In this document: one piece after another, positions 1 to 64,000 of the stretch
How positions within the stretch are numbered: the stretch's first letter is position 1
Layout: each line of letters starts with the position of its first letter
Assembly: GCA_041879355.1 (NCBI GenBank)
Contig: CP089922.1
Span: 462,172-526,171 of the forward strand
Direction of reading: 5' to 3'
From: Cyanobacteria bacterium LVE1205-1
GTDB taxonomy: Bacteria; Cyanobacteriota; Cyanobacteriia; CAIUCS01
DNA: 64,000 nucleotides
Translations under genes and position numbers: made by a program
The notes under the pieces: generated by a model
The model's database searches: none
The model's input: only the letters and a program-made list of their open reading frames with translations
Told to the model about the DNA's origin: nothing

Positions 1-406
1 AGGCATGGCGATCTATGATACGATGCAGCAAATTCGACCTAACGTGGTTACCATTTGTTTTGGATTAGCCGCCAGCATGGGAGCCTTCCTATTGTCTGGG
101 GGAACCCCTGGAAAACGAATGTCCCTCCCCAGTTCTCGGATTATGATTCATCAACCCCTAGGTGGAGCCCAAGGTCAAGCAGTTGATATTGAAATCCAAG
201 CCAAGGAGATTTTATATCATAAGCAAAAATTAAATGAACTCTTGGCAACCCACACCCAGCAGCCACTCACCCGCATTGAAGCTGACACAGAGCGAGATTT
301 CTTCATGTCCGCCGAGGAAGCAAAGGAGTATGGTCTCATTGATCACGTTATCCACCGCCGCGAACTTTCTCCGTCGGTTAATGTTTTAGGAACAGCAACC
401 CATTAA
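1..406 (+). CDS. clpP: ATP-dependent Clp protease proteolytic subunit ClpP, C-terminal part (5' end outside window)
   Basis: ORF 5..406 is open to the window edge; translation has ClpP core motifs ([16 protein letters not shown]); clpX starts 10 bp downstream. Confidence 0.9.
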
Positions 407-416
407 AGAGGTTTTC

Positions 417-1751
417 ATGTCCAGATATGATTCCCATCTCAAATGTTCCTTTTGCGGAAAGTCCCAGGAACAAGTACGGAAATTAATTGCGGGTCCAGGG
501 GTGTATATTTGTGACGAGTGTGTCGATTTATGCAATGAAATCCTAGACGAAGAATTCCTAGATTCAAACTCTACGGGTTCCCAATCTGATCCCCGCCGGG
601 ATCAACCTTCAGAACAACGTCAAACTCGGGCAACTTCTATTTCCATGAAGCAAGTCCCCAAGCCACGGGAAATAAAAAAATTTTTGGATGAACATGTGGT
701 GGGACAGGATGAAGCTAAAAAGATTTTATCAGTTGCAGTCTATAACCATTACAAGCGATTGACCCATCTTGAATCGAAGTCAACTGGACGGGCAGATGAA
801 ATCATTGTACTGCAAAAGTCTAATGTACTATTAATGGGTCCAACTGGATGTGGCAAAACCTTACTTGCTCAAACCTTAGCTGAATTATTAGATGTACCCT
901 TTGCCGTTGCCGATGCCACGACCCTAACCGAAGCCGGATATGTGGGAGAGGATGTGGAAAATATATTATTACGCCTGTTGCAAGTAGCGAACTTGAATGT
1001 GGAAGATGCCCAGAGGGGAATCATTTACATTGATGAGATTGATAAGATTGCTCGTAAGAGTGAAAATACTTCCATAACTAGGGATGTTTCAGGTGAAGGG
1101 GTGCAGCAAGCATTGCTGAAAATGTTGGAAGGCACGGTCGCCAATGTTCCTCCCCAAGGTGGACGGAAACATCCCTATCAAGACTGCATCCAAATTGATA
1201 CTTCTAATATTTTGTTTATTTGTGGTGGGGCATTTGTTGGCTTAGAAAAAGTAATAGAACAACGAGTTGGCAAAAAGTCCATTGGTTTTATCCAATCTGA
1301 TGGACAACCAAGGGAGAAACGGGCGGCTGATGTTCTTAAGCATACTGAACCCGATGATTTAGTTAAATTTGGTTTGATTCCGGAATTTATAGGACGGGTT
1401 CCCGTGACAGCTGTTATTGAGCCACTGGATGAGGACGCATTGGTTGCTATTCTCACTGAACCCCGCAGTGCCATCGTTAAACAATATCAAAAGTTACTAA
1501 AGATGGATAATGTTCAGTTGGATTTTCGTCCTGATGCCGTGCGAGCGATCGCCAAGGAGGCTTATCGTCGTAAAACCGGTGCCCGGGCATTACGGGGTAT
1601 TGTGGAAGAATTAATGTTGGATGTTATGTATGAGCTTCCTTCCCGTAAAGATGTAACCCGTTGTGTCGTCACCAAAGAAATGGTAGAAAACCGGTCAACG
1701 GCTGAACTATTAGTCCATCCAGCTTCATTACCCAAGCCGGAATCTGCCTAA
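417..1751 (+). CDS. clpX: ATP-dependent Clp protease ATP-binding subunit ClpX
   Basis: 444 aa; N-terminal zinc-binding CxxC...CxxC, Walker A GPTGCGKT, canonical clpP-clpX order. Confidence 0.95.
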
Positions 1752-1780
1752 CGTTTTATTCCTTAACTATTGCTGAATCC

Positions 1781-2652
1781 ATGCCCTATTCTTCAGTTCG
1801 TGGAGTTGAACACTATTATCAATGGATTACCCAGTCCCAACTAAATGCCTCAGGGGAACACCATCCGACTGGCAAACCAATATTGGTTTTTGTACATGGG
1901 TGGGCTGGTTCTGCTCGCTACTGGGAAAGTACGGCGATCGCCCTTACCCATGAATTTGATTGTCTACTCTATGACCTAAGGGGGTTTGGACGCACCCGAT
2001 TACCCAAATCTCCCCATAGGGATCTTGACTATGAACTCCACACCTATGCCGATGACCTAGCTCTTTTACTAGACACCTTAGGGATTAACCAAATAACCAT
2101 CAATGCCCATTCTACTGGAGCATCCATTGCGGTTCTTTTTTAAACCGTTATTCCCATCGGGTAAACCGGGCAATTCTAACCTGTAATGGCATATTCCCTT
2201 ATGACCCAAAAGCCTTTTCTGCTTTCCACAAATTTGGCGGCTATGTGGTGAAATTTCGTCCCCATTGGCTATTAACTATTCCGTTTGTTGAACGATTATT
2301 TATGGCGCGGTTTCTCCACCAACCAATTCCACTTTCTCAACAACGAAATTTTTTAGAAGATTTTTTAATGGCTGATGATAATGCTGCTCTGGGTACAATT
2401 TATACTGCTGTAAGTCAAAGAGCAGCAGAAACAATGCCCCAAGAATTTACCCAAATTTCCATGCCTACCCTGTTGGTATGTGGAGAGTATGACCAGATTA
2501 TCCCAACTCCAATGGGACAACAGGCTGCCAACCTTAACCCAAACATCCAGTTTCAGGTATTGACAAAAACAGGTCATTTCCCCATGTTAGAAGACCCAGA
2601 AACCTACCTGCAACTCATTGATTCTTTTTTATCCCACCCAATACCAACTTGA
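1781..2652 (+). CDS. alpha/beta-fold hydrolase, split into two ORFs (1781..2143, 2245..2652) by an apparent frameshift at a T6 run near 2138
   Basis: N-terminal part has the HGWAGS nucleophile-elbow region, C-terminal part ends with the usual GHFPMLEDPE histidine region; the two halves lie in different frames. Confidence 0.7.
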
Positions 2653-2702
2653 CTCCAATGGGTGAACCAGATTCCCGATTTCCTAAGGAGTGGAATTGCT
2701 CC

Positions 2703-2828
2703 GAGAGTATCCCAATGTTGCAAGTTTGCCCTCATCCCCTAGCCCCTTCTTCCTTTTTGGGAGAAGGAGAACCGGATTTCAAGTCCCTCTCTCGTTTAGG
2801 GTGAGGGCTGTAAAATTGGGATGCACCC
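2703..2828. repeat. Dispersed short repeat family A, copy 1 (two conserved arms separated by a 64-bp insertion)
   Basis: Arms GAGAGTATCCCAATGTTGCAAGTTTGCCCTCA and GGGTGAGGGCTGTAAAATTGGGATGCACCC recur at 10233..10280 and 53738..53768; GCCCTCA/TGAGGGC is an inverted repeat. Confidence 0.7.
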
Positions 2829-2852
2829 GTAAAGGTTCATATGGTCTTTATT

Positions 2853-3514
2853 TTATTCTTCCCGTTGAGAAGAAATAGACAAAACTCTTCCGGGGATATG
2901 GCTAATTGTATCCACAACAGCAGAGGCAGCTGCTAAAATATCTCTTTCTTCTCCTCCCAGGTATAACCGTCCAAAACTTCCCACTGCCTGGATTTCTAAA
3001 ATATTAATGAGTGCTGCTTTCTCAGCTTGATTCGCAGCGAGTGCTGCATAGGCAGCCGGAGTTACTTCAAATACATAAAGGGTTTGTCCAGAAAGAAGCA
3101 TTTGTCCCCGACGGGTGCGATTAATTAATTGGGTATGGTGAGGATCAATATTGCGAATAATCTGGCTGGAGACAATGGAAGGCTTAAGTCCATCAGACCG
3201 TTTAACCCCTAATGATTCTAAAATTGCCCGACCTGCTGCCTGGGCTTCCCCTTGTTTGCTAGAATGTATCTCAAGTAAGCCATATAAACGTTCCACAACT
3301 TGCACCCCGGTCGCACTACCGCCGCCTTTAATGCAATATCCATGATTCGATTAATCTCTATACCCGGTGAAATTTCAATCCATAATGATGTATCGCCAGG
3401 TAGGGGTAAGAATCCCACACATACCGTTCCTAGGTAGGCTGCGTGCTGGGGTTGTAAATTATCTAAATAGACATAACTTCGTAGTTCTATACCCAAAACT
3501 AAACTCCCATCCAA
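2853..3514 (-). CDS. ccmP: Tandem BMC-domain carboxysome shell protein, CcmP-like; frameshift near 3305 at a G run
   Basis: Two overlapping minus-strand ORFs (3218..3514, 2853..3305) that join as ...AAVVRPG|VQVVERLYG... if one G is added; both halves show BMC-like motifs ([27 protein letters not shown]). Confidence 0.55.
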
Positions 3515-3669
3515 ACCAATTGGATAGATTTTACCATTGGTTCAGCAACAACCAATGACAGAGAGTCCAATTCTTAGATTGATTTTCCATTTGGTTTTCA
3601 GTAGTGAAGCTGGAATCTGAAACATGAACTTTAACGAGTTGTATGGGACAGTAGGCAGGAATCATGCCC

Positions 3670-4870
3670 CTACACCCCATCCCACGAAAACCCAAAAACT
3701 CCTAACTTCTCTCGTAATAACTGTCCTTCCGGTGACCGCTGAGTTTCATATAAACTAATGGCCTGCTTGAAAGCCAAAAAACTATCTCTAACCTTACCTT
3801 GTTTAAAAGAACAACCCCCAGGTTTTGGTAAGCTTCAGCATATTCAGGCTGTAGGGCGATCGCCTTACGATACTGGACTATCGACTCAGGGAGTAGCCCC
3901 ATAGCTTTAAGAGCAGCCCCCAAATTAAAATAACCCACTGCAAAATCCGGTGCAATGGCAACCACCTTTTCATACAACATACAAGCTTCAGGCAAATCTC
4001 CCTTCCCCTGAAGTAAATTAGCCCAGTTATGGAGGGATCCTAACCGTAGGCGGGGGGAATCGGTTGTTTCCAAGCCATCTGGTAGTGAAATAAGGCTGAA
4101 TCAAATTGGTTTAATTCACTGTAGAAGGTGCCCAAATGAAAATGTAATTCATACTGAACAGCAGAATCAGCAACGGAAACCAATTCCAGCCCCCGATGTA
4201 ACAATCCTAATCCCCTTTCCCGATTTCCTATTTCCCAGCATAAGGCTCCAAATTTACTGTAGAGATAAGCATCATTGGGGTTATCGATTAAAGCCTGTTC
4301 TAAAATATCCTTTGCCCGATTAAACTTATCCTTACGATTGATGCGTTCGGGTTCATAACCTTTATGAAGTAAAGCAACGTCCTGAATGCAGCCCACCCGC
4401 CAGTGGGACTCCTGGTTCAAAATCACTTGAATGCTATCATCTACCAGTTCATGGTAGGGTCGATGAAAAAATATATCAGTTCTGTTGCGGAATAGCCGTG
4501 ACACTAGAGAATAGGGACTTTGATGGGAACCCAATTCATGGCGGAGTAAGTTGATCAGCAGGTAATCATCTTGTTGCATAGCCTGACGCAGTACCGGAAT
4601 CATATCAGGCACCACCACTTCATCGGCATCAAGTACTAATATCCAATCCCCTTTTGCATAACTGAGGGAGTGGTTACGGGCAGCGGCAAAGTCAGACCGC
4701 CAAGGGTAGGAATAAACCTGTACACCCCATTGTTGACCAATTTCAATGGTGGCATCAGTGGAACCCGTATCCACCAGTATCACTTCATCCGCTAACCCTT
4801 GAACGCTGGATAAACAACCAGGAAGTAACTCCGCCTCGTTTTTAACAATCATACATAGGCTTAGCTGCAT
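3670..4870 (-). CDS. Family 2 glycosyltransferase with C-terminal TPR repeats; frameshift at G6 run near 4045 and probably another near 3795, so the 3' end is uncertain
   Basis: N-terminus has GT2 motifs (CMIVKNEAELL, VDTGSTD, LDADE); downstream frames encode TPR repeats. Confidence 0.65.
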
Positions 4871-5001
4871 TTTCTGACCAGTTCTCCGATGTAATGGTTT
4901 CCTACCCCCTCAAGGCATCAGATCTTATGTAAGGTGGTATTCAGCTATCCCTGCTTTCCGTTAACGAGAACCAAGAAGACTACTGGCACCAACCAAGATG
5001 C

Positions 5002-5619
5002 TTATTTTAGAAACGTCGAAACTAACCAGACGATCAACAATGTCATCAGGGCGATAAAGTTATCTGGATTGAAATACATAGGATGTGGAACCAGTCCACT
5101 GAGTAAACTCCCCAAGGTTAAGCCTAAAATTAACCCTCCCAGGGACAAAAGAACTGACCTGCCGAATTTATTTTCTTTACGGTTCAAAAAGTAAAGGCTA
5201 CAACCACACCCCAAAGCCATGATTAATGGCAATAAAGTAGGATTTCCAGGTAGTAGGGTGAAGACTGATAAGGGTAAAAAGACACCTACAGATGCCAATA
5301 CTTCCTGCCGACTAGGATTATCAAGACAACGAACTAACCAGGCTGGGGATTTGGCATCTACTACAACCAATGGCTTGGTCATCGTCTGAATGGCTTGTTC
5401 AGGAAACCGAATACCGTCAGGAATCTTGATTTTCCCGGTTTGTCGCAGGCGGAGACGATCCATTAATACTGCATCATAAGCTGCTTCAATACTTTCTAAA
5501 ATTTGAGGATCGCCGCTATATTGTATAAACAGACGAGCCTTCGCTTGCTGAATTTCTTCAAAAGAAGCATCCTCGGCGACTCCGAGTTGCGTATAAGGGT
5601 TGAGTTGAGTCATTGACAT
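5002..5619 (-). CDS. CPP1-like J-like-domain membrane protein
   Basis: 205 aa; N-terminal J-like segment (NPYTQLGV...EEIQQAKARL) without HPD, hydrophobic C-terminal half. Confidence 0.45.
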   Translation of the reverse strand: MSMTQLNPYTQLGVAEDASFEEIQQAKARLFIQYSGDPQILESIEAAYDAVLMDRLRLRQTGKIKIPDGIRFPEQAIQTMTKPLVVVDAKSPAWLVRCLDNPSRQEVLASVGVFLPLSVFTLLPGNPTLLPLIMALGCGCSLYFLNRKENKFGRSVLLSLGGLILGLTLGSLLSGLVPHPMYFNPDNFIALMTLLIVWLVSTFLK

Positions 5620-6184
5620 AACCTCCCAGAGTTTCCCTATCCCTACTTATTAAGTATAAACCTAAGCCATTCCCGACTAAAAAAAGGGGGCTATATTCTG
5701 GCAGCCTAAACTAGGTCTGTTGAGCAACGAATTCGCCATGAATAGGATTACTTCATTCATGCTCCCTGATAAGGGGTGATTTGTTTGGTTCTTCCTAAGG
5801 AATACAAACCATACAATAGATGATTCGTAGCCCGATGCCAGAGGAGACAGTTTAATTCATGGTACAAAATAAATGAACTTCCGTTTGATTTGCTGTATAA
5901 AACTTTATTATAACGTGTTTATTATAAGCCGTATCCCAACGCCTTAAATTTTCAAACCATTACTCCGTCTAGTTTTAGCAAGGTTCCCTATGGCGATTAA
6001 ATTATTAAACGTTAATACTAACCGTCCATAACCGTTACACTCCCTCTGGTAAAGCGGGTTGCGGGCTATGCCCGATGGTTGTTTTCCCTTAGGGGAGAGT
6101 GAACAGTTGGATCCGTCTATTTCCCACCAGATTAAATTTGAACTGTTGTTTGGTACCCTCAAGGTGCCCTAACGACCAACAAGA

Positions 6185-7606
6185 ATGGTTACCAATTTTT
6201 CATCCATGAGTACTGAAAAGTTTCGTCATCAATTACGCCAGGAATCTCAAACTTGGCTCCAGGAAGGTTTAATCGATACTCGTTTTCATCAGTTACTTAC
6301 GGAACGTTACCAATTTAATGAATTAGAGGGAGATGCCAATAACCGTTTTCTTTCCATTCTCATAGGGTTAGGCGGGGTTCTCCTTGGCTTGGGGGTATTG
6401 ACATTTGTTGCTGCGAATTGGCAAGGTTGGTCCCGCCTACTCCGCGTCTTATTGTTATTCAGTTTATTTGTGGGGGTCAATGTCAGTGGGTTTTATCTAT
6501 GGCGATCGCCGAAACGAATTGTTCGGCGGTATGGTTTAGGGTTATTACTGCTAGGAGGGGTGGTTTTAGGAGCCAATTTGGGGCTTTTATCTCAGATGTA
6601 CCATCAATCCGGATCCATTGCCCATCTGTTTGGGTTTTGGGGGCTGGGTGTCTTAGGGATGTCCTATGGATTACGTCTCCCTTCCCTAGGGGTATTTGGT
6701 TTGATTTTAGTTAATTTAGCCTACTGGAGTTCTCAACCGTGGAGTTCTATTTCAGATGAAAGTTTTACTGGTTGGCTCCTCCACGGACTCCCCTTACTCA
6801 TTGCAGCGGGTCTTCTCCCATTAGTCTATTGGTGCCGTTCCTCCACGGTTTTTGGTCTAATTGCCATCACTTTCGCCACCACATTTCTCACCACTCCCCG
6901 TCCGGTTCACCCATGGCTCACCATTGCCATCACGTTACCACCCGCATTACTATGGGTCTATTCGTCCCATCCCCACTGGCGTGGTTGGTTCCGCAAATCA
7001 TCCCATCCAATGGCTGATCCATACCAAGAAATTGCACGATGGGTCACTATTTGGTTTATTTGTTTACTATACTATGGATTTTCCTTCCATTGGGTGTGGG
7101 CATCCAATGGCGTGTCCAATCCTATATTAACCGAGTCTATCAGTCCGGTATTTGGAGTATGGAGTTGGTTTAATGTCTTTATATGCTTTGTATTTACCCT
7201 GTTAGGATGGATATCCTTGGGTTTAAAGCACCTTACTTCCCGTCAATTACCGGTTCAATTTATCAACAGCGGTTTGATTTTAGGTTGTTTAATCACCACT
7301 GCCACGATTTCTGTCTGGCATACCACAATCAATCCCCTTCCCGTCCTCGCACCCTTGGCATTTAATGTTCTACTGGCTTTAATGGCGATCGCTCTTATCC
7401 GTGACGCCTTATTGTTTAGTGAACGTCCCCGATTTTGGGGAGGTATGGTTTTATTAATCATGATCATCCTCAGCCGGATGGTGGAATATAATACTGACCT
7501 GATTCTCAAGTCCATCGTCTTCATTCTTTGTGGGCTGGGAATGATGGCAGCTGGTTGGTGGTTTGAGCAAACCCTCATCAAAACTAAACCAAAATCCGTC
7601 TCTTAA
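6185..7606 (+). CDS. Polytopic membrane protein, DUF2157/DUF4401-like
   Basis: 473 aa, many predicted transmembrane helices; immediately upstream of a GDYXXLXY-like gene. Confidence 0.5.
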   Translation: MVTNFSSMSTEKFRHQLRQESQTWLQEGLIDTRFHQLLTERYQFNELEGDANNRFLSILIGLGGVLLGLGVLTFVAANWQGWSRLLRVLLLFSLFVGVNVSGFYLWRSPKRIVRRYGLGLLLLGGVVLGANLGLLSQMYHQSGSIAHLFGFWGLGVLGMSYGLRLPSLGVFGLILVNLAYWSSQPWSSISDESFTGWLLHGLPLLIAAGLLPLVYWCRSSTVFGLIAITFATTFLTTPRPVHPWLTIAITLPPALLWVYSSHPHWRGWFRKSSHPMADPYQEIARWVTIWFICLLYYGFSFHWVWASNGVSNPILTESISPVFGVWSWFNVFICFVFTLLGWISLGLKHLTSRQLPVQFINSGLILGCLITTATISVWHTTINPLPVLAPLAFNVLLALMAIALIRDALLFSERPRFWGGMVLLIMIILSRMVEYNTDLILKSIVFILCGLGMMAAGWWFEQTLIKTKPKSVS

Positions 7607-7652
7607 ACTCCCTACCCAATCGTTCCCATGACTGACCCAACTTCACCGTCTA

Positions 7653-8282
7653 TTGTACACCCGCCCTCCCCCTCCCCATCCTCCTAAAGTCCACCAACAG
7701 GGAGAGGAAAGGTCTATCCCCCCGTGGCGATTTTTCATGCCCCTAGTACTTCAGAGTTTCTTAGTTTTGCTGATTCCGGTTCAAAATGCCTATACGGTGA
7801 CATTTGGGCGAACGGTCATTTTACAAACCGTACCCGTGGATCCCTATGATGTACTTAGGGGTTACTACCAGGTACTCAGTTACGATATTTCAATGGTGGA
7901 GCAATTACAGAAATTGCCTGGTGCTGGCTCCTGGCTGACAACACCTCGACCTAAACCAACGAACATCTATGTCATATTAGAAGAGGTTCCCACATCTATC
8001 CAACCACCCTATCCATGGAAGCCCATTGCCATCAGCCCGTCATACCCGGTTAACCTTGCGTTCAACCAGGTGGCTTTGGCGGGTTTTATCCAGGATGGGC
8101 AGGTAACCTATGGGGTGGAACAGTACTATATCCCCGCTGATCAACGGGACGAAATCAATAAAACCATCAATGATACCCAACAACGAAACCCCCAAGCTTT
8201 GGTGATGGAAGTCAAGGTGGATGGGAGGGGAAAGGGAGTCCCAGTTCGTTTATGGATTGGCGATCGCTACTATCAATTTTGA
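7653..8282 (+). CDS. GDYXXLXY-domain protein (alternative start at 7737)
   Basis: Motif PVDPYDVLRGYYQVLSY matches the GDYxxLxY signature; hydrophobic N-terminus from MPLVLQSFLVLL. Confidence 0.5.
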   Translation: MYTRPPPPHPPKVHQQGEERSIPPWRFFMPLVLQSFLVLLIPVQNAYTVTFGRTVILQTVPVDPYDVLRGYYQVLSYDISMVEQLQKLPGAGSWLTTPRPKPTNIYVILEEVPTSIQPPYPWKPIAISPSYPVNLAFNQVALAGFIQDGQVTYGVEQYYIPADQRDEINKTINDTQQRNPQALVMEVKVDGRGKGVPVRLWIGDRYYQF

Positions 8283-8434
8283 GGAAGGGGCTATTATTGG
8301 GGGTTGAACTGTATGCCCATTGCAACACCGGGATACTTTCGGATGGTTGACAATAGATTGCCCTCAACATAGTTGGGGAATAATTGACTTAAAATTAGAC
8401 TATTGTACGAATCAATTGTTATTTAGGTAAGCGG

Positions 8435-9411
8435 ATGGGAATTATCAACTGGCTGAGCAACCCGGTTCACACATTGCCAAAAGTGGGCTTTAGAGTCTTT
8501 TCGATTTCGTGTTTAGTGGCAGGGTGGAACGGGGTTCCATCCCTAGCAGAACCTCCCCATGCTTCTATTGTTAGCTCTGTCAGTCCAAACACCCCTTTAC
8601 CATTGGAGCCAACATCTGCCCAATCCAATGGAATGAATTCCTCTGTTAATGTCCAAGTCCTTAATTCTTTCTCGTTCCCCACCCATCTTACAGTTCCGTC
8701 TTTTGCTCAATCCTTGGAAACAACGCCTCAACATGGAGAGAAATCTGGGGTTTTCTCGGGCTTGAGTGACATCTCTGTAACCACCCTTCCCCTTCAACTA
8801 GCCCAGTCTAAAATTGACGTACCTGCCCAAGTGGTAGAACACAGTCCAGTGTTACAGCGTTGGCAGCAAAAAACACCCAATGTTTTAGAGGAGATTGACT
8901 GGGATCCGGCTTTTCGCCCTAGGGTCAGATTTGGTTATACTTATTTCCCCAATGCCCATGACCTAGATGGATGGTCCTTGGGCATTGAAGATGTTTTTAT
9001 TGCCCGTACTCCCTTAACGGTGAGTACCGATTACAACGAAACATTTGATGGACGCCAGACGGGGGGCGGGGTGGATTTAAGATACTATTTTCTACCGTTG
9101 GGATGGTATGGGAATGTAGCCCCCACCATTGGGTATCGCAGCATCAGTACCCCCACTTATTCCACCGAAGGACTGAATCTGGGTTTACGGTTTATGTTAG
9201 CCCTATCCCGGGAGGGGCTGCAGACCTATCTATTAGCCAAAACTGGGTAGGGGTTGCCACTGATAATGAGGTTGGTGTATTTACATTTTCAGTCGGATAT
9301 GCCCTCACCCGTCAAGTGAGACTTTCGGCAGATTTACAAGAACAAAGTTCTAAACTACGGCAGGATACTCGTCTGGGAATTATGGTGGAATGGCTACCTT
9401 CCTTAGACTAA
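8435..9411 (+). CDS. Hypothetical secreted protein; two ORFs (8435..9250, 9103..9411) probably joined by a frameshift
   Basis: Hydrophobic N-terminal signal-like segment, Ser/Thr/Pro-rich linker, second frame continues without intervening stop; no family recognised. Confidence 0.35.
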
Positions 9412-10175
9412 TCTACCAGGGTTAGCCCTATTAGGAGTAATGATTCTGTCCATTCTACCACCGCTCCGTAGGTATCCCCAGTATGTCCTCCTAGTTGATG
9501 GTTAAACCACGCCCCAATTATATAAGCTATTCCCGGACCTAGTATCATTAGTCCCAGTGCCAATGACACTCCTAGCCACCATTGGGATCCATGAATGAGA
9601 AGGGTCATGCCGCTCAATAATAGTAGTATTAACCCACTGGGTATGGTATCCCTGAAGGAATTAACGGCATGGTGATGGAAGGCTCCCTTACCTGTAGGTT
9701 TTAGGTACGGATAGCGGGCGATCGCCACCATTTGTCCCCATCTACTCCAGCCCATAACCAATACCAAAATTAACCACCGAGATTGGTTGAGGTCATTTAA
9801 TGCGGATGTTTTAAGTAATAAAATAATAATTGCACTCATAGCTCCAAATGCTCCCGTAGCACTATCTGCCATCACAGCTAATCGTCTGGAGGGGTCTTGT
9901 ACCGCCAACCCATCGGCTGCATCCATTGCTCCGTCTAAGTGCAACCCCCCAGTAAGCCCTACCCATACTGCCACAACTAAACTACTCCTGGGCAAAGACG
10001 ACATTCCCAACCAACTGAGTCCAAAATCCAGACTAGTTAGAATACTGCCTAAAACCAGTCCCACTGCCACCACCCATCGCGCCGCCCACCGAAAATCTTT
10101 ACACCATCTAAGGGGCATGGGAAGGGTGCTATAGAAGGCGATCGCTGCGATAAATTCATGGAAAATCTGGGACAT
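9408..10175 (-). CDS. cobS: Adenosylcobinamide-GDP ribazoletransferase (cobalamin synthase) CobS
   Basis: Conserved GGHTGDTYGA motif, multi-pass membrane protein; start placed at internal Met (10175) because the ORF-track N-terminal extension is atypical. Confidence 0.7.
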   Translation of the reverse strand: MSQIFHEFIAAIAFYSTLPMPLRWCKDFRWAARWVVAVGLVLGSILTSLDFGLSWLGMSSLPRSSLVVAVWVGLTGGLHLDGAMDAADGLAVQDPSRRLAVMADSATGAFGAMSAIIILLLKTSALNDLNQSRWLILVLVMGWSRWGQMVAIARYPYLKPTGKGAFHHHAVNSFRDTIPSGLILLLLSGMTLLIHGSQWWLGVSLALGLMILGPGIAYIIGAWFNHQLGGHTGDTYGAVVEWTESLLLIGLTLVD

Positions 10176-10232
10176 ATTTGGAATGGAGAAAGAGCTGATA
10201 ATAATGAGTCTCAATGGCAGTTGATGATTGAC

Positions 10233-10280
10233 GAGAGTATCCCCATGTTGTACATTTGCCCTCAAAATTGGGATGCACCC
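10233..10280. repeat. Dispersed short repeat family A, compact 48-bp copy
   Basis: GAGAGTATCCCCATGTTGTACATTTGCCCTCAAAATTGGGATGCACCC; both arms of copy 1 are contiguous here. Confidence 0.7.
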
Positions 10281-10297
10281 TGATTGACAGAGGTCTG

Positions 10298-11293
10298 TCA
10301 AATCCGATTTAGTGCATCCAACACCGCGCCATGGATGGCACGGTTGCAAGCCACAATTCCAGAATTATTGACTAACTTGGAGCTACACCCAAAGTCCAAC
10401 CGGTTTCCCCGTGCATCAGTTACAATTCCTCCAGCTTCTTCAACAACGATGGCTCCAGCAGCATGATCCCAGATATTTTCCCGATAGTTGGGTTCTTTTT
10501 TCCAAATTAATCTGGTGTAGAGGGCGGCCTCTCCACAGGCGACAGCCCCATATTTTACCTGACTGTCTAACTGTAAAGGGGGTTCCCCCAGCCCAACTGC
10601 CTTAGCCAGTGCCCGTTGTCGTGGTAAATCACCATGCTCTGTTTCAATACTTTCTGTCAGTCGTAGTATAACTCCTTGCAAATCAGCGGATGCTCCAACC
10701 GGATAGGTTTGATGATCAGTTAGGGTGAATACCCGGGTACCTTGCCCACGGACAGCCACAAAAATAACCCCATGGACTATCCCTAGTCTGGGACTGACAG
10801 GGTGGGGGATGGAGAGTGCCGGACAACCCAATATGCCAACTTTAACTTCTCCTCCCTCTATCAACGCTAAAGCGATGGCATATTGGTCACCCCGAAGGTA
10901 GCCCTTGGTTCCGTCGATTGGGTCTAACGTCCAATATCGTTCCTGTACTTGGGCTCGTCCCAAATTAATGGATTCAACCACGGTAGATGGAGCAATACTT
11001 GGAAATACCAATTGCACATAGTTCGTTACCTGTTGCCAGTGTTCTGCCATTTCCGGTTGGAGCAATAAAGCCCCGCTTTCTTCTCCCACAATAGGGTCAT
11101 CGGGAAAATGGTCATGGATAATCTGACAAATCACAGCTTGAGCCGCAAAATCAGCGATAGTGACTGGACTGCTATCTGGTTTGGTAATTGCTTGTCCTGG
11201 TCGTTCCATTCGTACTCTTTCACAAATAGTCACCGCTGACTTTACGGCGGATAGGGCAATGGTTTGTTCTAAATCGTAGGAGAGGGGTGACAT
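10298..11293 (-). CDS. Inositol monophosphatase family protein, likely 3'(2'),5'-bisphosphate nucleotidase (CysQ/HAL2-like)
   Basis: 331 aa; motifs EESG, WTLDPIDGTKGY and a later GG..DAR region typical of the IMPase superfamily. Confidence 0.7.
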   Translation of the reverse strand: MSPLSYDLEQTIALSAVKSAVTICERVRMERPGQAITKPDSSPVTIADFAAQAVICQIIHDHFPDDPIVGEESGALLLQPEMAEHWQQVTNYVQLVFPSIAPSTVVESINLGRAQVQERYWTLDPIDGTKGYLRGDQYAIALALIEGGEVKVGILGCPALSIPHPVSPRLGIVHGVIFVAVRGQGTRVFTLTDHQTYPVGASADLQGVILRLTESIETEHGDLPRQRALAKAVGLGEPPLQLDSQVKYGAVACGEAALYTRLIWKKEPNYRENIWDHAAGAIVVEEAGGIVTDARGNRLDFGCSSKLVNNSGIVACNRAIHGAVLDALNRI

Positions 11294-11327
11294 AGGAAGG
11301 ATTAGCAGTGTTTTTAGGGTGGATAGT

Positions 11328-12823
11328 TCACTGGGATGAGGTGGGTAGCCAGGTTACAACAGTGGTGCCGGGAGCAGTGGAACAACAAAGTTTGCCGGGA
11401 CTAAAAACTTGTAACGTGCCCCCCATTCGGCTCAAGAGTTGGTGGGCGATCGCCATCCCTAAACCAGTACCTGGAATATTACCTTGAGACTGTATACCCC
11501 GATAATAGGGCTCAAATAAATGGGGGAGGTCTTCCGGTGGAATCCCAGGACCGGTATCACTAATGGCCACTGCCAGAAAGAGGGGACTATTTTTGCCAGA
11601 TAATCCATCAGGATGACCAGATGCAGATTGGATTTGGATTAGACCATTAGTGGGGGTATATTTTAAGGCATTTTCTATCAGATTGTTCAGTACCTCACCC
11701 AAGGCTTTACCATTTACCTGCACATCGGGCAAACCTTGGGACAGACCAATTTCTAAGGTTACCCCCCGTTCTTGGGCGATGGCACCGGCAGTCATCAACA
11801 GGGGAGATAACACACTATCTAGATTGATGGGCATCGTGGTCAGAGAATTTCCACTCAGCCAATCAGTCACTAAATCAGGATTTTCTTCTGACTGCTCCCG
11901 TTCAGGTGAGGATGGCAACGGGTCTAGAAAGTTGGAATAATTTTGGAGTGACGGATTGAGCCGCAATGAAGATTTGATATCCACTGCTTCTTTAGTGACA
12001 TGCTCAATTTGGGTCAGTAGTTCTTGCAAACGTTCACTTTCCCGTACAATACTTACTGCCACTTCCTGGTTGGGGTCATAACTCACCAATCGCTTCATCA
12101 ACAGCTTGCCAAAGGTGCGTAAAGCAGTGAGAGGATTCCGAAATTGATGTAACAAGGCATCCATTAAAAAACGATGGTGGCGTTCTTGTGACTGCCGTTG
12201 ATCTCGGATTTCCATGAGCCACTGGGTACGCTGTTCCAAAACATATCCAAGGGCTAAAGTACGGGCAATATGGTCTACTTCCTTCCGTTCAGTAGGGTTC
12301 CAGGGTCGGTCATTTCGGCAACAGACCAGTAGTCCTTTAGCGGCACCCTCGTGTACTAAAGGGAGTACGATCTGGTGGTCAGGATTCACTGATTCATTCA
12401 GGTACGTCAGAGTTGACCCAGAAAGGGGCTCCACTGAATCTATATAAACTGGTTGTTCAGAATCTAATGAGGAGCCTGATTCCGGGTTCACTGACTGTTC
12501 CCGGTTCCAGGCAGAGGTGGGTAAAATTGAATCCACTGCCCTTTGGAGGGAGACAGGGGAACTTCCCGATAATGAATGGGTGGACGGGGCAGGGGGAAGG
12601 GGACGGAAGACAGGGGAAGGTAAGTTGGGGGGATCCAAGGATGGGTCACTGACCACTCAACAGCAGATTCAGGATGGACGATCAATGGAATTAATTCGGT
12701 ATCCCCTCCATTGACAAGGTCTTTCGCTAAATAAACAATACTGAACGAAGCCCCCAATCCTTGAGCCAAGATAACTTGCGATCGGCATAGGGAAATAAAT
12801 TCCGGGCTGGGGGTCAGTAGCAT
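11328..12823 (-). CDS. Sensor histidine kinase; frameshift at G6 run near 12638
   Basis: H-box region HRFLMDALLHQFRNPLTAL, C-terminal HATPase with GTGLGMAI; upstream ORF 12488..12823 continues the N-terminus in another frame. Confidence 0.75.
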
Positions 12824-13264
12824 GGGAATGAGGAAGAAAAGGGGTAAATCATTAAAGTCAGTGGGGAAGATGGGTATAAGGATGGGATTAAACGTGATTC
12901 TCCATCCTTATATCCATACTTCCCCTATCAATCCATGGTGAATGATTGCCAAACTAAAATAATGGGTAATTAAATGATACCAATCTTAGTGAACCCAGTC
13001 TTTACCGATTAGAAAAACTCCCAAGGGATTGTTCATTCCCTCCTGGGAGTGGGAACCATAGGGTTAGGTTCCCAGTACTTTTCTTTTGGGGGATGTCACC
13101 ACTCTCCTTCGTCCTTGATTGTATGTCCCCATAACTGGTACTAGACTCCATGGAAGGAAATAGTAGGATACACCTGGTGGTTCGTTGCCAACCTACGCCT
13201 TGGAAATGAAGAGTATCAGGATATAATCAAGAAAAAGAGTTCAAACCATTATCGGTACTCAGAG

Positions 13265-14310
13265 GTGTGGGTTACTTCTTCTTTCAATAACATTCGGGTT
13301 CCTACCATTACAGCACTGGGAAATTTTGATGGTATCCATCTAGGACATCGCCAAGTTATTCAGCCAGTCCTGCCCCGTGATCTCAATTCTGATCAACGGT
13401 GGGGAGACGAGAAAAATAGTGTTCCTGAGTCCATTGGTGAGCCCCCTTACTCCACTGTTCTTACATTTTCGCCCCATCCCCAAGAGTTTTTCTCCGGAAA
13501 ACCCCGGTTACTTTTATCACCGTTGACTGAGAAAATAAGGCAACTGGCATTCCTTGGCGTGGAACAATTGGTATTACTCCCCTTCAATCAAGAGTTATCC
13601 AACCTGACTCCCCAAGCCTTTGTGGAAACTATTTTATTGGATTTGCTTAAGTGTCAAAAAATTTCCATTGGAGAAGACTTTAGATTTGGGTATCAACGGA
13701 CAGGAACAGCAGCAGATTTAAGGGCGATCGCGGAACGTTTTGGTATTCCAGTTACCCTTGTTCCGCTCCATACCCACAATCAAGAACGAATTAGTAGTTC
13801 TGAAATCCGAGCAGCACTTGAATCTGGTCAATTGGAAAGGGTAAACTCCCTTTTAGGGCGTTCTTATACCATTCAAGGACAAGTAATACCAGGAAAACAA
13901 ATTGGGCGCACTTTAGGCTTCCCCACCGCAAACCTGAAAATCCCATCGGAAAAGTTTTTACCATGCTCAGGGGTATATTGTGTTTGGGTATGGGAGTTGA
14001 TGAATCTAACCACAGCATGGCACCAAGGTGATTCTTTCTCTATTCCTTATCACACCATGGCAACGGATGGGTGGGAACGACGACCAGGGGTGATGAATAT
14101 TGGATATCGTCCCACCCTGGGGGGACGCAACAGAGTATTGAAGTTCATTTATTAGATTGGACTGGAGACTTATACGGAAAAACATTGGTATTGAGTTTAG
14201 AAAAGTTTTTGCGCCCAGAACAAACGTTGTCATCATTACCCGCTCTTCGGAATCAAATTGCGGTTGATTGCCAAATTGCCCGTCATTTTTTTTCGCTTTC
14301 TTCTCGGTAA
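13265..14310 (+). CDS. ribF: Bifunctional riboflavin kinase / FAD synthetase RibF; frameshift at G6 run near 14118
   Basis: N-terminal GNFDGIHLGH; C-terminal riboflavin-kinase motifs (GFPTANL, EVHLLDWTGDLYGK) continue in the +1 frame. Confidence 0.85.
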
Positions 14311-14520
14311 TAAACGGTTACAACTAAACGATAGAAAAGTATTTGCAATGGAGACCCATTGGACATCCCGATGTATCCATTAATCATCATTCTTCATTCA
14401 TACAATCTGGCAGATTCAGGAGATAAAGTGGGATTATCGCACCCTTTATCTGGTAGCGTAGAATATATCTTCAGTTAAAAATATTAATCTAGGTTTAGTG
14501 AGTCCACTGGGAGAAATAGA

Positions 14521-14709
14521 ATGACATTTATTTTTCAACTTGCTTTATTTGCATTGGTTGTTATGTCTTTTGCCATGGTTGTTGGTGTACCCGTTGCCTA
14601 TGCTTCAACCGAAAACTGGGAGCAGTCCAAACGTTTAATTTTTCTTGGTTCGGGTATTTGGGTTGGGCTAGTGGTTATTGTTGGTGCCCTTAACTTCTTA
14701 GTGGTCTAG
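14521..14709 (+). CDS. psbZ: Photosystem II reaction centre protein Z (PsbZ/Ycf9)
   Basis: 62 aa, [29 protein letters not shown]...; two transmembrane helices. Confidence 0.9.
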
Positions 14710-14793
14710 AGGCAGTCACCCCAGATTGAGCCGTTACAGAATGGTGTGGGTAATCCCCACCATTATATTTCCCAGTCCTACCCCCAATCCCCC

Positions 14794-15384
14794 ATGTCTG
14801 TCTTTGAAGGAACTTTTTTATCCCCAGAATCTTTACGATTTGCCCTAGTCATTGGTCGATTTAACGACCTAGTTACTAACAAATTATTAGAAGCATGTCA
14901 GGATTGTTTGCGTCGGCATGGTGTAGACCCAAACCCCCATGGTAATCAAGTAGACTATGCTTGGGTGCCAGGGAGTTTCGAGATTCCCTTGGTTGCTCGA
15001 CAGCTTGCCCTAACCCATCGTTATGATGCCATTATTTGCTTAGGTGCAGTCATCCGTGGACAAACTCCCCATTTTGACTATGTGTCAGCCGAGGTGGCAA
15101 AGGGAGTGGCAGCAGCCAGTTTTCAAACAGGAGTACCAGTTATTTTTGGAGTGCTTACGGTTGACTCACTGCAGCAGGCATTGGAACGGGCTGGAATTAA
15201 GTCAAATCTGGGGTGGGAATATGCCATGAATGCAATTGAAATGGGGACTTTGATGCGCCAGATTCGTCAACTTCCAAATCACTCCATGGCTGATAATCAG
15301 GCGATCGCTCCTGGAAATTTTTTATCTCACCAAGACAATACAACACAATTGTCATCAGGATTTATCCCAGGTTCAGCCTCATAA
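14794..15384 (+). CDS. ribH: 6,7-dimethyl-8-ribityllumazine synthase RibH, with an unusual ~45-aa C-terminal tail
   Basis: [36 protein letters not shown] lumazine synthase motifs; start placed at ATG 14794. Confidence 0.85.
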
Positions 15385-15561
15385 CTTAACACAACTTAAT
15401 GATTGATTCGTTACTGAACGTCAGTGAAGGATTAAAGTATTACCTATAAATCAGGTTGCCAGGATTTGAGTCCTGTTTCAATGGTTTGGTATAAGGCAAC
15501 TCATCACAAAACTAGAAGAACCAGTTATGCTAACGTTGTCAACTAGACACAGGTTATTCCC

Positions 15562-16326
15562 ATGCCTTCTGCCAAAATCCTAATTGTTGACGATGAGCCG
15601 GCAATTCTTAATCTGATTCAACGCTTTCTGTCAAAACAGTCAGAAGAATCGGGTGAACTAAAGTATCAGGTTGAATCTGCTAAAGATAGTACTACTGCCT
15701 TGATTGTTTTTGAACAATTTAACCCGGATCTGGTCATATTGGATGTGAACCTGCCGGATGGCAATGGCTATTTATTATGTGAAGAAATGCAAAGACGTAC
15801 GGGGGTTTTTGTTCTAATGTTAACCAGTCGTACAGATTCATCCGATAAGGTGACTGGTTTTTCTAAAGGGGCAGACGATTATTTTACCAAACCATTTGAC
15901 CTAGAAGAATTAAAGTACAGGGTTGAAGCAATTCTGAAACGACAACGAATGATTGCCCCGTCTGAACCCCAATGCCTCAGATATGGTCCTTTAGCCATTG
16001 ATCCAGTCCGACGGGAAGTAACCTTAGATCATCAATTGATTGGTTTAACTGCCCTTGAATTTAATTTATTATATTTCTTAGCCAGTGAACCAGGGCGAGT
16101 TTGGCAGCGGTCAGAACTAATTGAAAAAGTATGGAAGTTTGATTATGTAGGGAATGACCAACGGGTAGTGGATGTACATATTGGTCAAATCCGTAAAAAA
16201 ATTGAAGGGAATTTGGCACAGCCTTCGATGATTCATACCGTGCGCGGAGTGGGGTATAAGTTTGAATTGACTTCCATCGATCGGACGACCACGTCTTCAG
16301 TGATTTCTCCATCGGAAAAGTTGTAA
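15562..16326 (+). CDS. OmpR-family two-component response regulator
   Basis: Receiver domain (ILIVDDE, phospho-acceptor D in LVILDVNLPDGNG) plus winged-helix C-terminus (VHIGQIRKKIE...TVRGVGYKF). Confidence 0.85.
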   Translation: MPSAKILIVDDEPAILNLIQRFLSKQSEESGELKYQVESAKDSTTALIVFEQFNPDLVILDVNLPDGNGYLLCEEMQRRTGVFVLMLTSRTDSSDKVTGFSKGADDYFTKPFDLEELKYRVEAILKRQRMIAPSEPQCLRYGPLAIDPVRREVTLDHQLIGLTALEFNLLYFLASEPGRVWQRSELIEKVWKFDYVGNDQRVVDVHIGQIRKKIEGNLAQPSMIHTVRGVGYKFELTSIDRTTTSSVISPSEKL

Positions 16327-16349
16327 CGAGCCAAGTACATCTGACAAAA

Positions 16350-17639
16350 CTAACCATTTCCTTGCAAGATGTACTTAACGGTGGTTAAAGCCTCTAATCC
16401 AATTAATCCCCTACGGTATCCTTTCTGGTTAGAAATACCTAACGCGATGGCTCGTCCACCCTTAGGGTTACGATAAAACCGCGGAGACGCATTAATATAC
16501 GAAAATGCAGCGATTATTCCAGTTGCAAATTGACGACTTTCCTGATAAGACTCTGTTGCTAAACAATCAGCATGACCGCTACTATGGGAATTCATCCAAG
16601 CGATAGCCCCATCTAATGAGTCAATCCACTTAAAGGCAACTATCTTTTTAAAGTAGGGCTCCGTCCATTCATTAGTCTTGGTCAGGGATACATCAGGAAA
16701 TTCCGATACCAACTCCTCATCTCCCCGAATTACAAAGCCTTTTTCCCTTAGACTATTCCATAACATAGATAAAACAGTATGATTAAGGGTGGGATCGAGT
16801 AAAACTTTTTCAATTGCATTAACTCGGTCGGGTTCTCCTTGGTGACTATCCAAAATCATAAAACGAACCAAATCAAAACTAGCTGAAGCTGACCAATAGA
16901 GATAACAGTTTCCAATGCCAGGTTTTAAGACCGGAGTAGCCGCTTGACGCATCACCTGTTGAACTAGGCTAGGACGACCATAGGGAATTACTAGGTTAAT
17001 ATACTGATCCTGGATAATCAAATCTCGGGTGGAAGTACCTTGTTCGGTGGTCAACAATTGCAAACACGTTGGAGAAAATCCTGCCCCATCCAAACTAGTT
17101 TGTAAAATTTCAGCAATTATTCCGTTAGTATGGGCAGCCTCTGTTCCACCCCGTAGGATCACGCTATTACCTGTTTTAAGGCAAAGACCTGCAACAATCG
17201 CCCCCAGTTCAGGAAAAGATTCATAAATGAGGGCAATAACCCCCAGTGGTACTAATTGAGTATATGTTTGACATTGATCCACCTGATAGATGGAGTTCAT
17301 AATCGGTTGAGTTGGATCCGATAATTCACCCAATCGCTGCAAAATTTGAACTGTTGCCTGGATTCGTTCTGGGGTCAACTTTAACCAATCAACTAACAGT
17401 TCAGGCACTGCCATCTCCCGACTAGCTTCTAGGTCTAGCGTATTTGCTTCAAGAATGGCATTCTGATGCTTCTTAATCGCTGATGCCATTAGATGTAAAG
17501 CATGGTTGCGATCCACTCCTTTACTTTTAGCTAAATCCGTAGCGGTTTCGTAGGCGGTACGAGTCACACTGGCAATGACTTCTGACCCTACAGTAAAATC
17601 TGCCTTCATAACTTCAACATGAATAGGAAAGCTAAACAA
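16350..17639 (-). CDS. Gamma-glutamyl phosphate reductase (ProA)-like protein, apparently lacking the catalytic Cys
   Basis: ProA-like motifs (GVIALIYES, LKTGNSVILRGG, NASPRF...GLEALTT); the position of the catalytic Cys reads VNAIEKVLL. Confidence 0.6.
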   Translation of the reverse strand: MFSFPIHVEVMKADFTVGSEVIASVTRTAYETATDLAKSKGVDRNHALHLMASAIKKHQNAILEANTLDLEASREMAVPELLVDWLKLTPERIQATVQILQRLGELSDPTQPIMNSIYQVDQCQTYTQLVPLGVIALIYESFPELGAIVAGLCLKTGNSVILRGGTEAAHTNGIIAEILQTSLDGAGFSPTCLQLLTTEQGTSTRDLIIQDQYINLVIPYGRPSLVQQVMRQAATPVLKPGIGNCYLYWSASASFDLVRFMILDSHQGEPDRVNAIEKVLLDPTLNHTVLSMLWNSLREKGFVIRGDEELVSEFPDVSLTKTNEWTEPYFKKIVAFKWIDSLDGAIAWMNSHSSGHADCLATESYQESRQFATGIIAAFSYINASPRFYRNPKGGRAIALGISNQKGYRRGLIGLEALTTVKYILQGNG

Positions 17640-17986
17640 GTTAATGGAGGTATTACCGCCATTTCAAGAATCAGAGAAGTGAATGGTAATATAATATAGG
17701 CTAAAAAATAATTCACCCATTTCCTTGGCTAAAGCCGAGAGGATTCTAAAGCCAAAGGGTGATTGTGGCGTAGCCCGTCTTACAGTATCGAACCGAACGA
17801 TCAATCCCTCGACAATGTATTCTTAGTGTAGCTTCTTATGCCCTCAAGGGCAGAGCTTTCAACCCATTATTTTTGGTAATCTATGGTTTTTCCTAGTTGT
17901 AAGGCATGATTTATCATCCTATCTTGTTGAATACATCCCCCGTTATGTAGCCTTTCTCGAGAAACCTGAGTCAAACAAGTGCAATT

Positions 17987-18525
17987 ATGTCCAACATCAA
18001 AACTATTTTGCCTGAACGTTTCCCTGAAGAAGATCATCCATCTAACCCCCATCATTCTACTCATGTTGTCATTCATACCGACGGCAGTTGTATTGGAAAT
18101 CCTGGACCGGGGGGATGGGCAGCAATTTTACAATGGGGTTCCCATCGTCGTGAAATTAGCGGACGGTTCAGGGAAACAACTAATAACCGCATGGAACTTT
18201 GGGGGCGATCGCAGCATTGGAAGTTCTTACCCAGCCTTGCAACATTGACCTTTACACCGATAGTTCCTATGTTCGGGACGGAATTACCCGATGGATTAAA
18301 GGGTGGAAGAAAAATGGTTGGCGAACTGCGAATAAACAACAGGTTAAAAACCGAGACCTATGGGAACGATTACTATGTGCCCTAGAACGACATCAATTCA
18401 GTCAGACGGTCACATGGCATTGGGTTAAAGGTCATGCAGGGGTTTCATTAAACGAAGAAGTTGATCAATTAGCAAATCATGCAGCTCGTTCCGTAACTAA
18501 CAATGACCCTGTGGATCAGGGTTAA
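17987..18525 (+). CDS. rnhA: Ribonuclease HI; frameshift at G5 run near 18205
   Basis: [28 protein letters not shown] then AIAALEVL in next frame, [16 protein letters not shown]. Confidence 0.85.
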
Positions 18526-18561
18526 TAGATTGAATGACCCAATTATAACTATAAACAAAAA

Positions 18562-18634
18562 TGGAGGTTAGCGGACTCGAACCGCTGACATCCTGCTTGC
18601 AAAGCAGGCGCTCTACCAACTGAGCTAAACCCCC
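18562..18634 (-). tRNA. tRNA-Ala (anticodon TGC)
   Basis: Reverse complement folds as a 73-nt cloverleaf: acceptor GGGGGTT with G3:U70, D-arm AGCTCAGTTGGTAGAGC, anticodon loop TTTGCAA, T-arm GGTTCGAGTCC. Confidence 0.95.
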
Positions 18635-18804
18635 GCCTCCCCTAAATACTATAGTAATCCTAAGCGATGAGAATTAACAATTTTCTTGAAAAAAATTTGA
18701 AAAAAATTTGTCGGTACCCTTTGATTCCCTTTCCCCTCCATGAAAGATGGTAATACTTAGTCTTTGTCTTAAAGCCCTTTAGTCCTTGTTTTATCATAAA
18801 ACCC

Positions 18805-19554
18805 ATGGTTATCGTAGCCAGCTTTTACAAATTTTTCCCCTTTCCTGACTCCATTCACCTCAGATCCGCTTGGCTCGCTTACTGTCAGGTTCAACAGATT
18901 CGGGGTACCATCCTCATGGCTCCGGAGGGGATTAATGCCACTATTTCAGGAAGTCGTGATGCAATCAATCAGGTGCTTCAGTATATTTGCAGCCATCCCG
19001 GTTTAAGTACATTAAAGCATCAGGAAAGTGTTTGGAATGTTCATCCCTTTGATCAGTTAAAGGTTAAGTTTAAACAAGAAATTGTTACCTTAGGAATGCC
19101 CACAGTTGATCCTAGTCAAGGTACCGGTGAGTTTGTTCATCCTTCAGATTGGAATGCTATTTTGACTGATCCAACTGTCACCGTGGTTGATACTCGTAAT
19201 ATCCATGAAGTGGAAATGGGTACTTTTTTTGGGGCAATCAATCCACAAATGTTTTGTTTTCGTCAGTTTCCCTATTATGCTAAGCAACAGTTAATGCCGT
19301 TGCAGTCAAAAAAAGTTGCTATGTTTTGTACCGGAGGAATCCGATGTGAAAAAGCCTCGTCCTATTTATTAAAGGAAGGTTTTAAACAGGTGTATCAATT
19401 AGACGGTGGCATTATTCATTATTTACAAACAGTCTCAAAATCAGACAGTCTTTGGCACGGGGATTGTTTCGTTTTCGACCAGCGCAATCATCTTAATCTT
19501 GAGCATAGGTCAACTTGGTTTGGGGTAAGTAGCCTTCCAAATCTGGTTAACTGA
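18805..19554 (+). CDS. trhO: Rhodanese-domain protein, tRNA uridine(34) hydroxylase TrhO-like (UPF0176)
   Basis: N-terminal VASFYKF, rhodanese active-site CTGGIRCEK. Confidence 0.7.
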   Translation: MVIVASFYKFFPFPDSIHLRSAWLAYCQVQQIRGTILMAPEGINATISGSRDAINQVLQYICSHPGLSTLKHQESVWNVHPFDQLKVKFKQEIVTLGMPTVDPSQGTGEFVHPSDWNAILTDPTVTVVDTRNIHEVEMGTFFGAINPQMFCFRQFPYYAKQQLMPLQSKKVAMFCTGGIRCEKASSYLLKEGFKQVYQLDGGIIHYLQTVSKSDSLWHGDCFVFDQRNHLNLEHRSTWFGVSSLPNLVN

Positions 19555-19606
19555 CAAAAGTTGTACGCCCTCACCCCTAACCCCTCTCCCAGGGGGCGAG
19601 GGTGGA
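19546..19606. repeat. Repeat family B, truncated copy (left half of the element at 40930..41077)
   Basis: CTGACAAAAGTTGTACGCCCTCACCCCTAACCCCTCTCCCAGGGGGCGAGGG nearly identical to 40933..40984. Confidence 0.75.
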
Positions 19607-19647
19607 AGTAGTTCCATTTCTGTTAAGATATGTGTGCGCTTGCCCTG

Positions 19648-21030
19648 CTATAAACCGAGTATAGCCAGGTTACCAATGTCAAAAAGACCAGCCATACAAC
19701 CAATCATTAATGTAGCTAAAGTTGCTGCCCACAGAGCTTTCCATCCAATTTCAACTATTTCAGACTTACGTTGAGGAACCAACCCTACCAGCCCCCCCAC
19801 AAATATACCAACCGAAGGAATATGGGTAAAACCGCAAAGGGCATAACTCAAGATTAATAGGGCGCGATGACTCAATACCCCTTGATTGGACAAATTAGCC
19901 AATTGTAAATAAGCAGGGATTTCAGTTTCTAATACCCTTTGTCCTAGTAACACAGCCCCAGCCCAAAGTTCAGTCCATTGGAATGAGATTCCTAGACAAA
20001 AGGTCAAGGGTAAAAAGAAAACCCCCAATATGTTTTGAATGCTAACTACTTGGAAAAAATTACCGATGAACTGTAACCCTACGTTAGGGCTTTGTGCTAA
20101 GGAAGCAAAGTTAAGGAAAACCAGATTGACTAAGGACACCAATCCAAGGACTGCAATCAAAATGGCGGCGATTGTAACAGCCAGTTTAACTCCTTCCATG
20201 GCTCCTTCAATCACACTGTCCATGGGGCTAATCCGTAGAGTATCCAAACTGTTTTCATCAATTTCTGGTGGTAAACTTCCCAATGTTTGAGGCAACTCTC
20301 GTTCTGGTACTAATAGTTTAGACATGACAAAACAGGCAGGAATCGCCATAAATGAAGCAGATATTAAATGTCCGGTAATCCCGGGAAAGACCGGTCTTAA
20401 AATACTTGAATAAAGTGCCAATACTGTAGATGCGATGCTTCCCATGCCAGATGCTAAAATGGTGCATAATTCACTACGGGTCATGGCAGATAAAAATGGT
20501 CTGACGACTAAGACTGATTCAATACCAACAAAAATATTCGCTGCTCCACTCAATGATTCTGCCCCGCTTAAGTACATTGAACGACAAAATACATGGGCAC
20601 AAAAATTAATGATGGGTTGTATGACCCTCAAATGATAGAGCAACGCAATGAAAGAAGAAAAAAAGATAACGGACGGCAGTGCTCTAAATGCAAAAATATA
20701 CCCTAAACTAATGTGATCTGGGCTGAGGCGATCGCCCGGAATGGGTACATAAGGGGAGGTCAAGGCTCGGGCAATCCAGCGACCTGCTAAAACTGGACCA
20801 GGGGTAATAGTTGGATTAGGAACCAATAGAGAGCCAAAGACAAACCGCGAACCAGCCTCTGCTGAGTCTAAAACTGCATTAACACCATTATTCAGTGCTG
20901 AAAATAGGATACGAGTTGGCGGTACAGTAAATACCAGAAGTGCTAAAACAAACTGGATACCAATGCCCCAGGCAATTACACGCCAAGGGGGCGGCTGCGA
21001 TCCTCCGAACCTAACCATGCAATTCCACAA
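19648..21030 (-). CDS. Concentrative nucleoside transporter, NupC/CNT family
   Basis: 460-aa polytopic membrane protein with FVFGSLL motif; true start may be downstream of 21030. Confidence 0.6.
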   Translation of the reverse strand: MWNCMVRFGGSQPPPWRVIAWGIGIQFVLALLVFTVPPTRILFSALNNGVNAVLDSAEAGSRFVFGSLLVPNPTITPGPVLAGRWIARALTSPYVPIPGDRLSPDHISLGYIFAFRALPSVIFFSSFIALLYHLRVIQPIINFCAHVFCRSMYLSGAESLSGAANIFVGIESVLVVRPFLSAMTRSELCTILASGMGSIASTVLALYSSILRPVFPGITGHLISASFMAIPACFVMSKLLVPERELPQTLGSLPPEIDENSLDTLRISPMDSVIEGAMEGVKLAVTIAAILIAVLGLVSLVNLVFLNFASLAQSPNVGLQFIGNFFQVVSIQNILGVFFLPLTFCLGISFQWTELWAGAVLLGQRVLETEIPAYLQLANLSNQGVLSHRALLILSYALCGFTHIPSVGIFVGGLVGLVPQRKSEIVEIGWKALWAATLATLMIGCMAGLFDIGNLAILGL

Positions 21031-21238
21031 AGCAGTACAATCCCTAGTGCTGAAATTAGATTTAAACCCAAGTTCATAGTAGTCTCCGGAACATCTAACC
21101 CCATTTAGATAGTTTATTCACTGTTTCTGGTATTATCCTATTTTCCCAAGAGCAAGCTTGAAAATACAGCAGAAATAATGGGTTAAGGCTTAATGCCTAA
21201 CCCATCCTACCGTATTGTATAGACTTAGGTTGGTAACC

Positions 21239-21721
21239 CTAAGGAGCGGTGGGCTGAGCAGCCAATAACTGCTTCAATTTCTCTAATTCTTGTGCCCAGC
21301 GAGGGTCTGGTTGATGATTTTCAGGAGCAGGTGAAGGACTACTTCCCAGAGAGTGAGGCTTCTTAGACTTCTGCTTCCGGCGATTACCACCTCCATTACT
21401 GGAAGGGGTGGCAGTGGGGATGGCGGATTCAGCTTCTTGTACACCCCCTTCATCTTCCCCCGACTTACCCTTAGTTCGAGGCAATGCCTTTTCAAGTTTG
21501 ATGGTGCTATCTTTGAGAACCAACCCATTATACTTGGCAATCAACTCATCGGCTTGCTCATCAGTCTTCACCGTTACAAAGCCAAAACCCCTACATTTAC
21601 CAGTCTTGCGATCGGTAATTACTTTAGTAGAAACGGTTTCAGATTCATCAGCAAACAAGGTTTCCAGCTCTTGACGCTCCAACTCTTTAGGTAGATTGCC
21701 AATGTAAAGACGAATAGACAT
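21239..21721 (-). CDS. RRM-domain RNA-binding protein
   Basis: RNP2 LYIGNL and RNP1 CRGFGFVT motifs; long AT-rich 5' leader region 21722..22287. Confidence 0.85.
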   Translation of the reverse strand: MSIRLYIGNLPKELERQELETLFADESETVSTKVITDRKTGKCRGFGFVTVKTDEQADELIAKYNGLVLKDSTIKLEKALPRTKGKSGEDEGGVQEAESAIPTATPSSNGGGNRRKQKSKKPHSLGSSPSPAPENHQPDPRWAQELEKLKQLLAAQPTAP

Positions 21722-22287
21722 ATTTGAGAAGACCTCCGACTAGATTCAGTACAGTATTCAGTACAGTATTGACTGTGTGATTAACAAAAAAGAAGATGCT
21801 AGGTATACTTGCATCATTCCAGATAAAGCGCATTGTTATAGTTAACCTTAGAGATTGAGGCGACAAAAAAGTTTAAGTAGATTAACTTCATTATTTTCTA
21901 AAGTAATTTTGTAATGAGCGTGAACATTTACAATTTAATGGATAAGCCAAGTGTACGTAATTTAAAATTTAACAAATTATAACTTTCAAGTATTACATTT
22001 TAACTAATTCTCTCACGAATCATATCATTCACATCATCTAATTTACCATAGTTGGGAGTTCTTTAAAGAATCCGAACAAAATTATTCTCCATACTCAATC
22101 AGTCATTCATCTTGACGGAATAAACCACTTCTGACAAAGATGACCCATCGGAAATGCCCAGATTGGAGATCATCACACTCCTAGTGTTCTTCAATCCAGA
22201 TCGAACAAACCCTTTGATGAATTGCTGTTAACAGATAACCTAGGATCATCCAACGTATCTTAAAATACCGAACCCTCCTTCAATAAT

Positions 22288-23465
22288 TTATAAAACAGCG
22301 GCTATCCTATCAACCACGTGCTCTAGCACCTCTGGTTCATGTACCAAGGCAAACCGCACAAACCCCTCGCCAGATTTTCCAAACCCGGCACCTGGAGAAA
22401 CGGCAACCCCTGTATTTTCAACTAGATAGGTACAAAATTCCAGTGATCTGTTTTCCCACTTTGACGGCAGCTTTGCCCAAATATACATGGTGGCCTTCGG
22501 GATAGGAACTTGCCAGCCAATTCGACTTAATGCCTGGATAAAGGCATCCCGACGACGACGAAAAACTTCTGTGGATCGACCCACTCCCCCTTGAGGACCT
22601 GTTAAGGCAGCGATCGCCCCTTGTAAAATTCCTTGGTACTGGTTAAAGTCCACCATTGCTTTAATATTGCGTAAAGCCAAAATTAATTCACGATTTCCGA
22701 TGGCGTAACCCACTCGGAATCCACCCATGTTATAGGACTTAGATAAGCTAAAAAATTCAATCGAAACAGTTTTCTGGGGATCTGCCTGGAGAATCGATGG
22801 TGCAACCTGGGTTTGATGAACAGTAGGGTCAAAGATGAGATCGACATAGGGGAAATCATGGACAAGAGCTAAGTTGTGACGTTGACAAAACTCGACTGCA
22901 GATTGAAAAAAGCTAAGGGAAGCAATGGCAGTGGTGGGATTGTGGGGATAACTGAGTACCATCATGCGGGACTGCTCCAGAACCGCTATGGGAATTTCGG
23001 TAAAAACCGGCAAATAGCCGTTTTCTTCCCGTAACGTCATGGGATACATTTGACCGCCCGCCAGCAGAACCCCCCCATATGGGATGGATACCCCGGATCC
23101 GTTAACAGGGCAAAATCACCAGGATCTAGTAATGCAAGGGGTAGATGGGCTGTCCCTTCTTGGGAACCAATTAACGGTAATACTTCAGTTTCAGGATCTA
23201 CGGAAATCCCAAATTTTTGGGTATACCAATTTGCGGCGGCGGTTCGGAATGGGCGAGTTCCATGGAATAGCAGGTAACCATGGGTGCTAGCATCTGGCAG
23301 TGATTGGGCGATGGCATCCAGCACATGAGGCTCCACTGGTAAATCCGAGGAACCCAAGGATAAATCAATTACATCCAGTCCCCCAGCCTTCGCCCGCGCC
23401 TTAGCTTGATCCATATCGGCAAATACATTGGAGCGGAGGGGTGCTAAACGTTGGGCAAATTTCAT
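22288..23465 (-). CDS. PLP-dependent class I/II aminotransferase (AspC/DapL-like); frameshift at a 7-nt C/G run 23070..23076
   Basis: N-terminal ORF 23037..23465 and C-terminal ORF 22288..23049; reading across the homopolymer gives ...HMGG|VLLAGGQMYPMTLREENGYLPVF; SYPHNPT region present. Confidence 0.8.
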
Positions 23466-23508
23466 GGTGGTCGCAAGTGGGGTGGAATTGGTTACACAAA
23501 AATCTACA

Positions 23509-24362
23509 CTAAAATCCTAACGTTTCCGTTAAACCGGTTTCTAAAATAGTGTCTGAAAATTCATATAACGTTTTGTCAAAGATAGCTTTGAATATTGTCA
23601 CCGCCTGACCGGATACATAAATGCGTCCGTCCCCTTCCCTCACTCGCACAATTCCACCCCGGGCAGAAGCCTGATGGGCAACCAACTCTGACGTTCCCAG
23701 CCGACCAGCCCAGAATGGAGTCAGGCAGCAATGGGCAGCACCAGTCACCGGGTCCTCATTCACACCCAGAGATGGAGCAAAAAAACGGGACACAAAATCA
23801 AATCCTGGGGTAGAAGCGATGCTTGTCACAATAACCCCTTGGGGATGGAGTGGAGCCAGTAGACTAAAATTAGGCTGTAACTGCTTAACCATAGTCTCTG
23901 AATCAAGTTCAACCAGGTAGGCGAATGAACTTAATCCCACCCATCGGGGTTTAACCCCCAAAGCTGCCTCCAAACCATCTGGCACTGATACCGTCTGACA
24001 GGGAATGGGGGGAAATTAAGTTCGATCCAATCCCCATGCCGTTGGGCAGTTAACAATCCGCTACGGGTAAAGAAACGGGCGGTGGCAGTTGATGCCAAAT
24101 AACCTTCTGTCCATAAAACATGGGCACTTGCCAAGGTTGCATGACCACACAGGTCTACTTCGATTTTGGGAGTAAACCACCGTAAACTGAATCCATCTCC
24201 ATGGGGGAGTAAAAAAGCGGTTTCCGACAAATTCATTTCCCTAGCCACATGTTGCAGCCAGGCAGATGAACGCATTTCAGGCAAAATGCACACGGCGGCA
24301 GGATTTCCAGAAAAAGGGCGATTTGTAAATGCATCGACTTGGATTAACTGCCAATTCATCAT
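23509..24362 (-). CDS. PhzF-family (phenazine biosynthesis-like) isomerase; frameshift at G6 run near 24005
   Basis: N-terminus IQVDAFT...GNPAAV...ETAF typical of PhzF family; C-terminal half in second frame. Confidence 0.7.
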
Positions 24363-24392
24363 AGGGTCGGGGTGGTGGGTGAAAGGGTTTCT

Positions 24393-25040
24393 TTACCGAC
24401 GAGCAACAATCGTGCGGTGGCGGGGGCTATTCCCCACAACCGTGGGGGGCTGAAAACCAACGGAGTGGAGAGCCTGACTAAAATCCAATTTAAAGTACTC
24501 ATCTAAATAGGGTTCTGTACTTTTGAGAAGGGTTAAAATGTAAGGCTTCATCTGAGCATAGACGGGAGACTGGGGATTCATATCCATCATGGCAAAGTAA
24601 CCACCAGGACGAAGTAAGCGGTGAACCTCCCTCAGGATGGCGATGGCTGCTTCCTCTGGTAATTCATGAAACAGAAGAAACCCAGATACCAAATCAAAAG
24701 ACTGATCTGGCAACCCAGTTGCTTCGGCAGCAGCATGGAGCCAGGTGGGGGGTGAAACTGGATGGGAGTGGTATGGAACAGGGATGCGGGCTGGAGCTTG
24801 GTGCTGAGCAACGGATAAAAAGTAGGGGGATAGGTCAATACCCACCACCTCAGCCCTCGGATAATTGACCTGAAGTGCGGCAGTACTCATGCCAACACTA
24901 CAACCTAAATCAAGTATCTTCAATGGTGAGGAGATATGAGATTGAAGGATTTGATGATAACTTTGGCGTAACCGGGCATCTCCATGGGCATCAACTGCTC
25001 CCCAAACACGACTATGAACCGCATAGGCAGCTACTTCCAC
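24393..25040 (-). CDS. Class I SAM-dependent methyltransferase (N-terminus may extend to about 25231)
   Basis: ILDLGCSVGMSTAAL motif I, LLRPGGYFAMMD; GTG start; upstream region open in two frames. Confidence 0.65.
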   Translation of the reverse strand: MEVAAYAVHSRVWGAVDAHGDARLRQSYHQILQSHISSPLKILDLGCSVGMSTAALQVNYPRAEVVGIDLSPYFLSVAQHQAPARIPVPYHSHPVSPPTWLHAAAEATGLPDQSFDLVSGFLLFHELPEEAAIAILREVHRLLRPGGYFAMMDMNPQSPVYAQMKPYILTLLKSTEPYLDEYFKLDFSQALHSVGFQPPTVVGNSPRHRTIVARR

Positions 25041-25340
25041 TTCAAAAGCTGCTTCCCAAGATAAGTTTCCATCTGCATAACCATGGAAAGAAGTGACATA
25101 ATAATCGGGGTAGGATAAACCCGGAGTGGTAACCTGGCTGAGAATCCAAGGACCAATCTCGTGTATTTAAGAGTGCCACATGCCCTACCCAATCCACCCC
25201 AATTTGATAGGCTCGCTGGATCATCATTTGTTTAGCTTTGGTTTTCGCCCAGTTAGCAAGGGATGGGAAAGACAGGATTCTGTTTACGATGGAACTGGTA
25301 AAACCAATGGCTGGGGGAATGGGAATAGAAGATAAAAAAA

Positions 25341-26246
25341 TCATAATTCCAGCTTTTGTAACAAGGAGCGGGTGGATACAATATGTCGATGTAAGCCCAA
25401 CTGTTGGGGTGGGATCCCCAATGCCAGTCCAACTAATTGGGGCAGGTGTAAAATCGGCAACCCCAGTTTTTGTCCAGTCACTTGTTCCACTTCCGGTTGA
25501 CGAGAATCTAAGTTCAAATGACAAAGGGGACAGGGGGTAACAATACAATCAGCCCCATGGGCGATCGCTTCCTGTATATGTCCCCCTGCCAACTTAAAAG
25601 ATGATTCGGTGGCATAACTGGCAATTGGCCAGCCACAACATTGGGTTCGTCCCGAATAGTAGATTGGGGTTGCTCCCACTGCTCGAAATAGATTTTCCAT
25701 TGATTCTGGTTGAAATGGATCATCCAAGGGCAGATGTTTTTGTGCACGCAGTAAGTAGCAACCATAAAAAGCCGCACACCTCAAGCCAACCAAAGACTTG
25801 GTAATTTTTTCCTGAATTGCCTCCAACCCATAATCACCGACCAGAACCCATAATAAATGAGTCACGGTGGTAGTACCGTGATAAGGGCTGCATTGTTCTT
25901 TCCGGAGTAACCCATTAACGCGCTGGAAATAATCAGGATGATTAATTTTGGCATCCTTCAGCCGATCATCCACTTGCCCGATAACCCCTTGACAGGTACT
26001 GCAATGGGTTAAAAGCGGTAGTTTCAATTCTTCTGCCAAAGAAATATTACGGGCATTGACAGTGTCTTCTAAAAGCTGAGAGTCTTCCTTGAATGTTCCC
26101 GAACCGCAACAAGCGGCCTGCTTTAGTTCTATCAGTTCAATGCCTAGGGCTTTACTTAAGGATTGGGTGGATTGGTGTAACTCCCGACAAGCACCCTGGG
26201 CAACACAGCCGGGATAGTAAGCATATTTTAGAGGGGAGGTGGGCAT
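25341..26246 (-). CDS. CCG-domain cysteine-rich protein, heterodisulfide reductase subunit B-like
   Basis: Two cysteine-rich CCG-type segments (YPGCVAQGAC...CCGSG; FYGCYLL...CCGWP...PCPLCH). Confidence 0.7.
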   Translation of the reverse strand: MPTSPLKYAYYPGCVAQGACRELHQSTQSLSKALGIELIELKQAACCGSGTFKEDSQLLEDTVNARNISLAEELKLPLLTHCSTCQGVIGQVDDRLKDAKINHPDYFQRVNGLLRKEQCSPYHGTTTVTHLLWVLVGDYGLEAIQEKITKSLVGLRCAAFYGCYLLRAQKHLPLDDPFQPESMENLFRAVGATPIYYSGRTQCCGWPIASYATESSFKLAGGHIQEAIAHGADCIVTPCPLCHLNLDSRQPEVEQVTGQKLGLPILHLPQLVGLALGIPPQQLGLHRHIVSTRSLLQKLEL

Positions 26247-26605
26247 GAATGGAGAAGAGAGAAGGGATAAATGATGGTTTCATCCTGGATTAGGATTAGT
26301 TTATGAATGAACGAACCATCCCAATTAGTTTGGGTAGTCCTGAACCAGTAAGAATAGGAATTGGTTGGGGGCTTCGCCCTCCTATAGGGCAACGCCTTTA
26401 CCACACCGTTTCAATTTTTACCTTTTTATTGCCACCCTGCTTTGAATTAGATTTTTACTTTAATATTAACCACAAACCCGATGGTTTTTGAACGAAATCT
26501 GAAAAACAAGACCGATAGACCGATAATTTAGTCTCATATCCTCCTGACGCTGATCCTTTGGGGTTGAGTCTGGACATCATCCCATCCCTTGTTAGTTAAG
26601 TTTAG

Positions 26606-28220
26606 GTGATTACAGTGACATTCAATCTTAGAACCATAGCAACGATAAAGCGGTTATTGGGTGAACATCCCTTTGCCTGGGCATGGGTGGGATTAATTAT
26701 CCTTTCCATCATCGGTTGTCAATCTGGTGTTACCACCAATCCTCGTTTTTCCCCAAGTTCAGGACAAATTATTCTTGGAACGACAGCTCGAATTCGTACC
26801 CTTGATCCCGCTGATGCCTATGAAATTTTTTCTGGCACGGTTTTATATAATCTGGGCGATCGCCTCTACATAGCCGACCCTGAAACCGGAAACCTAGTTC
26901 CCCAACTAGCAATGACCATGCCTGTCATTAGTAATGACGGACTCACCTATACTATTCCTTTACGTCAAGGAGTTGTATTTCACAATGGCAGCCCCTTTGA
27001 TGCCAACGCCATGGTCTTTTCCCTGCAACGGTTTATCTCCAATGAAGGTAGTCCCTCTTTTTTGCTGGGCGATGTGGTGAAGTCTATTGTTGCCACGGGT
27101 GACTATGAGTTAACCATTACCTTAAAACAACCCTTTGCAGCTTTTCCATCCCTATTGACCGTACCCGGGATGTGTGCCGTTGCCCCCAATGTATATAAAA
27201 TTGGGGCTGGACAATTTAACCCAGATAGTTTTGTGGGCACTGGTCCCTATCAATTAGTTCAATCCAGTCCCGACTCCCTCAAAATGGAGCGCTTTGAGCA
27301 ATATTGGGGGGAGCGAGCCGCCAATCCTGGTGTTAGTATTCAGTTTTTTACCAGTGGTGCCAATTTGTTCAATGGGTTTCGCTCCGGTTCCGTTGATGTG
27401 GCGTATCAAACCCTGGATGTGGATCAGATTCTTGCATTGCAGCGGGATGGTCAATCCCGGGGTTGGCAAATGATAGAAGGACCTGGTAATGGGATTCATT
27501 ATTTGAGTCTCAACTTACAACAACCACCCCTTGATAACCCCCTGGTTCGCAAAGCAATTGCAGCACTGATTGATCGACCGCTGTTACAAGACCGGGTCTT
27601 TCGTGGTCAGGTGGAGCCCCTGTATAGCCTCATCCCTTCCACCGTCACTGGGAGTAGACCCGTCTTTCAATCTCCCTATGGAGATGGTAATGCCCAAAAA
27701 GCGAAAGCTTGGTTACTTGAAGCAGGATATTCTTCTGCCAACCCGCTTCGGGTTGAGTTATGGTATCGTTCTAATTTGACAAATAATGTTATTGCTGCCC
27801 AAACCCTACAGGCTTCTATCCATCAAAAACTTGGAGATTTGATTACTTTGGAACTACAAGGTGTAGAGTCGGCAACTGCCTATCAGAATCTGGATAAGGG
27901 AGTATATCCAGATGATCATGCTAGATTGGAGTCCTGATTTTTTGGATGCTGATAACTACCTGCAACCATTTTTGGATTGCAGCCAAGGTAAGGCACCCAA
28001 CCAATGCGAATCGGGGGCAAGTAAATTACAGGGTTCATTTTATTTTAGCGATCGCGCCAATCAATTAATCAGTCAATCGCGCCAAACCAATAATGAGAGT
28101 ATGCGGCTAACCCTACTCAACCAACTACAAACCCTGGTGGCAGAGGACATTCCCTTCATTCCCCTTTGGCAAAATAAGGAATTTTTATTTATCCAGGATA
28201 GGATTGAGGGGGCAAGTTAG
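26606..28220 (+). CDS. ABC transporter substrate-binding lipoprotein, family 5 (peptide/nickel type); frameshift at T6 run near 27935
   Basis: Signal peptide with lipobox IIGC; C-terminal 102-aa ORF continues in another frame. Confidence 0.7.
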
Positions 28221-28573
28221 GAAAAACCCAGAAATTAAACTTTGGTCGATTAAAGAAACAACTTTAGGAGGGAGTGATTCATTCGATCTAACGAATTGAC
28301 ACCCCTCATCTCTCCCCGACTTTTTCTTAAGACGCAATACATTCGGTCAAAAAGTAATATCTCGGTCATTTAATGTGTGCTTTTGATGCATTTCATGTCC
28401 TATAATTAAAGATCTTTCACTAGAGAAAAATATGCCTTAAAATTTATCAAGGGCTGGAAACATTTCTCAAGTCAAACCTAAAATAAATACTGGTCGTTTA
28501 TGTACCCGATCAGTATGTTGTCTAACTTAAAACTTCAATTAACCTAACGGAGATCGTACAGGAATCACCCAGC

Positions 28574-29602
28574 ATGATAACTCAGGACACCCCTATTGAT
28601 ATTGGCTTTACTCGCGAGGATTTCGCCGCATTACTCGATAAATATGACTACCATTTCAGTCCTGGTGACATTGTCGCTGGGACTGTATTCAGTTTGGAGC
28701 CTAAGGGTGCCCTGATTGACATTGGTGCTAAAACTGCCGCCTATATTCCCATCCAGGAAATGTCCATTAATCGTGTCGATAATCCTGAGGAAGTTTTACA
28801 GTCCAATGAAACCAGAGAATTTTTTATTCTCACTGAGGAAAATGATGATGGACAATTGACCCTGTCAATTCGACGAATTGAGTATATGCGAGCTTGGGAA
28901 AGGGTTCGTCAACTCCAAGCTGAAGATGCTACGGTGCGCTCCGCTGTTTTTGCAACGAATCGTGGCGGAGCCTTAGTGAGAATAGAAGGGCTCCGGGGTT
29001 TTATTCCTGGTTCTCACATTAGTACTCGCAAGCCAAAAGAAGATTTAATGGGTGAAGACCTCCCACTGAAATTTCTAGAAGTGGATGAGGATCGAAATCG
29101 TTTGGTTTTAAGCCATCGACGGGCGTTAGTCGAACGGAAGATGAACCGACTGGAAGTGGGTGAAGTATTATTGGGTACGGTACGGGGTATTAAGCCCTAT
29201 GGAGCATTCATTGATATTGGCGGTGTGAGTGGTCTTTTACATATTTCAGAAATCTCCCATGACCATATCGATACCCCCAGCAGCGTTTTCAATGTCAATG
29301 ATGAACTGAAAGTCATGATTATTGATTTGGATGCTGAACGGGGACGCATCTCCCTGTCTACAAAACAACTGGAACCGGAACCTGGTGCGATGGTTAAAAA
29401 CCCAGGACTGGTCTATGATAAGGCAGATGAAATGGCAGCTAAATATCGAGAACAGATGCGTGTTAAGTTGGAAGGTATTCCACCTTTATCTATTTCATTG
29501 GAACCTGTGGTTCTGGAAGAAGACCTCCCCCAGCCGTTGAAGACGTTGAGTAAATCAAATCTAATTAAACGCAATCCGCTTACATTTCTCCCTAGGGTGT
29601 AG
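28574..29602 (+). CDS. rpsA: 30S ribosomal protein S1
   Basis: 342 aa with repeated S1 domains (GDIVAGTV..., GEVLLGTVRGIKPYGAFIDIGG...). Confidence 0.85.
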   Translation: MITQDTPIDIGFTREDFAALLDKYDYHFSPGDIVAGTVFSLEPKGALIDIGAKTAAYIPIQEMSINRVDNPEEVLQSNETREFFILTEENDDGQLTLSIRRIEYMRAWERVRQLQAEDATVRSAVFATNRGGALVRIEGLRGFIPGSHISTRKPKEDLMGEDLPLKFLEVDEDRNRLVLSHRRALVERKMNRLEVGEVLLGTVRGIKPYGAFIDIGGVSGLLHISEISHDHIDTPSSVFNVNDELKVMIIDLDAERGRISLSTKQLEPEPGAMVKNPGLVYDKADEMAAKYREQMRVKLEGIPPLSISLEPVVLEEDLPQPLKTLSKSNLIKRNPLTFLPRV

Positions 29603-29927
29603 CCCACTTTCCCTAGGGTTGAGTCCCAAAGCCCTTGAAGTCCATCTCCAGTGTAGAGGGGGACTTCATAAGGCTATTTGATAAATTCTATAGAATGGTC
29701 TAGTTTCTAAGGTTACATTACTTTTCATTTTTGTTACCCTTGTTCTAGACATATTCATTGGGGTGCATCTTGCCTTTCCATCTCTCACCCTAAATCCAGC
29801 TCCGACTCCCCCACTTTGGAAGAAGGGGTTGGGGGATGAGGGCAAATTTACAAAACGGGGATATACTCTATTCAATCTTGCTTCACGTGATCTACTGACA
29901 AATATCACAGTGAAAAAACAACCCATT

Positions 29928-30821
29928 ATGCGTCACGCCATTCTCATAGTATCTCTCATTCCCAGCCTCTGCTTCCTTGGTTGTGCCAACGAACCTAAAC
30001 TTGAGAGTTCCTCACTTGCTCCCACCACTGTCACCCAATCTGTAATTGAACCAGAGGGTAAACAGGCGAATACAAAGACAGACCTGCCCGGTGTTCAACT
30101 AAATCTGGTAAAAAAAGCTCAACTAACCCTTGTAATAGAGAATATGGATCAGACGATCCAGGCAATTACCAGATTAATTCGTACTCGACAGGGTGATATT
30201 CTCAACTTGGAAAAACTGTATCCCACCGAACCAGGAAGCCGTCAAACTGCTTCTTTGAGTATCCGCATTCCCCAGCAACAATTGGATGACGTTTTAACTC
30301 AATTGACCAAACTAGGGGTGGTACGGCAGCAATCTCAAACCGCAGAAGATGTCTCGAGTCAGTTAGTGGATTTTAAGGCACGATTACGGAACTTGCGTCG
30401 TTCCGAAGAGATGCTATTGCAAATTATGGGGAGATCGGGTTCGGTGGGGGATGTGTTAAAGGTTAGCCAAGAACTGAGTGGGGTTAGGGAAAGTATTGAG
30501 CAAATTGATGGGCAGTTAACCAATTTGCAATCTCAGGTGACCTACTCCACGATTACGATTGCATTAGAGCAACAGACCATAACAACCCCCTTCCAAAAAC
30601 ATCCTGGTGGCATCTTAGTTGAAAGTTGGACAACTGCCACCCGTTCAGTGGTGGACTTTACCTTAGGATTAGCGCAACTGACCCTCTGGATTCTTGCATA
30701 TAGTCCCTATCTTCTTATAACGGGGGGTGGAGTATATTGGATAAAAACCCGTTATCTTCCCCGGCTCAAGGAAAAAAGTCCATCATCAGTCCACCACTCC
30801 CAATCCAAAGGGAAGCTATGA
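29928..30821 (+). CDS. DUF4349-like lipoprotein with C-terminal transmembrane segment
   Basis: Start at internal Met giving lipoprotein signal ...SLCFLGC; coiled-coil central region; hydrophobic C-terminus. Confidence 0.45.
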   Translation: MRHAILIVSLIPSLCFLGCANEPKLESSSLAPTTVTQSVIEPEGKQANTKTDLPGVQLNLVKKAQLTLVIENMDQTIQAITRLIRTRQGDILNLEKLYPTEPGSRQTASLSIRIPQQQLDDVLTQLTKLGVVRQQSQTAEDVSSQLVDFKARLRNLRRSEEMLLQIMGRSGSVGDVLKVSQELSGVRESIEQIDGQLTNLQSQVTYSTITIALEQQTITTPFQKHPGGILVESWTTATRSVVDFTLGLAQLTLWILAYSPYLLITGGGVYWIKTRYLPRLKEKSPSSVHHSQSKGKL

Positions 30822-30912
30822 ATGGGTATTCTTTTTCATTTGACACAAACTAGTTTACAGTGTCCTCCCCGACATCAAAACATTAGACCCTCAGTCTTTA
30901 GACCTGAGAGTC

Positions 30913-31458
30913 TCATTTACGTTCCATACTTTCTAAATATTCTTTATACCCTAGGCTTTCCAGATCAACCTGTTTTTCCATCACTTTACTAGTTAGCTCA
31001 TGGCGATAACATTGCACCTTCACTAATAGGTCTGGTTGATGGGATGCTAAAATCTGTATTGCAAGCAGTCCAGCATTATGAGCATTACCAATGGCTACGG
31101 TAGCCACTGGAATACCATTAGGCATTTGGACAATGGAATATAACGAATCAACCCCCTGCAAATAACGGGTAGGTATGGGCACGCCAATTACAGGTAAAGG
31201 AGTTAGGGCAGCCACCATGCCTGGTAAATGAGCAGCACCTCCCGCACCGGCAATAATCACCTTTAAGCCTCGACGGTGGGCATTTTGGGCATAGGAAACC
31301 ATACGGTCAGGGGTACGATGGGCTGAAATAATAGCCACTTCAGTGGGCACTGCAAATCTTTCACACACAACAATAGCCGCTTCCATCGTGGGTAGGTCGG
31401 AATCACTACCCATAATGATGCCAATCGATGGTTCTGGGAGAGATGTCATGGATGACAT
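30913..31458 (-). CDS. purE: N5-carboxyaminoimidazole ribonucleotide mutase PurE
   Basis: [41 protein letters not shown]. Confidence 0.9.
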
Positions 31459-31505
31459 AATGAGTCCATAGAATTAATCGAACCAAAAACCGCCCTTAAT
31501 CTGAG

Positions 31506-31949
31506 TTAACCACGATTTTTGATTAACATTACTTCAATGATTTGAGATGCCAATTCATCGGAGATATTGAGTAAAGTCGCCAACTTTGCTAAAAAAGCCT
31601 CTTCTTCCTCTGTTTCAATACTATCAGCTAACACTAGGTCAGCCGCAATGGCAAATGCAGTTGTCTTTAAGTCTGAAGAGATTACCGTTGTTGATTGTAG
31701 GAGGGAATCAACCCCTTCATTTCTCAAAATATTCAATAATTTATCAAACAACTTACGCATTGATTCATCTGATGCAGTTTGAAATAACTTCATCCGTGAC
31801 AAGGAAGAAGACATGGCTTTTGTCTCTTCAGCCGATAAATAACCATCGGAAGCAATTGCAGCTAATGCAATGGAAGCGATCGCCTCAGCCTCTGGGTTGA
31901 TTTCATCCTTGATATCCCCTTGTAAACCAAACGCTTGTAGTAATCCCAT
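31506..31949 (-). CDS. TerB-like (tellurite resistance family) protein
   Basis: 147 aa, acidic helical protein with two TerB-like repeats (AIAS/ADxxL, EE..FL..LA..L.IS). Confidence 0.45.
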   Translation of the reverse strand: MGLLQAFGLQGDIKDEINPEAEAIASIALAAIASDGYLSAEETKAMSSSLSRMKLFQTASDESMRKLFDKLLNILRNEGVDSLLQSTTVISSDLKTTAFAIAADLVLADSIETEEEEAFLAKLATLLNISDELASQIIEVMLIKNRG

Positions 31950-32031
31950 GGGTAAAACTCCTCAATCAAATGCTAAACCCTGGTGGAAGGAAATACCCCA
32001 AGGGATACTGCCCCACACCAGAGAAACCCCA

Positions 32032-32670
32032 TCAAAGCAAATACAAGATCAAAAATAAAACAATCCAGATCACATCCACAAAATGCCAGTACAATTCTGC
32101 CACTTCAATACCAAAGTGATGATCTGGGGAATAATGCCCCGGCTTAAATGAACGCCACAGAACCGCTAACATGGCACCAATCCCCAAACAAACATGTAAG
32201 CCATGGAAGCCCGTGAGAACATAAAAAGTACTGGTAAATACATTATCCTTTAGCCCAAAGCCGGTGTGATTATACTCATAGAGTTGACCAAACAGGAATA
32301 TAATACCCATGACAATGGTTAACAGGAACCAGAACTGCATTCCCTTCACGTTATTTTTTTTAATTGCTGTATCCGCATTATGGATTACAAAGCTACTGGA
32401 AACCAGAATTAAAGTATTGATACCAGGCAAAAGCAGTTCTAATTCCGGAGTACCCGCAGGAGGCCATTCCGGAGCCACCACCCGAAATGCACCATAGGCA
32501 ACAAATAGCCCCAAAAAAATCATGCCTTCGGCAATTAAAAAAATAATCAGACCAAACATGCGGTGATCGGGATGGGCTTCACCATGACCATGAATTGGTT
32601 CATGGGTAGGGATCAGTAGTTGGGAATCAATGGCAGGAGTTTGCATAGGACAAGGAGGGATTGGGAACAC
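32032..32670 (-). CDS. ctaE: Cytochrome c oxidase subunit III
   Basis: 212 aa; heme-copper oxidase subunit III pattern, conserved TGFHGLHV. Confidence 0.85.
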   Translation of the reverse strand: MFPIPPCPMQTPAIDSQLLIPTHEPIHGHGEAHPDHRMFGLIIFLIAEGMIFLGLFVAYGAFRVVAPEWPPAGTPELELLLPGINTLILVSSSFVIHNADTAIKKNNVKGMQFWFLLTIVMGIIFLFGQLYEYNHTGFGLKDNVFTSTFYVLTGFHGLHVCLGIGAMLAVLWRSFKPGHYSPDHHFGIEVAELYWHFVDVIWIVLFLILYLL

Positions 32671-32709
32671 CGTTTATAAAAAATCAGAATCATGGAGGGA
32701 ATCTACACC

Positions 32710-34378
32710 TCATCGCCAAAGGTCGGCTGCCTTAACCTGGGACATAGGACGTTTACCGGGGTTATAGTCTTTACCATAGTCATAGGGGTCAGGAACAAAG
32801 GGAGGCTCACCCAAATAATTTTCAATTGGCGGCGGAGAAAGGGTTTGCCATTCAGGAGAAATTGCATTCCAAGGGTTTGCTCCAGCCTTAGGACCCCTTA
32901 CCCAACTGTATACTGCATTAATAACAAATGGAATTGTTGAAACTGCCAAAAGGTAAGCACCAATGGAACAAATTAGATTAATTGCGGCAAATTGGGGGTC
33001 ATACTCCGCCACTCGACGAGGCATTCCAGCCAATCCCACCTTGTGCATTGGTAAAAAGCACAGGTTAAAACCAACTAAGGTTAAAACAAAATGCACCTTG
33101 CCCCACGTTTCATTGATCATACGACCCGTCATCTTGGGAAACCAGTGATAAATAGCTGCATAGAGACCAAAAACACTCCCCCAAAGAGGACGTAATGTAA
33201 ATGGGCAACTACGAAATAAGTATCATGGACATGAATATCAAAGGGAGCAGAGGCTAACATCACCCCACTTAATCCGCCAATGACAAACATGGAAACAAAT
33301 CCCATGGCAAATAACATCCCACTGTTAAGCCTCAGTTTGCCTCCCCACACCGTAGCCACCCAACTAAAGACTTTAATACCTGTGGGAACCGCAATCACCA
33401 TGGTGGCAACCATAAAAAACATTCGTAACCAACCGGGTACGCCGCTGGTAAACATATGATGAGCCCAAACGATTAAACCCAAGAAGCTAATTGCCAGACT
33501 GGAATAGGCGATCGCCTGATAGCCAAAAATTGGTTTTCGAGCATGAACGGGTAAGATTTCAGAGACCAACCCAAAAACTGGCAGAATCATAATGTATACC
33601 GCCGGGTGGGAGTAAAACCAGAACATATGTTGGTAAACAATTGGATCCCACCACCGGTTGGATTGAAAAAAGAAGTACCACCGATCAGGTCAAAGCATAG
33701 AAGGATTAGGGCTCCTGCTAAAACAGGAGTGGAAATCAGTACCAATGCAGAAGAGGATAACATTGCCCAACAAAAGAGGGGCATATTATTCAACCCAATT
33801 CCGGGTCTTCGCATCAGTAGAAGAGTGGTAATAAAGTTGACAGCTCCCAAAATGGAAGAAGTACCCAAAATTAATAAACTAAGAATCCAAATTAACTCTC
33901 CCCATTTACCATTCATGAGACTTAGAGGAGGATAGGATGTCCACCCAGATGCCGGGGCACCGACCAAAAAACTAGACATTAGTAAAATGCCACCAGGAGG
34001 AATTAACCAGAAGGCAATGGCATTTAAGCGGGGGAAAGCCATATCCCGTGCCCCAATCATTAATGGAAGGAGAAAATTACCAAACGCACCATTTGCCGCC
34101 GGTACAATCCATAGAAAGATCATGACCGTAGCATGCATGGTAAACAAACTATTGTATAGTTCACGGCTGACAAAATCCACTTCAGGGGTGGATAATTCCT
34201 TCCGAACTGCTGTAGCTAAAGCTCCACCAACGAGGTAGAACAAAAAAGATGTCACCAGATATTGAATACCAATCACCTTGTGGTCAGTATTGAATGTAAA
34301 GTAATCCCACCATTTTCGTTCCGTTAGCTCTGGAGATGGATTAACAGGGAGAATTCCGTCCAACTGGGCTGTAATCAT
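32710..34378 (-). CDS. ctaD: Cytochrome c oxidase subunit I; split into three ORFs by two apparent frameshifts
   Basis: ORFs 33587..34378, 33129..33626, 32710..33132 give a contiguous ~556-aa subunit I with His ligand regions (WAHHMF, HDTYFVVAHLHY). Confidence 0.9.
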
Positions 34379-34420
34379 AAAAAAGAGTCACTAAATTACT
34401 TAGATAACAAACAATCAATC

Positions 34421-35521
34421 TTAACCATCGTGATGGGGGTGGACTTGAGCCAGAGTCAGTTCTGAGATACCCATTTCAGCCAGACGGGGGGCTAAACGGG
34501 TCTCCTCACTTTGGCTCTGCCCTGCAGAGGCAATGGTGGGGTGATCAGATGGAGTGCTATCCGCTAACTGTTGTTGCACCCAAGCATCATAATCAGACTG
34601 GGGTTCAATGATTACTTGGGAACGCATGGCACCGTGGAATGAACCACACAGTTCGGCGCATACAATGGGATAGGTACCAATTACAGTTGGCTTAAACCAC
34701 AATTCAGTCTCTCGCCCGGGAATCGCATCCTGTTTCAGACGGAACTGGGGAACCCAAAAAGCATGGAGTACATCCATCGCCTTAATTTTCAGTTGCACAT
34801 CCTGTCCCACGGGGAGATGGAGTTCACCACTGGTGATACCACTGTCCGGATAGTTAAAAATCCAAGCATATTGCAACCCAGTTACATCCACAGTGACCCC
34901 AGTTCCTTTTACATTGGCAGGGGCGGTAAAGCCAATGGTTGCCAATCTAGGTTCAGTTGGAGATGTCTGGTTCGTTGAATTTAAGGGGGCGGCGATGGCT
35001 GCTCCCTTCATGGAATGATGGTGAGCCTGCATTGCTATCTGCTCTAGTCCACCGATGGAGTTATATACTTCAAAACTATAAACGGACAAACCTAATACAA
35101 TAATGGCGGGAATGCCTGTCCAAAGGATTTCTAGGGGTAAATTTTCCTTCCAGGGGGGACCATCTGTTTCATCATCCTTAGGTTTACGAAACTTAAACAG
35201 GGCAAAAATTAACGCCCCTTGTACCAAAAGAAACAACCCAACGGAAAGGGTAATCATGGTGTCAAACAGCCCATCAATTAAGGGGGCGTTGACTGAAGCA
35301 GCAACCGGTAATAATCCATGGTGTTGTCCCACCCAGAAACTGATGAGGGTGATTAAAACGCCCACTATTAATGTTGCAATATTGGTTGGAATATTCACAA
35401 TTAACCTTTCGATAGAGGATAAATTAGAGTTCGCTTGCGACAATACACATGGGACAAATGGGGACTGGGAAGGAATTGACCATTTCACCGGATACCATGA
35501 CTGACAAGTTCGTTCCATCAA
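34421..35521 (-). CDS. ctaC: Cytochrome c oxidase subunit II (start probably internal)
   Basis: CuA centre HAFWVPQF...CAELCGSFHGAM; transmembrane N-terminus. Confidence 0.85.
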   Translation of the reverse strand: MMERTCQSWYPVKWSIPSQSPFVPCVLSQANSNLSSIERLIVNIPTNIATLIVGVLITLISFWVGQHHGLLPVAASVNAPLIDGLFDTMITLSVGLFLLVQGALIFALFKFRKPKDDETDGPPWKENLPLEILWTGIPAIIVLGLSVYSFEVYNSIGGLEQIAMQAHHHSMKGAAIAAPLNSTNQTSPTEPRLATIGFTAPANVKGTGVTVDVTGLQYAWIFNYPDSGITSGELHLPVGQDVQLKIKAMDVLHAFWVPQFRLKQDAIPGRETELWFKPTVIGTYPIVCAELCGSFHGAMRSQVIIEPQSDYDAWVQQQLADSTPSDHPTIASAGQSQSEETRLAPRLAEMGISELTLAQVHPHHDG

Positions 35522-35816
35522 GGTTGTTGACTGGTGCTGTTAATTTTATCCCCGTACCTTAAAATAATCAAACTAAAATCGAATTCAATAAAATTGATAC
35601 GGTTCTCCATTGGTAATTGATTTAATTTAATCTATGTTCCTACGTTAAAACGACTTTTCGGAATCGGCTTAACTTTAAGTCCATCTTTAAGGTTTTTTTC
35701 GGGATCGCTTCATTGATGGGTGAATTAATCCTCAATTTCTTACCACCTGAACTGGGGAATTCTTCCCGTAGGTCATGGCTGCTACTAGGGACATGCCATA
35801 CTCGTCACCCCAAACC

Positions 35817-36770
35817 CTATCCCTCCAGCTTCACTGCCAGACGTAGTTTGGCAGACCGTGAACGGGGATTATGCTCCCATTCATGGGCAGATGCTATGAT
35901 GGGTTTCTTGGTCACGGGCTGCAACCAGGAAGAAGTCCGAAACCCTTGTTTAACGATTCGGTCTTCAAGGCTATGGAAACTTATGATACCAATTCGTCCC
36001 CCTGATTTTAGCCAAGCGGGCGCATGGGATACAAACCATTCTAAAACGAATAATTCTTGATTGACTGCAATGCGAAGTGCCTGGAAAACACGGGTTGCGG
36101 GATGAATACGACCATAACGGTAGGCATGGGGAACACAATGGGCGATGGCATCAGCCAGAGCAGTTGTGGTGTATAGGGGACGTAATCTAACAATTTGCCG
36201 AGCAATTCGTCGGGACAGTCGTTCTTCCCCATAGGTAAAAAATAAATCTGCCAAATCCTTTTCCGACCATTGGTTGATAATATCAGCAGCAGTATGGGAA
36301 TGTCGCCGATCCATCCGCATATCTAGCAACCCCTCGTGGCGAAAACTAAATCCACGCTCTGCTTGATCTAATTGGGCAGAACTGACCCCCAAGTCAGCCA
36401 TAATGCCGTCAAAACCATTCTTGCCCTCCGTCCCTGTCCATAGGGAACCATGAATGTCGGGACAATATTCACTGAAATTACCCAACCAATATTGGACTCG
36501 CTCACCATAGGGAGATAAGCGTTGCCTGGCGGCAGCAATTGCTGAACTATCCTGGTCAATTGCCACAACCCGAATATCAGGATAGCGTTCCAACAACAAT
36601 TGGCTGTGCCCACCACCACCCACAGTTGCATCCAGATAGATCCCGTGAGGTTGGGTATTTAAACCCGTCACCAATTCTTGAGTTAACACTGGAATATGAT
36701 GGAAATCAGACACGGAATCATCACCAGTTTGCAAAAAAATCACATATTTTTCCCTAGGCGTTGGCGCCAA
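35817..36770 (-). CDS. rsmH: 16S rRNA (cytosine1402-N4)-methyltransferase RsmH
   Basis: HIPVL near N-terminus, [13 protein letters not shown]-binding motif, [10 protein letters not shown]. Confidence 0.9.
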
Positions 36771-38020
36771 TAATCCACTTGGGTTAATAAATCAGACTGA
36801 CTGACCGTCTCTTGGTTCCCCGTTGCCAACCATTTAATTTGAACTGACTGATGCTCAATTTCCCCATCTCCTAAAATTAAACATGCACTTGTACCACTGC
36901 GATCGGCTCGTTTCAATTGTTTATTAAAGGCACTCCCACTTAAGTCTACTTCCACCCCAAACCCCACATTTCTAAGAGCCTGAGCGAAAATCATCCCTTG
37001 ACGTTCAGCTTGCTGCCCTTTGGATGCTAGGTAAAAATCAATCTTTGTGGGAGGGATAGCTTGCAACTGTAGCAACAACACTAACCGCTCCATCCCCATC
37101 GCCCATCCCACCGCCGGGGTTGAATCTCCACCCAACTGATCAATTAAGCCATCATAGCGCCCACCGCCACAAATGGTAGATTGGGATCCAAGGTGGGACG
37201 ACTGAATTTCGAAGGCAGTATGGGTATAGTAGTCCAGTCCTCTCACCAAGGATGGGTTCACGGTGTAGGAAATACCCAAATCCGTTAGAGACTCTTGAAC
37301 TTGGTGGAAATGATGACGAGATTGAGCCCCAAGATAATCAAGAATGGAAGGAGCATGGCGTATAATCTCCTGGGTTTTGGTATTTTTGCTATCTAAAATC
37401 CGTAATGGGTTTCGCAATAGTCGGTCTTGGGAGTCTTCATCAAGATGGGATTGAAACGGGGTTAAATAATCAATTAAGGCGGTGCGGTATCGATTGCGGT
37501 CATCCCCATCACCAACGGAGTTAAGGGCTAAGGACAAGTCATAAATACCCAATGTGTTTAGTAGACTGACAGCCATGGTGATTACTTCCACATCCGCCCT
37601 GGGGTCAGCACTGCCCAACACCTCTACACCAACTTGATGAAATTGTCGCTGACGACCGGCTTGGGGGCGTTCATAACGAAACATGGCACCAGAGTACCAT
37701 AGCCGTTGTATCCCACCCATAGCAGATAAGTGATGCTCAATATAAGCACGTGCCACCCCTGCAGTGCCTTCAGGTCTGAGGGTAAGGGAGCGATCGCCCC
37801 GATCGATGAAGGTGTACATTTCTTTGCCCACCACATCTGTTGCTTCCCCAATGCCCCGTTCAAACAGGTTGGTTTGTTCAAAAACAGGCGTACGAATTTC
37901 TCGGTAGGCAAATCGCCGAAAAATATCACGGGCATTAGACTCAATTTGTTGCCAATAACCAACTTCCTCAGGTAATATATCCCGAGTTCCTCTAGTTGCT
38001 TGAATTCCAACCATTACCAC
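36740..38020 (-). CDS. hisS: Histidine--tRNA ligase
   Basis: Class II aaRS motifs; [28 protein letters not shown]; C-terminal anticodon-binding domain. Confidence 0.9.
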
Positions 38021-38055
38021 TTATACCCCAATCTCAAAAATCCCCACTGCTTTGT

Positions 38056-38358
38056 TTAATCCTCTTCAGACTCCTGGGAATGAACATTTGGTGAAGCACG
38101 GTAGAGGGCATCAAGACGTTCCCGTGCATCTTCGATGGATAAGGAACGAACTACTAACAAGGGTTCATTGATGATTTCCCCCTCTTCTGTCAAACATTCG
38201 GGATGGGGTACAATTACCGGGCGATTTCTGACTGGGCTGGGACTAGAACGATTCTGCCGCTGGGAGTCTACACCTAGAATAAACATATTCCGCAGGAGGT
38301 TGCTAACCGCTAAGAAGGCTAAAATTGAAAACGCAGAAATATAGAGTACCTGTAACAT
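38056..38358 (-). CDS. Small hypothetical membrane protein
   Basis: 100 aa, one N-terminal transmembrane helix, acidic C-terminus. Confidence 0.4.
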   Translation of the reverse strand: MLQVLYISAFSILAFLAVSNLLRNMFILGVDSQRQNRSSPSPVRNRPVIVPHPECLTEEGEIINEPLLVVRSLSIEDARERLDALYRASPNVHSQESEED

Positions 38359-38471
38359 TTGTCATCTCCCACCAGCGGCAAAGGTAAAATATTTATTAAT
38401 ATAACTATTCTAATACAGTTGTCAGGAAATTAAGAGGTACTTTCAGGGACAGTGCTTTGACATTCCCTCGC

Positions 38472-40029
38472 TTAAAAGACTGGGGATTCTAGAGGCTCTA
38501 TTTCTTCATCCGTTTGTATCCTTGGCGGCGGAAAGTCTAGGGATCGTCCATAAATATCAGTGAAATACCGCAGGCGATGGCAAATTTCCTCACATTCTAC
38601 TGCCTCCGTGCGATATCGCCAATCCCAATTACCAGTGGCAGTCCCAGGGGTATTCATGCGTGCATCTGTCCCCAGTCCTAAAATGTCTTGAAATGGGAAT
38701 AAAGCCCAGTTGGCTACAGAACTCATGGCGTGACGGATCAAATCCCAATGAATACCATCGAAATTATTGTAACCTAAATAACTGCGGATATGGCGTTGTA
38801 AATCGTCGGATCGACTGTAAAACCAGCCCACAGTGGTGTCGTTATCATGGGTGCCTGTATAGACAATGGAGTTTTTCCGATACTGAAAGGTCAGATAGGG
38901 ATTTCGGGCATCTGAATCGAAGGCAAACTGCAAAATATTCATGCCGGGGAAATCAAAGCGATCGCGCAGGGCTTCCACCTCCGGGGTAATCACCCCTAAA
39001 TCTTCAGCCATAATGGGCAGGGAGCCTAGTTTTTGGGCTAAGGTTGTAAACAATTCCTCCCGGGAGCCTGCACCCATTCTCCATTTATAGCAGTGGTTTC
39101 CCCCTTTGGAACTGCCCAATAGGATTCAAAGCCACGAAAATGATCCACCCGGATCACATCTACAATCTCTAACATGGATTTAAACCGCTGTACCCACCAC
39201 TTAAATTGATTTTTTTTCAGATGCCTCCAGTTATAAACTGGATTGCCCCACAACTGTCCCGTTTTGCTGAAGTAATCAGGGGGAACACCTGCCATCAGCG
39301 CCACTTCTCCCGTTTTTTCATCCAAGTGAAAGTTTTCTGGATTTGCCCACACATCTGCACTATCGTGGGCTACATAAATGGGGATATCCCCAATAATGGT
39401 AATGCTTCGGTCATTGGCATAGGTTTTTAAGGCATTCCATTGACAATGGAATTGATATTGCAAAAATTGGTGATAAAAAATCTCATCAGTAAATTGTTTG
39501 CGGTATAAGGCTAAGGTTTCGGGTTTACGCTGCCGTAGATTTGGATCCCATTGATACCAGCTTTGATTAGGGTGAGCATACTTACACGCCATAAATAGGG
39601 CATAATCATCCAGCCAACTGGATTGATGGATGCAAAATTGTTCAAACTGTTTTTGAATTGCTGGGGTTGCCTGTTGCCGGAATCGGGCACATGCTAACCG
39701 AAATAACCCATCCTTAAAGGCAATCACCCCATCAAAATCAATATGATCCAGCGGAAAGTCAGGACTATTTGCCAGTTCAGATTTATCCAGCCATCCCTGC
39801 TCTTCCAATAATTCAGGACTAATGAGTAGGTGGTTACCGGCAAAGACGGAATAGGAAAGGTAGGGGAATTACCATATCCCGTAGGTCCTATGGGCAGGAT
39901 TTGCCAATAATGTTGATGACTGGACATCAAAAAATCAATGAACCGATAGGCAGATGAACCAAAATCTCCAATTCCATATGGACTGGGGAATGAACTGGGA
40001 TGGAGTAAAATTCCACTACCTCTGGGCAT
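38472..40029 (-). CDS. malQ: 4-alpha-glucanotransferase (disproportionating enzyme, GH77); split into three ORFs by apparent frameshifts
   Basis: ORFs 39724..40029 (GILLHPSS...GIGDFG), 39038..39808 (IIGDIPIYVAHDSADVW, VDHFRGF), 38472..39119 (EDLGVITPEV) are colinear. Confidence 0.85.
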
Positions 40030-40789
40030 AGTTTCACCTCGCTACAATTAAGAAAACAAAAAATGTGCTAATGAAAGTGACAACTCCCACCGTCAACCGC
40101 TAAGAGCGGTGTGAAGGGAGCTGCTCAAATTCACAAATGAGAGTTATTGTCTCACAGGCTGTGCATCCATTAAGCCTCCACCAGTAGCAAACGGTTGTCC
40201 TACCGTCCGTTCAAGTAGGTTCAAACTTGCGTTTAATCCCTGTCTAAACTGACTCCACCATTAGGGCAATCATGAACTCGAATCGACTGTTGCTTGTCTG
40301 ATGGGAAACCCGTCAAGAATTGGACGGTGGAGGACAACTGGAATCTCACCAATTTTTGACAGCTTTATATGCCATCTACTAAGTACACTCCAGCCTTTGG
40401 GCATTGACTTGAGGCAAGGTGAAAGAACAAATATCCCCCTGTTTCTTCAATCTAGGCTTACCTCCTCTCTTACCAGTTTTATCAGGAATTAACCACCCCT
40501 TCCAGGATTTATCCAACCCCATTATATTCTGTTGTTGGCAGTCAGCCTAAATCTCCTTGTACTCAGGAAATAATCCTAGCGTTTCTTTAAGGTCAGCCGC
40601 TTGTGAATAGTAATCTACGTTGCTTGGAATATCGCCAATTGGCTCACTTCCCAGACTGCAACGGTCGAACTGAGACCTGGTATAACGCAACAATTTTCCC
40701 CAGTGGTTCAAGGTCGCCCCCTGCAGGAGTGTTGGTTACAATCGGTACTGATATGTTAGTAGTATTATACTATTATCTTATTTAGTGCC

Positions 40790-40891
40790 ATGAGCTATAA
40801 CAAAGGCTATAGATGCCTATACTCCCTTACTATTGATTTAGTATTTGTCACAAAGTACCGCAAAAAGATAATTGACAAGGGGATCCTGTAA
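40790..40891 (+). pseudogene. IS200/IS605-family TnpA N-terminal remnant (33 codons)
   Basis: MSYNKGYRCLYSLTIDLVFVTKYRKKIIDKGIL resembles the TnpA N-terminus (HLVFVTKYRRKVL pattern); truncated, followed by repeat family B element. Confidence 0.4.
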
Positions 40892-40929
40892 AGATTGCAC
40901 GAAATCGTTGCTAATACCTGTGAACCTGG

Positions 40930-41077
40930 TTGACTGACAAAAGTTGTACGCCCTCACCCCCAACCCCTCTCCCAGGGGGCGAGGGGAGCCGATCCACCCC
41001 TCCCGGTTCCCTCTCCCATCGGGAGAGGGCTAGGGTGAGGGCTTTCGGGGTTTTGGCTGAGAAGTTTTGTCAGTCAA
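40930..41077. mobile_element. MITE-like element (repeat family B, full copy) with terminal inverted repeats
   Basis: TTGACTGACAAAAG at left, TTTTGTCAGTCAA at right; internal palindromes CCCTCTCCCAGGGGGCGAGGG and CCCTCTCCCATCGGGAGAGGG; left half repeated at 19546..19606. Confidence 0.7.
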
Positions 41078-41140
41078 TCAGGCTTCTCACCAATCCCCAC
41101 TCGCCAGGGTACTAATTCAAACCTAGTCAACAAATCCAAT

Positions 41141-41172
41141 CAACAAAAAAGGTGTGGACAATGTCCACACCT
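41141..41172 (-). terminator. Rho-independent terminator downstream of psbA
   Basis: Perfect hairpin GGTGTGGACA/TGTCCACACC followed on the minus strand by a T6 run, about 30 nt after the psbA stop. Confidence 0.7.
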
Positions 41173-41198
41173 TTTGTCATTCATCCCATCAACTCAAA

Positions 41199-42281
41199 TT
41201 AACCATGGATAGCAGGGGCAACCATTGCCACAGGCGCTACCTCACCCGCTGCCAAATCCAAGGGGAAATTGTGCGCATTCCGCTCATGCATCACTTCCAT
41301 CCCTAAATTCGCACGGTTGATAATATCCGCCCATGTATTAATCACACGACCCTGTGCATCAATCACTGATTGGTTAAAATTAAACCCATTCAAATTGAAT
41401 GCCATGGTACTCACTCCCAATGCAGTAAACCAAATCCCAATCACTGGCCACGCACCTAAGAAAAAGTGCAATGAACGTGAATTGTTGAAACTCGCATACT
41501 GGAAAATTAATCGTCCAAAATAACCATGGGCAGCAACTATGTTGTAAGTCTCTTCCTCTTGCCCAAACTTATATCCATAGTTCTGTGACTCACTCTCCGT
41601 CGTCTCACGCACTAACGATGATGTCACCAATGAACCATGCATCGCTGAAAATAAACTACCTCCAAATACACCCGCTACCCCTAACATGTGGAAAGGATGC
41701 ATCAATATGTTGTGCTCCGCCTGAAACACAATCATAAAATTAAATGTACCTGATATACCTAATGGCATCCCATCCGAAAACGAACCCTGTCCAATGGGAT
41801 AAATTAAAAATACAGCAGTCGCCGCTGATACTGGCGCACTGTACGCAACACATATCCATGGACGCATCCCTAACCGATAACTCAATTCCCATTGACGCCC
41901 TAAATAACAAAATACGCCAATTAAAAAATGAAAAATTACTAACTGGTACGGTCCACCATTGTATAACCACTCATCCAATGACGCAGCTTCCCAAATCGGA
42001 TAAAAATGCAACCCAATCGCATTACTAGATGGAACTACCGCACCAGATATAATATTGTTCCCATACAGTAAAGAACCCGCTACCGGTTCCCGTATACCAT
42101 CAATATCAACTGGCGGCGCAGCAATAAATGCAATAATGTAACAAACAGTCGCTGATAGCAAGGTAGGAATCATCAGTACCCCAAACCAACCTACATATAA
42201 TCGGTTGTTAGTACTGGTAATCCAGCTACAGAATTGCTCCCATGCGCTAGCGCTCTGGCGCTGTTGCAATGTCGTTGTCAT
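41199..42281 (-). CDS. psbA: Photosystem II D1 protein
   Basis: 360 aa; essentially full-length D1 including C-terminal processing extension. Confidence 0.97.
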
Positions 42282-42413
42282 GGTTTTATAAGTCCTAGTG
42301 GAAAATAAATATAATGTATTGGGCTACCATTCGGTCAACCACACCTCAATAATACCCACTATGTTAACTTTTGTAAAGAGGTTTGTTGCTTCCCGCTCAT
42401 TTTTTAGTAAGGG

Positions 42414-44270
42414 TTGGGAGATGAGATTAATTTTCTTTTTCCTTCAAGCCTAGTTCAACCTACATTCCCCCTATCCATGAATCCTACCGATAATTTAATT
42501 ATTGATGTCCAGGACTTATATGTGGAATTTCCACTGATAAATCATTCCATTCGAGCATTGAATGGCATATCATTTCAGGTGCAACGAGGGCAAACCTTGG
42601 GTTTGGTTGGTGAATCTGGTTCAGGTAAATCCGTGACATCGCTGGCAATTATGGGGTTGTTGCCTGTACCCGGTCGGATCACCAGTGGACATATTCGGTT
42701 TTATGGTGATGGACAAGGTAGGGGTGCAGTAGACTTTGCCAGTCTGACATCGAAGCAAATGCAACCATTCAGGGGTCGCCAAATCGCCATGATTTTTCAG
42801 GATCCCATGAGTTCATTAAACCCTGTATTTACCTGTGGATTTCAAATTAAAGAAGCAATTCGTGCCCATCAGAGGGTGACAGAAGCCATGGCTCAACAGC
42901 AAGCCATTGGTCTCCTTAAACGGGTGCGTCTATTGCCAGACCAACACCACCCCCAAGAAGAACGGGCGATGCTAAACCGTTATCCCCATCAATTATCCGG
43001 TGGACAGATCCAACGGATGATGATTGCCATGGCTCTTTCTTGCAATCCTGTTCTATTAATTGCTGATGAACCCACAACTGCACTGGATGTTACCGTCCAG
43101 GCAGAAATATTAGAACTACTCCGCCAGCTGTGTACTGACTTACAGATGGCTATGATTTTTGTTAGTCATGATCTGGATGTGGTAGCTGGGATTGCCGACC
43201 GGGTCGCCGTAATGTATCAGGGGAAAATTGTAGAACAGGGAACCATTCCAGAACTATTTGTCCATCCCCATCATCCTTACACGAAGGGATTACTCACCTG
43301 CCGCCCACCCATTGATCACCATCCAGAACGCCTGTTGACAGTGGCTGATTACATGGAGGTGGTGGAGATGCCTGAAGGGGAATTGATGATCACTGCCAAA
43401 CAACCGGCTGTACCCAAAGAGGTGGATTTAGAAACCATAACTGCCCGTTTACAATGGTTAACGCACCAGTCTCCCCTCTTATCCGTGTATGGCTTAAGTG
43501 CATCTTTCCCCAGTAGTGTGGGGCTGGGGCGCAGCCAGCGACCGGTGAAGGTGGTGGATGATGTGACCTTCGCCGTTTATCCTGGAGAAACTTTGGGGTT
43601 GGTGGGGGAATCAGGTTGCGGAAAGACGACCTTAGCTCGGGTAATATTACGGTTGGTGGAAGCATCTGCTGGGCAGATATTTTTTGATGGACTTGATGTG
43701 CGCCGGTTGAAGGGAAATGGGCTGCACCAGTTTCGCCGTGAAGCCCAACTCATTTTCCAAAATCCATTTAGCTCCTTAGACCCCCGGATGTCTGTGGGAG
43801 AGGCAGTGATGGAACCTTGGGTTATTCATCAGCCAAGGAAGGGGAAGCAGGATCGTCGCGATGGCGCAGTTTATTTACTGGAAAAGGTTGGACTAGGACC
43901 CAGTGCCCTCAATCGTTACCCCCATCAATTTTCCGGTGGACAGCGGCAGCGTATTTGTATTGCTCGTGCCCTAGCCCTGAATCCAAGGTTGATCATTTGT
44001 GATGAGTCGGTGTCTGCTTTGGATGTATCAGTTCAGGCACAAGTCTTAAATTTATTAAAAAGTCTCCAGGTGGAATTTCAACTGACAACCATTTTTATTT
44101 CCCATGACTTAAGTGTAGTAAAGTTCATGAGCGATCGCATTATGGTTATGAACCGGGGCAGAATTGAAGAGATTGGACCTGCCGAACACATTTATGGTAA
44201 CCCTCAACGGGACTATACCCAAAAGTTGATTGCCGCCATCCCACCATCAACCTATGGGAAAACAGCTTGA
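42414..44270 (+). CDS. ABC transporter ATP-binding protein with duplicated ATPase domains (peptide/nickel DppD-DppF fusion type)
   Basis: Two Walker A ([16 protein letters not shown]), two signature LSGGQ and Walker B motifs; start may be Met at 42477. Confidence 0.85.
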
Positions 44271-44327
44271 CAGAATTACTCCACAAATTTTCTATCCCTA
44301 GCGGTGAAAACTGTTGTAATACTCAGT

Positions 44328-45172
44328 TTAATCCTCCTTTAGGTAGCGTGGACGTTCTTTTTGAGTTTTTTGTAACTCCTGTGCCAGCTTGTCCCAGTGA
44401 GATTGCTCAATTTGGTCAATGAATCGATCTAATGTTTGTCGATACTGATGGAGCGATCGCAGTAAACAGGATTGATTATACTGAGCCATCATGGTTCCTA
44501 ATTCTGGATTTCCTCCCCCCACCCGACTGGTGTCGCGGAAGCCACTGCTGGATAACTGTTGGGATATTTGTTTGACAGTGGTATTATCCTCTTCCAGGCA
44601 GGCGGCAATTAGGCTGGCACTAACAATAACCGGGAGATGGGAAATCCACGCTACACTGCGGTCATGGTTACTAGGACTGCAATGGTATAAACGGGCATTT
44701 AATGAATGGACTAGTTTCTCTACCCTGGCTAATGCTTGGGGAGACGTGTTATCTACGGGAGTGAGGACATAGGGGCGATTGGCAAATAAACCGGGAGTTG
44801 CGGCACTGATGCCGTCTGTGGTTTTACCAGCCATGGGATGCCCTCCAATAAACTGTTTCCACAAAGGGCTAATTGCTTCAACAATAGGTTCTTTAACGGA
44901 ACCAACATCAGTTAAAATAGTATCAGGTTGTAAGTATGGAATTAACTGTTGTACGGTTGGTACAATTGCAGCGATGGGGTGCAGAGAAAAATCACCTCCG
45001 TATCTTTCAACAACGATAGGTGGATGCTGGCGTGATCAACTATTCCCATTGCGATTGCTTGATCGCCAGTTTCGGGTTGACGGCTGACTCCCTTAACGGT
45101 ATGCCCTAGGGTTCGTAGGTCAAATCCCAGTGAGCCACCAATCAAACCTAAGCCAACAATTCCAATCTCCAT
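44328..45172 (-). CDS. tyrA: Arogenate/prephenate dehydrogenase TyrA; frameshift between 44864 and 44942
   Basis: N-terminal Rossmann IGIVGLGLIGGSLG in ORF 44942..45172; C-terminal MAGKTTDGI...HDRSVAWISHLP in ORF 44328..44864. Confidence 0.8.
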
Positions 45173-45272
45173 CCTTGGGTCTCCATTCCAATACTTGTTT
45201 ATCTTTCAAAATTGTGAAAACTCATCCGCTTTGGTTGCATACTGAGTGCCCAATCATAACGCAGTAGAAACC

Positions 45273-46973
45273 ATGGAGCTTTCCTCTGAACCCATTCAGA
45301 ATTCTAGTCTACCCCAAGAGCATCACCCCCCCGACCACGGGATGATGGGGGCGGGGATGACGATACTCACTGGAACGCCCCCATAGGTGAAATCTTAGCT
45401 TGGATCAGTCACGAGTTTAAACCCCCTCACTGCTATCCTCGGATTATCGAGCTTATTAAAAGAACAAGATTTAGGGGAACTAAGCGATCGCCAGCTTCAT
45501 TATATTAATTTAATTCATCAGAGTGGAAGTCATTTAATTCTGTTGTTAAATGAAATACTCTTATTCACTCAACTTCAATCTGGTTCGGTGGAACTCTATC
45601 CCACGAAAGTAGACGTTGAACGAACTTGTCAATATACGTTTGACAGTGCCAGGGAGTTATTCCAAGCCAACCCCTCAACAAATCATTCAAACGTAGAAAT
45701 ATACTTTGATTCCCATTCAGTACAGGACAGTATTGATATTGATCCAGGTTTGGCATGGGTGATCACTGATGAATTACGTTTGCGCCAAATGTTGGTTTAT
45801 CTATTAACCACTGCTCTTAAATTAAGTGATTCCAGCATTGATATAAAACTCCAGGTCCACCAATGGGATCAGCATTGGATTGGATTCACTGTTTGTTATC
45901 GGGGAGTTTGTTTTCCCAGAGAAAAAAATGGGTTACCCCATCATTTTCCAGAATTTTCCCCTTCCTCCCCAAATCCATTTGAAGGGAGTTATTTAGGATT
46001 AGTATTGATGCAACGTTTAACCCATCTCCAAGGGGGAATGGTTACTGTTCGTTCAATTGGGGAACAAAGGAGTGAATGTACCCTATTGCTACCATGTAAA
46101 TACGAAACCCTGGGAGTTGGCATCCCCCATCTGGGTGGCGAAACGGTTACTTCATTAGTGGTGGTAGAGCCCACCAGTTATGAATTAATTTTACTGGCAC
46201 AAGACGATCCATGGATAATTGAGAGTTTGTCGGCACAATTACTTGAATTGGGATATCGGGTGGTAAATGGTTATACCTGCTCGGATGTGTTGCGCAAGGC
46301 TCGATTACTACAACCCAGAGCGATTTTACTCAGTGCATCGTTATGGGCTAACTCTCAGTTTTCCTTGTTTGATTTACTCCATGACTGTCCAGAAACTTGC
46401 CATATTCCCCTGGTGATGACTGTCCAGGAAACAGAACCATCAGCCTTCCCTAGGGAGGGGGAGAGGGAAATGATTCAATTACCCATATCGTTATCCAAAC
46501 TTGACGCAACAGTCCGAAAAAATTCTTCCATCGTTGTTGTATCGGAACAAATCTTACCCCCCAACCTGACCATATTACAGTTATTAGACAATCATCATCA
46601 GGGTGAACCCCAGTATGGTTTAGGATGGATTGGGAATTTATTTCATCAAAAGCACTATCGCTTAATCGAAGCGGAGGAATTGGAACAGGCTAATTTATTA
46701 GCACGAATTTGGAAGCCAGATTTGTTATTACTAACCACTTGGGATAAGCGGGAAGGTTTTTGGCAATTCTTTGAGTTTCTCCAGGATTATGATGGGCTCT
46801 CTCCATTACCATTGGTAATTCTTAATCATTGTTCCCATAGGATAAATCCCGTCCAGGGGCTATCCCTATTGATTTGCCCCATTAGTCATCTAGACAGGAC
46901 AGAAGACTATTGGATCCATCCTGATGCCTTGAATTTATGCAAAACTTTGCGACGGGCTGTTACTTCCCATTAA
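45273..46973 (+). CDS. Histidine-kinase-like protein with degenerate ATP-binding motifs and two pseudo-receiver domains; two frameshifts at C7 (about 45322) and C5 (about 45420) runs
   Basis: After frame correction the H-box reads ISHEFKPPLTAILG; N-box Asn replaced (YLLTTALK), G1 reads YRGVCF, G2 reads GSYLGLVL; two receiver-like segments lack the phospho-acceptor Asp. Confidence 0.55.
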
Positions 46974-46996
46974 ATTCTTCATTTCGGTCAATCATA

Positions 46997-47467
46997 ATGA
47001 AACCCACAGCCAATATTTTTACCAAGGGAAGTACCACCCAAATTTCGGTTGCAGTGGCAATTCTTGTTCAGAAAGGACAGTATCTTTTACAATTACGAGA
47101 CGAGATTCCCACCATTGTTTATCCGGGGGTTTGGGGATTATTTGGTGGGCATTTGGAAAATGGGGAAACACCAGAAGCCGGAATTGAACGGGAATTATGG
47201 GAGGAAATTGGATATTGTCCATCTGACTTAACGTTATTTGGTTGTTATGGAGATATTAGGGTTCTCCGGTACGTATTTTATGGATGTCTTGATGTACCCT
47301 TGATGGCGTTATCCCTACAGGAAGGCTGGGATATGCAGTTGTGGGGTGTTGATGAGATTTTTAAAGGGGAACGTTTATCGGACTGTTCTGGTGATTGCCG
47401 TCCCATTGCCCAACCCCATCGAACTATATTAAACGATTTCTTAAGGATTTATCCCCAGAATTGCTGA
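46997..47467 (+). CDS. NUDIX hydrolase
   Basis: Nudix box GGHLENGETPEAGIERELWEEIG; start placed at Met 46997. Confidence 0.8.
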   Translation: MKPTANIFTKGSTTQISVAVAILVQKGQYLLQLRDEIPTIVYPGVWGLFGGHLENGETPEAGIERELWEEIGYCPSDLTLFGCYGDIRVLRYVFYGCLDVPLMALSLQEGWDMQLWGVDEIFKGERLSDCSGDCRPIAQPHRTILNDFLRIYPQNC

Positions 47468-49135
47468 CCTTAAATCATAGGTTGAAAAGCGACGAACGAG
47501 GAATAATGGCATTGTGTCCTTACTGATGTATTGGGCATAGGATGATTGCAAAAAAGGGAGATAGGCAATTTGACGATGAATGTGAACTTGGAAAAAAGCA
47601 AGGCTTAGGGCACTTAAATACCGTTGAGCGACGAATGGCTCTGTACCCACGATTCCACTAGGCAAAGTAACCGTGGAACTGTTAGGGGAGTCCCCTAAAA
47701 AAGAGAAATGGGTGCCACGGGGAGCGATCGCCAGATAACGATTGGGTGTTGTCAGCCAGGTGAAGGGTTCTATTTGTTCCAACAGGGCTGGGGTTGTGGA
47801 ATCATTTCCCCCACCTATTATCATGACGGGTATATTGATGTTGCCCAAACCCTTTGATCCCAGTACACTCCGATTCACTGGATTAATGGCAATAACAGCT
47901 CTCACTCTGGGGTCACCATAGGAATTATCGTGAGGGGGTAAGGATAAAACAATACATTGGAGTAACAGGGAAACATTCCACGGATTCATAACTGATTGAC
48001 AATCCTTACGGAGTTGGGGAAAATTAAGAGTTCCCCCAGCCAAGGTGAGGGCGGTATAACCCCCAAAAGACTGACCAATAACTCCCACCTCCTTTAAGTT
48101 AACATTAGCCCTAGGGATGGGATTGGCTTTCAACCACTGTTCCATTTGATTGAGTAGAAATGTTATGTCTAAGGGGCGATCAATAAACTCCTTGGGTGAA
48201 CTTACCTCAGCGGTGCGTCCAGCCATGAATGCCTTAAATTGGGTACTACTACTGCCTGGATGTTCCGGTATGGCAACTACAAACCCATAGGAAGCCAAGT
48301 GCTCTGCTAAATAGGCAAAGGTTGACTGGCTAGAACCAAAACCATGGGAGATCACTACGACTGGGAGGGTTGTGGTTCCATTGATAAAGTTAGAAGGGAT
48401 ATTGGGTAAGTAAAGTCGGGCTGAATAATTGCGACTACGACTAGTATCGTTTAAAGCCAGATAGTTAACTTGCCAGGTAAACTTTCCCCGTAATTGGAGA
48501 TCCGGTAATTGGCTGTAGTTAATGGGCAAATCTTCTATCATTTCCTGACGGGCTTGACGGTCTAAACTATCAATGGCTAACCTGGATTGATTCAGTAGTC
48601 GGGTCAGTTCATCGGCGACGGCAAAAACCCGAGCCAAGTCAATGCGAATCCCTTGGGTTGGGAACTTGTGTAATACATTCAGTAATGTTAAACCCTCCCG
48701 GTCATTTGTCCCTAAAATCATGGAAGCCCGGATAGCATTAAACCCACTTTGTCCTGAAGGAAGTTGAATGATATTCCCTAGCCATTGGAGTAACGTTTCT
48801 CCTTGGGGGGAGTATAAAAATTGGGCTACTGCAACTCTACCCAAATCAATCCGAGTGGTTAATATCCGTTGGAATTGTTCTCGCTGCCAGGGTTGCAATA
48901 GCCTCGCATAGTCACTTAAATCCCCTTGAATAATGCCTTCTCGAGCAAAAATTTCAATATCGGCTACTTTCACTGAACCTTGGAGTGCCCCATAGGTCAA
49001 AACGATTTGTTCGGCACAGTTGGCGGGCATGGTGATTAGAACAGTGGGTAAGAACCCTAACAATACATACCTCAACCAGGGCATGGTTCGCCCCTTGGGC
49101 TGTCGCTGCCGGAGTCTTGAAAGAGATTGAACCAT
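47441..49135 (-). CDS. Alpha/beta hydrolase with N-terminal DUF1400-like domain and signal peptide
   Basis: VVVISHGFGSS and nucleophile motif GQSFGGYT; N-terminal hydrophobic signal. Confidence 0.65.
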   Translation of the reverse strand: MVQSLSRLRQRQPKGRTMPWLRYVLLGFLPTVLITMPANCAEQIVLTYGALQGSVKVADIEIFAREGIIQGDLSDYARLLQPWQREQFQRILTTRIDLGRVAVAQFLYSPQGETLLQWLGNIIQLPSGQSGFNAIRASMILGTNDREGLTLLNVLHKFPTQGIRIDLARVFAVADELTRLLNQSRLAIDSLDRQARQEMIEDLPINYSQLPDLQLRGKFTWQVNYLALNDTSRSRNYSARLYLPNIPSNFINGTTTLPVVVISHGFGSSQSTFAYLAEHLASYGFVVAIPEHPGSSSTQFKAFMAGRTAEVSSPKEFIDRPLDITFLLNQMEQWLKANPIPRANVNLKEVGVIGQSFGGYTALTLAGGTLNFPQLRKDCQSVMNPWNVSLLLQCIVLSLPPHDNSYGDPRVRAVIAINPVNRSVLGSKGLGNINIPVMIIGGGNDSTTPALLEQIEPFTWLTTPNRYLAIAPRGTHFSFLGDSPNSSTVTLPSGIVGTEPFVAQRYLSALSLAFFQVHIHRQIAYLPFLQSSYAQYISKDTMPLFLVRRFSTYDLRSAILGINP

Positions 49136-49212
49136 AGGATTAAGAAGAGATTAAGGTAAGGATTACATTTTCTAAATCAAGGTATAAACTACAGCAATCG
49201 TCTTCTTTCCAT

Positions 49213-50723
49213 CTAGAACCGCTTCACCATGGATAATGCAGCTCGTGCTTGCTCTCGGTCATCAAAGTGAATTTTTTCAATCCCCAAGATTTGATAGTCT
49301 TCGTGACCTTTACCCGCAATGAGAACTCCGTCCCCTGGCTTGGCATTCACTATGGCGGTGTGAATGGCGGCAGCCCGATCGGGAATCACTTGCACAGATT
49401 GAGGAGTGAGGGGGGAATTCCAGTCATAATATCTGTCAGGATGGAATTGGGGTCTTCTGTTCGGGGATTATCTGAAGTGATGATGACTTGATCGGCTAGT
49501 TGGGCTGCAATAGTACCCATTAGAGGACGTTTGGTTCGATCCCGATCGCCTCCACAACCAAATACACAAATCATCTGACCTGGAATAAACGGACGGGCTG
49601 CCCGTAGTAGGTTTTCAAGGCTGTCAGGGGTGTGGGCATAATCCACAATTACACTGATGTCTTGGGATGGAGAGGTCACGATCTGTTCCATTCGTCCAGG
49701 TACTCCAGGGAAGGATGATAAATGGGTGATCATTGTCCCTAAATCAAGCCCTAAATGAATCCCGGTGGCGATCGCAGCTAATACGTTGGATAAATTGTAC
49801 TCTCCCACTAAGGGAGAGAAGAAATCAACTTCAGTGGAGGGTGTGGTTAATCGTCCTTTTACCCCATTGGTTCCATACACTAATTGATGGGTATATACAT
49901 CTGCTTGGGGGTTGTGGACGCTGTAGGTCAACAAAGAGTTTGTCGCTTTTGTTAACACCAACTGGTGAACCAATTGGACTCCGTAATTATCATCAATGTT
50001 GATGACGGCTGAACCCTTTAAGTAATCAGGACTAAACAACAAAGACTTGGCTGCATAGTAATTTTCCATAGTCCCATGATAGTCTAAATGATCTTGGGTT
50101 AAATTAGTGAACACACTTACAGCAAACTCACATCCCAATACCCGACTTTGGGCTAAGGCATGGGAACTTACTTCCATAATACAAAATTCACAGCCTGCTG
50201 CAACTGCACTGGCCAGGTGTGCTTGTAGTTGTATGGCAAAGGGAGTGGTGTGAATGGAGGTATGTTCATAGCCCTGCCATCGTGCATAAAGGGTGCCCAA
50301 AAGCCCGGTTGGTTTATGAACGCACTGAAGCAAATGTTCGATTAAATGGGTGGTAGTGGTTTTACCATTGGTTCCAGTCACCCCCACTAGCTTTAGTTGT
50401 CTTGCCGGATATTCATAAAAGGCTGCCGCAATGTGGGCACAGGTTGGTACCATCTCTTTACATGGAATCAGGCAGGCATGGTTGGGATTGGGGAGTGTGG
50501 CGGCATCCATGGTGACGATGGCAGCAATTGCCCCCAATTGAATCGCCTCCGACCAGAATTGACCACCATCTACCTTTGTTCCCGGCATTCCTAAGAATAG
50601 GTACCCTGGTTGGCAAGTATGGGAGTTGGTACTAAGTCCCGTTACATTTTGTTCTAGGGCATGATGATCAGGAATTGACGTTGCAAGGGAGGGAACTAGT
50701 GCCAGTAAATGTCTTAGTTTCAT
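49213..50723 (-). CDS. murE: UDP-N-acetylmuramoyl-L-alanyl-D-glutamate--2,6-diaminopimelate ligase MurE; frameshift at G6 run near 49410
   Basis: P-loop [15 protein letters not shown]; C-terminus AGKGHEDYQ in 60-aa ORF 49213..49395. Confidence 0.85.
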
Positions 50724-51011
50724 AGTCTTTCTCCAAAAAAACCTTCCGTTTGCGGTCAGGGAGGGATAGGAGCAATAATTAAGGGGAATGTACAGATGTA
50801 CAATAGTTTAGTACTTCCCAAAATATAACTTAAACCTTTAGGGATTGTCTAACGTTATAAAATTGACTGGAACCCCATCCCTTTTTTAGGTGTTATCCAT
50901 TGTAATTATGGATCTTCCCTGAAACAATAAGTGGACATCTCCCGCTTTTTTTAGACGGATGGTCACTAACTCCCTTTTGTTATAATTCAGTGATTTAATA
51001 AAGAACTTTAT

Positions 51012-51786
51012 ATGCTTGACTTGACTGGAAAAAATGCTTTGGTAACGGGAATTGCAAATAACCACTCCATTGCCTGGGGAATCGCTCAACAACTCCATAA
51101 AGCGGGGGCAAATTTGGGGGTCACCTATTTACCCGATGAACGGGGACGCTTTCGTCAAAAAGTGGCTGACTTGACTGCCCCCCTCAATCCATCTGTATTT
51201 ATGCCCTGTAATGTTCAGGATGATAGACAGGTTGCGGAGTTGTTTGGGGCGATCGGGAATCAATGGGGAAAATTGGATATTGTCATTCACTGTCTGGCTT
51301 TTGCCGATAAGGAAGGATTATCCGGGGACTTCAGCAGTGTATCACGGGAAAGTTTTATGAAATCCTTGGATATTAGTGCCTTTTCGTTGGTGCAGTTTGC
51401 ACAGGGTGCGAAACCTTTAATGCATGGTGGGGGTAGTATGGTCACCCTTAGTTATTTAGGAGGGGTGCGGGTCATTCCCAATTACAATACCATGGGCATT
51501 GCGAAAGCTGCTTTGGAAATGAATGTTAGGTATCTGGCTGCTGAATTGGGACCCCATAATATCCGTGTCAATGCCGTTTCTGCCGGTCCCATACGAACTC
51601 TGGCTTCTTCAGCGGTGGGGGGATTCTTGACATGATCCATCATGTTCAAACAACGGCTCCTCTCCGTCGTACCGTAACTCAACAGGAAGTGGGTAATGCG
51701 GCTGCATTTTTATGCAGTGATTTATCCAGTGGGATTACTGGTCAGGTATTATATGTGGATTCCGGTTATGGAATTATGGGGATGTA
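51012..51786 (+). CDS. fabI: Enoyl-[acyl-carrier-protein] reductase (NADH) FabI; frameshift at G6 run near 51622
   Basis: [20 protein letters not shown], catalytic Y..K region; C-terminus (...[14 protein letters not shown]) in next frame. Confidence 0.85.
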
Positions 51787-52250
51787 ATAGATCTAGAGGT
51801 AAAACCGCTTTGATTGTAGCTTGAGTGCAAACGCCTTAACTCCCTCGTCCCGGGAGTGGGGAAGGAAGAACCCAGGTTCTGTCCAAGACGACATTGGACT
51901 AGGTAGGACACTCCTTCCCTCCATAGGGATGGATTTTCACGTCCAAACGCTTCCGCATAGCGTTGATATTCAACTAGTACCGCTTGCCAATACTTAGCGA
52001 CCCTATTGGATAATCATGTCCCCATGACCAAAATAAAAATCGCTTTCTTTGTTCCAGCTTGGGGTGCCAACGTCCAATTACTGGTGGTTTAATCAACCCA
52101 TCCCACCAATATGTTTTCTTCGCCCATGCTTGTAATTCTAGTAACACCATCATAACCCCATAGTTTAGTGTAGGATTATCTTGATTGAGGGGGAGAACTG
52201 CCTTTTAATGCCCCAGTCCTATAAAATATGAGTAGAAAACCATTTTTGAA

Positions 52251-53609
52251 ATGAGTACTATTCCCTGGGAACTTACATTTAGTCAAATTCAGAAAATGTT
52301 ACTGGCGGAGGTAGAGAATCGAATTCCTAGTCAGGAACCGGAACACTTTACATTGGAATTGACAGCTGAAAATAGTCAATTTATACGCTTCAATCATGGA
52401 CGAGTCCGGCAGAGTGGTTCGGTTGTCAATGCTGAACTTACCTTGACCGTGGTGGATGATCATCGAACAGTTTATGGGAGTTTTCCTTTTACTGGCGACT
52501 TGGAAAGGGATGGGGATTTGATGATGGCAGTTCTCAAGGATTTACGGCAGGATTTACCCCAATTACCCGTAGACCCTCATTTGGTCATACCTGAAGGAAC
52601 TGAGATAAGTCGATCAATCTTTACGGGACACCTACTATCCCCTGACGATATTTTGAATGGGATTTTACCCATCGTTGAAACTACAGACCTAGTTGGTTTA
52701 TATGCCGGGGGTTCATTAATTCGTGCTTATACAGATTCTGCTGGAAAGTTCCATTGGTTTTCCACGGAATCTTTTACCTTTGATTATTCCTTATTTGCCG
52801 TTACAGGACAGGCGGTCAAAGGGACGTTTGCTGGTAGTCACTGGATCCAATCTGATTATGAATCTCATTTGATGGCTGCCAGGCAACAACTTCAACAGAT
52901 TAACCAACCCCCAATGAGGATTCCTAAGGGTCAGCACCGCACCTACTTTGCTCCGGCAGCGGTGGCAGAAATATTAGGATTATTTTCATGGGGAGGAGTT
53001 AGTCACGCTTCAATTCAACAGGGTGGTAGTGCTTTAGCCTCTCTTTATCGTGGAGAATCCCACTGGTCTGAACAATTTAACCTAAAGGAAAATTTTACTC
53101 CAGGGTTAGTCCCTAGGTTTAATGAATTGGGTGAAACAGCGCCAATGGAGCTAACATTGATCTCTGCCGGACGGATGGTTAATAGTTTAATTTGCTCTCG
53201 TTCTGCCAGAGAGTATGGGGTAGAATCCAATGGTGCTGCATTGGGGGAGTATCTACGTTCTCCTGAAGTCGGGACTGGGAAGATGGCTGCCACTGATATT
53301 CTTAAAACTTTAGGAACAGGGTTATATGTGTCCAACCTTCATTACCTTAATTGGAGCGATCGCCCAACAGCCCGGTTTACAGGCATGACACGTTATGCCT
53401 GTTTTTGGGTGGAAGGAGGCGAAATTGTGGCACCAATCCATAATCTACGATTTGATGAAAGTCTTTATCGTTGCTTTAGTCCAGAACAACTCATTAGTGT
53501 GACTGAGTTTCAAGAGTTTATCCCTGAAGTGAGTACCTATGGTCATCGACAATTAGGGGGAGTTTGGGTGCCTGGAATGGTAATTGATAACTTTACATAT
53601 ACTTTATAA
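52251..53609 (+). CDS. TldD/PmbA-family metalloprotease
   Basis: 452 aa; C-terminal GTGLYVSNLHYLNW...RFTGMTRYACFWVEGGEI characteristic of TldD/PmbA. Confidence 0.75.
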   Translation: MSTIPWELTFSQIQKMLLAEVENRIPSQEPEHFTLELTAENSQFIRFNHGRVRQSGSVVNAELTLTVVDDHRTVYGSFPFTGDLERDGDLMMAVLKDLRQDLPQLPVDPHLVIPEGTEISRSIFTGHLLSPDDILNGILPIVETTDLVGLYAGGSLIRAYTDSAGKFHWFSTESFTFDYSLFAVTGQAVKGTFAGSHWIQSDYESHLMAARQQLQQINQPPMRIPKGQHRTYFAPAAVAEILGLFSWGGVSHASIQQGGSALASLYRGESHWSEQFNLKENFTPGLVPRFNELGETAPMELTLISAGRMVNSLICSRSAREYGVESNGAALGEYLRSPEVGTGKMAATDILKTLGTGLYVSNLHYLNWSDRPTARFTGMTRYACFWVEGGEIVAPIHNLRFDESLYRCFSPEQLISVTEFQEFIPEVSTYGHRQLGGVWVPGMVIDNFTYTL

Positions 53610-53737
53610 ATTTTGGTGATGGCAATGAGAGACTACATTCGCTTAGGTGATTAATGATTTTTACCATGGACGGATTTTCTTTTGTGAAACGTGTCTACTG
53701 TTGATTTCAGTCCTTGATCCCAAGGGATTAGGGAATG

Positions 53738-53768
53738 AGGGTGAGGGCTGCAAAATTGGGATGCACCC
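53738..53768. repeat. Dispersed short repeat family A, 3' arm copy
   Basis: GGGTGAGGGCTGCAAAATTGGGATGCACCC, one mismatch to 2799..2828. Confidence 0.7.
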
Positions 53769-53838
53769 ATTTTAACCCTCTTCATGTCCAATTTGATTGC
53801 AATAATAATTCCTAGGAACCATTTACTTCCAATCAACC

Positions 53839-55008
53839 ATGCCATTGAAACCGTCCCAATTGTTATCGTGTTTACAGGACAAACAGGCTGAATTTCGTCA
53901 TTTTGACCATAGAGCGTTAGCGTTACTCCACCAATATCGCAGTGCTCTCGCAGAAGCCGCCAACCACCCCTTTTTAGAATTACCTACTCAGTTTTCATCC
54001 TATGATGGGGGTAATTTAGAGGCTTTTCCACTGGAACCCAATCATTTATTCCCTCATTGGGTTATTCCCTGTCAACTAACTTGGGGAAATCGGGAGCAAA
54101 GTTTACAATGGGTCCGGGGACTTTTAACGGGAATTAAAACATTTGCGGTGGATGGCTCCCAAATTTCACCAGGTAAGGACCTATCAATTCCAGTTGCCTT
54201 AGTTCAGGTAGGTTGGTTTGAAAATCTGCATCTGCCATCAGGGGGTTATACTAAGGACATTCAGTTGGATGTATTGACACCAAGTGACCTGAAAGTATCC
54301 CATGATCAACTGGTGGAGGGGGTCGTAAGTGCCCATCGGTTCCAGTTAGAAACTCAGCGGTTGGTGGATTATATGAATGAACATCACAATGACCCCAATT
54401 GTTTGGTGTTCTTTGATGGTTCTTTGGTGCCCTCCTTTGCTGAAAAATGGGACGTTGAACTCAGCGATCGCTATGTTTCTTCCCTAAAAAAACTCATTGC
54501 CACCAGTGAACGTACCCAAGTACCATTGGTCGCCTACGTGGATACCTCCCATGCCCGCGACTTGACAGTCATGTTAGAACAAGTCATGAATTTACCAGAA
54601 GCACCATTAATTCAAGATGCCCAGTTATTGGATCCACTGATGAAGTGGGGCGATCGCACCCTTTTATTCCAATGTCGGCGGTCAGGGATTCTCAGCCATT
54701 TCCATGAACAACAGGGTGACATCACCTTCACCTACTTAAAAAGCACCCGTGAGGGTTATCCCGCCCGTTTAGAATTTCCCCGTTGGATAATTGAATCCGG
54801 GCGATTAAATCAAGTGATGGATTGGATTCGGGGTGAATTGATCATCGGGAATGGCTATCCTTATGTGATTGAAACAGCGGATCAAGCTGCCGTTCTTAAA
54901 GCAGAGGATCGGCAAACCTTTTATCGAATCCTTCAGGATTGGGCAGAGGAACAAGAATTAAAATTGCGGTTTTCCCGTAAGATGGTTAGTAAGACGAGGC
55001 GGAGGTGA
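53839..55008 (+). CDS. NurA-domain 5'-3' nuclease-like protein (no HerA partner adjacent)
   Basis: NurA-like motifs FAVDGSQ, LVFFDGSL, GNGYPYVIETADQAA. Confidence 0.6.
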   Translation: MPLKPSQLLSCLQDKQAEFRHFDHRALALLHQYRSALAEAANHPFLELPTQFSSYDGGNLEAFPLEPNHLFPHWVIPCQLTWGNREQSLQWVRGLLTGIKTFAVDGSQISPGKDLSIPVALVQVGWFENLHLPSGGYTKDIQLDVLTPSDLKVSHDQLVEGVVSAHRFQLETQRLVDYMNEHHNDPNCLVFFDGSLVPSFAEKWDVELSDRYVSSLKKLIATSERTQVPLVAYVDTSHARDLTVMLEQVMNLPEAPLIQDAQLLDPLMKWGDRTLLFQCRRSGILSHFHEQQGDITFTYLKSTREGYPARLEFPRWIIESGRLNQVMDWIRGELIIGNGYPYVIETADQAAVLKAEDRQTFYRILQDWAEEQELKLRFSRKMVSKTRRR

Positions 55009-55095
55009 CAGTTCCAATAGACAGTAATCCCTTAATTTCGTTTTTGATCCATAGTTTTTATAAAAAGCCCCACGTTCTTAAATTCCTAAACCCCA

Positions 55096-55518
55096 ATGGA
55101 CATTGCCACCCCAGATGATTTATTTACCGTAGCGATCGAACGCTATAAGGCAGGAGAACCAATTGCAGAATTAATTCCGTTATTTAAGGAGATTTGTCAA
55201 CGTTTTCCTAAAACCAGTGCCCCCTGGACCTGTTTAGCCTGGCTTTATTTACTCAGTGATCAGGGTAACTTAGCATTAGAATCAGCCAAAAAGGCCTTAA
55301 AATTTAATGCCCAAGACCCCCAAGCCAGGGTGAACTTAGCATTAGCTTTATTAGAAACTCAACAAAAAGGAGTTCGGAGTCATGTAGAAATATTGCAACA
55401 TTTGATCGCCACATCCTCTGAAGTCCGGGACGAAATTGAGACCAGTATTGATGATGGGCTGACCCGTAAGCCGGAGTGGAAAGCATTGTTAAAAATGAAA
55501 CAATGGCTGTTCAGTTAA
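55096..55518 (+). CDS. Small TPR-like helical protein
   Basis: 140 aa, helical repeats with TPR-like W/LG/Y/A/P spacing. Confidence 0.5.
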   Translation: MDIATPDDLFTVAIERYKAGEPIAELIPLFKEICQRFPKTSAPWTCLAWLYLLSDQGNLALESAKKALKFNAQDPQARVNLALALLETQQKGVRSHVEILQHLIATSSEVRDEIETSIDDGLTRKPEWKALLKMKQWLFS

Positions 55519-55542
55519 AGAGTCGATTGCTGTAAAATTCCC

Positions 55543-56499
55543 ATGCCAAATCCTCCTAACTTACCCCCGTCTGAAGTGACCCCTGAAGACGTTTTCCTGA
55601 ACCGTCGAAAATTCATGAAGACAGCCATATGGGTCGGTTCTACCATTACCACAAGTAGTGTTTATCAAACCCTCAAGCCTGCCCCTAAAGTGGAAAATAC
55701 AGGGAAAGACATTGTGGTTTCCGCTTCACCATCCAAATCTGCCTCCACTGACGAGTTAAGTCGTTTTCAAGACATTGCTGGCTATAACAATTTTTACGAA
55801 TTTTCAACTCAAAAATCTGCAGTTGCTGCCCGCGCCCAATCCTTCGTTACGAAGCCATGGACAGTACAAGTAGGGGGGTTGGTACAAAACCCCATTGCCC
55901 TGAGTTTGGATGATATTATGGGGATGGAGGCAATAGAGCGCATCTATCGATTCCGGTGTGTGGAGGGCTGGTCCATGGTCATTCCCTGGGTTGGTTTTCC
56001 CTTATCCAAATTACTGGAACAGGTAAAACCGAAGGATGGAGCCACCCATGTTGCTTTTGAAAGTTTTTTCGATCGCCAGCAAATGCCCTATGCTCTCTTT
56101 TCTGGTATTCCCTTCCCTTATCTGGAAGGGTTACGACTAGATGAGGCAATGCACCCCCTCACCTTATTAGCTACGGGTCTCTATGGGAAAACTTTGCCAA
56201 ACCAAAATGGTGCCCCGGTGCGGTTGGTTGTTCCTTGGAAGTATGGATTTAAGAGTATTAAGTCTATCGTAAAGATTACCGTCACCGACCATGAACCAGT
56301 AACCACTTGGAATCGGGCAAATCCTAGGGAATATGGGTTTTATTCTAACGTTAACCCCACCGTAGACCATCCCCGTTGGTCCCAAGCCCAGGAACGTCGG
56401 ATTGGTGAAACTAGGCTTCGTCCCACCTTGATGTTTAACGGTTATGGTGAAGAAGTTGCCCATCTTTATGATGGTATGGATCTTCGTCGTTATTTTTGA
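55543..56499 (+). CDS. msrP: Protein-methionine-sulfoxide reductase catalytic subunit MsrP (YedY-type molybdoenzyme)
   Basis: Tat-like N-terminus ([12 protein letters not shown]), sulfite-oxidase-family core with RFRCVEGWS. Confidence 0.85.
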
Positions 56500-56502
56500 C
56501 CT

Positions 56503-57089
56503 ATGAATTCTTTAAGAGCTGATAGTCAATTTCATCGTCATTTAATTCTGGTCAATGGATTAATCCCAATCCTTTGGATTGGGATGGATGGATGGCAGGG
56601 GCAGTTGGGGGCAAATCCGGTGGAGTTTGTCACCCGAGCTACTGGTATATTATCCTTACTTTTTTATTACTTACTCTGGCGGTAACCCCACTCCGACATT
56701 TATTCCACTGGATTTGGCTAATTAAACAACGTCGATTGCTGGGGCTCTTTTCTTTCTTTTATGCCATCCTTCATTTGTTAGCCTATGTGGGGGGCGATCG
56801 CGGCTGGCAACTACTCTCCATTCCCGCTGACATCATCCGTCGCCCATTTATTACTGTTGGGATGATCAGTTTGTTATTAATGGTGCCTTTGGCAATCACC
56901 TCTACCCATGCCATGATTAAGCGATTGGGGGTAAAACAATGGAAAATACTTCATCGTCTGGTTTATATTATTGCCATTGGCGGGGTTATCCACTATGCCT
57001 TAATTGTAAAGTCAGATTTTACCTATCCCTTTTTATTTGCCATTGTTCTCACTTTTTTCCTTGGTTATCGCCTTCGGTTAACTTCCTAA
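56503..57089 (+). CDS. msrQ: Methionine-sulfoxide reductase heme-binding subunit MsrQ (YedZ); frameshift at T-run near 56665
   Basis: Two ORFs (56503..56685, 56574..57089) in different frames; conserved His in transmembrane helices (HLLAY, HYAL); 3 bp after msrP. Confidence 0.8.
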
Positions 57090-57192
57090 AAGTACTTTGG
57101 GGATTCGTCATCTAATCCGTGACAGGTTGGTGTCTACCACCCGATGGTGGAGTTTCATGAATACTCCCCAGGGTCATCTTCTCCCTGTATCT

Positions 57193-58131
57193 TCAAAAGG
57201 GGGGGTCTTCATCAGGCAACAGAAACTCACAAATTGCCTGACTAATTAATTCTGGTTGATCACCAATGGCATCATGACCACAATTGGGAAGAAGGTTTAA
57301 ACGGGAATTAGGGAGACGGCGTTGTAATTCGTAGCCATCTTCAACGGGAAACCACCGGTCCTGGTCACCCCATAGAATCAGAACGGGGCAGGTAATTTCA
57401 GGTAACCGTAACTGTATATCAGTGATGAGATTTGGTAAACCCTGGACTAATTGATCCAGTTCACGGGCTGCCAACTGTAAATCTTCAACCAATTTCGTGA
57501 AAGTACCTGGAATGTAAATTTGGGGATAGGTGATCCCATAGACCTCTGAAGCAGTAATTTGGGATGGATCAAATACAACTTGGGCACGGGCTTTTTCAAC
57601 GATGAACAAAATTGGTTGGGCTAAACGTTTAGCCCAGCCCCATTGATCAACCCACCGTACTACTTGGATGGGAAGATGAGCCATGAGTTGCATTCCCAAG
57701 CTAGGTAATCGACGGGGAAAGATGGGAGCATTAATAATAATTAGTTTGCGAACTAAATGGGGATGGGTTTGAACGGCTGCTAAGGTCGTCAACGCTCCCA
57801 AGGATTCGGCGGCAATAAAAGCGGGTTCATGGCATAGCCCTTGAATAATGCGTATTAATTCAATTACCTGATGACCGGGTAATTCTGGCAGTAAGGGCTT
57901 GTCCGAATATCCGCACCCTTTAGCATCCACACAAATCACTCGAAAATGGTTCGCCAAGTGGTGGATAGTGTGCCGCCAACTATAGCTCCAACTGGCAATT
58001 CCATGGATGAGGAATAATGGAGGTCCCTCTCCTTTTTCGCCATAGGCAATATGAATACCTTCACCAGTTGCATCTTCAATGGATAATAATTGCCGTCCCT
58101 GGGGAAATGTAGACTGCCACCATTCTTCCAT
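57193..58131 (-). CDS. Alpha/beta hydrolase
   Basis: HGIASWSYSW, nucleophile elbow AESLGAL, C-terminal GHDAIGDQPE. Confidence 0.75.
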   Translation of the reverse strand: MEEWWQSTFPQGRQLLSIEDATGEGIHIAYGEKGEGPPLFLIHGIASWSYSWRHTIHHLANHFRVICVDAKGCGYSDKPLLPELPGHQVIELIRIIQGLCHEPAFIAAESLGALTTLAAVQTHPHLVRKLIIINAPIFPRRLPSLGMQLMAHLPIQVVRWVDQWGWAKRLAQPILFIVEKARAQVVFDPSQITASEVYGITYPQIYIPGTFTKLVEDLQLAARELDQLVQGLPNLITDIQLRLPEITCPVLILWGDQDRWFPVEDGYELQRRLPNSRLNLLPNCGHDAIGDQPELISQAICEFLLPDEDPPF

Positions 58132-58143
58132 TGTGGGTTCCTC

Positions 58144-58518
58144 TTAACGGGTAATTTCTACAACAATATTGCCACTAAAATTAGGGATCGGTGGTGATAC
58201 CTTGGTTAGACATACTTTTACCTGCTGAACCAACGGGAATTGTAATAGGTTGGATGCAATGACAGATGCTAATTTCTCTACCAAAGCATATTTAGACTGG
58301 TGAACTAAATCAGTCACTTGGGCAATGACAGTACGGTAGTCTAGGGTGTCAGTCAAGTTGTCAGTATTGCCAGCGATGTGGAGGTCTAACCCCAAGGACA
58401 AATTGATTTCAAACCATTGCCCTAAAGTTTGTTCTTCGGGCAATGCACCCGTGTACCCATAACAACGAATGGCATTGATATGAATCCAATCCATAGATAT
58501 ATCAACAAATGTATCCAC
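58144..58518 (-). CDS. folB: Dihydroneopterin aldolase FolB
   Basis: 124 aa; YGYTGALPEE...NLTDTLDYRTV pattern. Confidence 0.8.
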   Translation of the reverse strand: MDTFVDISMDWIHINAIRCYGYTGALPEEQTLGQWFEINLSLGLDLHIAGNTDNLTDTLDYRTVIAQVTDLVHQSKYALVEKLASVIASNLLQFPLVQQVKVCLTKVSPPIPNFSGNIVVEITR

Positions 58519-59066
58519 TAAATCCGGTTTTCTAGATATTGACCAATCATCAATTGCTCCTGTGCCCGTGAAATAATTGTTTGACGAACACGATAGTGGG
58601 AACCAACTAGTTTTAATTCCTCCTCAAATACATTTCCATCATACTCGGTATGAAGGGTCATGGTGTGGTTATCCCCCATGGTGTAGCGGGCAATAATCGG
58701 GCTTGAGGTATTAAACCCACGATCTCGATATAGGGATGAGCCGAGGACACCAAATACAGTTGATCCATTTACCTGACGGGGACTAGGACCTACATAATCA
58801 CTTTCCCATGTCGTCAGGGCTCCAAATTTTAATAGTGTTTCATCCCCAAGCCCATGGACTTGGGCTAAATGGATTAATCGTTCATCACCAAAGGGCAGAA
58901 ATTCAACCGTAATGGAGCTGACCACTTCTTGTACTGTATCGTTTTTTAAGGTATAGTAACGCCGTTGCGATCGCCAGTTACCATGGGATTGACGAAAAAA
59001 TTCTTCTGCTCGTGTTTCCGATTGGGAATGGTCTGATAGTCGGACAGCTGGGGATAAGATGGTCAT
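58518..59066 (-). CDS. Phycobiliprotein lyase, CpcS/CpeS family
   Basis: EFFRQSHGNWRSQRRYYTL N-terminal signature, NGSTVFGVLG...LYRDRGF, TLHTEYDGNVFEEEL. Confidence 0.65.
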   Translation of the reverse strand: MTILSPAVRLSDHSQSETRAEEFFRQSHGNWRSQRRYYTLKNDTVQEVVSSITVEFLPFGDERLIHLAQVHGLGDETLLKFGALTTWESDYVGPSPRQVNGSTVFGVLGSSLYRDRGFNTSSPIIARYTMGDNHTMTLHTEYDGNVFEEELKLVGSHYRVRQTIISRAQEQLMIGQYLENRI

Positions 59067-59406
59067 AGATGTGCAAATTTAGACTGGTTATGGGAAGTAC
59101 ATTGAAAACAGTATTACAAAAAGCAAGTAACTCTCTTGGGATGGGTTGAGGATTTTGATGTCCAACTCTTGCCACAAAATATAAGCCAAGACTTGGACAT
59201 CTCCAATTCCATTGATACCGACATGGGGCAACCCTCAATGCCCCAGCCTGTAAACGAGATTACAAGGGAAAATTAAATGATTCTATATAAAATGTAACAA
59301 ATCTTAAAAATTTTTGCATTGATTTCCCTTTCAGGGGAAGGATATTTTGGTTGTCGGGAGAATGGGTCTAAAACTCCGTTCTTTTAGTATAGTACTCCCC
59401 ATATTC

Positions 59407-60606
59407 TGGACAGGTTAATAAGATAGTCTCGCTGCCAATAGACTATGAAACTATACGGAGGAGATTGCAAGCCATGCAGCGAAAACGACATACCCCAGAG
59501 TTTAAGACGAAAGTGGTCGGGGAATAAAACGATCAACGAAATCGCCAGTGAAATGGGGATTCACGCAACCCAGATTACTCAATGGAAAAAACAGGCTCAG
59601 GAAGGACTCAAGGAGGTCTTTGCGGATCGTCGAGGGAAGAGCCAGAGCCAGGAACCCTTAATTGAGCAGCTTTACCAGAACATTGCTCGGCTCCAAGTGG
59701 AACTGGAGTGGTTGCAAAAAATCTGGTCTTACCTCTTGAATCAAAGCGGCAACTCATTGAACCCGTAAACCGAGAGATCAGCATTGTGCGTCAGTGCGAA
59801 TTGCTGGAACTCAATCGAAGTAGCGACTACTACGAAGCAGCCAGGGAAAGCTCACATAAGGAGTACCTGATGGGAAAGTTCGATGAGCAGTATACCCAAA
59901 CTCCGTTCTACGGGGTATTGGGAATGACGGAAGTCCTGCGAGCCCAAGGAGAAGAGGTCAATCCTAAACAAGTCCGTCGTCTACTCAGGGTAATGGGTTT
60001 AGAAGCTATCTATCCCAAACCCAAAATCTCATCGTCAGGTAAGAATAGTCGTCGCTATCCCTATCTGCTCAGGGGAAAAGCCATTGAGCGTCCCAACCAC
60101 GTTTGGAGTACTGACATCACATACATTCGACTGGACAAGGGATTTATTTACCTTGTAGCGGTGATTGACTGGTACAGCCAGTATGTCCTCTCATGGGAAG
60201 TCTCCAATACCCTGGATGTCCACTTTTGTCTGGATGTTCTGGAAAGTACTCTCTCTCAAGGGATGCCAGAGATTTTCAATACCGACCAGGGCAGCCAATT
60301 TACCAGTCTTGCTTTTACTGACCGTCTACTCAAAGGAGGGATAACAATCAGTTAGGATGGGCGTGGTCGAGCCCTAGACAACATTTTTGTGGAACGGATT
60401 TGGCACTCATTGAAATACGAGGAGGTGTACCTAAAGTCCTACAGGTCTGTGTCAGAGGCAATTCAAGGGATTGGGGACTATTTCAGATTTTATAACCACG
60501 ATCGTTTACATCAGTGGTTGGATTATCAGACACCAGCTATGGTTCACAGAAAAGGCAATGCCTGCTTGTAATGAATTCGCATTGAGTCTTTCTGTCTTAT
60601 GTCCAG
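59407..60606 (+). mobile_element. IS3-family insertion sequence, about 1.2 kb, with imperfect terminal inverted repeats
   Basis: Left end TGGACAGGTTAATAAGATAGTCTC, right end (reverse complement) TGGACATAAGACAGAAAGACTC; internal orfA/orfB transposase. Confidence 0.75.
59473..60571 (+). CDS. IS3-family transposase OrfA-OrfB (HTH + DDE integrase core); disrupted by an extra frameshift in orfA and an in-frame stop near 60355
   Basis: OrfA MQRKRHTPEFKTKVV... then NKTINEIASEMGIH; OrfB VWSTDITYI, NTDQGSQFTS, ALDNIFVERIWHSLKYEEVY; A-rich frameshift window GCAAAAAAT. Confidence 0.8.
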
Positions 60607-60701
60607 CATTAACCAACAAATGCCTTACAAGGAGGTGATGTAATTAATGTAACACCAACAACAAATGCACTGCTAAGTGAAATTACTTCTTAAATTAGCA
60701 T

Positions 60702-61436
60702 TGCATAATAAAGTATGAGTTCAAGGAAGAGAGATGAAATGTCCACAGTGTGGATCAGAACACATACGCAAAAATGGTATTCAGAAAGGAAAACAAAATC
60801 CCATTTGCGCTGAATGTGGACGACAGTTTATAAATCCCAGTGAACAAACCAAAGCATTCCCAGAAACTACCAAACAAACTTGCCTGAAGATGTATCTCAA
60901 TGGCATGGGATTCAGGGCTATAGAAAGAGTGATGGGAGTACATCACAGTCATTGATTGGGTTCAACAAAAAGGTAAGAAGTTACCTGATGCAATTGCTCC
61001 AGAGAATATCCCCGATGTGGGCGAATGGGATGAACTGGAAACATTTGTCGGGTCAAAAAAACAAGATTTGGGTGTGGACAGCAGTAGACCATTTCCGTAA
61101 GGGCATCCTAGCTTGGACTTTAGGTGATCATAGTGCTGAGACTTTTGAGCCATTATGGACAATAGTAGTGGCATGGCAATGCTATTTCTATGTCACTGAT
61201 GGATGGACTGTATATCCAAGTTTTATCCCTGATGGTGATCAGAGTATTAGCAAGACTTACATGACGCGAGTTGAGGGAGAAACTCGCGGTTACGTCACTA
61301 TCTGGCACGATTGCACCGTAAAACTTTCTGCTATTCCAAGTCTGTAGATATGTTGCGTTACTCTGTGCGGTTGCTGATTCATTATCTTCATGACCCTTCT
61401 GTCCTGTTCTCTTCATGATTCATACTTTATCCTGCA
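60702..61436 (+). mobile_element. IS1-family insertion sequence, about 735 bp
   Basis: Terminal inverted repeats TGCATAATAAAGTATGAG (60702..60719) and reverse complement of CATACTTTATCCTGCA (61421..61436); InsA/InsB-like ORFs inside. Confidence 0.65.
60734..61347 (+). CDS. IS1-family transposase InsA-InsB (zinc-finger InsA fused to InsB by frameshift)
   Basis: InsA CPQCGS...CAECG zinc finger and HTH; InsB KIWVWTAVD...YVTDGW...ISKTYMTRVE. Confidence 0.7.
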
Positions 61437-61495
61437 ACGCCCTTAAATTCACTCTTTTTCTGTCTTGACATTGGGGAGTACCATAGATAACTCTG

Positions 61496-61968
61496 ATGCA
61501 GCGCCAAGTCTGCTGGGCGCACTTGAAACGAGATTTTACCCGCATCGCAGAACGGAGTGGGATGTCTCAATCGATAGGAGAAGGCTTGCTGGCGGAGGAG
61601 AAAAAGCTATTTCAGCTCTGGTATCAGGTGCGAGACGGCACCTCACTCGCAGCACCTTTCGCCAGACGGTTCAACCCATCTAGGCGGAGGTCAACCGATG
61701 GTTGCAAGACACCGCCAGCTATGACATTGGGGCTCAGGAAAAGACTCCGCTGTCCAAAACCATGCGCACATGCTGACAACTTCTGGCGATTGAGTCGACC
61801 CTATGGACGTTTGTCGATATCGTCGGGATTGAACCCACCAACAATGGGGCACAGGGAGCCTTACGTCCCGCTGTGATCTGGCAACGCACCAGTTTCGGCA
61901 CTCAGTCTCAGACAGACAGCGAGTTTATCGCCCGCCTGTTGAAGGTGATCTCTTCCTTGCAGACCTAA
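61496..61968 (+). pseudogene. IS66-family-like transposase C-terminal remnant
   Basis: CWAHLKRDF motif, then in another frame IEPTNNGAQGALRPAVIWQRTSFG; no N-terminal part, frame-disrupted. Confidence 0.45.
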
Positions 61969-62195
61969 CAGCGAGATGTCTTGGACTTCTTGATCCAGTC
62001 CATTCAGTCCAGATGCTTAGGGCAGGAACACCCTGTCCTGTGACCTCAACCCTCTGCCGGGGAGAAAACCCCTTTAACAGCGTAGCCCCCTGAATCTTTA
62101 CGTCTTGCCATCGGTTATTGAGAAGTTACTAAATTAAATATACTTACTTTTTAGATGGACTAAACCCAGTACTTAATTCATCAGGGGGGATGGCA

Positions 62196-62912
62196 TTAAC
62201 CGGGGGGTATCAGGGGGGTAACAAAGTGTCCTATACAAGTGGCACCAGATGCCATCTCTAGGGCACTAGCAATAATATCTCCTTTCAATTGGGCAGTTTG
62301 TGTTAATATTAATTTCCCCTCTGCTACTACATTGGCATAAACTTTTCCATAAATAGTTATATTCACTGCTCGAATCTCTGGACCTTGGATAGTTCCGGCA
62401 GTAGCCACTTCAATATCACCTTCAGCTTCTACCGTCCCGAAAATCTTACTATCTACCCGTAAGTTACCTTTAATTTGTAATATGCCAAAATCCTCTTGGG
62501 TTTCATTAGATGGCAATCCGGGGGGTAAACGAGTACCTGAGTAAGTTGAGGGGGATGGCTGTAATTCGGGAATATTACTGGAAACAATATGTCCAACATA
62601 GGAAGCCCCAGCAGCAATATCAAGAGCATCAACAACTATATCTCCTTCCAATCGAGCAGAGCGACTTAAACTAAGTTTACCATCCGCTACTACGTTAGCA
62701 TTAACTGTTCCATTGACAGTCAGGTTTACACCTCTAACCTCATGACCTCGAATTGAACCATCGGCAGAGACTTCTACATCCCCATCAACGTCTACTGAGC
62801 CTTCAATTTTACCGTCAACTCGAAGATTACTCTTCTTGACAGTCAGTGTTCCTACAAATTCACTGCCACTACTAACATAGGTGACGGTATTAGATGCTTG
62901 GCGATTGTACAT
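62196..62912 (-). CDS. Tandem bactofilin-domain protein
   Basis: Two repeats of a bactofilin-like module (NLRVDGKIEGSVDVDGDVEVSADGSIRG... and NLRVDSKIFGTVEAEGDIEVATAGTIQG...), each ending with a GH(I/F)V segment. Confidence 0.7.
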   Translation of the reverse strand: MYNRQASNTVTYVSSGSEFVGTLTVKKSNLRVDGKIEGSVDVDGDVEVSADGSIRGHEVRGVNLTVNGTVNANVVADGKLSLSRSARLEGDIVVDALDIAAGASYVGHIVSSNIPELQPSPSTYSGTRLPPGLPSNETQEDFGILQIKGNLRVDSKIFGTVEAEGDIEVATAGTIQGPEIRAVNITIYGKVYANVVAEGKLILTQTAQLKGDIIASALEMASGATCIGHFVTPLIPPG

Positions 62913-64000
62913 TGGATTACCTAATAATGAATTTTTAGTAGAATAGAAAAATCAATTCGAGTCATTGTATAGAAATTCTGGATGTCTGATGACATTCCTA
63001 AACAGTAAAAGAAGGAATCTTTGACTCAAAGTATACGGAATCAGTGAATCCTCCTCTGCTGAAGAAATCCATAAACTTTAGGGTACTGGGAAGATTGGGT
63101 TTTATCCTTAGGAAAGAGTTTTCCCCTTTAATCCTTTTGACTTTTCCAGCACTGGCTTACATAGTTTAGGCTTACATAGTTTAGAAATAAAAGTCGATTC
63201 TTAATTTTAACTTTGAAGTTAACCCGGTGATGAACTGATTTAGGTTATACCTGTCAGCACCCCAATTATTATCCAACATCTCAAAGCCTGATTACGGGAA
63301 AAAAGAAGAACCAAGACTACCTTATTAATTAAATAAAGTTGCGTAGCGGTTTTCAATAGAGTGAGACATCAATAGCTTAATTTTACCCCCTAGACTTTTA
63401 TCTACTCAGATCCACCCTCTAGTCCCCCAAGTTGGGGGGTTGATGGGATTCACCGTGTACTTCATTCAAACGAAACCTACTATGTTCTTCTTTGACCTTT
63501 AAGGTTGCTCCAAGTACCAGTATAAATTTACGTTAGTATTATGAAAGATGTTACACCATTAACCCATGCTAAAAATACAGAGTCCTGAACCTTTTTCAAC
63601 TACGCAAAAATATATTCCCAAAAACGCTCAAAAAAAAGGTTGTGTAGGCTACATTCAACATGGGATACTTGATTCTTATGGTCGCTACCTGTTCTTGAAT
63701 CTGGAATACAAGCAATTTAATTAAAGTATACCAACAGGACATCTGGAAAAATTAAAAATAATTGAGAAATACAATGATAGAACCTACATTCCGCAGCAGC
63801 AGTGCCAAATTCAGAAGGATGGTAGGTCATTTCAGCGATCGCCCAGATTATTAAGAATTACAAAGTTATCTTGGAATAAAACTTTCAGAGCCATCCAAAT
63901 TTGAATTTGGAATTATAGCTGTAGCCATATTGGTTAGGATGTAAGCTAGAAATATAGACCCTTCCCCTTGCGTACCATGCCTAAACCCTATAGCCTTGAT

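Follow-up and report, generated by a model that had tools for sequence, protein, structure and literature searches.

When roughly 44% of the larger genes in a stretch of a deposited genome appear broken, the first question is whether they are broken in the organism or only in its published sequence. Such a case is presented by the window, a 64,000-nt stretch from the record "Cyanobacteria bacterium LVE1205-1", in which approximately 21 of 48 larger genes between positions 1781 and 57089 (the analysed region) appear to be interrupted. The source record is a public MAG and consists of a single contig of 3,276,681 nt. For a metagenome, one contig of this length points to long-read sequencing, with no polishing by accurate reads. 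A literature search found no paper on the LVE1205-1 record.

Split genes were detected by Pfam scans over stop-to-stop frames, and lesions were then placed to the base via alignment to close relatives. The comparison set comprised more than 20 syntenic contigs from other metagenome assemblies or MAGs, with 97-98.4% DNA identity. The names of these contigs (k141_, NODE_..._cov_, scaffold_), which include the MAGs REEB444 and WB6_1B_304, suggest that they are short-read assemblies. The metagenome scan returned no same-strain contig from another assembly; the comparison was made at 97-98.4% identity, with all sequences in frame. Alignment to the relatives revealed that 21 genes of the analysed region carry 26 frameshifting lesions; the "at least 18" split genes of the initial annotation were slightly understated. 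Adjacent fragments match consecutive stretches of one Pfam profile, and the lesions in the broken genes are all indels of one base, except for two cases of a missing pair.

In the first part of the region, the alpha/beta hydrolase gene (1781-2652, plus strand) is typical. A T6 run at 2136..2141 is T7 in relatives (one T fewer than in L087-L089), and this -1 lesion splits a 294-aa protein into fragments matching Abhydrolase_1 1-84 and 86-245; repair gives 290 aa. The CsoS1D-like gene (2853-3514, minus strand) is one base short at C4GG (3305..3310), where relatives have CACCTGG; repair gives 220 aa, and the relatives' call is 214 aa with CsoS1D_N. The GT2-TPR glycosyltransferase gene (about 3670-4870, minus strand) carries two lesions, first G6 at 4052..4057 (G7 in relatives) and then A4 at 3805..3808 (A5), and repair of both restores the 400 aa found in relatives. 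On the plus strand, the GDYXXLXY protein gene (7628-8282) has a -2 lesion near its N-terminus (C5 at 7668..7672, C7 in relatives) and returns to the relatives' length of 218 aa, and a hypothetical gene (8435-9411) is extended from 271 to 325 aa when G3 at 9210..9212 is read as the relatives' G4. A GAF histidine kinase gene (11328-12823, minus strand) has G6 at 12627..12632, which is G7 in five relatives; repair lengthens it from 442 to 498 aa. In ribF (13150-14310, plus strand), a base is missing at the run edge in T-G6-A (14118..14125), where relatives have TAG6A or TAG5AA, and the fragments match Flavokinase 1-70 and 68-124. The RNase HI gene (17987-18525, plus strand), split into RNase_H 3-48 and 50-140, has G5 at 18201..18205; the run is G6 in relatives and in a second assembly of the same strain, where the gene is called intact at 179 aa. 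The nucleoside transporter gene (19648-21104, minus strand) lacks one base near its N-terminus, at G5 followed by C (20987..20992; G5-T-C in relatives), and grows from 460 to 485 aa on repair.

The remaining lesions are similar. On the minus strand, dapL (LL-diaminopimelate aminotransferase, 22288-23465) has C7 followed by A at 23070..23077, as against C7AA in relatives and C6A in the second assembly; the missing base is the A adjoining the C7 run at 23070, the fragments match Aminotran_1_2 3-116 and 110-361, and repair gives 392 aa. The neighboring PhzF-family gene (23509-24362, minus strand) has G6 at 24007..24012 (G7 in relatives), is divided into PhzC-PhzF 1-129 and 157-280, and is repaired to 284 aa. 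A methyltransferase gene (24393 to about 25344, minus strand; 314 aa in relatives) carries a +1 insertion, AA instead of a single A at 25143..25144, which turns the relatives' GATC into GAATC. The gene for the SBP_bac_5 peptide-binding protein (26606-28264, plus strand) has two lesions: an extra G at 27911, found neither in relatives nor in the second assembly, and G5 at 28208..28212, which is G6 in both; the gene is intact in the second assembly at 553 aa. In rpsA (ribosomal protein S1, 28574-29602, plus strand), C5 at 29527..29531 (C6 in relatives) lies six codons ahead of the true end, so that the 326-aa protein becomes a 342-aa product with a false tail. Both ctaD (cytochrome oxidase subunit I, 32710-34378, minus strand) and malQ (38472-40029, minus strand) are in three pieces. 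In ctaD, COX1 2-199, 190-368, and 354-436 are separated by C3 at 33647..33649 (C4 in relatives, immediately after GGATC) and C5 at 33178..33182 (C6), and repair of both yields 556 aa. In malQ, GH77 1-51, 48-310, and 304-463 are separated by G4 at 39863..39866 (G5 in relatives and in the second assembly) and C3 at 39059..39061 (C4 in relatives), with 519 aa after repair; G4 at 39863 is the sole difference between the window and L086 across 20,606 bases. The tyrA gene (prephenate/arogenate dehydrogenase, 44328-45172, minus strand) has G4 at 44976..44979 (G5 in relatives), splitting PDH_N into 3-55 and 54-153, and is repaired to 281 aa. A second histidine kinase gene (about 45273-46973, plus strand; 565 aa in relatives) has C7 at 45326..45332 (C8 in relatives) and two adjacent -1 lesions in A3C5 at 45419..45426 (A4C6), and this pair together with the lesion at 45333 brings back the original frame. 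Finally, G6 replaces the relatives' G7 in murE (49213-50723, minus strand; 49410..49415; Mur_ligase_C 1-91 and 96-127; 503 aa after repair) and in fabI (51012-51787, plus strand; 51617..51622; adh_short_C2 1-187 and 189-235; 258 aa), and msrQ (56503-57089, plus strand; 195 aa after repair) has T6 at 56660..56665, which is T7 in ten relatives.

The initial annotation held that a change of one base restores a conserved protein each time. The repaired ORF lengths fit the relatives' gene calls, exactly in 15 of the 21 genes, and the other six deviate because of the start codon chosen or because of minor secondary indels that were not repaired (2639, 13177). Eleven of the twelve junctions that it named are correct, including five with G6 in the window and G7 in relatives (4052, 12627, 24007, 49410, and 51617); the T6 named near 27935, which lies at 27938, is not a junction, and the true site is the extra G at 27911. 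Its further statement that every junction lies at a homopolymer applies to most of them, but 27911 is outside any run and several others are in runs of only three (33650, 39059, 9213) or four bases (39863, 44980, 3809, 3309).

The association with homopolymers is nevertheless strong. Runs of at least five bases are touched by 16 of 30 frameshift-type coding differences, against a background of 4.6% (binomial p = 3e-14), and runs of at least six by 9 of 30, against 1.5% (p = 4e-10). Bases are missing from the window in 25 of these 30 differences. G/C runs that have a length of 3, 4, or 5 in relatives are seldom shorter in the window (1/1214, 0.1%; 4/355, 1.1%; and 2/93, 2.2%, respectively), and the share then rises to 5/22 (23%) at length 6, 6/8 (75%) at 7, and 1/1 (100%) at 8. 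A/T runs are less affected, with at most 1.5% shortened up to 6-mers and 3/18 at 7-mers. Deletion bias and dependence on the length of G/C runs resemble mutator spectra, and lineages deficient in mismatch repair likewise gain -1 indels at G/C runs, with a dependence on run length. By itself, the pattern in the sequence therefore does not separate an artefact from a recent decay of real genes in a mutator or degenerating lineage, with genuine pseudogenes and a fixed -1 homopolymer indel every 2 kb or so.

The relatives argue against such decay. All 21 genes are intact in the more than 20 contigs, which carry exactly one extra base at nearly every junction. The initial annotation had proposed a comparison of each junction with orthologues of close relatives, and these are in frame and one base longer. 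As a control, two relatives that are 2.8% apart were compared with each other and no coding frameshifts were found between them. Read in the relatives' frame, the 21 broken genes contain no in-frame stops and no larger deletions, and their pN/pS versus relatives (0.154) is not raised above that of the intact genes (0.183), which indicates no relaxed selection. Besides ctaD and tyrA, five normally indispensable genes are in the broken set (fabI, murE, dapL, ribF, and rpsA), and decay would knock out all of them. Nor is a share of ~44% broken genes compatible with a free-living lifestyle in a freshwater cyanobacterium whose intact relatives are 98% identical to it. Lesions are not of mixed types, selection is not relaxed, and the affected genes are not typically dispensable ones; genome decay is considered improbable.

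A second assembly of the same strain, contig Ga0496538_0457 (2.48 Mb) of JGI metagenome 3300045937, overlaps the window at 12289-49076. Across these ~37 kb the two sequences differ by one substitution and six single-base indels (18202, 22776, 23070, 27911, 28208, and 39863), a ratio that also speaks against decay. Four of the six indels are window junctions that are in frame in Ga0496538_0457, which is intact for RNase H, the peptide-binding protein, and one MalQ junction; the other two are its own extra breaks in dapL. About 15 of the 19 lesions in the overlap are common to both Mb-scale assemblies, which is what real decay would predict as well. These common lesions fit a systematic error or shared reads, and real mutations would also fit.

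Disagreement between the two assemblies could alternatively reflect true variation of tract length within the population or between copies of the chromosome, similar to phase variation, with each assembly having taken a different allele. Five of the six indels lie within G or C runs, and cyanobacteria are polyploid. However, the affected genes are housekeeping genes, unlike contingency genes for surface or restriction-modification functions; tracts of 3-5 bases are far too short for appreciable slippage; and at most sites both assemblies have the out-of-frame allele, which as the majority form of genes such as fabI and murE would be lethal. This explanation is very improbable. We give as little credence to a variant of it, in which the short runs are real in part of the population and a polyploid freshwater cyanobacterium segregates -1 frameshifts in core genes that are tolerated via wild-type copies or slippage during expression.

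Functional recoding at the runs, by programmed ribosomal frameshifting or transcriptional slippage, has almost nothing in its favor and is extremely improbable. In orthologues of 97-98% identity, one extra base keeps the frame and no recoding site is conserved, the contexts of the sites are heterogeneous, and the second assembly is in frame at four of them. A classical A6 -1 frameshift layout is seen in an IS3-family transposase at 59442-60355, which lies outside the set of split genes described here.

With a probability of about 0.93, the frameshifts are best read from these comparisons as consensus errors of a long-read-type assembly and not as the organism's DNA. Base calling or consensus building would have under-called homopolymer length by one base, above all in G/C runs, with a probability that climbs steeply with run length, and a few single-base insertions may also have entered the consensus. 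Each miscount would shift the reading frame and lead gene callers to split the gene or to label it a pseudogene. Mb-scale contigs (3.28 Mb and 2.48 Mb) in metagenomes suggest that the window was obtained from long reads, and the longer runs of relatives that differ by ~2% are probably present in the true DNA of this strain. Enrichment at homopolymers that rises with length, deletion bias, and disagreement between assemblies that agree on substitutions are all observed, as in an artefact. Long-read-only assemblies commonly keep homopolymer-length indels, which result in fragmented gene calls (PMC9262707); two further reports describe the same effect of residual indels (PMC8812927; PMC12007338). 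The initial annotation had likewise favored sequencing or assembly indels over pseudogenisation; every test run agrees with this and none favors pseudogenisation.

The value of this result is practical and not biological, as a public "complete" MAG appears to contain approximately one frameshifting error per 2 kb. Extrapolated to the full 3.28 Mb, ~28 sites in 58.3 kb correspond to roughly 1,500 errors. GenBank protein accessions are consecutive across at least 11 broken genes (RNase H, nucleoside transporter, dapL, phzF, methyltransferase, ctaD, malQ, tyrA, murE, fabI, and msrQ). Because the accessions run on without gaps, these genes seem to have entered the database with no protein product, presumably annotated as pseudogenes. 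Intact relatives, disagreement between assemblies, and unrelaxed selection support the earlier advice that the split genes should not be called pseudogenes from this sequence alone. Metabolic reconstruction, pangenome, or gene-loss claims drawn from the record will be wrong unless it is polished or frameshift-corrected.

Several known systems resemble the window in part. Mycobacterium leprae and the obligate symbiont 'Nostoc azollae' also have a large share of interrupted genes; in such decaying genomes, nonsense mutations occur alongside deletions and IS insertions, selection is relaxed, and the genes lost are dispensable ones, whereas the window has small indels only, normal pN/pS, and broken core genes. 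The poly-G/C loci of Neisseria, Haemophilus, and Campylobacter are similar in having frameshifts at G/C runs that vary between sequenced copies. In contingency loci of this kind, the tracts reach about 8 bases or more and the genes concerned have surface or restriction-modification functions; tracts in the window span 3-8 bases within housekeeping genes, which does not fit phase-variable loci. Transcriptional slippage in Buchnera and Blochmannia likewise accompanies apparent frameshifts in homopolymers within conserved genes, but the rescue tracts there are long poly-A runs conserved across strains, and those of the window are mostly short G/C runs with close relatives in frame. The closest likeness is to long-read-only bacterial and metagenome assemblies. 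The G/C bias of the window, which includes 3-4-mers, and its few insertions at or beside GATC were matched to no single sequencing chemistry. Like the window, such assemblies have single-base homopolymer indels, mostly deletions, and inflated pseudogene counts, according to PMC9262707, PMC8812927, and PMC12007338. The same reports describe Mb-scale metagenome contigs, indels that differ between assemblies of one genome, and the correction of such indels by short-read or reference-based polishing.

When adjacent open frames on the same strand were translated, pair by pair throughout the window, and scanned against Pfam, fragment pairs or triplets covered successive parts of single profiles, and both halves kept a strong family signal. 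Examples are Abhydrolase_1 (profile parts 1-84 and 86-245), Flavokinase (1-70, 68-124), RNase_H (3-48, 50-140), Aminotran_1_2 (3-116, 110-361), PhzF (1-129, 157-280), COX1 (2-199, 190-368, 354-436), GH77 (1-51, 48-310, 304-463), PDH_N (3-55, 54-153), Mur_ligase_C (1-91, 96-127), and adh_short_C2 (1-187, 189-235). These genes really are split. The window is cyanobacterial chromosome DNA with a G+C content of about 45% and ordinary housekeeping genes, among others clpX, hisS, the cta operon, psbA, murE, and fabI. The sole RNA gene found by ARAGORN and Rfam in the 64 kb is a tRNA-Ala(TGC) on the minus strand (18562-18634), just downstream of the RNase H gene.

Relatives with 97-98.4% DNA identity are numerous in large protein and contig collections. 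Among them are the freshwater MAGs REEB444 and WB6_1B_304, along with many metagenome contigs named in the k141_, NODE_, or scaffold style. No close relative was present in the species-representative genome collection, where the best HisRS match was 69% identical (Jaaginema sp.); tblastn found the distant orthologues in its loci each in one frame. Alignment of the window to the syntenic relatives by blastn covered 58.3 kb with 1,105 mismatches and located 26 frameshifting lesions in 21 of the 48 aligned genes that are 100 codons or longer. The initial annotation had proposed at least 18 split genes and a comparison with orthologues, in which all 21 broken genes are single ORFs in every close relative.

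Along the window, with its own state given before that of the relatives, the lesions are T6/T7 in an alpha/beta hydrolase gene (2142), C4GG/CACCTGG in a CsoS1D-like gene (3309), A4/A5 (3809) and G6/G7 (4058) in a GT2-TPR gene, C5/C7 in a GDYXXLXY protein gene (7673), G3/G4 in a gene for a 325-aa hypothetical protein (9213), G6/G7 in a GAF histidine kinase gene (12627), one base missing at the edge of G6 in ribF (14119; TAG6A or TAG5AA in relatives), G5/G6 in the RNase HI gene (18202), a base missing after G5 in a nucleoside transporter gene (20992; G5-T-C in relatives), C7A/C7AA in dapL (23078), and G6/G7 in a phzF-family gene (24013). They continue with an extra A in a methyltransferase gene (25144; a single A in relatives), an extra G absent from relatives (27911) and G5/G6 (28208) in an SBP_bac_5 gene, C5/C6 in rpsA (29532), C5/C6 (33183) and C3/C4 (33650) in ctaD, C3/C4 (39059) and G4/G5 (39863) in malQ, G4/G5 in tyrA (44980), C7/C8 (45333) and A3C5/A4C6 (45422) in a second histidine kinase gene, G6/G7 in murE (49410) and fabI (51617), and T6/T7 in msrQ (56660). 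The one contig recovered in a metagenome scan is 97.3% identical, comes from a different strain, and likewise has G7 in murE. Eleven of the twelve junctions named initially were correctly placed; the twelfth, a T6 near 27935, lies beyond the stop codon, and the frame is instead broken by the extra G at 27911. As had been claimed, adding or removing bases restores the proteins: in silico correction gave ORFs at the gene-call lengths of the relatives, exactly so for 15 of 21, and the other six deviate through the choice of start codon or through small secondary indels that were not corrected (2639, 13177).

The further claim that the junctions lie at homopolymers stands as a strong enrichment, but a third of the lesions fall in runs of at most 4 bases or outside runs. 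Runs of at least 5 bases were touched by 16 of 30 frameshift-type coding differences, against 4.6% expected (p = 3e-14), and runs of at least 6 by 9 of 30, against 1.5% (p = 4e-10); in 25 of the 30, bases are missing from the window. Every homopolymer in the relatives was tabulated with its window length. G/C runs of 3, 4, 5, 6, 7, and 8 bases were shortened in 1/1214, 4/355, 2/93, 5/22, 6/8, and 1/1 cases, respectively, while shortening of A/T runs stayed at or below 1.5% up to length 6 and reached 3/18 at length 7.

The plus strand of the window carries 22 G6 runs and 7 C6 runs. Truncated G7 runs account for five of the former, and gene orientation and Pro/Gly codon pairs may account for the rest of the asymmetry. 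Three G6 runs lie inside 35 bases (62184-62218) at the 3' end of the bactofilin gene (62196-62912, minus strand), beyond the coverage of the relatives; this cluster is likely a further miscount affecting the proline-rich tail. The lesions were also compared with GATC methylation sites. Of the 30 differences, 4 are no more than 5 nt from GATC, where the background is 4.6% (p = 0.046), a marginal enrichment and too weak to claim a link. The two clear insertion errors (25144, 27911) are in or 3 nt from GATC, the former turning GATC of the relatives into GAATC, and several deletions are in G/C runs adjoining GATC (GGGGGGATC, GGGGGCGATCG, GGATCCC). The sites considered were 25144, 27911, 12627, 18202, 33650, and, in a second assembly, 22776; their proximity to GATC might hint at methylation-affected base-calling.

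That second assembly, of the same strain, is the 2.48 Mb contig Ga0496538_0457 of JGI metagenome 3300045937, which overlaps the window at 12289-49076. Over about 37 kb the two copies differ by 1 substitution and 6 single-base indels, a ratio of 6:1; between strains, by contrast, 1,105 mismatches are accompanied by a few dozen gap openings. Four window junctions (18202, 27911, 28208, 39863) are in frame there, the RNase H (179 aa) and SBP_bac_5 (553 aa) genes are intact, and two extra deletions (22776, 23070) both affect dapL. The set of broken genes changes with the assembly of the same strain, as consensus error predicts. That most lesions are common to both Mb-scale assemblies fits an error that is systematic and depends on context, or reads used in both; it is also the main residual uncertainty, as the run lengths of the strain were judged from its relatives. 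Genuine mutations from mutator-type decay would account for these common lesions and for the lesion spectrum, but they are contradicted by the differences between the two assemblies and by lesion types, selection, and gene content, and we consider them very unlikely.

Read in the frame of the relatives, the broken genes contain no nonsense codons, and their pN/pS is 0.154 versus 0.183 for intact genes. The broken set includes fabI, murE, dapL, ribF, and rpsA, genes that a free-living cyanobacterium could not have lost together. As a control, relatives up to 2.8% apart showed no coding frameshifts among themselves, and the few indels seen were all intergenic. The same evidence (second assembly, selection, control, and gene content) supports the initial reading of sequencing or assembly indels instead of pseudogenisation, and makes true heterogeneity in tract length extremely improbable. 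Recoding is harder still to credit, with orthologues plainly in frame and tracts that are short and located in housekeeping genes.

Non-coding stretches of the window show indels of both signs with no link to homopolymers, the pattern that natural variation leaves. A useful internal example is the 1.1 kb without ORFs between malQ and psbA (40042-41198), where indels against the relatives are many and of various lengths; it matched no Rfam family. In the alpha/beta hydrolase gene at 57193-58131, one T close to a 3'-terminal G run decides between a 312-aa and a 326-aa form. Both forms occur among relatives, so that site 57207 is a natural polymorphism and was not counted among the errors of this assembly. 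Differences at 45172, 2639, and 13177, at gene ends or starts, may also be natural variation. The pairs cobS/bisphosphate nucleotidase, msrP/msrQ, and folB/cpeS were each rejected as one split gene, being separate intact genes, and the CCG-domain gene at 25341-26246 is no fragment (intact 301 aa, the same in relatives).

Synteny with all relatives stops at 59383. From there to 62100 lies a cluster of mobile-element remnants, probably a strain-specific insertion region. An IS3-family transposase (59442-60571) has the classical arrangement, in which orfA (HTH) overlaps orfB (HTH_21 and rve) in the -1 frame at an A6 run (59716-59721); this overlap is a programmed frameshift of natural origin, although it looks like one of the errors. 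Its rve and rve_3 parts are separated by an in-frame TAG (60353-60355); no other nonsense-type lesion was seen in the window. An IS1-like InsA/InsB pair (60719-61347) has a -1 overlap without a homopolymer, and an IS66-like fragment lies at 61487-61876.

Exact protein look-ups matched this stretch to NCBI proteins XGB39770-XGB39805, on the single 3,276,681-nt contig of the MAG Cyanobacteria bacterium LVE1205-1, which is also recorded in JGI/IMG. These accessions run consecutively past the genes for RNase H, the nucleoside transporter, dapL, phzF, the methyltransferase, and ctaD, and likewise past malQ, tyrA, murE, fabI, and msrQ. Since the numbering skips these genes, at least 11 core genes appear to have been deposited without GenBank protein products, presumably with a flag as frameshifted pseudogenes. 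At about 28 per 58.3 kb, extrapolation puts the number of such errors across the whole MAG probably on the order of 1,500. The value of the finding is a quality warning on a public 'complete' MAG.

The frameshifts are not a biological feature. Their best-supported explanation is homopolymer under-calling, which, together with a few insertions, would have entered a long-read-type consensus that was presumably never polished with accurate reads. We infer a long-read origin of the window assembly from Mb-scale contigs inside metagenomes, and assembler-style contig names point to a short-read origin of the relatives; literature searches covering LVE1205, metagenome 3300045937, and its contig set Ga0496538 yielded no account of the record or of the platform on which it was sequenced. 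The consensus of long-read assemblies is known to keep homopolymer indels that cause frameshifts in gene calling (PMC9262707), and further reports document the same phenomenon in long-read-type assemblies (PMC8812927; PMC12007338).

What the first reader, a model, noticed from the sequence alone, without database searches (positions are those of the whole stretch)
2703..2828. Dispersed repeat family A with a hairpin core, three same-orientation copies in intergenic spacers
A 48-bp unit (compact copy at 10233..10280) recurs with a 64-bp insertion at 2703..2828 and as a 3' arm at 53738..53768. All copies are on the plus strand in short spacers, and the GCCCTCA/TGAGGGC inverted repeat could form a stem. 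It could be a small MITE, a regulatory RNA motif or a recombination site.
Basis: seen in the sequence. Interest (0 to 1): 0.45.

Follow-up and report, generated by a model that had tools for sequence, protein, structure and literature searches.

The report
Decayed ISKra4-type MITE copies, cyanobacterium
The repeat is real, but it is an ordinary kind of selfish DNA: four worn-down copies of a miniature transposon that borrows the enzyme of an ISKra4-family insertion sequence, and whose middle carries a G/C-rich "BoxC/triplex-motif" palindrome whose means of spread was unknown.

Summary
The three copies exist as described and are far beyond chance. The description needs three corrections. A fourth copy lies on the minus strand (29761-29869). 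The extra segment in the long copy is 78 nt, not 64. The 48-bp copy is a deletion derivative, not the basic unit.

The outer arms are terminal inverted repeats (consensus GGGWGCATCCCAWTTTTGCA). They match the ends of full-length ISKra4-family insertion sequences of filamentous cyanobacteria, including annotated ISMic1 and ISOni1 and a 1350-bp element in L032. Short elements with these ends are flanked by 8-bp target-site duplications: 39 of 53 versus 0 of 53 in a control. The 48-bp window copy has a perfect one, TGATTGAC.

Family A is therefore a MITE, about 140 bp when intact, presumably moved in trans by an ISKra4/ISMich2-type transposase. No such gene lies in the window.

The core is an inverted pair of BoxC/PIT/TMECO-like intrastrand-triplex motifs. 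The same type of core sits in a second MITE family in the window that has different ends. Window copies are partly deleted relics. I found no support for an RNA motif or a recombination site.

Verdict: new member of a known kind, modest interest. The MITE-to-triplex-motif link is the only part worth following.

The parts
2703..2828 (+). Copy c1: 126-bp MITE copy lacking about 15 nt of the core. No recognisable target-site duplication.
2703..2724 (+). c1 5' terminal inverted repeat, GAGAGTATCCCAATGTTGCAAG. 18 of 22 positions match the IS end GGGTGCATCCCAATTTTGCAAA.
2728..2808 (+). c1 core. Outer stem GCCCTCATCCC / AGGGTGAGGGC, with inner hairpin 1 intact (CCCCTTCTTCC..GGGAGAAGG). Inner hairpin 2 has lost its 3' arm. 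This is the remnant of an inverted pair of BoxC/triplex-type motifs.
2809..2828 (+). c1 3' terminal inverted repeat, TGTAAAATTGGGATGCACCC.
10233..10280 (+). Copy c2: 48-bp deletion derivative, made of both terminal repeats plus GCCCTCA. It lies between the stop of a CysQ-like gene (10298) and the start of cobS (10175), both on the minus strand.
10225..10232 (.). Left target-site duplication of c2, TGATTGAC.
   Evidence: read directly
10281..10288 (.). Right target-site duplication of c2, TGATTGAC.
   Evidence: read directly
29761..29869 (-). About 109 bp on the minus strand, with part of the core and of the 3' repeat deleted. Flanks GATTGAAT / CAATGAAT match at 6 of 8 positions. The orthologous copies in L120 and L125 match at 7 of 8.
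53711..53768 (+). Copy c4: 5'-truncated copy. 53738-53768 is certain (core outer arm plus 3' repeat). 53711-53737 is a probable degenerate second hairpin.
40923..41082 (+). Family B, a separate MITE-like element with different ends (CCTGRTTGACTGACAAAAG). It carries the same type of core, here with two motifs that fit the published TM stem pattern: 41009-41041 on the plus strand exactly, and 40951-40985 on the minus strand once the second loop is allowed more than 3 nt.
19540..19602 (+). 5' fragment of family B, with one motif of the TM pattern on the minus strand (19568-19602, found only with the relaxed second loop).

Best explanation
[quoted passage not shown] An intact copy is about 140 bp.

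Its roughly 20-bp terminal inverted repeats are the ends recognised by DDE transposases of the ISKra4 family. This is the ISMich2-like group of cyanobacteria: Mutator-superfamily enzymes, made from two reading frames joined by a -1 frameshift. A transposase supplied in trans by a full-length IS elsewhere in the genome binds the two ends and inserts the element into AT-rich intergenic 8-mers. Staggered cuts then leave an 8-bp, sometimes 9-bp, duplication.

The interior codes for nothing. It is an inverted pair of G/C-rich BoxC/PIT/TMECO-like motifs. As single-stranded DNA it folds into a long stem with two inner hairpins.

This interior is a palindrome full of short direct repeats, so it is lost piecemeal by replication slippage. 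That gives the 126-, 109- and 48-bp copies and the half copy seen here.

Shown: the repeats, the identity of the ends with IS ends, the duplications, the deletion series, the spread across cyanobacteria, and the absence of a transposase gene in the window.

Inferred: mobilisation in trans, the slippage mechanism, and that the window copies have no function for the host.
For: 1. The repeats are non-random.

Most are from filamentous cyanobacteria. In these the 3' end is paired with GGGWGCATCCCAWTTTTGCAAA 50-290 bp upstream.

3. Flanking 8-mers match at 7 or more of 8 positions in 39 of 53 distinct short elements, against 0 of 53 for a control offset by 12 nt. The duplications are 73% A+T, against 55% in the flanks. 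Window copy c2 has a perfect TGATTGAC.

4. Full-length partners exist.
- L032 283-1632 is 1350 bp with 36-bp perfect terminal repeats. Its two ORFs are in a -1 frame relation, with AAAAAG just before the first stop. It matches NCBIfam NF033572, ISKra4 family transposase, at 284 bits against a cutoff of 205, E 2e-84.
- L086 holds a second full-length transposase gene with the same right end. L019 holds a 707-bp internally deleted copy with duplication GTCTTTAT.
- RefSeq-annotated ISKra4-like ISMic1 (NC_019761.1, 1773 bp, duplication ATACAGAA), ISOni1 (NC_019731.1) and a Nostoc flagelliforme ISKra4 element are each bracketed by the same repeat, with at most 4 mismatches in 22.

5. Guerillot et al. 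2014 (PMC3942029) define the ISMich2 group by exactly this two-ORF, -1 frameshift arrangement.

6. The same subfamily occurs in freshwater metagenomes, with the same 5' arm GAGAGTATCCCAATGTTGCA and the same core. It spans intact 140-141-bp copies and many different internal deletions, several with 7/8 to 9/9 duplications.

7. The intact copy L112 folds at -45.5 kcal/mol, z -8.4. c1 gives z -3.7. c2 and c3 are not significant.

8. Copies lie in both orientations relative to their neighbouring genes.
Against: - No ISKra4 transposase gene lies in the 64-kb window or on the related metagenome contigs. Whether the source genome has one could not be checked.
- c1 has no target-site duplication, and c3 has only a decayed one.
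- No empty orthologous site was found. The one close relative at the c2 site (L129) has the same junction but a different interior, which is unexplained.
- L032, L131 and L132 themselves lack a duplication.
- Transposition has not been demonstrated for any member.
Confidence: 0.88

Rival explanations
1. Nested element. The 48-bp form, made of two terminal repeats and a short linker, is the basic MITE. The G/C-rich triplex-motif core is a separate small mobile or recombining module that entered it.
For: - 'Empty' elements of about 49 bp exist in Microcoleus and relatives (L029, L093, L106, L108).
- The same ends enclose quite unrelated interiors in different genomes.
- The same type of core occurs between different ends: family B in the window, and the Egbenema variant L016.

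At the level of the family's origin, some exchange of modules therefore did happen.
Against: - For the window copies, c2 retains GCCCTCA, which is one arm of the core's outer stem without its partner.
- The subfamily shows a graded series of different deletions, several of them between the direct repeats GGGAGAAGG and GGGAGAGGG.
- No solo core outside a MITE scaffold is present in the window.
- No duplication or other insertion signature flanks the 78-nt segment.
Confidence: 0.15
2. A structured regulatory RNA, or a hairpin terminator or stabiliser, kept by selection in intergenic spacers.
For: - Intergenic location. c1 sits between two convergent reading frames.
- A stable predicted hairpin.
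- MITEs elsewhere are known to act as RNA stabilisers or cleavage sites (review PMC3184786).
Against: - No Rfam family reaches threshold. Only weak generic hairpin matches to miRNA precursors appear.
- No terminator-like T run is found.
- Copies lie in both orientations relative to their neighbours.
- c2 and c3 no longer fold better than shuffled sequence.
- Target-site duplications and IS-type ends explain the distribution without any selected function.
Confidence: 0.04
3. A REP/REPIN-type element spread by a RAYT (IS200/IS605-like) transposase, or a site for a site-specific recombinase.
For: - The element is a palindromic extragenic repeat.
- In Microcoleus the interior carried by the same ends begins with GTAG followed by a long palindrome, which looks like a REPIN.
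Against: - The window family has no GTAG or CGTC tag.
- It has 8-bp target duplications, which REP elements do not make.
- Its ends equal those of a DDE-type IS.
- No recombinase or RAYT gene lies beside any copy.
Confidence: 0.02

Closest known systems
Type I (IS-derived) bacterial MITEs, for example Nezha of Anabaena/Nostoc (paired with ISNpu3) and the MaeMITEs of Microcystis
   Same: Small and non-coding. Terminal inverted repeats equal to those of a full-length IS. Fixed-length target duplication. Strongly folding interior. Intergenic. Many copies in cyanobacteria (review PMC3184786).
   Different: The partner here is an ISKra4-family (ISMich2-like) IS with an 8-bp duplication, not ISNpu3. 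I found no paper in the searchable library that links ISKra4 to a cyanobacterial MITE. I could not compare with the Nezha or MaeMITE sequences themselves.
ISKra4 family, ISMich2 group of insertion sequences (p-MULT 4 transposases; Guerillot et al. 2014, PMC3942029). Annotated examples are ISMic1 and ISOni1.
   Same: The same terminal repeat, GGGWGCATCCCAWTTTTGCAAA, and the same 8-bp duplication (ISMic1 has ATACAGAA). The partner transposase is encoded in two frames with a -1 shift.
   Different: The window elements have no transposase and are 48-126 bp. Their 5' repeat is a diverged version, GAGAGTATCCC..., shared by the whole subfamily.
BoxC / PIT / TMECO intrastrand-triplex motif (E. coli, Synechocystis, many cyanobacteria; Holder et al. 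2015, PMC4666352)
   Same: In intact relatives the 3' half of the core is CCCTCTCCC-N5-GGGAGAGGG-ATTTA-GGGTGAGGG. All three 9-nt stems are identical to E. coli TMECO type A. The motif occurs as inverted pairs, as at five E. coli sites.
   Different: - The second loop is 5 nt rather than 3 in family A. Family B at 41009-41041 fits the published pattern exactly.
- The pair faces the other way round than the E. coli hrpB-mrcB pair.
- Here the motif sits inside an element with IS-type ends and target duplications, whereas Holder et al. found no link to mobile elements in E. coli.
- In window copies c1 to c4 the motif is broken.

Membership tests
MITE (IS-derived, type I) | Terminal inverted repeats | tested here: met
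   The 5' arm GAGAGTATCCCMATGTTG is the imperfect reverse complement of the 3' arm CAAAATTGGGATGCACCC. The same pair is seen in more than 50 elements from other genomes.
MITE (IS-derived, type I) | Target-site duplication of fixed length | tested here: met
   39 of 53 elements match at 7 or more of 8 positions, against 0 of 53 in the control. c2 is 8/8 with TGATTGAC. c3 is 6/8, and 7/8 in its orthologues. c1 has none.
MITE (IS-derived, type I) | Small, non-coding, multi-copy | tested here: met
   48-141 bp. Four copies in 64 kb. 14 metagenome contigs, 8 of them from a single sample, carry the exact 27-nt arm-plus-core pattern. No genome-wide count for the source genome was possible.
MITE (IS-derived, type I) | Ends shared with an autonomous IS | tested here: met
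   L032, L086, and L130 (ISMic1), L131 (ISOni1) and L132.
MITE (IS-derived, type I) | Filled versus empty orthologous sites | tested here: inconclusive
   L120 and L125 are orthologous to c3 and are also filled. L129, at the c2 site, has the same junction but a different interior. More distant relatives are not syntenic.
ISKra4 family / ISMich2 group (as the mobilising partner) | DDE transposase matching the ISKra4 family model | tested here: met
   NF033572 at 284 bits against a cutoff of 205 for L032. RefSeq annotation confirms it for L130-L132.
ISKra4 family / ISMich2 group (as the mobilising partner) | Transposase in two ORFs joined by a -1 frameshift (Guerillot 2014) | tested here: met
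   L032 ORFs 380-625 and 622-1512 are in a -1 relation, with AAAAAG before the stop. The ISMic1 and ISOni1 CDS lengths of 1079 and 1067 nt are not multiples of 3.
ISKra4 family / ISMich2 group (as the mobilising partner) | Partner IS present in the same genome as the MITE copies | not testable with these tools
   None in the window or on the related metagenome contigs. The 2.48-Mb source contig could not be scanned.
BoxC / PIT / TMECO triplex motif | Pattern CCCTCNCCC N3-6 GGGNGAGGG N3 GGGNGAGGG | tested here: not met
   No family A copy in the window matches. Intact relatives match only when the second loop is allowed 5 nt. Family B at 41009-41041 matches exactly.
BoxC / PIT / TMECO triplex motif | Formation of an intrastrand triple helix | not testable with these tools
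   Needs CD, UV melting or DMS footprinting, as in Holder et al. 2015.
REP / REPIN (RAYT-dependent) | GTAG or CGTC tag next to the palindrome, no target duplication, RAYT gene in the genome | tested here: not met
   No tag in the window family, and 8-bp duplications are present.
Known structured RNA family (Rfam 15) | Match at the gathering score | tested here: not met
   Only a tRNA in the whole window. Nothing at E<=1 on c1. Only sub-threshold hairpin matches on intact L112.

The most novel reading that the evidence does not exclude
In cyanobacteria the BoxC/PIT/TMECO intrastrand-triplex motif is not a free-standing genomic signal. It is a cargo module spread by hitch-hiking inside MITEs of at least two or three unrelated end types: the ISKra4-type ends of family A, the Egbenema variant, and family B.

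That would supply the missing dispersal mechanism for a motif known since the 1990s. Holder et al. 2015 could not link it to any mobile element. Its three 9-nt stems are identical between E. coli and cyanobacteria, which hints at a shared structural or protein-binding constraint.
Probability: 0.35. Interest if true: 0.55.

Novelty: new member of a known kind. Interest (0 to 1): 0.33.

Why it matters
For this window it settles an annotation question. The repeats are transposon relics, not regulatory sites.

More widely, three points follow.
- A very widespread cyanobacterial MITE superfamily gets a concrete partner, ISKra4/ISMich2-type IS, with defined ends, an 8-bp duplication and a preference for AT-rich targets.
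- One pair of transposon ends can enclose many unrelated hairpin interiors.
- The long-known but unexplained BoxC/triplex motif is now linked to a transposable vehicle. That link is directly testable by genome-wide counts and transposition assays.

Tried and rejected
- **Rfam.** I ran it at gathering threshold on the window and at E<=1 on c1 and on an intact relative. No family matched.
- **Promoter and terminator scan around c1.** Nothing above shuffles.
- **Empty-site search for c2.** I searched homologues of the neighbouring CysQ-like protein. Relatives at 71-72% identity are not syntenic, and the 99% relative gives only 94 nt of downstream flank (66 nt beyond the junction), with an unexplained different interior. 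The cobS product is not on record.
- **Supplementary tables of Guerillot 2014.** No ISMich2 end sequences are held as text.
- **Literature searches.** Searches for ISKra4 plus MITE, for nested or small dispersed repeats in cyanobacteria, and for BoxC plus MITE found no paper describing this element. Searching papers for the sequence itself led to the triplex-motif paper.
- **Genome-wide copy count in the source genome.** Not possible.
- **Rejected: chance similarity**.
- **Rejected: REP/REPIN.** The elements have duplications and no GTAG tag.
- **Rejected: 'insertion of 64 bp'.** The segment is 78 nt and the direction is most likely deletion.

Full report

Yes, with corrections. The 48-nt unit is at 10233-10280. 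Its first 32 nt recur at 2703-2734 with 88% identity (D15). Its last 17 nt, AAAATTGGGATGCACCC, recur exactly at 2812-2828 and 53752-53768. That is three hits where 0.35 are expected, and none of 100 shuffles reaches three.

The segment that the long copy has and the short one lacks is 78 nt (2735-2812), not 64.

All four copies are intergenic:
- c1 lies between the end of a split alpha/beta-hydrolase frame and a convergent ORF.
- c2 lies between a CysQ-like gene and cobS.
- c3 lies between an S1-domain gene and a DUF4349 gene.
- c4 lies between a PmbA/TldD-like gene and a NurA gene.

Their orientation relative to the neighbouring genes is mixed. The window is cyanobacterial. GCGATCGC is everywhere. 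The nearest named homologues of the CysQ-like protein are cyanobacterial, at only about 55% identity. The source is a 2.48-Mb contig of a JGI sample.

**2. What are the outer arms?**

The two ends are imperfect inverted repeats of each other. Some hits are the chance matches expected for an 18-mer in 596 Gb. Most are in filamentous cyanobacteria, including Microcoleus, Coleofasciculaceae, Allocoleopsis, Hormoscilla, Leptolyngbyaceae, Nostoc and Scytonema. In those, the 3' end is paired with GGGWGCATCCCAWTTTTGCAAA 50-290 bp upstream.

The 8 bases outside the two ends match at 7 or more of 8 positions in 39 of 53 distinct elements. A control offset by 12 nt gives 0 of 53. The duplicated 8-mers are 73% A+T against 55% in the flanks. 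Window copy c2 is flanked by a perfect TGATTGAC. c3 has 6 of 8, and 7 of 8 in the orthologous copies of related strains, L120 and L125. c1 has none.

**3. Which transposase?**

L032 contains a 1350-bp element bounded by 36-bp perfect copies of the same repeat. It has two ORFs in a -1 frame relation, with AAAAAG just before the first stop. The larger ORF matches NCBIfam NF033572, 'ISKra4 family transposase', at 284 bits against a cutoff of 205. L086 holds a second full-length transposase gene with the same right end. L019 holds a 707-bp internally deleted one with duplication GTCTTTAT.

There is independent confirmation. Three RefSeq-annotated ISKra4-family genes on complete cyanobacterial plasmids are each bracketed by the same repeat, with at most 4 mismatches in 22:
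- ISMic1 of Allocoleopsis franciscana PCC 7113
- ISOni1 of Oscillatoria nigro-viridis PCC 7112
- an element of Nostoc flagelliforme

ISMic1 has the 8-bp duplication ATACAGAA.

Guerillot et al. 2014 (PMC3942029) describe the ISMich2 group of ISKra4-type (p-MULT 4, Mutator-like) elements as plain IS whose transposase is made from two ORFs by a -1 frameshift. That fits. From memory of the ISfinder family table, not checked here, this group is listed with 1250-1400 bp, 8-bp duplications and ends starting GGG.

No such transposase gene is in the window or on the related metagenome contigs.

**4. What is the interior, and which copy is ancestral?**

A metagenome scan with a 27-nt pattern spanning the 5' arm and the start of the core found 14 contigs of the same subfamily. 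Intact copies are 140-141 bp (L112, L121; L042 from the genome scan is also intact). The others carry different internal deletions, several between the direct repeats GGGAGAAGG and GGGAGAGGG.

The window copies fit into this series:
- c1 lacks about 15 nt.
- c3 lacks more, including part of the 3' repeat.
- c4 is a 3' half.
- c2 has lost 78 nt but keeps GCCCTCA, one arm of the core's outer stem, now without its partner.

The intact element folds as single-stranded DNA into a long stem with two inner hairpins, at -45.5 kcal/mol and z -8.4. c1 still folds (z -3.7). c2 and c3 do not beat shuffles. The 48-bp copy is therefore best read as a deletion derivative.

The 5' arm variant GAGAGTATCCC is shared by the whole subfamily. 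The asymmetry of the two ends is therefore inherited, not decay.

**5. The core is a known motif.**

Searching papers for the sequence led to Holder et al. 2015 (PMC4666352). They describe the BoxC/PIT/'TMECO' intrastrand-triplex motif, CCCTCNCCC-N3-6-GGGNGAGGG-N3-GGGNGAGGG. It is known in E. coli and Synechocystis and is very abundant in cyanobacteria.

The 3' half of the intact core is CCCTCTCCC-GCTCT-GGGAGAGGG-ATTTA-GGGTGAGGG. This has the three stems of E. coli type A with a 5-nt second loop. The 5' half is an inverted, more A/T-containing version. The core is thus an inverted pair of such motifs. It faces the opposite way from the E. coli hrpB-mrcB pair.

In the window, motifs fitting the published stem pattern occur only in a second repeat family, B (40923-41082, with a fragment at 19540-19602). 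Of these, 41009-41041 fits the pattern exactly. The other two (40951-40985 and 19568-19602) fit only when the second loop is allowed more than 3 nt. Family B has different ends, CCTGRTTGACTGACAAAAG. An Egbenema element (L016) carries the same core between a co-varied end variant with an 8-bp duplication.

Holder et al. reported no association of the motif with mobile elements in E. coli. Here it is inside a MITE.

**6. Mechanism, committed.**

An ISKra4/ISMich2-type DDE transposase encoded elsewhere binds the roughly 20-bp ends and integrates the element into AT-rich 8-mers, producing the duplication. This step is inferred from the identity of the ends and from the duplications. The palindromic, repeat-rich interior then erodes by slippage. 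This step is inferred from the deletion series. The window copies are relics. c2 is possibly the youngest insertion, since its duplication is perfect. c3 predates the split from strains that are 96-98% identical to the window.

**7. Rivals.**

*Nested insertion.* At the level of the family's origin this is not excluded. 'Empty' forms of about 49 bp exist, and unrelated interiors occur between the same ends: a GTAG-tagged palindrome in Microcoleus, heptamer arrays, and other hairpins. It is unlikely for c2 itself.

*RNA motif or terminator.* It is disfavoured by mixed orientation, decay, the absence of any Rfam match and the absence of a T run.

*REP/REPIN or recombination site.* It is contradicted by the duplications and the IS-type ends.

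**8. Unexplained.**

A Logan contig from a strain whose CysQ-like protein is 99% identical has the very same junction as c2, GTCAATCA|GGGTGCATCCCAATT. Further in, its interior is different.

**9. Verdict.**

This is a real repeat family, correctly suspected to be a MITE. It is a new member of a known kind. The interest is modest, and lies mainly in the link between MITEs and the BoxC/triplex motif.

Noticed in passing
window 40923-41082 and 19540-19602: A second MITE-like family (B) with different terminal repeats, CCTGRTTGACTGACAAAAG. It carries an inverted pair of BoxC/TMECO-type triplex motifs (41009-41041 fits the published pattern exactly; 40951-40985 fits with a longer second loop). 19540-19602 is a 5' fragment. 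Its partner IS and target duplication were not determined.
   Followed up: partly
window 1781-2143 and 2245-2652: An alpha/beta-hydrolase gene appears split into two reading frames. Pfam PF00561 matches the N-terminal part in one and the C-terminal part in the other. It lies just upstream of copy c1. This could be a frameshifted pseudogene or a sequencing error.
   Followed up: no
L129 1119-1184 versus window 10233-10288: A closely related strain has the identical junction of flank and element end at the c2 site, but a different element interior. The contig is too short to resolve this.
   Followed up: partly
L001, L024, L030, L073, L083 (Microcoleus); L034, L035, L047, L069, L090, L103; L029, L093, L106, L108: The same ISKra4-type ends enclose unrelated interiors in other cyanobacteria. 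These are a GTAG-tagged long palindrome that looks like a REPIN, arrays of heptamer tandem repeats, and 'empty' forms of about 49 bp.
   Followed up: partly
L016 5094-5250 (Egbenema sp., NZ_CP182236.1): The same triplex-motif core sits between a co-varied end variant, GGGAGCATGTCAC... / ...GTGACATGCTCCC, with the 8-bp duplication TCATCACT. This suggests a sister IS with changed end specificity.
   Followed up: no
L060 2632-2690: Three tandem copies of the 20-nt right end, CTGCAAAATTGGGATGCACC, at one element end in an Oscillatoriales MAG.
   Followed up: no
L133 (E. coli K-12 164547-164631) versus L112 2597-2690: The three 9-nt stems of the triplex motif, CCCTCTCCC / GGGAGAGGG / GGGTGAGGG, are identical in E. 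coli BoxC and in the cyanobacterial MITE core. The two motifs of a pair face opposite ways in the two organisms.
   Followed up: partly
window 12863-12924: A 23-nt inverted repeat with a 16-nt spacer, GGGGAAGATGGGTATAAGGATGG / CCATCCTTATATCCATACTTCCC, unrelated to family A.
   Followed up: no
window 18562-18634 (minus strand): A tRNA gene, the only Rfam match in the window at gathering threshold.
   Followed up: no

What the first reader, a model, noticed from the sequence alone, without database searches (positions are those of the whole stretch)
16350..17639. ProA paralog that appears to lack the catalytic cysteine
The protein aligns along its length with gamma-glutamyl phosphate reductase, but the segment where the catalytic Cys-Asn pair is expected reads VNAIEKVLL (Cys to Val) and the RPNV nucleotide-binding segment is altered (FPEL). 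It may be a non-catalytic ALDH-fold paralog. The alignment is from memory of the E. coli sequence, so it needs confirming.
Basis: inference. Interest (0 to 1): 0.5.

Follow-up and report, generated by a model that had tools for sequence, protein, structure and literature searches.

The report
Catalytically disabled ProA paralog of cyanobacteria
This gene encodes a well-conserved cyanobacterial copy of the proline-pathway enzyme ProA that has lost its key reaction residues, so databases that call it a proline enzyme are probably wrong and its real job is unknown.

Summary
The ORF on the minus strand (probable start ATG 17609, 419 aa) has the ProA fold: TM-score 0.90 to E. coli GPR. It reads Val at the catalytic Cys column and FPEL in place of RPNV.

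Every charged or polar residue that is invariant in canonical ProA around the active site is replaced: Arg→Trp75, Arg→Phe132, Arg→Gly191, Arg→Tyr210, His→Tyr236, Lys→His256, Cys→Val263 and Asp→Arg380.

This is not a private mutation or a decaying gene. All 120 closest database homologs carry the same substitutions. At least 589 species genomes, almost all labelled cyanobacterial, encode a relative. The clade is monophyletic, and non-synonymous change is low while synonymous sites are saturated.

In 78 of 78 related loci with upstream DNA, the gene follows a small unannotated membrane protein with a zinc-ribbon-like motif. The gap is about 4 nt where the ProA-like start is an ATG. That partner is absent from this window, as are proB and a canonical proA.

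I read it as a repurposed ALDH18-fold protein that cannot perform ProA chemistry. Its actual function is inferred only. I could not show that a canonical proA sits in the same genome.

The parts
16350..17609 (-). Coding sequence of the Cys-less ProA-like protein (419 aa plus TAG stop at 16350..16352), counted from the probable ATG start
   Evidence: ORF. A 419-aa protein is 100% identical (P0001). NCBIfam NF001221 scores 314.7 bits and Pfam Aldedh matches. AlphaFold2 mean pLDDT is 92.5 and TM-score is 0.90 to E. coli GPR 8zok.
17610..17639 (-).
   Evidence: Homologs align from the ATG onward and are 419-421 aa long.
16821..16823 (-). Val263 (GTT) at the column of the catalytic Cys nucleophile
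   Evidence: PDB alignments. The column is V in 95% of the paralog set and C in 100% of the canonical set. Codon.
17208..17216 (-). Phe132-Pro133-Glu134 in place of the canonical Arg-Pro-Asn; the Arg is the ALDH18 active-site Arg
   Evidence: The review PMC12041015 names this Arg as the replacement for the ALDH oxyanion-hole Asn.
16902..16904 (-). Tyr236 in place of the invariant His of the G-x-C-H motif
   Evidence: Canonical H 100%, paralog Y 92%. The motif GNCYLYW is seen throughout the family.
16470..16472 (-). Arg380 in place of the Asp of NASTRFTDG, the Asp reported to bind gamma-glutamyl phosphate in Drosophila P5CS (D715)
   Evidence: Canonical D 97%, paralog R 97%. D715/R712 are named as G5P-binding residues in PMC11061531. 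Mapping D715 onto this column is my inference from the STRFxDG motif.
17385..17387 (-). Trp75 in place of a canonical invariant Arg
   Evidence: canonical R 100%, paralog W 100%.
16980..16982 (-). Tyr210 in place of the invariant Arg of the I-P-R-G motif
   Evidence: canonical R 100%, paralog Y 90%.
16842..16844 (-). His256 in place of a canonical invariant Lys
   Evidence: canonical K 100%, paralog H 87%.
17037..17039 (-). Gly191 at the column of the conserved Arg of the 'REE loop', which stacks on the adenine of NADPH in P5CS
   Evidence: R->G191. Gly191 is invariant in alignment A1. The role of R525 is described in PMC8963878.
17139..17177 (-). K145-E157 (KTGNSVILRGGTE), the glycine-rich segment of the cofactor-binding half, retained from canonical ProA
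   Evidence: Direct comparison (Tm KSGNTILLRGGSD, Ec KTGNAVILRGGKE). G147 and N148 are conserved at 90% or more in both families.
17640..17986 (.). Upstream intergenic region where the partner gene would be expected; no ORF and no remnant of it
   Evidence: Three-frame translation is full of stops. tblastn and a profile HMM of the partner find nothing in the whole window. Promoter-like and terminator-like sites do not exceed chance.

Best explanation
The gene encodes a member of a monophyletic sister family of gamma-glutamyl phosphate reductase (ProA, ALDH18 fold), found almost entirely in genomes labelled cyanobacterial. The fold is intact, but the active site has been re-lined.

Replaced residues: the Cys nucleophile, the neighbouring invariant His, the active-site Arg, three further invariant Arg/Lys, and the Asp that holds the substrate. 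They have become Val, Tyr, Phe, Trp, Tyr, His and Arg. These new residues are themselves conserved.

The protein therefore cannot form the thioacyl-enzyme intermediate or hold gamma-glutamyl phosphate, and it is not a proline-biosynthesis enzyme.

I think it most likely acts as a ligand-binding pseudoenzyme with a more aromatic pocket. In nearly all other genomes it would work together with a small membrane protein (zinc-ribbon-like motif plus two hydrophobic helices) encoded immediately upstream. The pair would act as a membrane-tethered sensor or regulator rather than a biosynthetic enzyme.

Shown: fold, residue replacements, family conservation, purifying selection, partner linkage in other genomes, absence of the partner here.

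Inferred: loss of ProA activity, ligand binding, physical interaction with the partner, regulatory role.
For: Fold and homology:
- E 6e-63 to T. maritima ProA.
- AlphaFold2 mean pLDDT 92.5, TM-score 0.90, rmsd 2.4 A to E. coli GPR 8zok.

Active-site loss:
- Cys->Val263 and RPNV->FPEL.
- In 39 paralog against 91 canonical sequences, the canonical invariants are replaced by W75, F132, Y210, Y236, H256, V263, P376 and R380, each conserved at 72% or more in the paralogs.
- Of 100 columns conserved at 80% or more in canonical ProA, 60 are retained. Retention is 27 of 36 in the N-terminal/Rossmann part and 29 of 56 in the catalytic and C-terminal parts. The losses include all charged active-site residues.
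- The mechanism needs the Cys (PMC8963878). Arg, a His and Cys are named as the ALDH18 active-site residues (PMC12041015).

Not a pseudogene:
- All 120 best homologs share the motifs.
- At least 589 species genomes encode a relative.
- The clade is monophyletic in a neighbour-joining tree.
- Against the closest relative, pN is 0.13 and pS is 0.84, which is saturated.
- The window protein keeps every column that is invariant in both family alignments.

Partner:
- A 115-135 aa protein with CPC...CxRC and two hydrophobic helices lies upstream on the same strand in 78 of 78 loci that have upstream DNA.
- Where the ProA-like start is an ATG (44 loci), the median gap is 4 nt.

Not linked to proline genes:
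- No proB or canonical proA in the window or in 80 loci of up to ±10 kb.
- Canonical proA sits in proB-proA operons.
Against: - No experiment exists on any family member that I could find.
- The replacement residues (Tyr236, His256, Tyr210, Arg380, Glu134, plus retained Cys235, Asn264, Glu267, Lys268) are conserved as tightly as a catalytic site would be. A new enzymatic activity fits equally well.
- Cofactor binding is unclear. The glycine-rich K-T-G-N...L-R-G-G-x-E segment is retained, but the adenine-stacking Arg of the REE loop is Gly191.
- The partner gene is missing from this window. Here the protein either works alone or the partner is encoded elsewhere in the genome.
- NCBIfam's ProA equivalog model NF001221 still scores above its cut-off, 314.7 against 289.
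- I could not show that genomes with this paralog also carry a canonical proA.
Confidence: 0.6

Rival explanations
1. It is a neofunctionalised enzyme. It would be an ALDH-fold oxidoreductase that works without a covalent thioester, for example by direct hydride transfer from NAD(P)H with Tyr236/His256/Lys268 as acid-base residues. The substrate would be a different and more hydrophobic one, possibly at the membrane.
For: - The substituted pocket residues are themselves 87-100% conserved, and the segment V-N-A-I-E-K is nearly invariant.
- The glycine-rich cofactor segment and N373/F378 are retained.
- Conservation over the whole length is high: 167 columns at 93% or more in the main group.
- A membrane partner is linked, and a fatty-acid desaturase gene is a neighbour in 43 of 80 loci.
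Against: - No precedent for this chemistry in the ALDH fold was found here or is known to me.
- The adenine-contacting Arg is lost.
- No substrate can be named.
- Neighbouring genes other than the partner are not constant.
Confidence: 0.3
2. It is still a working gamma-glutamyl phosphate reductase (an isozyme of ProA) that uses another nucleophile such as Cys235 or a non-covalent mechanism.
For: - NF001221 (ProA equivalog) scores above its cut-off.
- Sources name family members glutamate-5-semialdehyde dehydrogenase.
- Cys235 of the G-N-C motif is retained.
- The Synechocystis literature treats both sll0373 and sll0461 as proA.
Against: - The nucleophile is not the only loss. All invariant Arg/Lys, the His and the substrate Asp are replaced too.
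- TIGR00407 scores 268 against a cut-off of 317.
- The gene is never next to proB in 80 loci.
- Cys235 is also present in canonical enzymes, where it is not the nucleophile.
Confidence: 0.04
3. It is a decaying pseudogene, or the Cys->Val is a sequencing artefact of this assembly, which does show frameshifts in neighbouring genes.
For: Two nearby genes (rnhA, ribF) are broken at G-homopolymers.
Against: - The ORF is intact.
- The substitution needs two base changes.
- The same residues occur in all 120 closest homologs and hundreds of genomes.
- pN is far below pS.
- The window protein's 13 departures from highly conserved family columns are all similar-residue swaps such as Ala/Ser, Ile/Leu and Phe/Trp.
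Confidence: 0.01
4. It is a 'prozyme'-type regulator. The dead paralog would form hetero-oligomers with the active ProA (or bind ProB) and tune proline synthesis.
For: - The C-terminal strand region that forms the oligomerisation element of this fold is partly conserved (G401).
- Dead paralogs regulating their active relatives are a known pattern (own knowledge).
Against: - There is no genomic linkage to proA or proB.
- The constant linkage is to a membrane protein instead.
- A recent study argues that ProB and ProA do not form a channelling complex (title and abstract only of PMC11573504).
Confidence: 0.05

Closest known systems
Gamma-glutamyl phosphate reductase ProA / GPR domain of P5CS (ALDH18, EC 1.2.1.41)
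   Same: Same fold and length. Sequence identity is 28-35% to bacterial ProA, with TM-score 0.90 to E. coli GPR. Shared residues are N56, D59, P121, G123, E130, P133, G147, N148, G211, G233, C235, H346, N373, F378 and G401.
   Different: It lacks the Cys nucleophile, the CH-motif His, the RPN Arg, three more invariant Arg/Lys, the REE-loop Arg and the substrate Asp. It is not in a proB-proA operon. It forms a separate monophyletic clade.
Catalytic-Cys-lacking ALDH-superfamily proteins such as mammalian ALDH16A1 and the cephalopod/scallop Omega-crystallins (own knowledge, not tested here)
   Same: ALDH-fold proteins that are conserved although they have lost the nucleophile, and that are thought to act through binding rather than catalysis.
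   Different: They belong to different ALDH families and are eukaryotic. None derives from ProA, and none is paired with a small membrane protein carrying a zinc-ribbon-like motif.
Synechocystis sp. PCC 6803 'proA' pair sll0373 / sll0461
   Same: Two genes are annotated proA in one cyanobacterium (PMC12386471). Published RT-PCR primers suggest sll0373 carries the canonical 'LLTTRE[ED]' REE-loop motif. They suggest sll0461 may carry the paralog signature 'TLDL'.
   Different: The assignment of sll0461 to this family rests on translating primers, one of which appears to have lost a base in the text. I rate it at about 65%. The reported phenotype of an sll0461 disruption (viable, more PHB; Tyo et al. 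2009 as cited in PMC3859321) cannot be firmly transferred.

Membership tests
ProA / gamma-glutamyl phosphate reductase (ALDH18) | Overall sequence and fold homology to ProA | tested here: met
   NF001221 scores 314.7 bits against a cut-off of 289. PDB E-value is 6e-63. TM-score is 0.90 to 8zok.
ProA / gamma-glutamyl phosphate reductase (ALDH18) | Score above the TIGR00407 proA trusted cut-off | tested here: not met
   268.2 bits against a cut-off of 317.45.
ProA / gamma-glutamyl phosphate reductase (ALDH18) | Catalytic Cys nucleophile in the x-C-N-A-x-E motif | tested here: not met
   Val263.
ProA / gamma-glutamyl phosphate reductase (ALDH18) | Active-site Arg of the R-P-N motif and invariant His of the G-x-C-H motif | tested here: not met
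   Phe132 and Tyr236. Both columns are 100% R and H in 91 canonical sequences. Their role is described.
ProA / gamma-glutamyl phosphate reductase (ALDH18) | Substrate-binding Arg and Asp of the S-T-R-F-x-D-G motif | tested here: not met
   The Arg is kept as Arg377, but the Asp is Arg380 and the Thr is Pro376.
ProA / gamma-glutamyl phosphate reductase (ALDH18) | NADPH-binding elements | tested here: inconclusive
   The glycine-rich K-T-G-N..L-R-G-G-x-E segment is retained. The REE-loop Arg is Gly191.
ProA / gamma-glutamyl phosphate reductase (ALDH18) | Genomic pairing with proB (common, not universal) | tested here: not met
   No proB in the window or in 80 related loci. proB-proA operons are seen for canonical genes.
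ProA / gamma-glutamyl phosphate reductase (ALDH18) | GPR enzyme activity or complementation of a proA mutant | not testable with these tools
   This needs an experiment.
Cys-less cyanobacterial ProA-like clade (defined here) | Signature motifs N-T-L-D-L-E, Y-E-x-[FL]-P-E, G-N-C-Y-L-Y-W, V-N-A-I-E-K and S-P-R-F-x-R | tested here: met
   All are present in the window protein.
Cys-less cyanobacterial ProA-like clade (defined here) | Placement inside the monophyletic clade | tested here: met
   Neighbour-joining tree. Identity is 61-77% to clade members and about 28-35% to canonical ProA.
Cys-less cyanobacterial ProA-like clade (defined here) | Gene for the small membrane protein with a zinc-ribbon-like motif immediately upstream on the same strand | tested here: not met
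   Present in 78 of 78 other loci with upstream DNA. Absent from the whole 64-kb window.

The most novel reading that the evidence does not exclude
The Cys-less ProA clade and its upstream membrane partner with a zinc-ribbon-like motif form an undescribed two-protein module found across cyanobacteria. It would be either a new cofactor-dependent enzyme for a hydrophobic, membrane-associated substrate or a metabolite sensor that influences carbon/nitrogen storage. The reported PHB increase on disrupting sll0461 would be its phenotype. One of the two 'proA' genes in model cyanobacteria would then be wrongly assigned in annotations and metabolic models.
Probability: 0.3. Interest if true: 0.75.

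Novelty: new variant of a known kind. Interest (0 to 1): 0.55.

Why it matters
Hundreds of cyanobacterial genomes, and probably the model strain Synechocystis 6803, carry this gene under the name glutamate-5-semialdehyde dehydrogenase. NCBI's equivalog model still accepts it.

If it cannot make glutamate semialdehyde, then proline-pathway reconstructions, isozyme assumptions and interpretations of 'proA' expression or knockout data in cyanobacteria are partly wrong.

A strongly conserved, re-lined ALDH-fold pocket tied to an unannotated membrane protein points to an unknown piece of cyanobacterial physiology. It can be tested directly with knockouts, binding assays and a complementation test.

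The full-text searches I ran found no paper that notes the missing catalytic residues.

Tried and rejected
1. Canonical proA in the same genome.
- The window has none and neither do the 80 fetched loci.
- I tried to obtain canonical ProA from oxygenic cyanobacteria. I queried with a Vampirovibrionales ProA, then with a hit labelled Coleofasciculaceae. That hit proved closest to Vampirovibrio-type proteins. No named oxygenic-cyanobacterial ProA appeared.
- Look-ups of large contigs returned unnamed metagenome records.

2. The plasmid collection gave only canonical ProA from other phyla.

4. Scanning metagenomes with the published sll0461 primer gave four chance matches with no ProA-like gene.

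5. The literature search for the E. coli GPR structure paper ('EcGPR') returned unrelated papers. 'sll0462' gave nothing. Tyo et al. 2009 is not held.

6. The partner protein has no Pfam, NCBIfam or PDB sequence relative.

7. Promoter and terminator scans around the gene gave nothing above chance.

8. I considered a relocated nucleophile at Cys349 (H-A-D-C). I rejected it because that Cys is not conserved in the wider clade.

9. My first guess was that the Asn of R-P-N is the oxyanion-hole residue. The review's structural mapping to the Arg corrected this. The review's conserved His appears to lie about 33 residues before the Cys. The His I find invariant is 27 residues before it. I report only my own alignment for the His.

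Full report
**What is at the coordinates.**
An uninterrupted ORF runs from 17639 to 16350 on the minus strand. Homologs are 419-421 aa and a 100%-identical database protein is 419 aa. The real start is therefore most likely the ATG at 17609.

Pfam sees only the N-terminal half as an aldehyde dehydrogenase. NCBIfam's ProA equivalog NF001221 scores 314.7 bits, above its cut-off of 289. TIGR00407 scores 268, below its cut-off of 317.

An AlphaFold2 model built on 62 family sequences is confident, with mean pLDDT 92.5 and pTM 0.90. It superposes on E. coli GPR 8zok with TM-score 0.90, and on the other solved ProA/P5CS structures ahead of any other ALDH.

HMMER alignments to T. maritima, B. thailandensis and E. 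coli ProA are gapless around the active site. They put 'EPDRVNAIEKVLL' under 'RPGTCNAAEKLLV', and 'YESFPELG' under 'YESRPNVT'.

The Val codon is GTT, two changes away from a Cys codon. There is no nearby alternative Cys.

All 120 best hits among 5.8 billion proteins have Val (a few Ile) at the Cys column and F/L-P-E at the RPN site.

A scan of one genome per prokaryotic species found at least 589 genomes encoding a relative. The kept loci span Leptolyngbyales, Elainellales, Nostocales, Oscillatoriales, Chroococcidiopsidaceae and others. In a search of 1.84 billion cluster representatives, about 25 of the best 150 clusters belong to this type, and those with names are all cyanobacterial. The rest are canonical ProA at 28-34% identity.

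I aligned 39 paralog and 91 canonical sequences. Canonical residues that are 97-100% invariant are replaced as follows:

| Canonical residue | Paralog residue |
|---|---|
| Arg | Trp75 |
| Arg (R-P-N motif) | Phe132 |
| Arg (I-P-R-G motif) | Tyr210 |
| His (G-x-C-H motif) | Tyr236 |
| Lys | His256 |
| Cys (nucleophile) | Val263 |
| Asp (T-D-G motif) | Arg380 |

One search adds Asn→Glu134, the REE-loop Arg→Gly191, Glu→Ala318 and Glu→Phe389.

Of 100 columns conserved at 80% or more in canonical ProA, 60 survive in the paralog consensus. Retention is 27 of 36 in the N-terminal/Rossmann part and 29 of 56 in the catalytic and C-terminal parts.

The ProA mechanism is as follows. The Cys attacks the acyl phosphate, a thioacyl enzyme forms, and NADPH delivers a hydride (PMC8963878). 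A review names Arg, a His and Cys as the ALDH18 active-site residues (PMC12041015). R712 and D715 of Drosophila P5CS are reported to bind the substrate (PMC11061531). On this basis ProA chemistry and gamma-glutamyl-phosphate binding are not credible for this protein. That conclusion is an inference from sequence, not a measurement.

**It is not a decaying gene.**
The paralogs are monophyletic in a neighbour-joining tree with a long stem. Against the closest relative (77% identity) the non-synonymous proportion is 0.13, while synonymous sites are saturated at 0.84.

The window protein keeps every column that is invariant in both family alignments. It departs at 13 of 167 highly conserved columns, against a median of 3 for other members. 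All 13 are similar-residue swaps such as Ala/Ser, Ile/Leu and Phe/Trp.

The replacement residues are themselves conserved at 72-100%. V-N-A-I-E-K and G-N-C-Y-L-Y-W are nearly invariant. The pocket is therefore under selection for something.

**Genomic context elsewhere.**
I clustered ORFs within 5 kb of the gene in 80 loci. A small ORF lies immediately upstream on the same strand in 78 loci. The two exceptions start at a contig edge.

Its product is about 115-135 aa. It has an invariant Y-P-C-P-C-R-R-R-G...G-C-x-R-C-Q-Q segment, which reads as a four-Cys zinc-ribbon-like motif, followed by Y-P-Y-K-x-x-W-R-W and two hydrophobic helices. Both the zinc-ribbon label and the membrane helices are my reading of the sequence.

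Where the ProA-like start is an ATG (44 loci), the median distance from the small gene's stop is 4 nt. In 38 of the 44 the gap is 0-9 nt. That spacing is typical of an operon with coupled translation.

The small protein has no Pfam, NCBIfam or PDB relative.

Other neighbours are less constant:
- a fatty-acid desaturase in 43 of 80 loci
- a PF06838 PLP enzyme in 42
- ribH in 32
- a DHH/CBS/PolyA-polymerase protein in 29

proB is never nearby. Canonical proA genes that I looked up sit directly after proB.

**Context in this window.**
The gene is convergent with an OmpR-type response regulator (15562..16326), with ribH (14746..15384) beyond it. Upstream there are 346 nt without an ORF, then rnhA on the other strand.

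The partner gene is absent from the entire 64 kb, by tblastn with all 78 partners and by a profile HMM on the six-frame translation. The closest relative, L001, does have it. The pair has therefore been separated, or the partner lost, in this lineage.

There is no canonical proA or proB in the window.

**What it most likely does.**
I commit to a repurposed ALDH18-fold protein that no longer takes part in proline synthesis. It would act through binding in its re-lined, aromatic pocket, normally together with the membrane protein.

Cofactor binding is open. The glycine-rich K-T-G-N...L-R-G-G-x-E segment is the best-conserved stretch between the two families. However, the Arg that stacks on the adenine of NADPH in P5CS is a Gly here.

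The main rival is a new enzyme activity using the conserved Tyr, His, Lys and Arg residues. I rate it at about 0.3. A working ProA isozyme, a prozyme-type regulator of ProA, and a pseudogene are all much less likely. The reasons are given under each rival.

**Link to model organisms (tentative).**
Synechocystis 6803 has two genes treated as proA, sll0373 and sll0461 (PMC12386471). I could not fetch their sequences, so I translated the published RT-PCR primers.

The sll0373 primers encode V-K-D-V-E-H and L-L-T-T-R-E-[ED]. Patterns like the latter occur only in canonical P5CS/Vampirovibrio-type ProA in my sets.

The sll0461 forward primer is printed with a gap. If one base was lost there, it encodes T-L-D/E-L-V-V-S, which resembles the paralog signature N-T-L-D-L-E-A-S. 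The reverse primer encodes L-D-A-D-L-P, and the 370-bp spacing fits residues 57 to 181. The ungapped frames give a stop codon or motifs found in neither family.

I put about 65% on sll0461 being the Cys-less paralog. If so, the report that its disruption is viable on minimal medium and raises PHB would be the first phenotype for the family. That report is Tyo et al. 2009, as cited in PMC3859321, PMC3766872 and PMC8342905.

**What could not be done.**
The searches that could have shown it were exhausted or unavailable.

The full-text searches I ran found no paper that mentions the missing catalytic residues in cyanobacterial ProA paralogs. A phylogenetic study of ProA counted one ProA gene per cyanobacterium and did not discuss the paralog in the passages I read.

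**Verdict.**
This is a new variant of a known kind: a conserved, catalytically disabled or neofunctionalised ALDH18 clade, widely misannotated as ProA. Interest is moderate, because the family is broad and linked to an unannotated partner, but its function is still unknown.

Noticed in passing
window 17987..18525 (+): rnhA is split into two overlapping ORFs (17987..18385 and 18199..18525) that match RNase H model positions 3-48 and 49-140. The break falls at a run of five G ('ctttgggggcgatcgc', about 18198-18204). It is either a homopolymer sequencing error or a genuine frameshift.
   Followed up: partly
window 13265..14400 (+): ribF stops after flavokinase model position 70 of 124. The rest of the domain ('IEVHLLDWTGDLYGKTLVLSLEKFLRPEQ') continues in another frame right after a run of six G ('CCCTGGGGGGACGC', about 14115-14128). 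This is a second G-homopolymer frameshift within 5 kb, which suggests assembly indel errors or ongoing gene decay.
   Followed up: partly
L001-L080, about 400-500 nt upstream of the ProA-like gene (e.g. L001:546-1001): A conserved, unannotated protein of 115-135 aa. It has Y-P-C-P-C-R-R-R-G...G-C-x-R-C-Q-Q (zinc-ribbon-like), Y-P-Y-K-x-x-W-R-W and two hydrophobic helices. It has no Pfam, NCBIfam or PDB relative. It is always encoded just before the Cys-less ProA-like gene.
   Followed up: partly
window 18562..18634 (-): A lone tRNA-Ala(UGC) lies between rnhA and a UPF0176/rhodanese gene. It is not part of an rRNA operon and is the only Rfam or tRNA hit in the 64 kb.
   Followed up: no
proteins P0147, P0168, P0172, P0184, P0189, P0213, P0230, P0237, P0253, P0267: About ten other 50%-identity cluster representatives outside the cyanobacterial clade also lack the catalytic Cys (Ser, Ala, Gly or Pro instead). 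ProA-like proteins without the nucleophile may therefore have arisen several times.
   Followed up: no
P0035, P0116, L027: Family members that are 62-65% identical to cyanobacterial ones are labelled Actinomycetota, Candidatus Obscuribacterales or Candidatus Sericytochromatia MAGs. This is probably mis-binning or mislabelling rather than true occurrence outside oxygenic cyanobacteria.
   Followed up: no
L081/L082 (P0442, GCA_036703295.1): A canonical proB-proA operon sits on a contig labelled Coleofasciculaceae cyanobacterium. Its ProA is 73-75% identical to Vampirovibrio proteins. The contig or the label may be misassigned, or the gene may have been transferred.
   Followed up: partly
window 16350..17609 (-) and family: NCBIfam equivalog NF001221 accepts this Cys-less protein (314.7 against a cut-off of 289). 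Annotation pipelines therefore name the family glutamate-5-semialdehyde dehydrogenase. Only some members are named 'aldehyde dehydrogenase family protein'.
   Followed up: yes

What the first reader, a model, noticed from the sequence alone, without database searches (positions are those of the whole stretch)
22288..26246. Four co-directional genes: aminotransferase, PhzF-like isomerase, SAM methyltransferase, CCG-domain Fe-S protein
All four are on the minus strand with 30-300 bp spacers, consistent with one operon. The combination is not a textbook pathway and could be a small tailoring or biosynthetic module. The methyltransferase N-terminus is unresolved: 25042..25340 is open in two frames.
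Basis: inference. Interest (0 to 1): 0.4.

Follow-up and report, generated by a model that had tools for sequence, protein, structure and literature searches.

The report
Four adjacent ordinary genes, assembly frameshifts
Four unrelated, ordinary cyanobacterial genes lie head to tail only in this one species, and the breaks in three of them are almost certainly single-base sequencing errors, so this is not a new pathway.

Summary
The four co-directional minus-strand genes exist at 22288-26246. They are a two-CCG-domain Fe-S protein (probable orthologue of Synechocystis slr0201, the putative SdhC; inferred), a class I SAM methyltransferase, a PhzF-family protein, and a class I/II aminotransferase of NCBIfam family NF005613.

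Three of the four are broken by one-base indels, at about 25144, 24013 and 23077.

These breaks are assembly errors:
- Two conspecific metagenome contigs (L001 and L086, 97.6-98.4% identical) carry all four genes intact (301, 314/316, 284 and 392 aa).
- A second assembly of essentially the same genome (L171) differs from the window by 1 substitution and 5 one-base indels in 20.9 kb. Four of those five are in C/G runs.
- After correction, no gene has an internal stop.

The methyltransferase starts at 25344, in an ATGA overlap with the CCG gene's stop. The other spacers are 30 and 43 bp, so one transcript is plausible.

The arrangement is species-specific. None of 80 CCG loci from other cyanobacterial species has PhzF or the aminotransferase nearby, and only one has the methyltransferase, 6.5 kb away on the opposite strand. 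None of 50 methyltransferase loci of 6 kb or more from other organisms, and none of 3 PhzF loci, has the partner genes.

A biosynthetic module is therefore not supported. Interest is low.

The parts
25341..26246 (-). Intact 301-aa protein with two CCG (cysteine-rich) domains; probable orthologue of Synechocystis slr0201, the putative SdhC of a type E succinate dehydrogenase
   Evidence: Pfam PF02754 at 8.6e-31 with two stretches. NCBIfam best hits are MFR_anch_SdhE at 223 bits and HdrB TIGR03288 at 201 bits, both below their cut-offs. Relatives are 75-80% identical across cyanobacteria, and JGI names them SDH cytochrome b subunit. The slr0201 knockout phenotype is described in bioRxiv 10.1101/2021.09.27.461999.
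24393..25344 (-). Class I SAM-dependent methyltransferase, 316 aa once corrected. Its ATG at 25344-25342 overlaps the CCG stop codon (ATGA).
   Evidence: Pfam Methyltransf_11/25/12/23. The N-terminal frame reads MIFLSS... and matches homologues. Intact 314- and 316-aa versions occur in L001 and L086. The corrected translation has no internal stop and is 96.5% identical to L001.
25144..25144 (-). One-base insertion (extra T, GGATTCTC versus GGA-TCTC) that shifts the methyltransferase frame; assembly error
   Evidence: Specific to the window; absent from L001 and L086.
24769..24774 (-). 6-bp in-frame indel polymorphism in the methyltransferase (a real strain difference)
   Evidence: Present in the window and L086, absent from L001.
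23509..24362 (-). PhzF-family protein, 284 aa once corrected, split here into two ORFs
   Evidence: Pfam PF02567 matches both halves, profile positions 1-129 and 158-280. The intact form scores 129 bits on TIGR00654, above the 76-bit cut-off. The nearest solved structures are 1s7j and 4dun; their PDB entries name them only as PhzF-family proteins.
24013..24013 (-). One-base deletion at a T/C homopolymer junction (TTT-CCCCCC) that breaks the PhzF gene; assembly error
   Evidence: Specific to the window; L001 has C7 and L086 has T4C6.
22288..23465 (-). Class I/II PLP aminotransferase of NCBIfam family NF005613 (named LL-diaminopimelate aminotransferase), 392 aa once corrected, split here into two ORFs
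   Evidence: The fragments score 437.9 and 234.7 bits on NF005613. The intact orthologue scores 701 bits against a 486-bit cut-off. The PLP-lysine motif SLSKSYNMGGFRVGY is present.
23077..23077 (-). One-base deletion next to a G7 run that breaks the aminotransferase; assembly error
   Evidence: L001 has TT+G7, L086 has G8, the window has G7, and L171 (the same genome) has G6.
26247..26605 (.). 359-bp divergent intergenic region between the CCG gene and the SBP_bac_5 gene; the likely promoter region for the four genes (inferred)
   Evidence: It is the only sizeable non-coding stretch upstream of the cluster. The consensus scan found no strong sigma-70-like site on the minus strand.
21722..22287 (.). 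AT-rich (32-35% GC) spacer after the aminotransferase. It holds a weak terminator-like hairpin at 22317-22298 and a strain-level synteny breakpoint at about 22260.
   Evidence: Composition. Hairpin. Homology with L001 ends at 22260, while L086 and L171 continue as in the window.

Best explanation
This is a lineage-specific juxtaposition of four functionally unrelated genes, each from an already described protein family. Only the probable slr0201 orthologue has a proposed cellular role. They are probably transcribed together from the divergent intergenic region upstream of the CCG gene.

The genes:
- A CCG-domain protein that is probably the orthologue of slr0201, the putative SdhC subunit of succinate dehydrogenase (inferred).
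- A core cyanobacterial SAM methyltransferase of unknown substrate.
- A patchily distributed PhzF-family protein, presumed to be an isomerase or epimerase from its family, with unknown substrate.
- An NF005613-type PLP aminotransferase.

All four genes are intact in the organism. The three frame disruptions in this window, and the 'two open frames' at the methyltransferase 5' end, are single-base consensus errors of a probably long-read metagenome assembly.

What is shown: the gene identities, the indel positions, the intact copies in conspecific assemblies, and the lack of conserved gene order. What is inferred: co-transcription and the biochemical roles.
For: Errors:
- L171 matches window 15340-36246 with 1 substitution and 5 one-base indels; four of the five are in C/G runs.
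- The SBP_bac_5 gene is broken in the window but whole in L171. The aminotransferase has additional breaks in L171.
- Between 22260 and 29728, every one-base indel inside a gene is specific to the window. L001 and L086 agree with each other and are in frame. Indels in intergenic DNA are spread over all three sequences.
- Five of the 8 coding one-base indels lie in G/C runs of 4 or more bases, which make up only 4% of the DNA.
- pN/pS on the window branch is 0.17, against 0.11 and 0.14 on the other two branches.
- After three one-base corrections there are no internal stops.
- coxA (twice), the rps1 C-terminus and malQ are also broken.

No module:
- Of 80 CCG loci from other cyanobacterial species, none has PhzF or the aminotransferase within 10 kb. 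One has the methyltransferase, 6.5 kb away on the other strand.
- CCG relatives at 85% and 81% identity lack the downstream genes, although the 85% contig ends about 380 bp after the CCG gene.
- Of 51 methyltransferase loci of 6 kb or more, only the conspecific one carries the partner genes.
- Three PhzF loci have no aminotransferase orthologue.
- The conserved neighbours of CCG elsewhere are acpP, fabF and tkt. The commonest methyltransferase neighbours elsewhere (each in under 35% of loci) look, by inspection of their sequences, like an aminopeptidase and a QueD-like protein; no family search was run on them.

Operon: ATGA overlap, 30- and 43-bp spacers, and no promoter-like or terminator-like site in the spacers.
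Against: - For the three broken genes taken alone, the window branch shows 5 synonymous and 8 non-synonymous changes. That ratio is higher than on the other branches, but the counts are small, and random substitution errors in the consensus would give the same pattern.
- Two of the coding indels (27911 and 25144) are not in long homopolymers.
- The cluster is kept in at least three conspecific strains even though one flank is rearranged. That is compatible with selection for the linkage, but equally with recent common ancestry.
- Co-transcription was not measured.
Confidence: 0.85

Rival explanations
1. A lineage-specific but genuine functional module. The aminotransferase, PhzF-like isomerase and methyltransferase would act in sequence on one small molecule, with the CCG protein as redox partner.
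For: Tight packing on one strand, with a 4-bp overlap and 30- and 43-bp spacers. The block is retained in three conspecific strains while the downstream flank differs. The PhzF gene is patchily distributed, which is typical of accessory genes.
Against: - No pair of the four genes is adjacent in any other sampled organism.
- The CCG protein and the methyltransferase are core cyanobacterial genes with their own, different, conserved neighbourhoods.
- The CCG family already has a proposed role in succinate dehydrogenase.
- The strains that share the block are only 2-3% diverged, so its retention carries little weight.
Confidence: 0.08
2. The frameshifts are real, so the methyltransferase, PhzF and aminotransferase genes are recent pseudogenes in a strain undergoing gene decay.
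For: Three of four genes are disrupted in the window. The same three positions are also disrupted in L171 (25144 and 24013 identically, 23077 with a different run length). The three genes have slightly more non-synonymous than synonymous changes on the window branch, 8 against 5.
Against: - Two assemblies with only 1 substitution in 20.9 kb disagree at 5 homopolymer lengths, including inside the aminotransferase and SBP genes.
- The same kind of break hits coxA twice and rps1.
- There are no nonsense substitutions.
- Overall pN/pS is 0.17.
- Both other metagenome assemblies of the species (L001, L086) have every gene intact.
Confidence: 0.04
3. Programmed ribosomal frameshifting or transcriptional slippage at the homopolymer runs produces the full-length proteins.
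For: Two of the three breaks in the cluster sit at or beside C or G runs.
Against: Conspecific strains encode the same proteins in a single frame. The run lengths differ between assemblies of the same genome. One break (25144) is not at a slippery run.
Confidence: 0.01

Closest known systems
Synechocystis sp. PCC 6803 Slr0201 (putative SdhC) and the CCG-domain anchor subunits of type E succinate:quinone oxidoreductases (SdhE, Campylobacter/Wolinella MfrE); more distantly HdrB
   Same: 301 aa, the length reported for slr0201. Two CCG cysteine motifs. Best NCBIfam hits are MFR_anch_SdhE and HdrB. The family is conserved at 75-80% identity across cyanobacteria. Deletion of slr0201 gives a phenotype like an sdhB deletion.
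   Different: It scores below the curated cut-offs of both MfrE/SdhE (223 against 500 bits) and HdrB (201 against 345 bits), so it forms a separate cyanobacterial clade. Here it has lost the usual divergent acpP-fabF-tkt neighbours and gained a downstream methyltransferase. I did not have the slr0201 sequence, so orthology is inferred from length, names and conservation.
PhzF-family proteins of unknown function (PDB 1s7j, 4dun), compared with true PhzF (trans-2,3-dihydro-3-hydroxyanthranilate isomerase, 1u1v)
   Same: PF02567 fold family. E = 1e-53 to 1s7j and 2e-50 to 4dun over the whole length. The SETAF motif is present; I recall it carries the family's catalytic glutamate, but I did not check this by alignment.
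   Different: The match to authentic PhzF is only E = 2e-14, and there are no phenazine genes nearby. The protein has a C-terminal tail of about 22 aa that relatives lack. Its substrate is unknown.
NCBIfam NF005613 (PRK07366) aminotransferases, named LL-diaminopimelate aminotransferase
   Same: The intact orthologue scores 701 bits against a 486-bit cut-off over the full length. The PLP-lysine motif is present.
   Different: It is not the plant/cyanobacterial DapL type: TIGR03542 scores 92 bits (C-terminal fragment) against a 365-bit cut-off. The family name is an annotation, not an assay, and no lysine-pathway genes lie nearby.
UbiE/MenG-like class I SAM methyltransferases
   Same: Rossmann-type SAM-binding domain with Pfam Methyltransf_11/25 matches. 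JGI annotates relatives as a UbiE-type C-methylase.
   Different: TIGR01934 scores 45 bits against a 158-bit cut-off, so it is not MenG or UbiE. It has a conserved N-terminal extension of about 120 aa with an invariant YP.YY..SFH.Y..G.L.W motif, found only in this cyanobacterial family. No close solved structure exists; the best match is E = 8e-8.

Membership tests
Conserved operon or biosynthetic gene cluster | The same genes are adjacent in other, phylogenetically separated genomes | tested here: not met
   None of 80 CCG loci has PhzF or the aminotransferase, and only 1 has the methyltransferase, on the other strand. Of 51 methyltransferase loci, only the conspecific one has the partners. 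None of 3 PhzF loci has the aminotransferase. The 81% CCG relative lacks the cluster; the 85% relative's contig ends about 380 bp after the CCG gene, which shows only that the ATGA-overlapping methyltransferase is absent.
Conserved operon or biosynthetic gene cluster | Co-directional genes with short spacers and no internal terminator | tested here: met
   Spacers of -4, 30 and 43 bp. No terminator-like site lies in a spacer; the one at 25881-25862 is inside the CCG coding sequence and within chance expectation.
Type E succinate:quinone oxidoreductase CCG subunit (SdhE, MfrE, Slr0201) | Two CCG cysteine-rich domains | tested here: met
   PF02754 matches in two stretches. All the cysteines are invariant in a 14-sequence alignment.
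Type E succinate:quinone oxidoreductase CCG subunit (SdhE, MfrE, Slr0201) | Score above the curated cut-off of NF042965 (MFR_anch_SdhE) | tested here: not met
   223.4 bits against a cut-off of 500.
Type E succinate:quinone oxidoreductase CCG subunit (SdhE, MfrE, Slr0201) | Physical or genetic association with SdhA and SdhB, and succinate dehydrogenase activity | not testable with these tools
   The only evidence is the published slr0201 knockout. The cyanobacterial sdhA and sdhB genes are dispersed in the genome (my own knowledge).
CoB-CoM heterodisulfide reductase subunit B (HdrB) | Score above the TIGR03288 cut-off | tested here: not met
   201.3 bits against 345.15.
PhzF, the phenazine biosynthesis isomerase | PF02567 domain and a score above the TIGR00654 subfamily cut-off | tested here: met
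   The intact orthologue scores 129.1 bits against 76.2. Both window fragments match PF02567.
PhzF, the phenazine biosynthesis isomerase | Located in a phzA-G operon and close to authentic PhzF | tested here: not met
   Its neighbours are a methyltransferase and an aminotransferase. E = 2e-14 to 1u1v, against 1e-53 to the uncharacterised 1s7j.
NF005613 aminotransferase (named LL-diaminopimelate aminotransferase) | Full-length score above the curated cut-off | tested here: met
   701.2 bits against 486 for the intact conspecific orthologue, which is 98.7% identical to the corrected window protein.
NF005613 aminotransferase (named LL-diaminopimelate aminotransferase) | LL-diaminopimelate aminotransferase activity | not testable with these tools
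   The name comes from family annotation only. The plant/DapL-type model TIGR03542 is not met: 91.8 bits against 364.7.
UbiE/MenG quinone C-methyltransferase | Score above the TIGR01934 cut-off | tested here: not met
   45.1 bits against 158.35.
Pseudogene | The disruption is reproducible in independent data from the same organism, with relaxed constraint | tested here: not met
   Homopolymer lengths differ between two assemblies of the same genome. Conspecific strains have the genes intact. pN/pS is 0.17 and there are no nonsense codons.

The most novel reading that the evidence does not exclude
In this lineage, the translational coupling (ATGA overlap) of the putative SdhC with the core cyanobacterial UbiE-like methyltransferase might reflect a functional link to the plastoquinone pool. 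The methyltransferase might then be the plastoquinone C-methyltransferase that a 2025 study says is still missing in cyanobacteria (PMC12998194).

The evidence does not exclude this but gives it almost no support. The adjacency occurs in one species only. The methyltransferase's conserved neighbours elsewhere are unrelated to quinones.
Probability: 0.03. Interest if true: 0.6.

Novelty: already known. Interest (0 to 1): 0.08.

Why it matters
It matters mainly as a quality flag. This window comes from an assembly with about one single-base homopolymer error per 1.5-2 kb of coding sequence. Any 'split gene', 'pseudogene' or 'two open frames' observation in this window should therefore be assumed to be an artefact until checked against accurate reads.

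Biologically, the locus shows only that a cyanobacterial lineage moved its slr0201-type gene away from the widespread acpP-fabF-tkt neighbourhood and next to three unrelated genes. No new pathway or mechanism is implied.

Tried and rejected
- **Conserved gene order, anchored on the CCG gene.** I scanned one genome per species and kept 80 loci with 10-kb flanks. No conservation was found.
- **Conserved gene order, anchored on the methyltransferase.** A metagenome scan gave 80 loci. None had the partner genes apart from the conspecific contig.
- **Conserved gene order, anchored on PhzF.** Three contexts were examined. An aminotransferase lies next to the 73%-identical PhzF in L167, but it is not an orthologue; only a 30-aa match was found.
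- **Real pseudogenes.** Rejected by the comparison with L171 and with the conspecific contigs.
- **Programmed frameshifting.** Rejected for the same reason.
- **The methyltransferase as MenG or UbiE.** Rejected by the NCBIfam cut-offs.
- **A quinone link for the methyltransferase from its neighbours in other cyanobacteria.** Nothing quinone-related was found.
- **Consensus promoter and terminator scan.** It found no more sites than expected by chance and was uninformative.
- **RNA features.** Rfam and tRNA scans found only one tRNA-Ala at 18562-18634, outside the cluster.
- **Not done.** I did not retrieve the slr0201 sequence itself.
Full report
**What is there**

ORF listing and profile searches show four gene loci on the minus strand between 22288 and 26246.
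- A 301-aa protein with two CCG cysteine-rich domains lies at 25341-26246.
- A class I SAM methyltransferase has its catalytic part at 24393-25040.
- A PhzF-family protein is split into two ORFs, 23931-24362 and 23509-23985. These match profile positions 1-129 and 158-280 of PF02567.
- A class I/II aminotransferase is split into 23037-23465 and 22288-23049. These match positions 1-133 and 140-387 of NCBIfam NF005613.

So three of the four genes are interrupted, not only the methyltransferase. The methyltransferase N-terminus is encoded from an ATG at 25344 that overlaps the CCG stop codon (ATGA). It runs in a different frame to a stop at 25042. The catalytic frame is open only from about 25163 downwards. 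The statement '25042..25340 is open in two frames' therefore holds only for the last 120 bases or so. The true spacers are -4, 30 and 43 bp.

**The breaks are assembly errors**

A 99%-identical CCG protein led to metagenome contigs of the same species. Two further contigs were then recovered.
- L001 and L002 come from lake metagenomes and are 98.1% identical to window 22260-36238.
- L086 is 97.6% identical and has the same downstream neighbours as the window.

In all of them the four genes are whole: 301, 314 or 316, 284 and 392 aa, with the same ATGA overlap.

A three-way alignment shows that every one-base indel inside a gene is private to the window, at 29532, 28213, 27911, 25144, 24013 and 23077. 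Indels in intergenic DNA are spread over all three sequences. Over the 14 kb shared with L001 there are 8 coding one-base indels. They also break coxA twice. Five of the 8 lie in G/C runs of at least 4 bases, which make up 4% of the sequence.

The decisive comparison is with L171, a piece of a 2.48-Mb metagenome contig. It matches window 15340-36246 with a single substitution but five one-base indels, four of them in C or G runs. The SBP_bac_5 gene is broken in the window and whole in L171. The G run in the aminotransferase is G7 in the window, G6 in L171, and G8 or TT+G7 in the conspecific strains. Two renderings of essentially one genome that disagree almost only in homopolymer length point to consensus error, not biology.

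Other results agree with this. The window-branch pN/pS over six genes is 0.17, like the other branches at 0.11 and 0.14. After three one-base corrections, all four genes translate without an internal stop and are 96.5-99.3% identical to L001. For the three broken genes alone the counts are small (5 synonymous, 8 non-synonymous) and do not change the conclusion.

**What the genes are**

- *CCG protein.* It belongs to a family that is 75-80% identical across cyanobacteria. Sources annotate it as an HdrB family protein or as the SDH cytochrome b subunit. Its best NCBIfam hits are the MfrE/SdhE anchor (223 bits) and HdrB (201 bits), both below cut-off. A preprint reports that deleting the 301-aa Synechocystis homologue slr0201 gives a phenotype like an sdhB deletion, and proposes it as SdhC. 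Orthology to slr0201 is my inference from length and conservation.
- *Aminotransferase.* It passes the curated NF005613 cut-off, 701 against 486 bits for the intact orthologue. It is not the DapL type (TIGR03542).
- *PhzF-family protein.* It is closest to the structures 1s7j and 4dun, whose PDB entries give no specific function, and is far from authentic PhzF. Its relatives at 60-66% identity are scattered over Chloroflexota, Acidobacteriota and Archaea.
- *Methyltransferase.* It is a core cyanobacterial protein, about 60% identical across the phylum including Gloeobacterales. It has a conserved 120-aa N-terminal extension and no curated name.

**Is it a module?**

I tested gene-order conservation from three anchors.
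- *CCG anchor.* Of 80 loci from other cyanobacterial species, 64 have at least 3.2 kb downstream. None carries a PhzF or aminotransferase relative. One carries the methyltransferase, 6.5 kb away on the opposite strand.
- *Close CCG relatives.* The relative at 81% identity lacks the downstream genes. The contig of the 85% relative ends about 380 bp after the CCG gene, so it shows only that no methyltransferase overlaps the CCG stop there.
- *Methyltransferase anchor.* Of 51 loci of at least 6 kb, only the conspecific contig has the partners.
- *PhzF anchor.* Three loci have no orthologous aminotransferase.

Elsewhere the CCG gene sits divergently beside acpP, fabF and tkt in about 70% of species. 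It rarely has a same-strand gene directly after it, in 6 of 74 loci. The commonest neighbours of the methyltransferase (each in under 35% of loci) look, from their sequences, like an aminopeptidase and a QueD-like protein, among others.

The arrangement is thus confined to one species. Within that species the overlap and short spacers make a single transcript likely. The consensus scan shows no promoter-like or terminator-like site in the spacers, but that scan found no more than chance overall.

**Verdict**

These are ordinary genes from four described families (three with no assigned substrate), juxtaposed in one lineage and probably co-transcribed, with three artefactual frameshifts.

The only reading with any novelty is that the SdhC-methyltransferase coupling hints at a plastoquinone role for the unnamed methyltransferase. 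A 2025 paper notes that the cyanobacterial plastoquinone C-methyltransferase is still missing. The comparative data give this no support, and I put it at about 3%.

Noticed in passing
window 27911, 28213, 29532, 33183, 33650; 38472-39808: The same single-base error signature breaks other genes. SBP_bac_5 is broken twice, the rps1 C-terminus is altered (342 aa here against 326 aa), coxA is in three pieces, and malQ (Glyco_hydro_77) is split into at least two ORFs.
   Followed up: partly
L003-L082 (CCG loci of other cyanobacteria): The slr0201-like CCG gene is divergently linked to acpP (41 of 57 loci), fabF (42 of 57) and tkt (38 of 57). It is usually not followed by a same-strand gene (6 of 74 loci). 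The window species has lost this linkage.
   Followed up: partly
window ~22260: A strain-level synteny breakpoint lies 28 bp after the aminotransferase stop. L001 and L002 continue into a GAF-PAS histidine kinase and phycobilisome linker genes. The window, L086 and L171 continue into an RRM protein and a nucleoside transporter.
   Followed up: partly
window 19543-19602 and 40926-40985: A 60-bp dispersed direct repeat, 96.7% identical, C-rich with a GGGGGCGAGGG end. One copy lies between the UPF0176/rhodanese gene and the nucleoside transporter gene. It may be a small mobile or structural repeat.
   Followed up: no
window 24393-25344; alignment A2: The methyltransferase family is conserved across cyanobacteria, including Gloeobacterales, at about 60% identity. 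It has an invariant N-terminal motif (YP.YY..SFH.Y..G.L.W..A.EVE.AA) and a KSTEPYLD motif, and no assigned function.
   Followed up: partly
window 23509-23590: The PhzF-family protein carries a C-terminal tail of about 22 aa (..KAIFDKTLYEFSDTILETGLTETLGF). Relatives of 262-265 aa lack it; database hits cover only 89-91% of the query.
   Followed up: no
window 24769-24774: A 6-bp in-frame indel polymorphism in a variable loop of the methyltransferase. It is present in the window and L086 and absent from L001. It shows what genuine indel variation in this species looks like, namely in frame.
   Followed up: yes

Follow-up and report, generated by a model that had tools for sequence, protein, structure and literature searches.

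Between psbA and malQ, at positions 40077-40924 of the window (by which we mean the whole 64-kb stretch of DNA analysed here), lies a dead IS605-type insertion sequence, a member of the IS200/IS605 family reduced to a remnant; we assign this reading a probability of about 95%. The segment descends from an element with a Y1 transposase gene (tnpA) and a tnpB gene, is bounded sharply at its right end (RE), carries inactivating lesions in both genes and lacks a left end (LE). Because it has neither a left end nor TnpA, this copy would be unable to transpose, and we infer that it is immobile and makes no protein. As a decayed insertion sequence it is of a commonplace and already well-known kind, and it is best annotated as an IS200/IS605-family remnant made up of tnpB and tnpA pseudogenes and RE/omega-RNA, rather than as unexplained intergenic sequence or a candidate regulatory RNA.

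A decayed IS605-type element between psbA and malQ

The region is flanked by a minus-strand gene at 41199-42281, which we take to be psbA from its D1 sequence, and by malQ (4-alpha-glucanotransferase), which ends at 40029 on the minus strand and whose identity is backed by Pfam (GH77). No intact ORF is present over 40030-40790. A preliminary description of this stretch had likewise seen no convincing ORF in it and had called it non-coding, a label that is correct as far as intact ORFs are concerned but overlooks that the region is pseudogene sequence. Three-frame translation of the minus strand gives segments typical of TnpB (LLTYQYRL*PT..., ...YYSQAADLKETLGLFPEYKEI*ADCQQQN..., ...GKRGGKPRLKKQGDICSF..., ...KLSKIGEIPVVLHRPI... 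and the C-terminal ...LNLLERTVGQPFATGGG...QPV), and the startless but protein-like reading that had been remarked on around 40560..40700 of this strand is the TnpB N-terminus, without its start codon. The concatenated conceptual minus-strand translation was used as a protein query and matched 74 TnpB/InsQ homologues with 54-84% identity (best E value 6e-59). These homologues carry the Pfam domains HTH_OrfB_IS605 (PF12323) and OrfB_IS605 (PF01385) and are named in their sources as "RNA-guided endonuclease InsQ/TnpB family protein" (Nostoc) or "transposase" (Microseira). The homology to TnpB was clear only with the concatenated translation; a Pfam scan of the short translated TnpB fragments gave no match.

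Relatives of the element were collected by scanning one genome per species, which returned 253 related places, of which 80 loci (L001-L080) were kept; all are cyanobacterial except a few MAGs labelled otherwise. The tnpB gene is uninterrupted in nearly all of them, mostly encoding 414-423 aa, and the full-length proteins contain HTH_OrfB_IS605, OrfB_IS605 and Cas12f1-like_TNB domains, with Pfam placing OrfB_IS605 at residues 194-303 and TNB at residues 315-380 of intact TnpB. A subset of the loci also encodes a divergent 135-aa tnpA product with a Y1_Tnp match (E value 1e-42). Intact members are about 1.8 kb long and consist of a left-end hairpin, tnpA, a 26-nt spacer, tnpB and the right end; the spacer measures 26 nt in the intact locus L001 and 24 nt in the window copy. 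The region aligns to the intact elements of the 80 loci in two blocks. By blastn, window positions 40924->40288 correspond to locus positions 3840-4525, a stretch that runs from the 5' 135 nt of tnpA across the spacer into the first ~525 nt of tnpB, and window positions 40281->40075 correspond to locus positions 5074-5279, the last ~200 nt of intact elements. Comparison with other cyanobacterial genomes, proposed in the preliminary description as a check, has thus confirmed one of its two suggestions, a "decayed mobile element", and the 74 TnpB homologues agree with it. The IS200 tnpA remnant that it placed at the 3' side is also present, as a Y1 transposase remnant beginning at 40790 and belonging to the same element. 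The coding remnants and the sites associated with them are as follows.

40790..40924, plus strand: tnpA (Y1/HUH transposase) remnant, codons 1-45 of 135
40791->40764, minus strand: promoter-like site ATGGCA-16-TATAAT in the divergent tnpA/tnpB spacer, a consensus match only
40285..40765, minus strand: 5' fragment of the tnpB pseudogene, TnpB residues 1-176 (tblastn, 65-75% identity, E value 2e-57)
40282..40288, minus strand: junction of the ~550-bp internal tnpB deletion, with TCG(G/A)TT microhomology (blastn and multiple alignment)
40108..40295, minus strand: 3' fragment of the tnpB pseudogene, TnpB residues ~354-416 in two frames (tblastn, 65-75% identity)

The tnpB pseudogene has lost its start codon (ATA for ATG, 40765-40763) and is interrupted by a stop at codon 10 and by a TAG near 40550 (40549-40551). 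After ~40688 a 45-nt in-frame deletion has removed residues 28-42, and three 1-nt deletions are found near 40403, 40370 and 40237. The ~550-bp deletion takes out the RuvC-I and RuvC-II motifs together with the beginning of the zinc-finger/TNB domain. When the intact TnpB of L018 (locus positions 4001-5254) was used in tblastn, residues 1-139, 149-176, 354-373 and 374-416 were recovered, and the 64-kb window contained no TnpB sequence beyond these four segments. A TnpB combines HTH, OrfB_IS605/RuvC and zinc-finger TNB domains, and the window copy lacks this combination, with only residues 1-176 and 354-416 left.

The tnpA remnant has a stop at codon 34 (40889-40891), and both the HUH motif and the catalytic Tyr are absent from it. 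Four intact TnpA proteins matched it by tblastn over residues 1-45 with 64-73% identity (E values 1e-14 to 2e-20) and found no further TnpA sequence in the 64-kb window; the Pfam Y1_Tnp profile reached an E value of 0.012 and 16 bits, under the cut-off of 23. The gene breaks off at 40924/40925, at the start of a 158-bp hairpin element. Intact relatives possess a conserved LE hairpin (GGGTACTCCCGCCACA...TTGGCGGTGA), which has no significant match anywhere in the 64-kb window.

Like IS605 and IS608 of Helicobacter pylori and ISDra2 of Deinococcus radiodurans, the element has a tnpA of Y1 (HUH) descent, reduced here to a remnant, next to tnpB. It resembles IS605 in the divergent orientation of the two genes and presumably in the absence of terminal inverted repeats, the left junction being lost in the window copy, and it shares with IS605-type elements in general the sharp right-end boundary, the extension of tnpB almost to the right end and, in the intact relatives, similar subterminal hairpins at LE and RE. 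The window copy differs from these members in the absence of LE, in a tnpA reduced to 45 codons, in the loss of the tnpB catalytic core and in its nonsense and frameshift lesions, and by sequence it falls within a lineage found in cyanobacteria (Microseira, Chamaesiphon, Nostoc, Scytonema and others).

Some of the lesions recur in other copies. The proteins closest to the window copy, P0004 and P0013/P0020 (82-84% identity), have the 45-nt in-frame deletion in common with the window and with the sibling remnant L081, and P0004 also has the first 1-nt frameshift of the window copy (...VNAQRLGCT*). The neighbourhoods of P0004 and P0013/P0020 differ (ADH/NurA and DUF815/TerB_C). The sharing of lesions at unrelated genomic sites suggests that the window copy belongs to a sub-lineage that was still spreading after its tnpB had been damaged, which would be compatible with the finding that TnpB is dispensable for TnpA-driven transposition (PMC13565253). 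At the DNA level, two sibling remnants, L081 (1-1210; ENA ERZ28656192) and L082 (2698-3774; ENA ERZ27313396), are 82-94% identical to the window remnant, and the internal tnpB deletion is different in each, which argues for independent decay and not for one amplified derivative. L081 contains two right-end fragments (3-214 and 1143-1207) flanking a 121-aa ORF.

The right end and its candidate omega-RNA scaffold

The scaffold at the right end is the best preserved part of the element, yet it is drifting. In an alignment of 75 related right ends and the window copy (76 rows), conservation stops sharply after TGTCAC and the flanks are unrelated; the conserved terminus reads ...G(A/G)GAGTTGTCAC. 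The window copy has both the sharp RE boundary and the subterminal hairpin that characterize IS605-type elements, and 47 nt separate the boundary at 40077 from the malQ ATG. The following features belong to this end and to the host DNA next to it.

40077..40219, minus strand: RE and candidate omega-RNA (reRNA) scaffold region, with the boundary after ...GGGAGTTGTCAC at 40077
40189..40208, minus strand: helix H2 of the scaffold, GGACGGT-AGGACA-ACCGTTT, a 7-bp local hairpin
40090..40117, minus strand: subterminal RE hairpin H7/H8, with compensatory changes in 8 of 9 pairs
40030..40076, minus strand: host DNA between RE and the malQ start codon, with no similarity to related elements past 40077
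40076->40057, minus strand: TTTCATTAGCACATTTTTTG, the first ~16-20 nt of the host flank, in the putative omega-RNA guide position
TTTCATTAGCAC: RE-side host sequence of the expected empty site, there joined to the LE-side target

The host flank 3' of RE starts with TTTCA in the window (40072-40076) as well as in L082 (3775-3779), L021 and L032, which may be a coincidence or a target preference.

The ~40 codons at the end of tnpB lie within the scaffold, which stops at the RE boundary. A consensus structure computed with RNAalifold from 68 sequences spans ~140 nt and contains 33 pairs; compensatory double changes are seen in 20 of them. On this consensus, 97.7% of the cells are paired, compared with 27-55% when the partners are slid by 1-3 columns, and the covariation score is 0.402 compared with 0.03-0.09 in the slid controls; none of 500 column shuffles reached the observed values. 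Helix H2 is paired in 99.6% of cases across the 68 sequences, has three pairs with compensatory changes and also forms in the single-sequence fold. Since the scaffold overlaps coding sequence in intact copies, its conservation is partly at the protein level, but conservation of the overlapping tnpB product would not explain the compensatory changes of pairs.

A covariance model (R1; 140 positions, 32 pairs) was trained on 64 intact right ends, leaving the window copy out. It matched the window once, at 40077-40219 on the minus strand, over its full length and with 116 bits (E value 6e-30); the corresponding scores are 147-162 bits for intact copies and 123 bits for a sibling remnant. Of the 33 consensus pairs, 29 are intact in the window copy, the four losses falling in H3 (two of its five pairs), H5 and H7 (one pair each). 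No pair is broken in 40 of the 68 sequences, and only four others break as many as the window copy, mostly through apparent alignment shifts. The changes in H3 are common to the window and its sibling L081, and the G-to-T change in H7, which breaks pair 193/220, is unique to the window. When the window scaffold is folded as a single sequence, H2, H4/H5, H6 and the terminal hairpin form (z-score only -1.6), and H3 is largely lost.

The ends of IS200/IS605 elements are single-stranded DNA (ssDNA) hairpins recognised by TnpA, and the omega-RNA runs from the 3' part of tnpB through the right end into ~16 nt of flank that act as guide (PMC13565253). The stem CCCGCCA...TGGCGGTG (CCCGCCA/TGGCGG) of the RE hairpin recurs in LE of intact elements, and R1 gives a weak match to LE of L018 (3345-3483, 23.7 bits), both of which fit this known end architecture. 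By analogy, the H7/H8 hairpin probably serves TnpA as its binding site in ssDNA form and, in the transcript, would belong to the omega-RNA.

We infer that the scaffold acts as the omega-RNA for TnpB in this family, from the analogy with ISDra2 and IS608 together with the covariation, since its position, length and structure match those of TnpB omega-RNAs (reRNAs). Such RNAs were reportedly described in 2021, by Karvelis and by Altae-Tran. As in these RNAs, a structured segment of ~140 nt lies over the tnpB 3' end and ends exactly at RE with host flank in the guide position, and the family structure is backed by many compensatory changes. The window copy departs from them in having four disrupted pairs, no cognate TnpB nearby and no Rfam family. 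The RNA family scan envisaged in the preliminary description turned up no relevant match: run in E-value mode, Rfam gave nothing relevant either in the window at 39500-41700 or in the intact L018 at 3400-5400. Literature on this cyanobacterial TnpB lineage or its omega-RNA was limited in our search to general reviews. The 64-68 aligned intact right ends supply a covariation-backed scaffold model (e.g., L018 5137-5276) for a TnpB lineage that is widespread in cyanobacteria and missing from Rfam.

The long-range inverted repeat and the competing readings

The preliminary description had also drawn attention to a long-range inverted repeat (40194..40212 with 40321..40337), to a further pairing at about 40088 and to the possibility of a "structured RNA". 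The complementarity itself is present: GTTGTCCTACCGTCCGTTC at 40194-40212 and GGACGGTGGAGGACAAC, which lies one base away from the position first given, at 40322-40338, can pair over 15 bp around a 2-nt bulge (RNA duplex of -25.6 kcal/mol), and CCACCGTC is found at 40087-40094. The first arm is the local hairpin H2, the second consists of the PVVLHRP codons in the N-terminal part of TnpB, and CCACCGTC is the 3' arm of the right-end hairpin H7/H8. The repeat is no better than chance: when the 761-nt region was shuffled 1000 times with its dinucleotides preserved, 573 of the resulting sequences contained an inverted repeat with at least an equal gapped alignment score. The best duplex between 30-nt windows in 120 shuffles averaged -27.2 +/- 2.1 kcal/mol, stronger than -25.6, and the region's own best pair of 30-nt windows (-28.0) is located elsewhere than the two arms. 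The repeat is not conserved either. Across 67 intact elements an element's own arms pair with -12.5 kcal/mol, compared with -12.1 when the partner is taken from another element, and covariation gives the repeat no support. The arms are about 670 nt apart in intact elements and within 110 nt of each other in the window, where they have come close because of the internal tnpB deletion. The complementarity between 40194-40212 and 40322-40338 is coincidental. A role of the repeat as a long-range pairing of the omega-RNA was considered and rejected, as the complementarity is absent in intact elements; the covarying scaffold structure consists of local helices, and the proposed long-range pairings, including that at 40088, lie outside it. 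What stands of the structured-RNA suggestion is the segment 40077-40219 on the minus strand, a covarying candidate omega-RNA scaffold and RE in the relatives, and not the long-range fold.

These results bear directly on the view that the region is a host structured RNA, such as a malQ leader or an sRNA, with its fold set by the 40194-40212/40322-40338/40087-40094 repeats. The 15-bp bulged duplex of -25.6 kcal/mol is real, and the region lies directly 5' of malQ on the same strand, but a repeat at chance level in both the shuffling and the thermodynamic test, arms that do not covary across 67 homologous elements, that are ~670 nt apart in intact elements and that have another explanation (codons of TnpB for one, a local hairpin of the omega-RNA for the other), and the lack of an Rfam match make it very improbable. 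Still harder to credit is that tnpB is broken only through sequencing or assembly errors. Two 1-nt frameshifts do interrupt the adjacent malQ, one of them probably within a homopolymer run, which makes indel errors conceivable; however, neither the 550-bp and 45-nt deletions nor the substitutions affecting the start codon and creating two nonsense codons are indel errors, nor is the loss of 90 tnpA codons and the left end, and independent assemblies (L081, L082, P0004 and P0013) have similar or shared lesions. Siblings that share the 45-nt deletion at different genomic sites, together with a transposition process that does not need TnpB (PMC13565253), could be taken to indicate a non-autonomous deletion derivative that is still mobile with TnpA supplied in trans. 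The remnant does resemble PATEs and other MITE-like derivatives of IS200/IS605 elements in its internal deletion, its retained structured right end and its sibling copies at several loci. PATEs, though, keep both ends, and here the left end is lost and absent from the whole window. Transposition of IS200/IS605 elements requires both end hairpins. As the internal deletions also differ among the siblings, continued mobility of this copy is highly unlikely.

The scaffold could alternatively persist as an orphan omega-RNA: it would still be transcribed, and an intact same-family TnpB encoded at another genomic locus would take it up in trans. Transcription might then start from the surviving putative tnpB promoter, or the RNA may be part of the malQ leader. 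Consistent with this, no other part of the remnant is as well preserved as the scaffold (116-bit model match, 29 of 33 pairs), a promoter-like consensus match survives upstream of it, and intact TnpBs of the same family are common in cyanobacteria. We nevertheless regard continued activity as unlikely: the consensus structure is disrupted at four pairs, with H3 losing two of its five and the right-end hairpin one, the model score is ~30-45 bits under that of intact copies, the 64-kb window contains no intact TnpB, and a well-kept end would be expected anyway as the youngest-looking part of a neutral remnant. If the orphan omega-RNA were active, a dead transposon copy would provide a guide RNA against the sequence upstream of malQ or against the empty site, with cleavage guided to sequences matching the 40076->40057 flank.

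Under the preferred reading of a dead IS605-type remnant, an element with divergent tnpA and tnpB would have inserted between psbA and malQ and split malQ from its former upstream sequence. The left end and two thirds of tnpA have been lost, with the break adjoining the 158-bp hairpin at 40925; tnpB has been left without its start codon and ~550 bp, and stops and frameshifts have been gained in tnpB and a stop in tnpA. The scaffold may once have served as omega-RNA and as TnpA substrate. The remnant lies 47 nt 5' of a frameshifted malQ, and the locus may therefore record insertional silencing followed by decay of that gene, if the frameshifts are real.

malQ and other sequences around the remnant

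The malQ sequence (38472-40029, minus strand) is divided into three ORFs covering positions 1-51, 68-310 and 304-463 of the Pfam GH77 profile, corresponding to two frameshifts. The first frameshift is located between the GNSP and AGN codons, probably in a G4 run at 39863-39866, and the second lies near 39100. The nearby hisS, psbA and ABC-transporter genes are intact. The splitting of malQ reflects either a true pseudogene, possibly formed after insertional silencing, or a homopolymer sequencing error. Pairs of long, slightly overlapping ORFs on the same strand were also observed at 9408-11293, 25042-26246, 33129-34378 and 45543-47467; these may represent either more frameshifted genes or true gene overlaps, and they bear on whether the malQ frameshifts are biological.

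Just past the psbA stop, positions 41147-41175 (minus strand) form a perfect 13-bp hairpin followed by a T-run, which is likely the intrinsic terminator of psbA. Weak Rfam matches at these positions (sraA and others) were rejected as being caused by this terminator-like hairpin.

The 158-bp element that adjoins the tnpA break (40925-41082) is a near-perfect, MITE-like long hairpin with a G+C-rich core and the termini GGTTGACTGACAAAAG.../...CTTTTGTCAGTCAATC, and its DNA fold has a z-score of -5.75. An Rfam match of it to mir-150 (29.5 bits) is below the gathering threshold and was discarded as spurious. The 63-nt left half of this hairpin occurs a second time in the window with 95% identity, at 19540-19602, within a convergent intergenic spacer.
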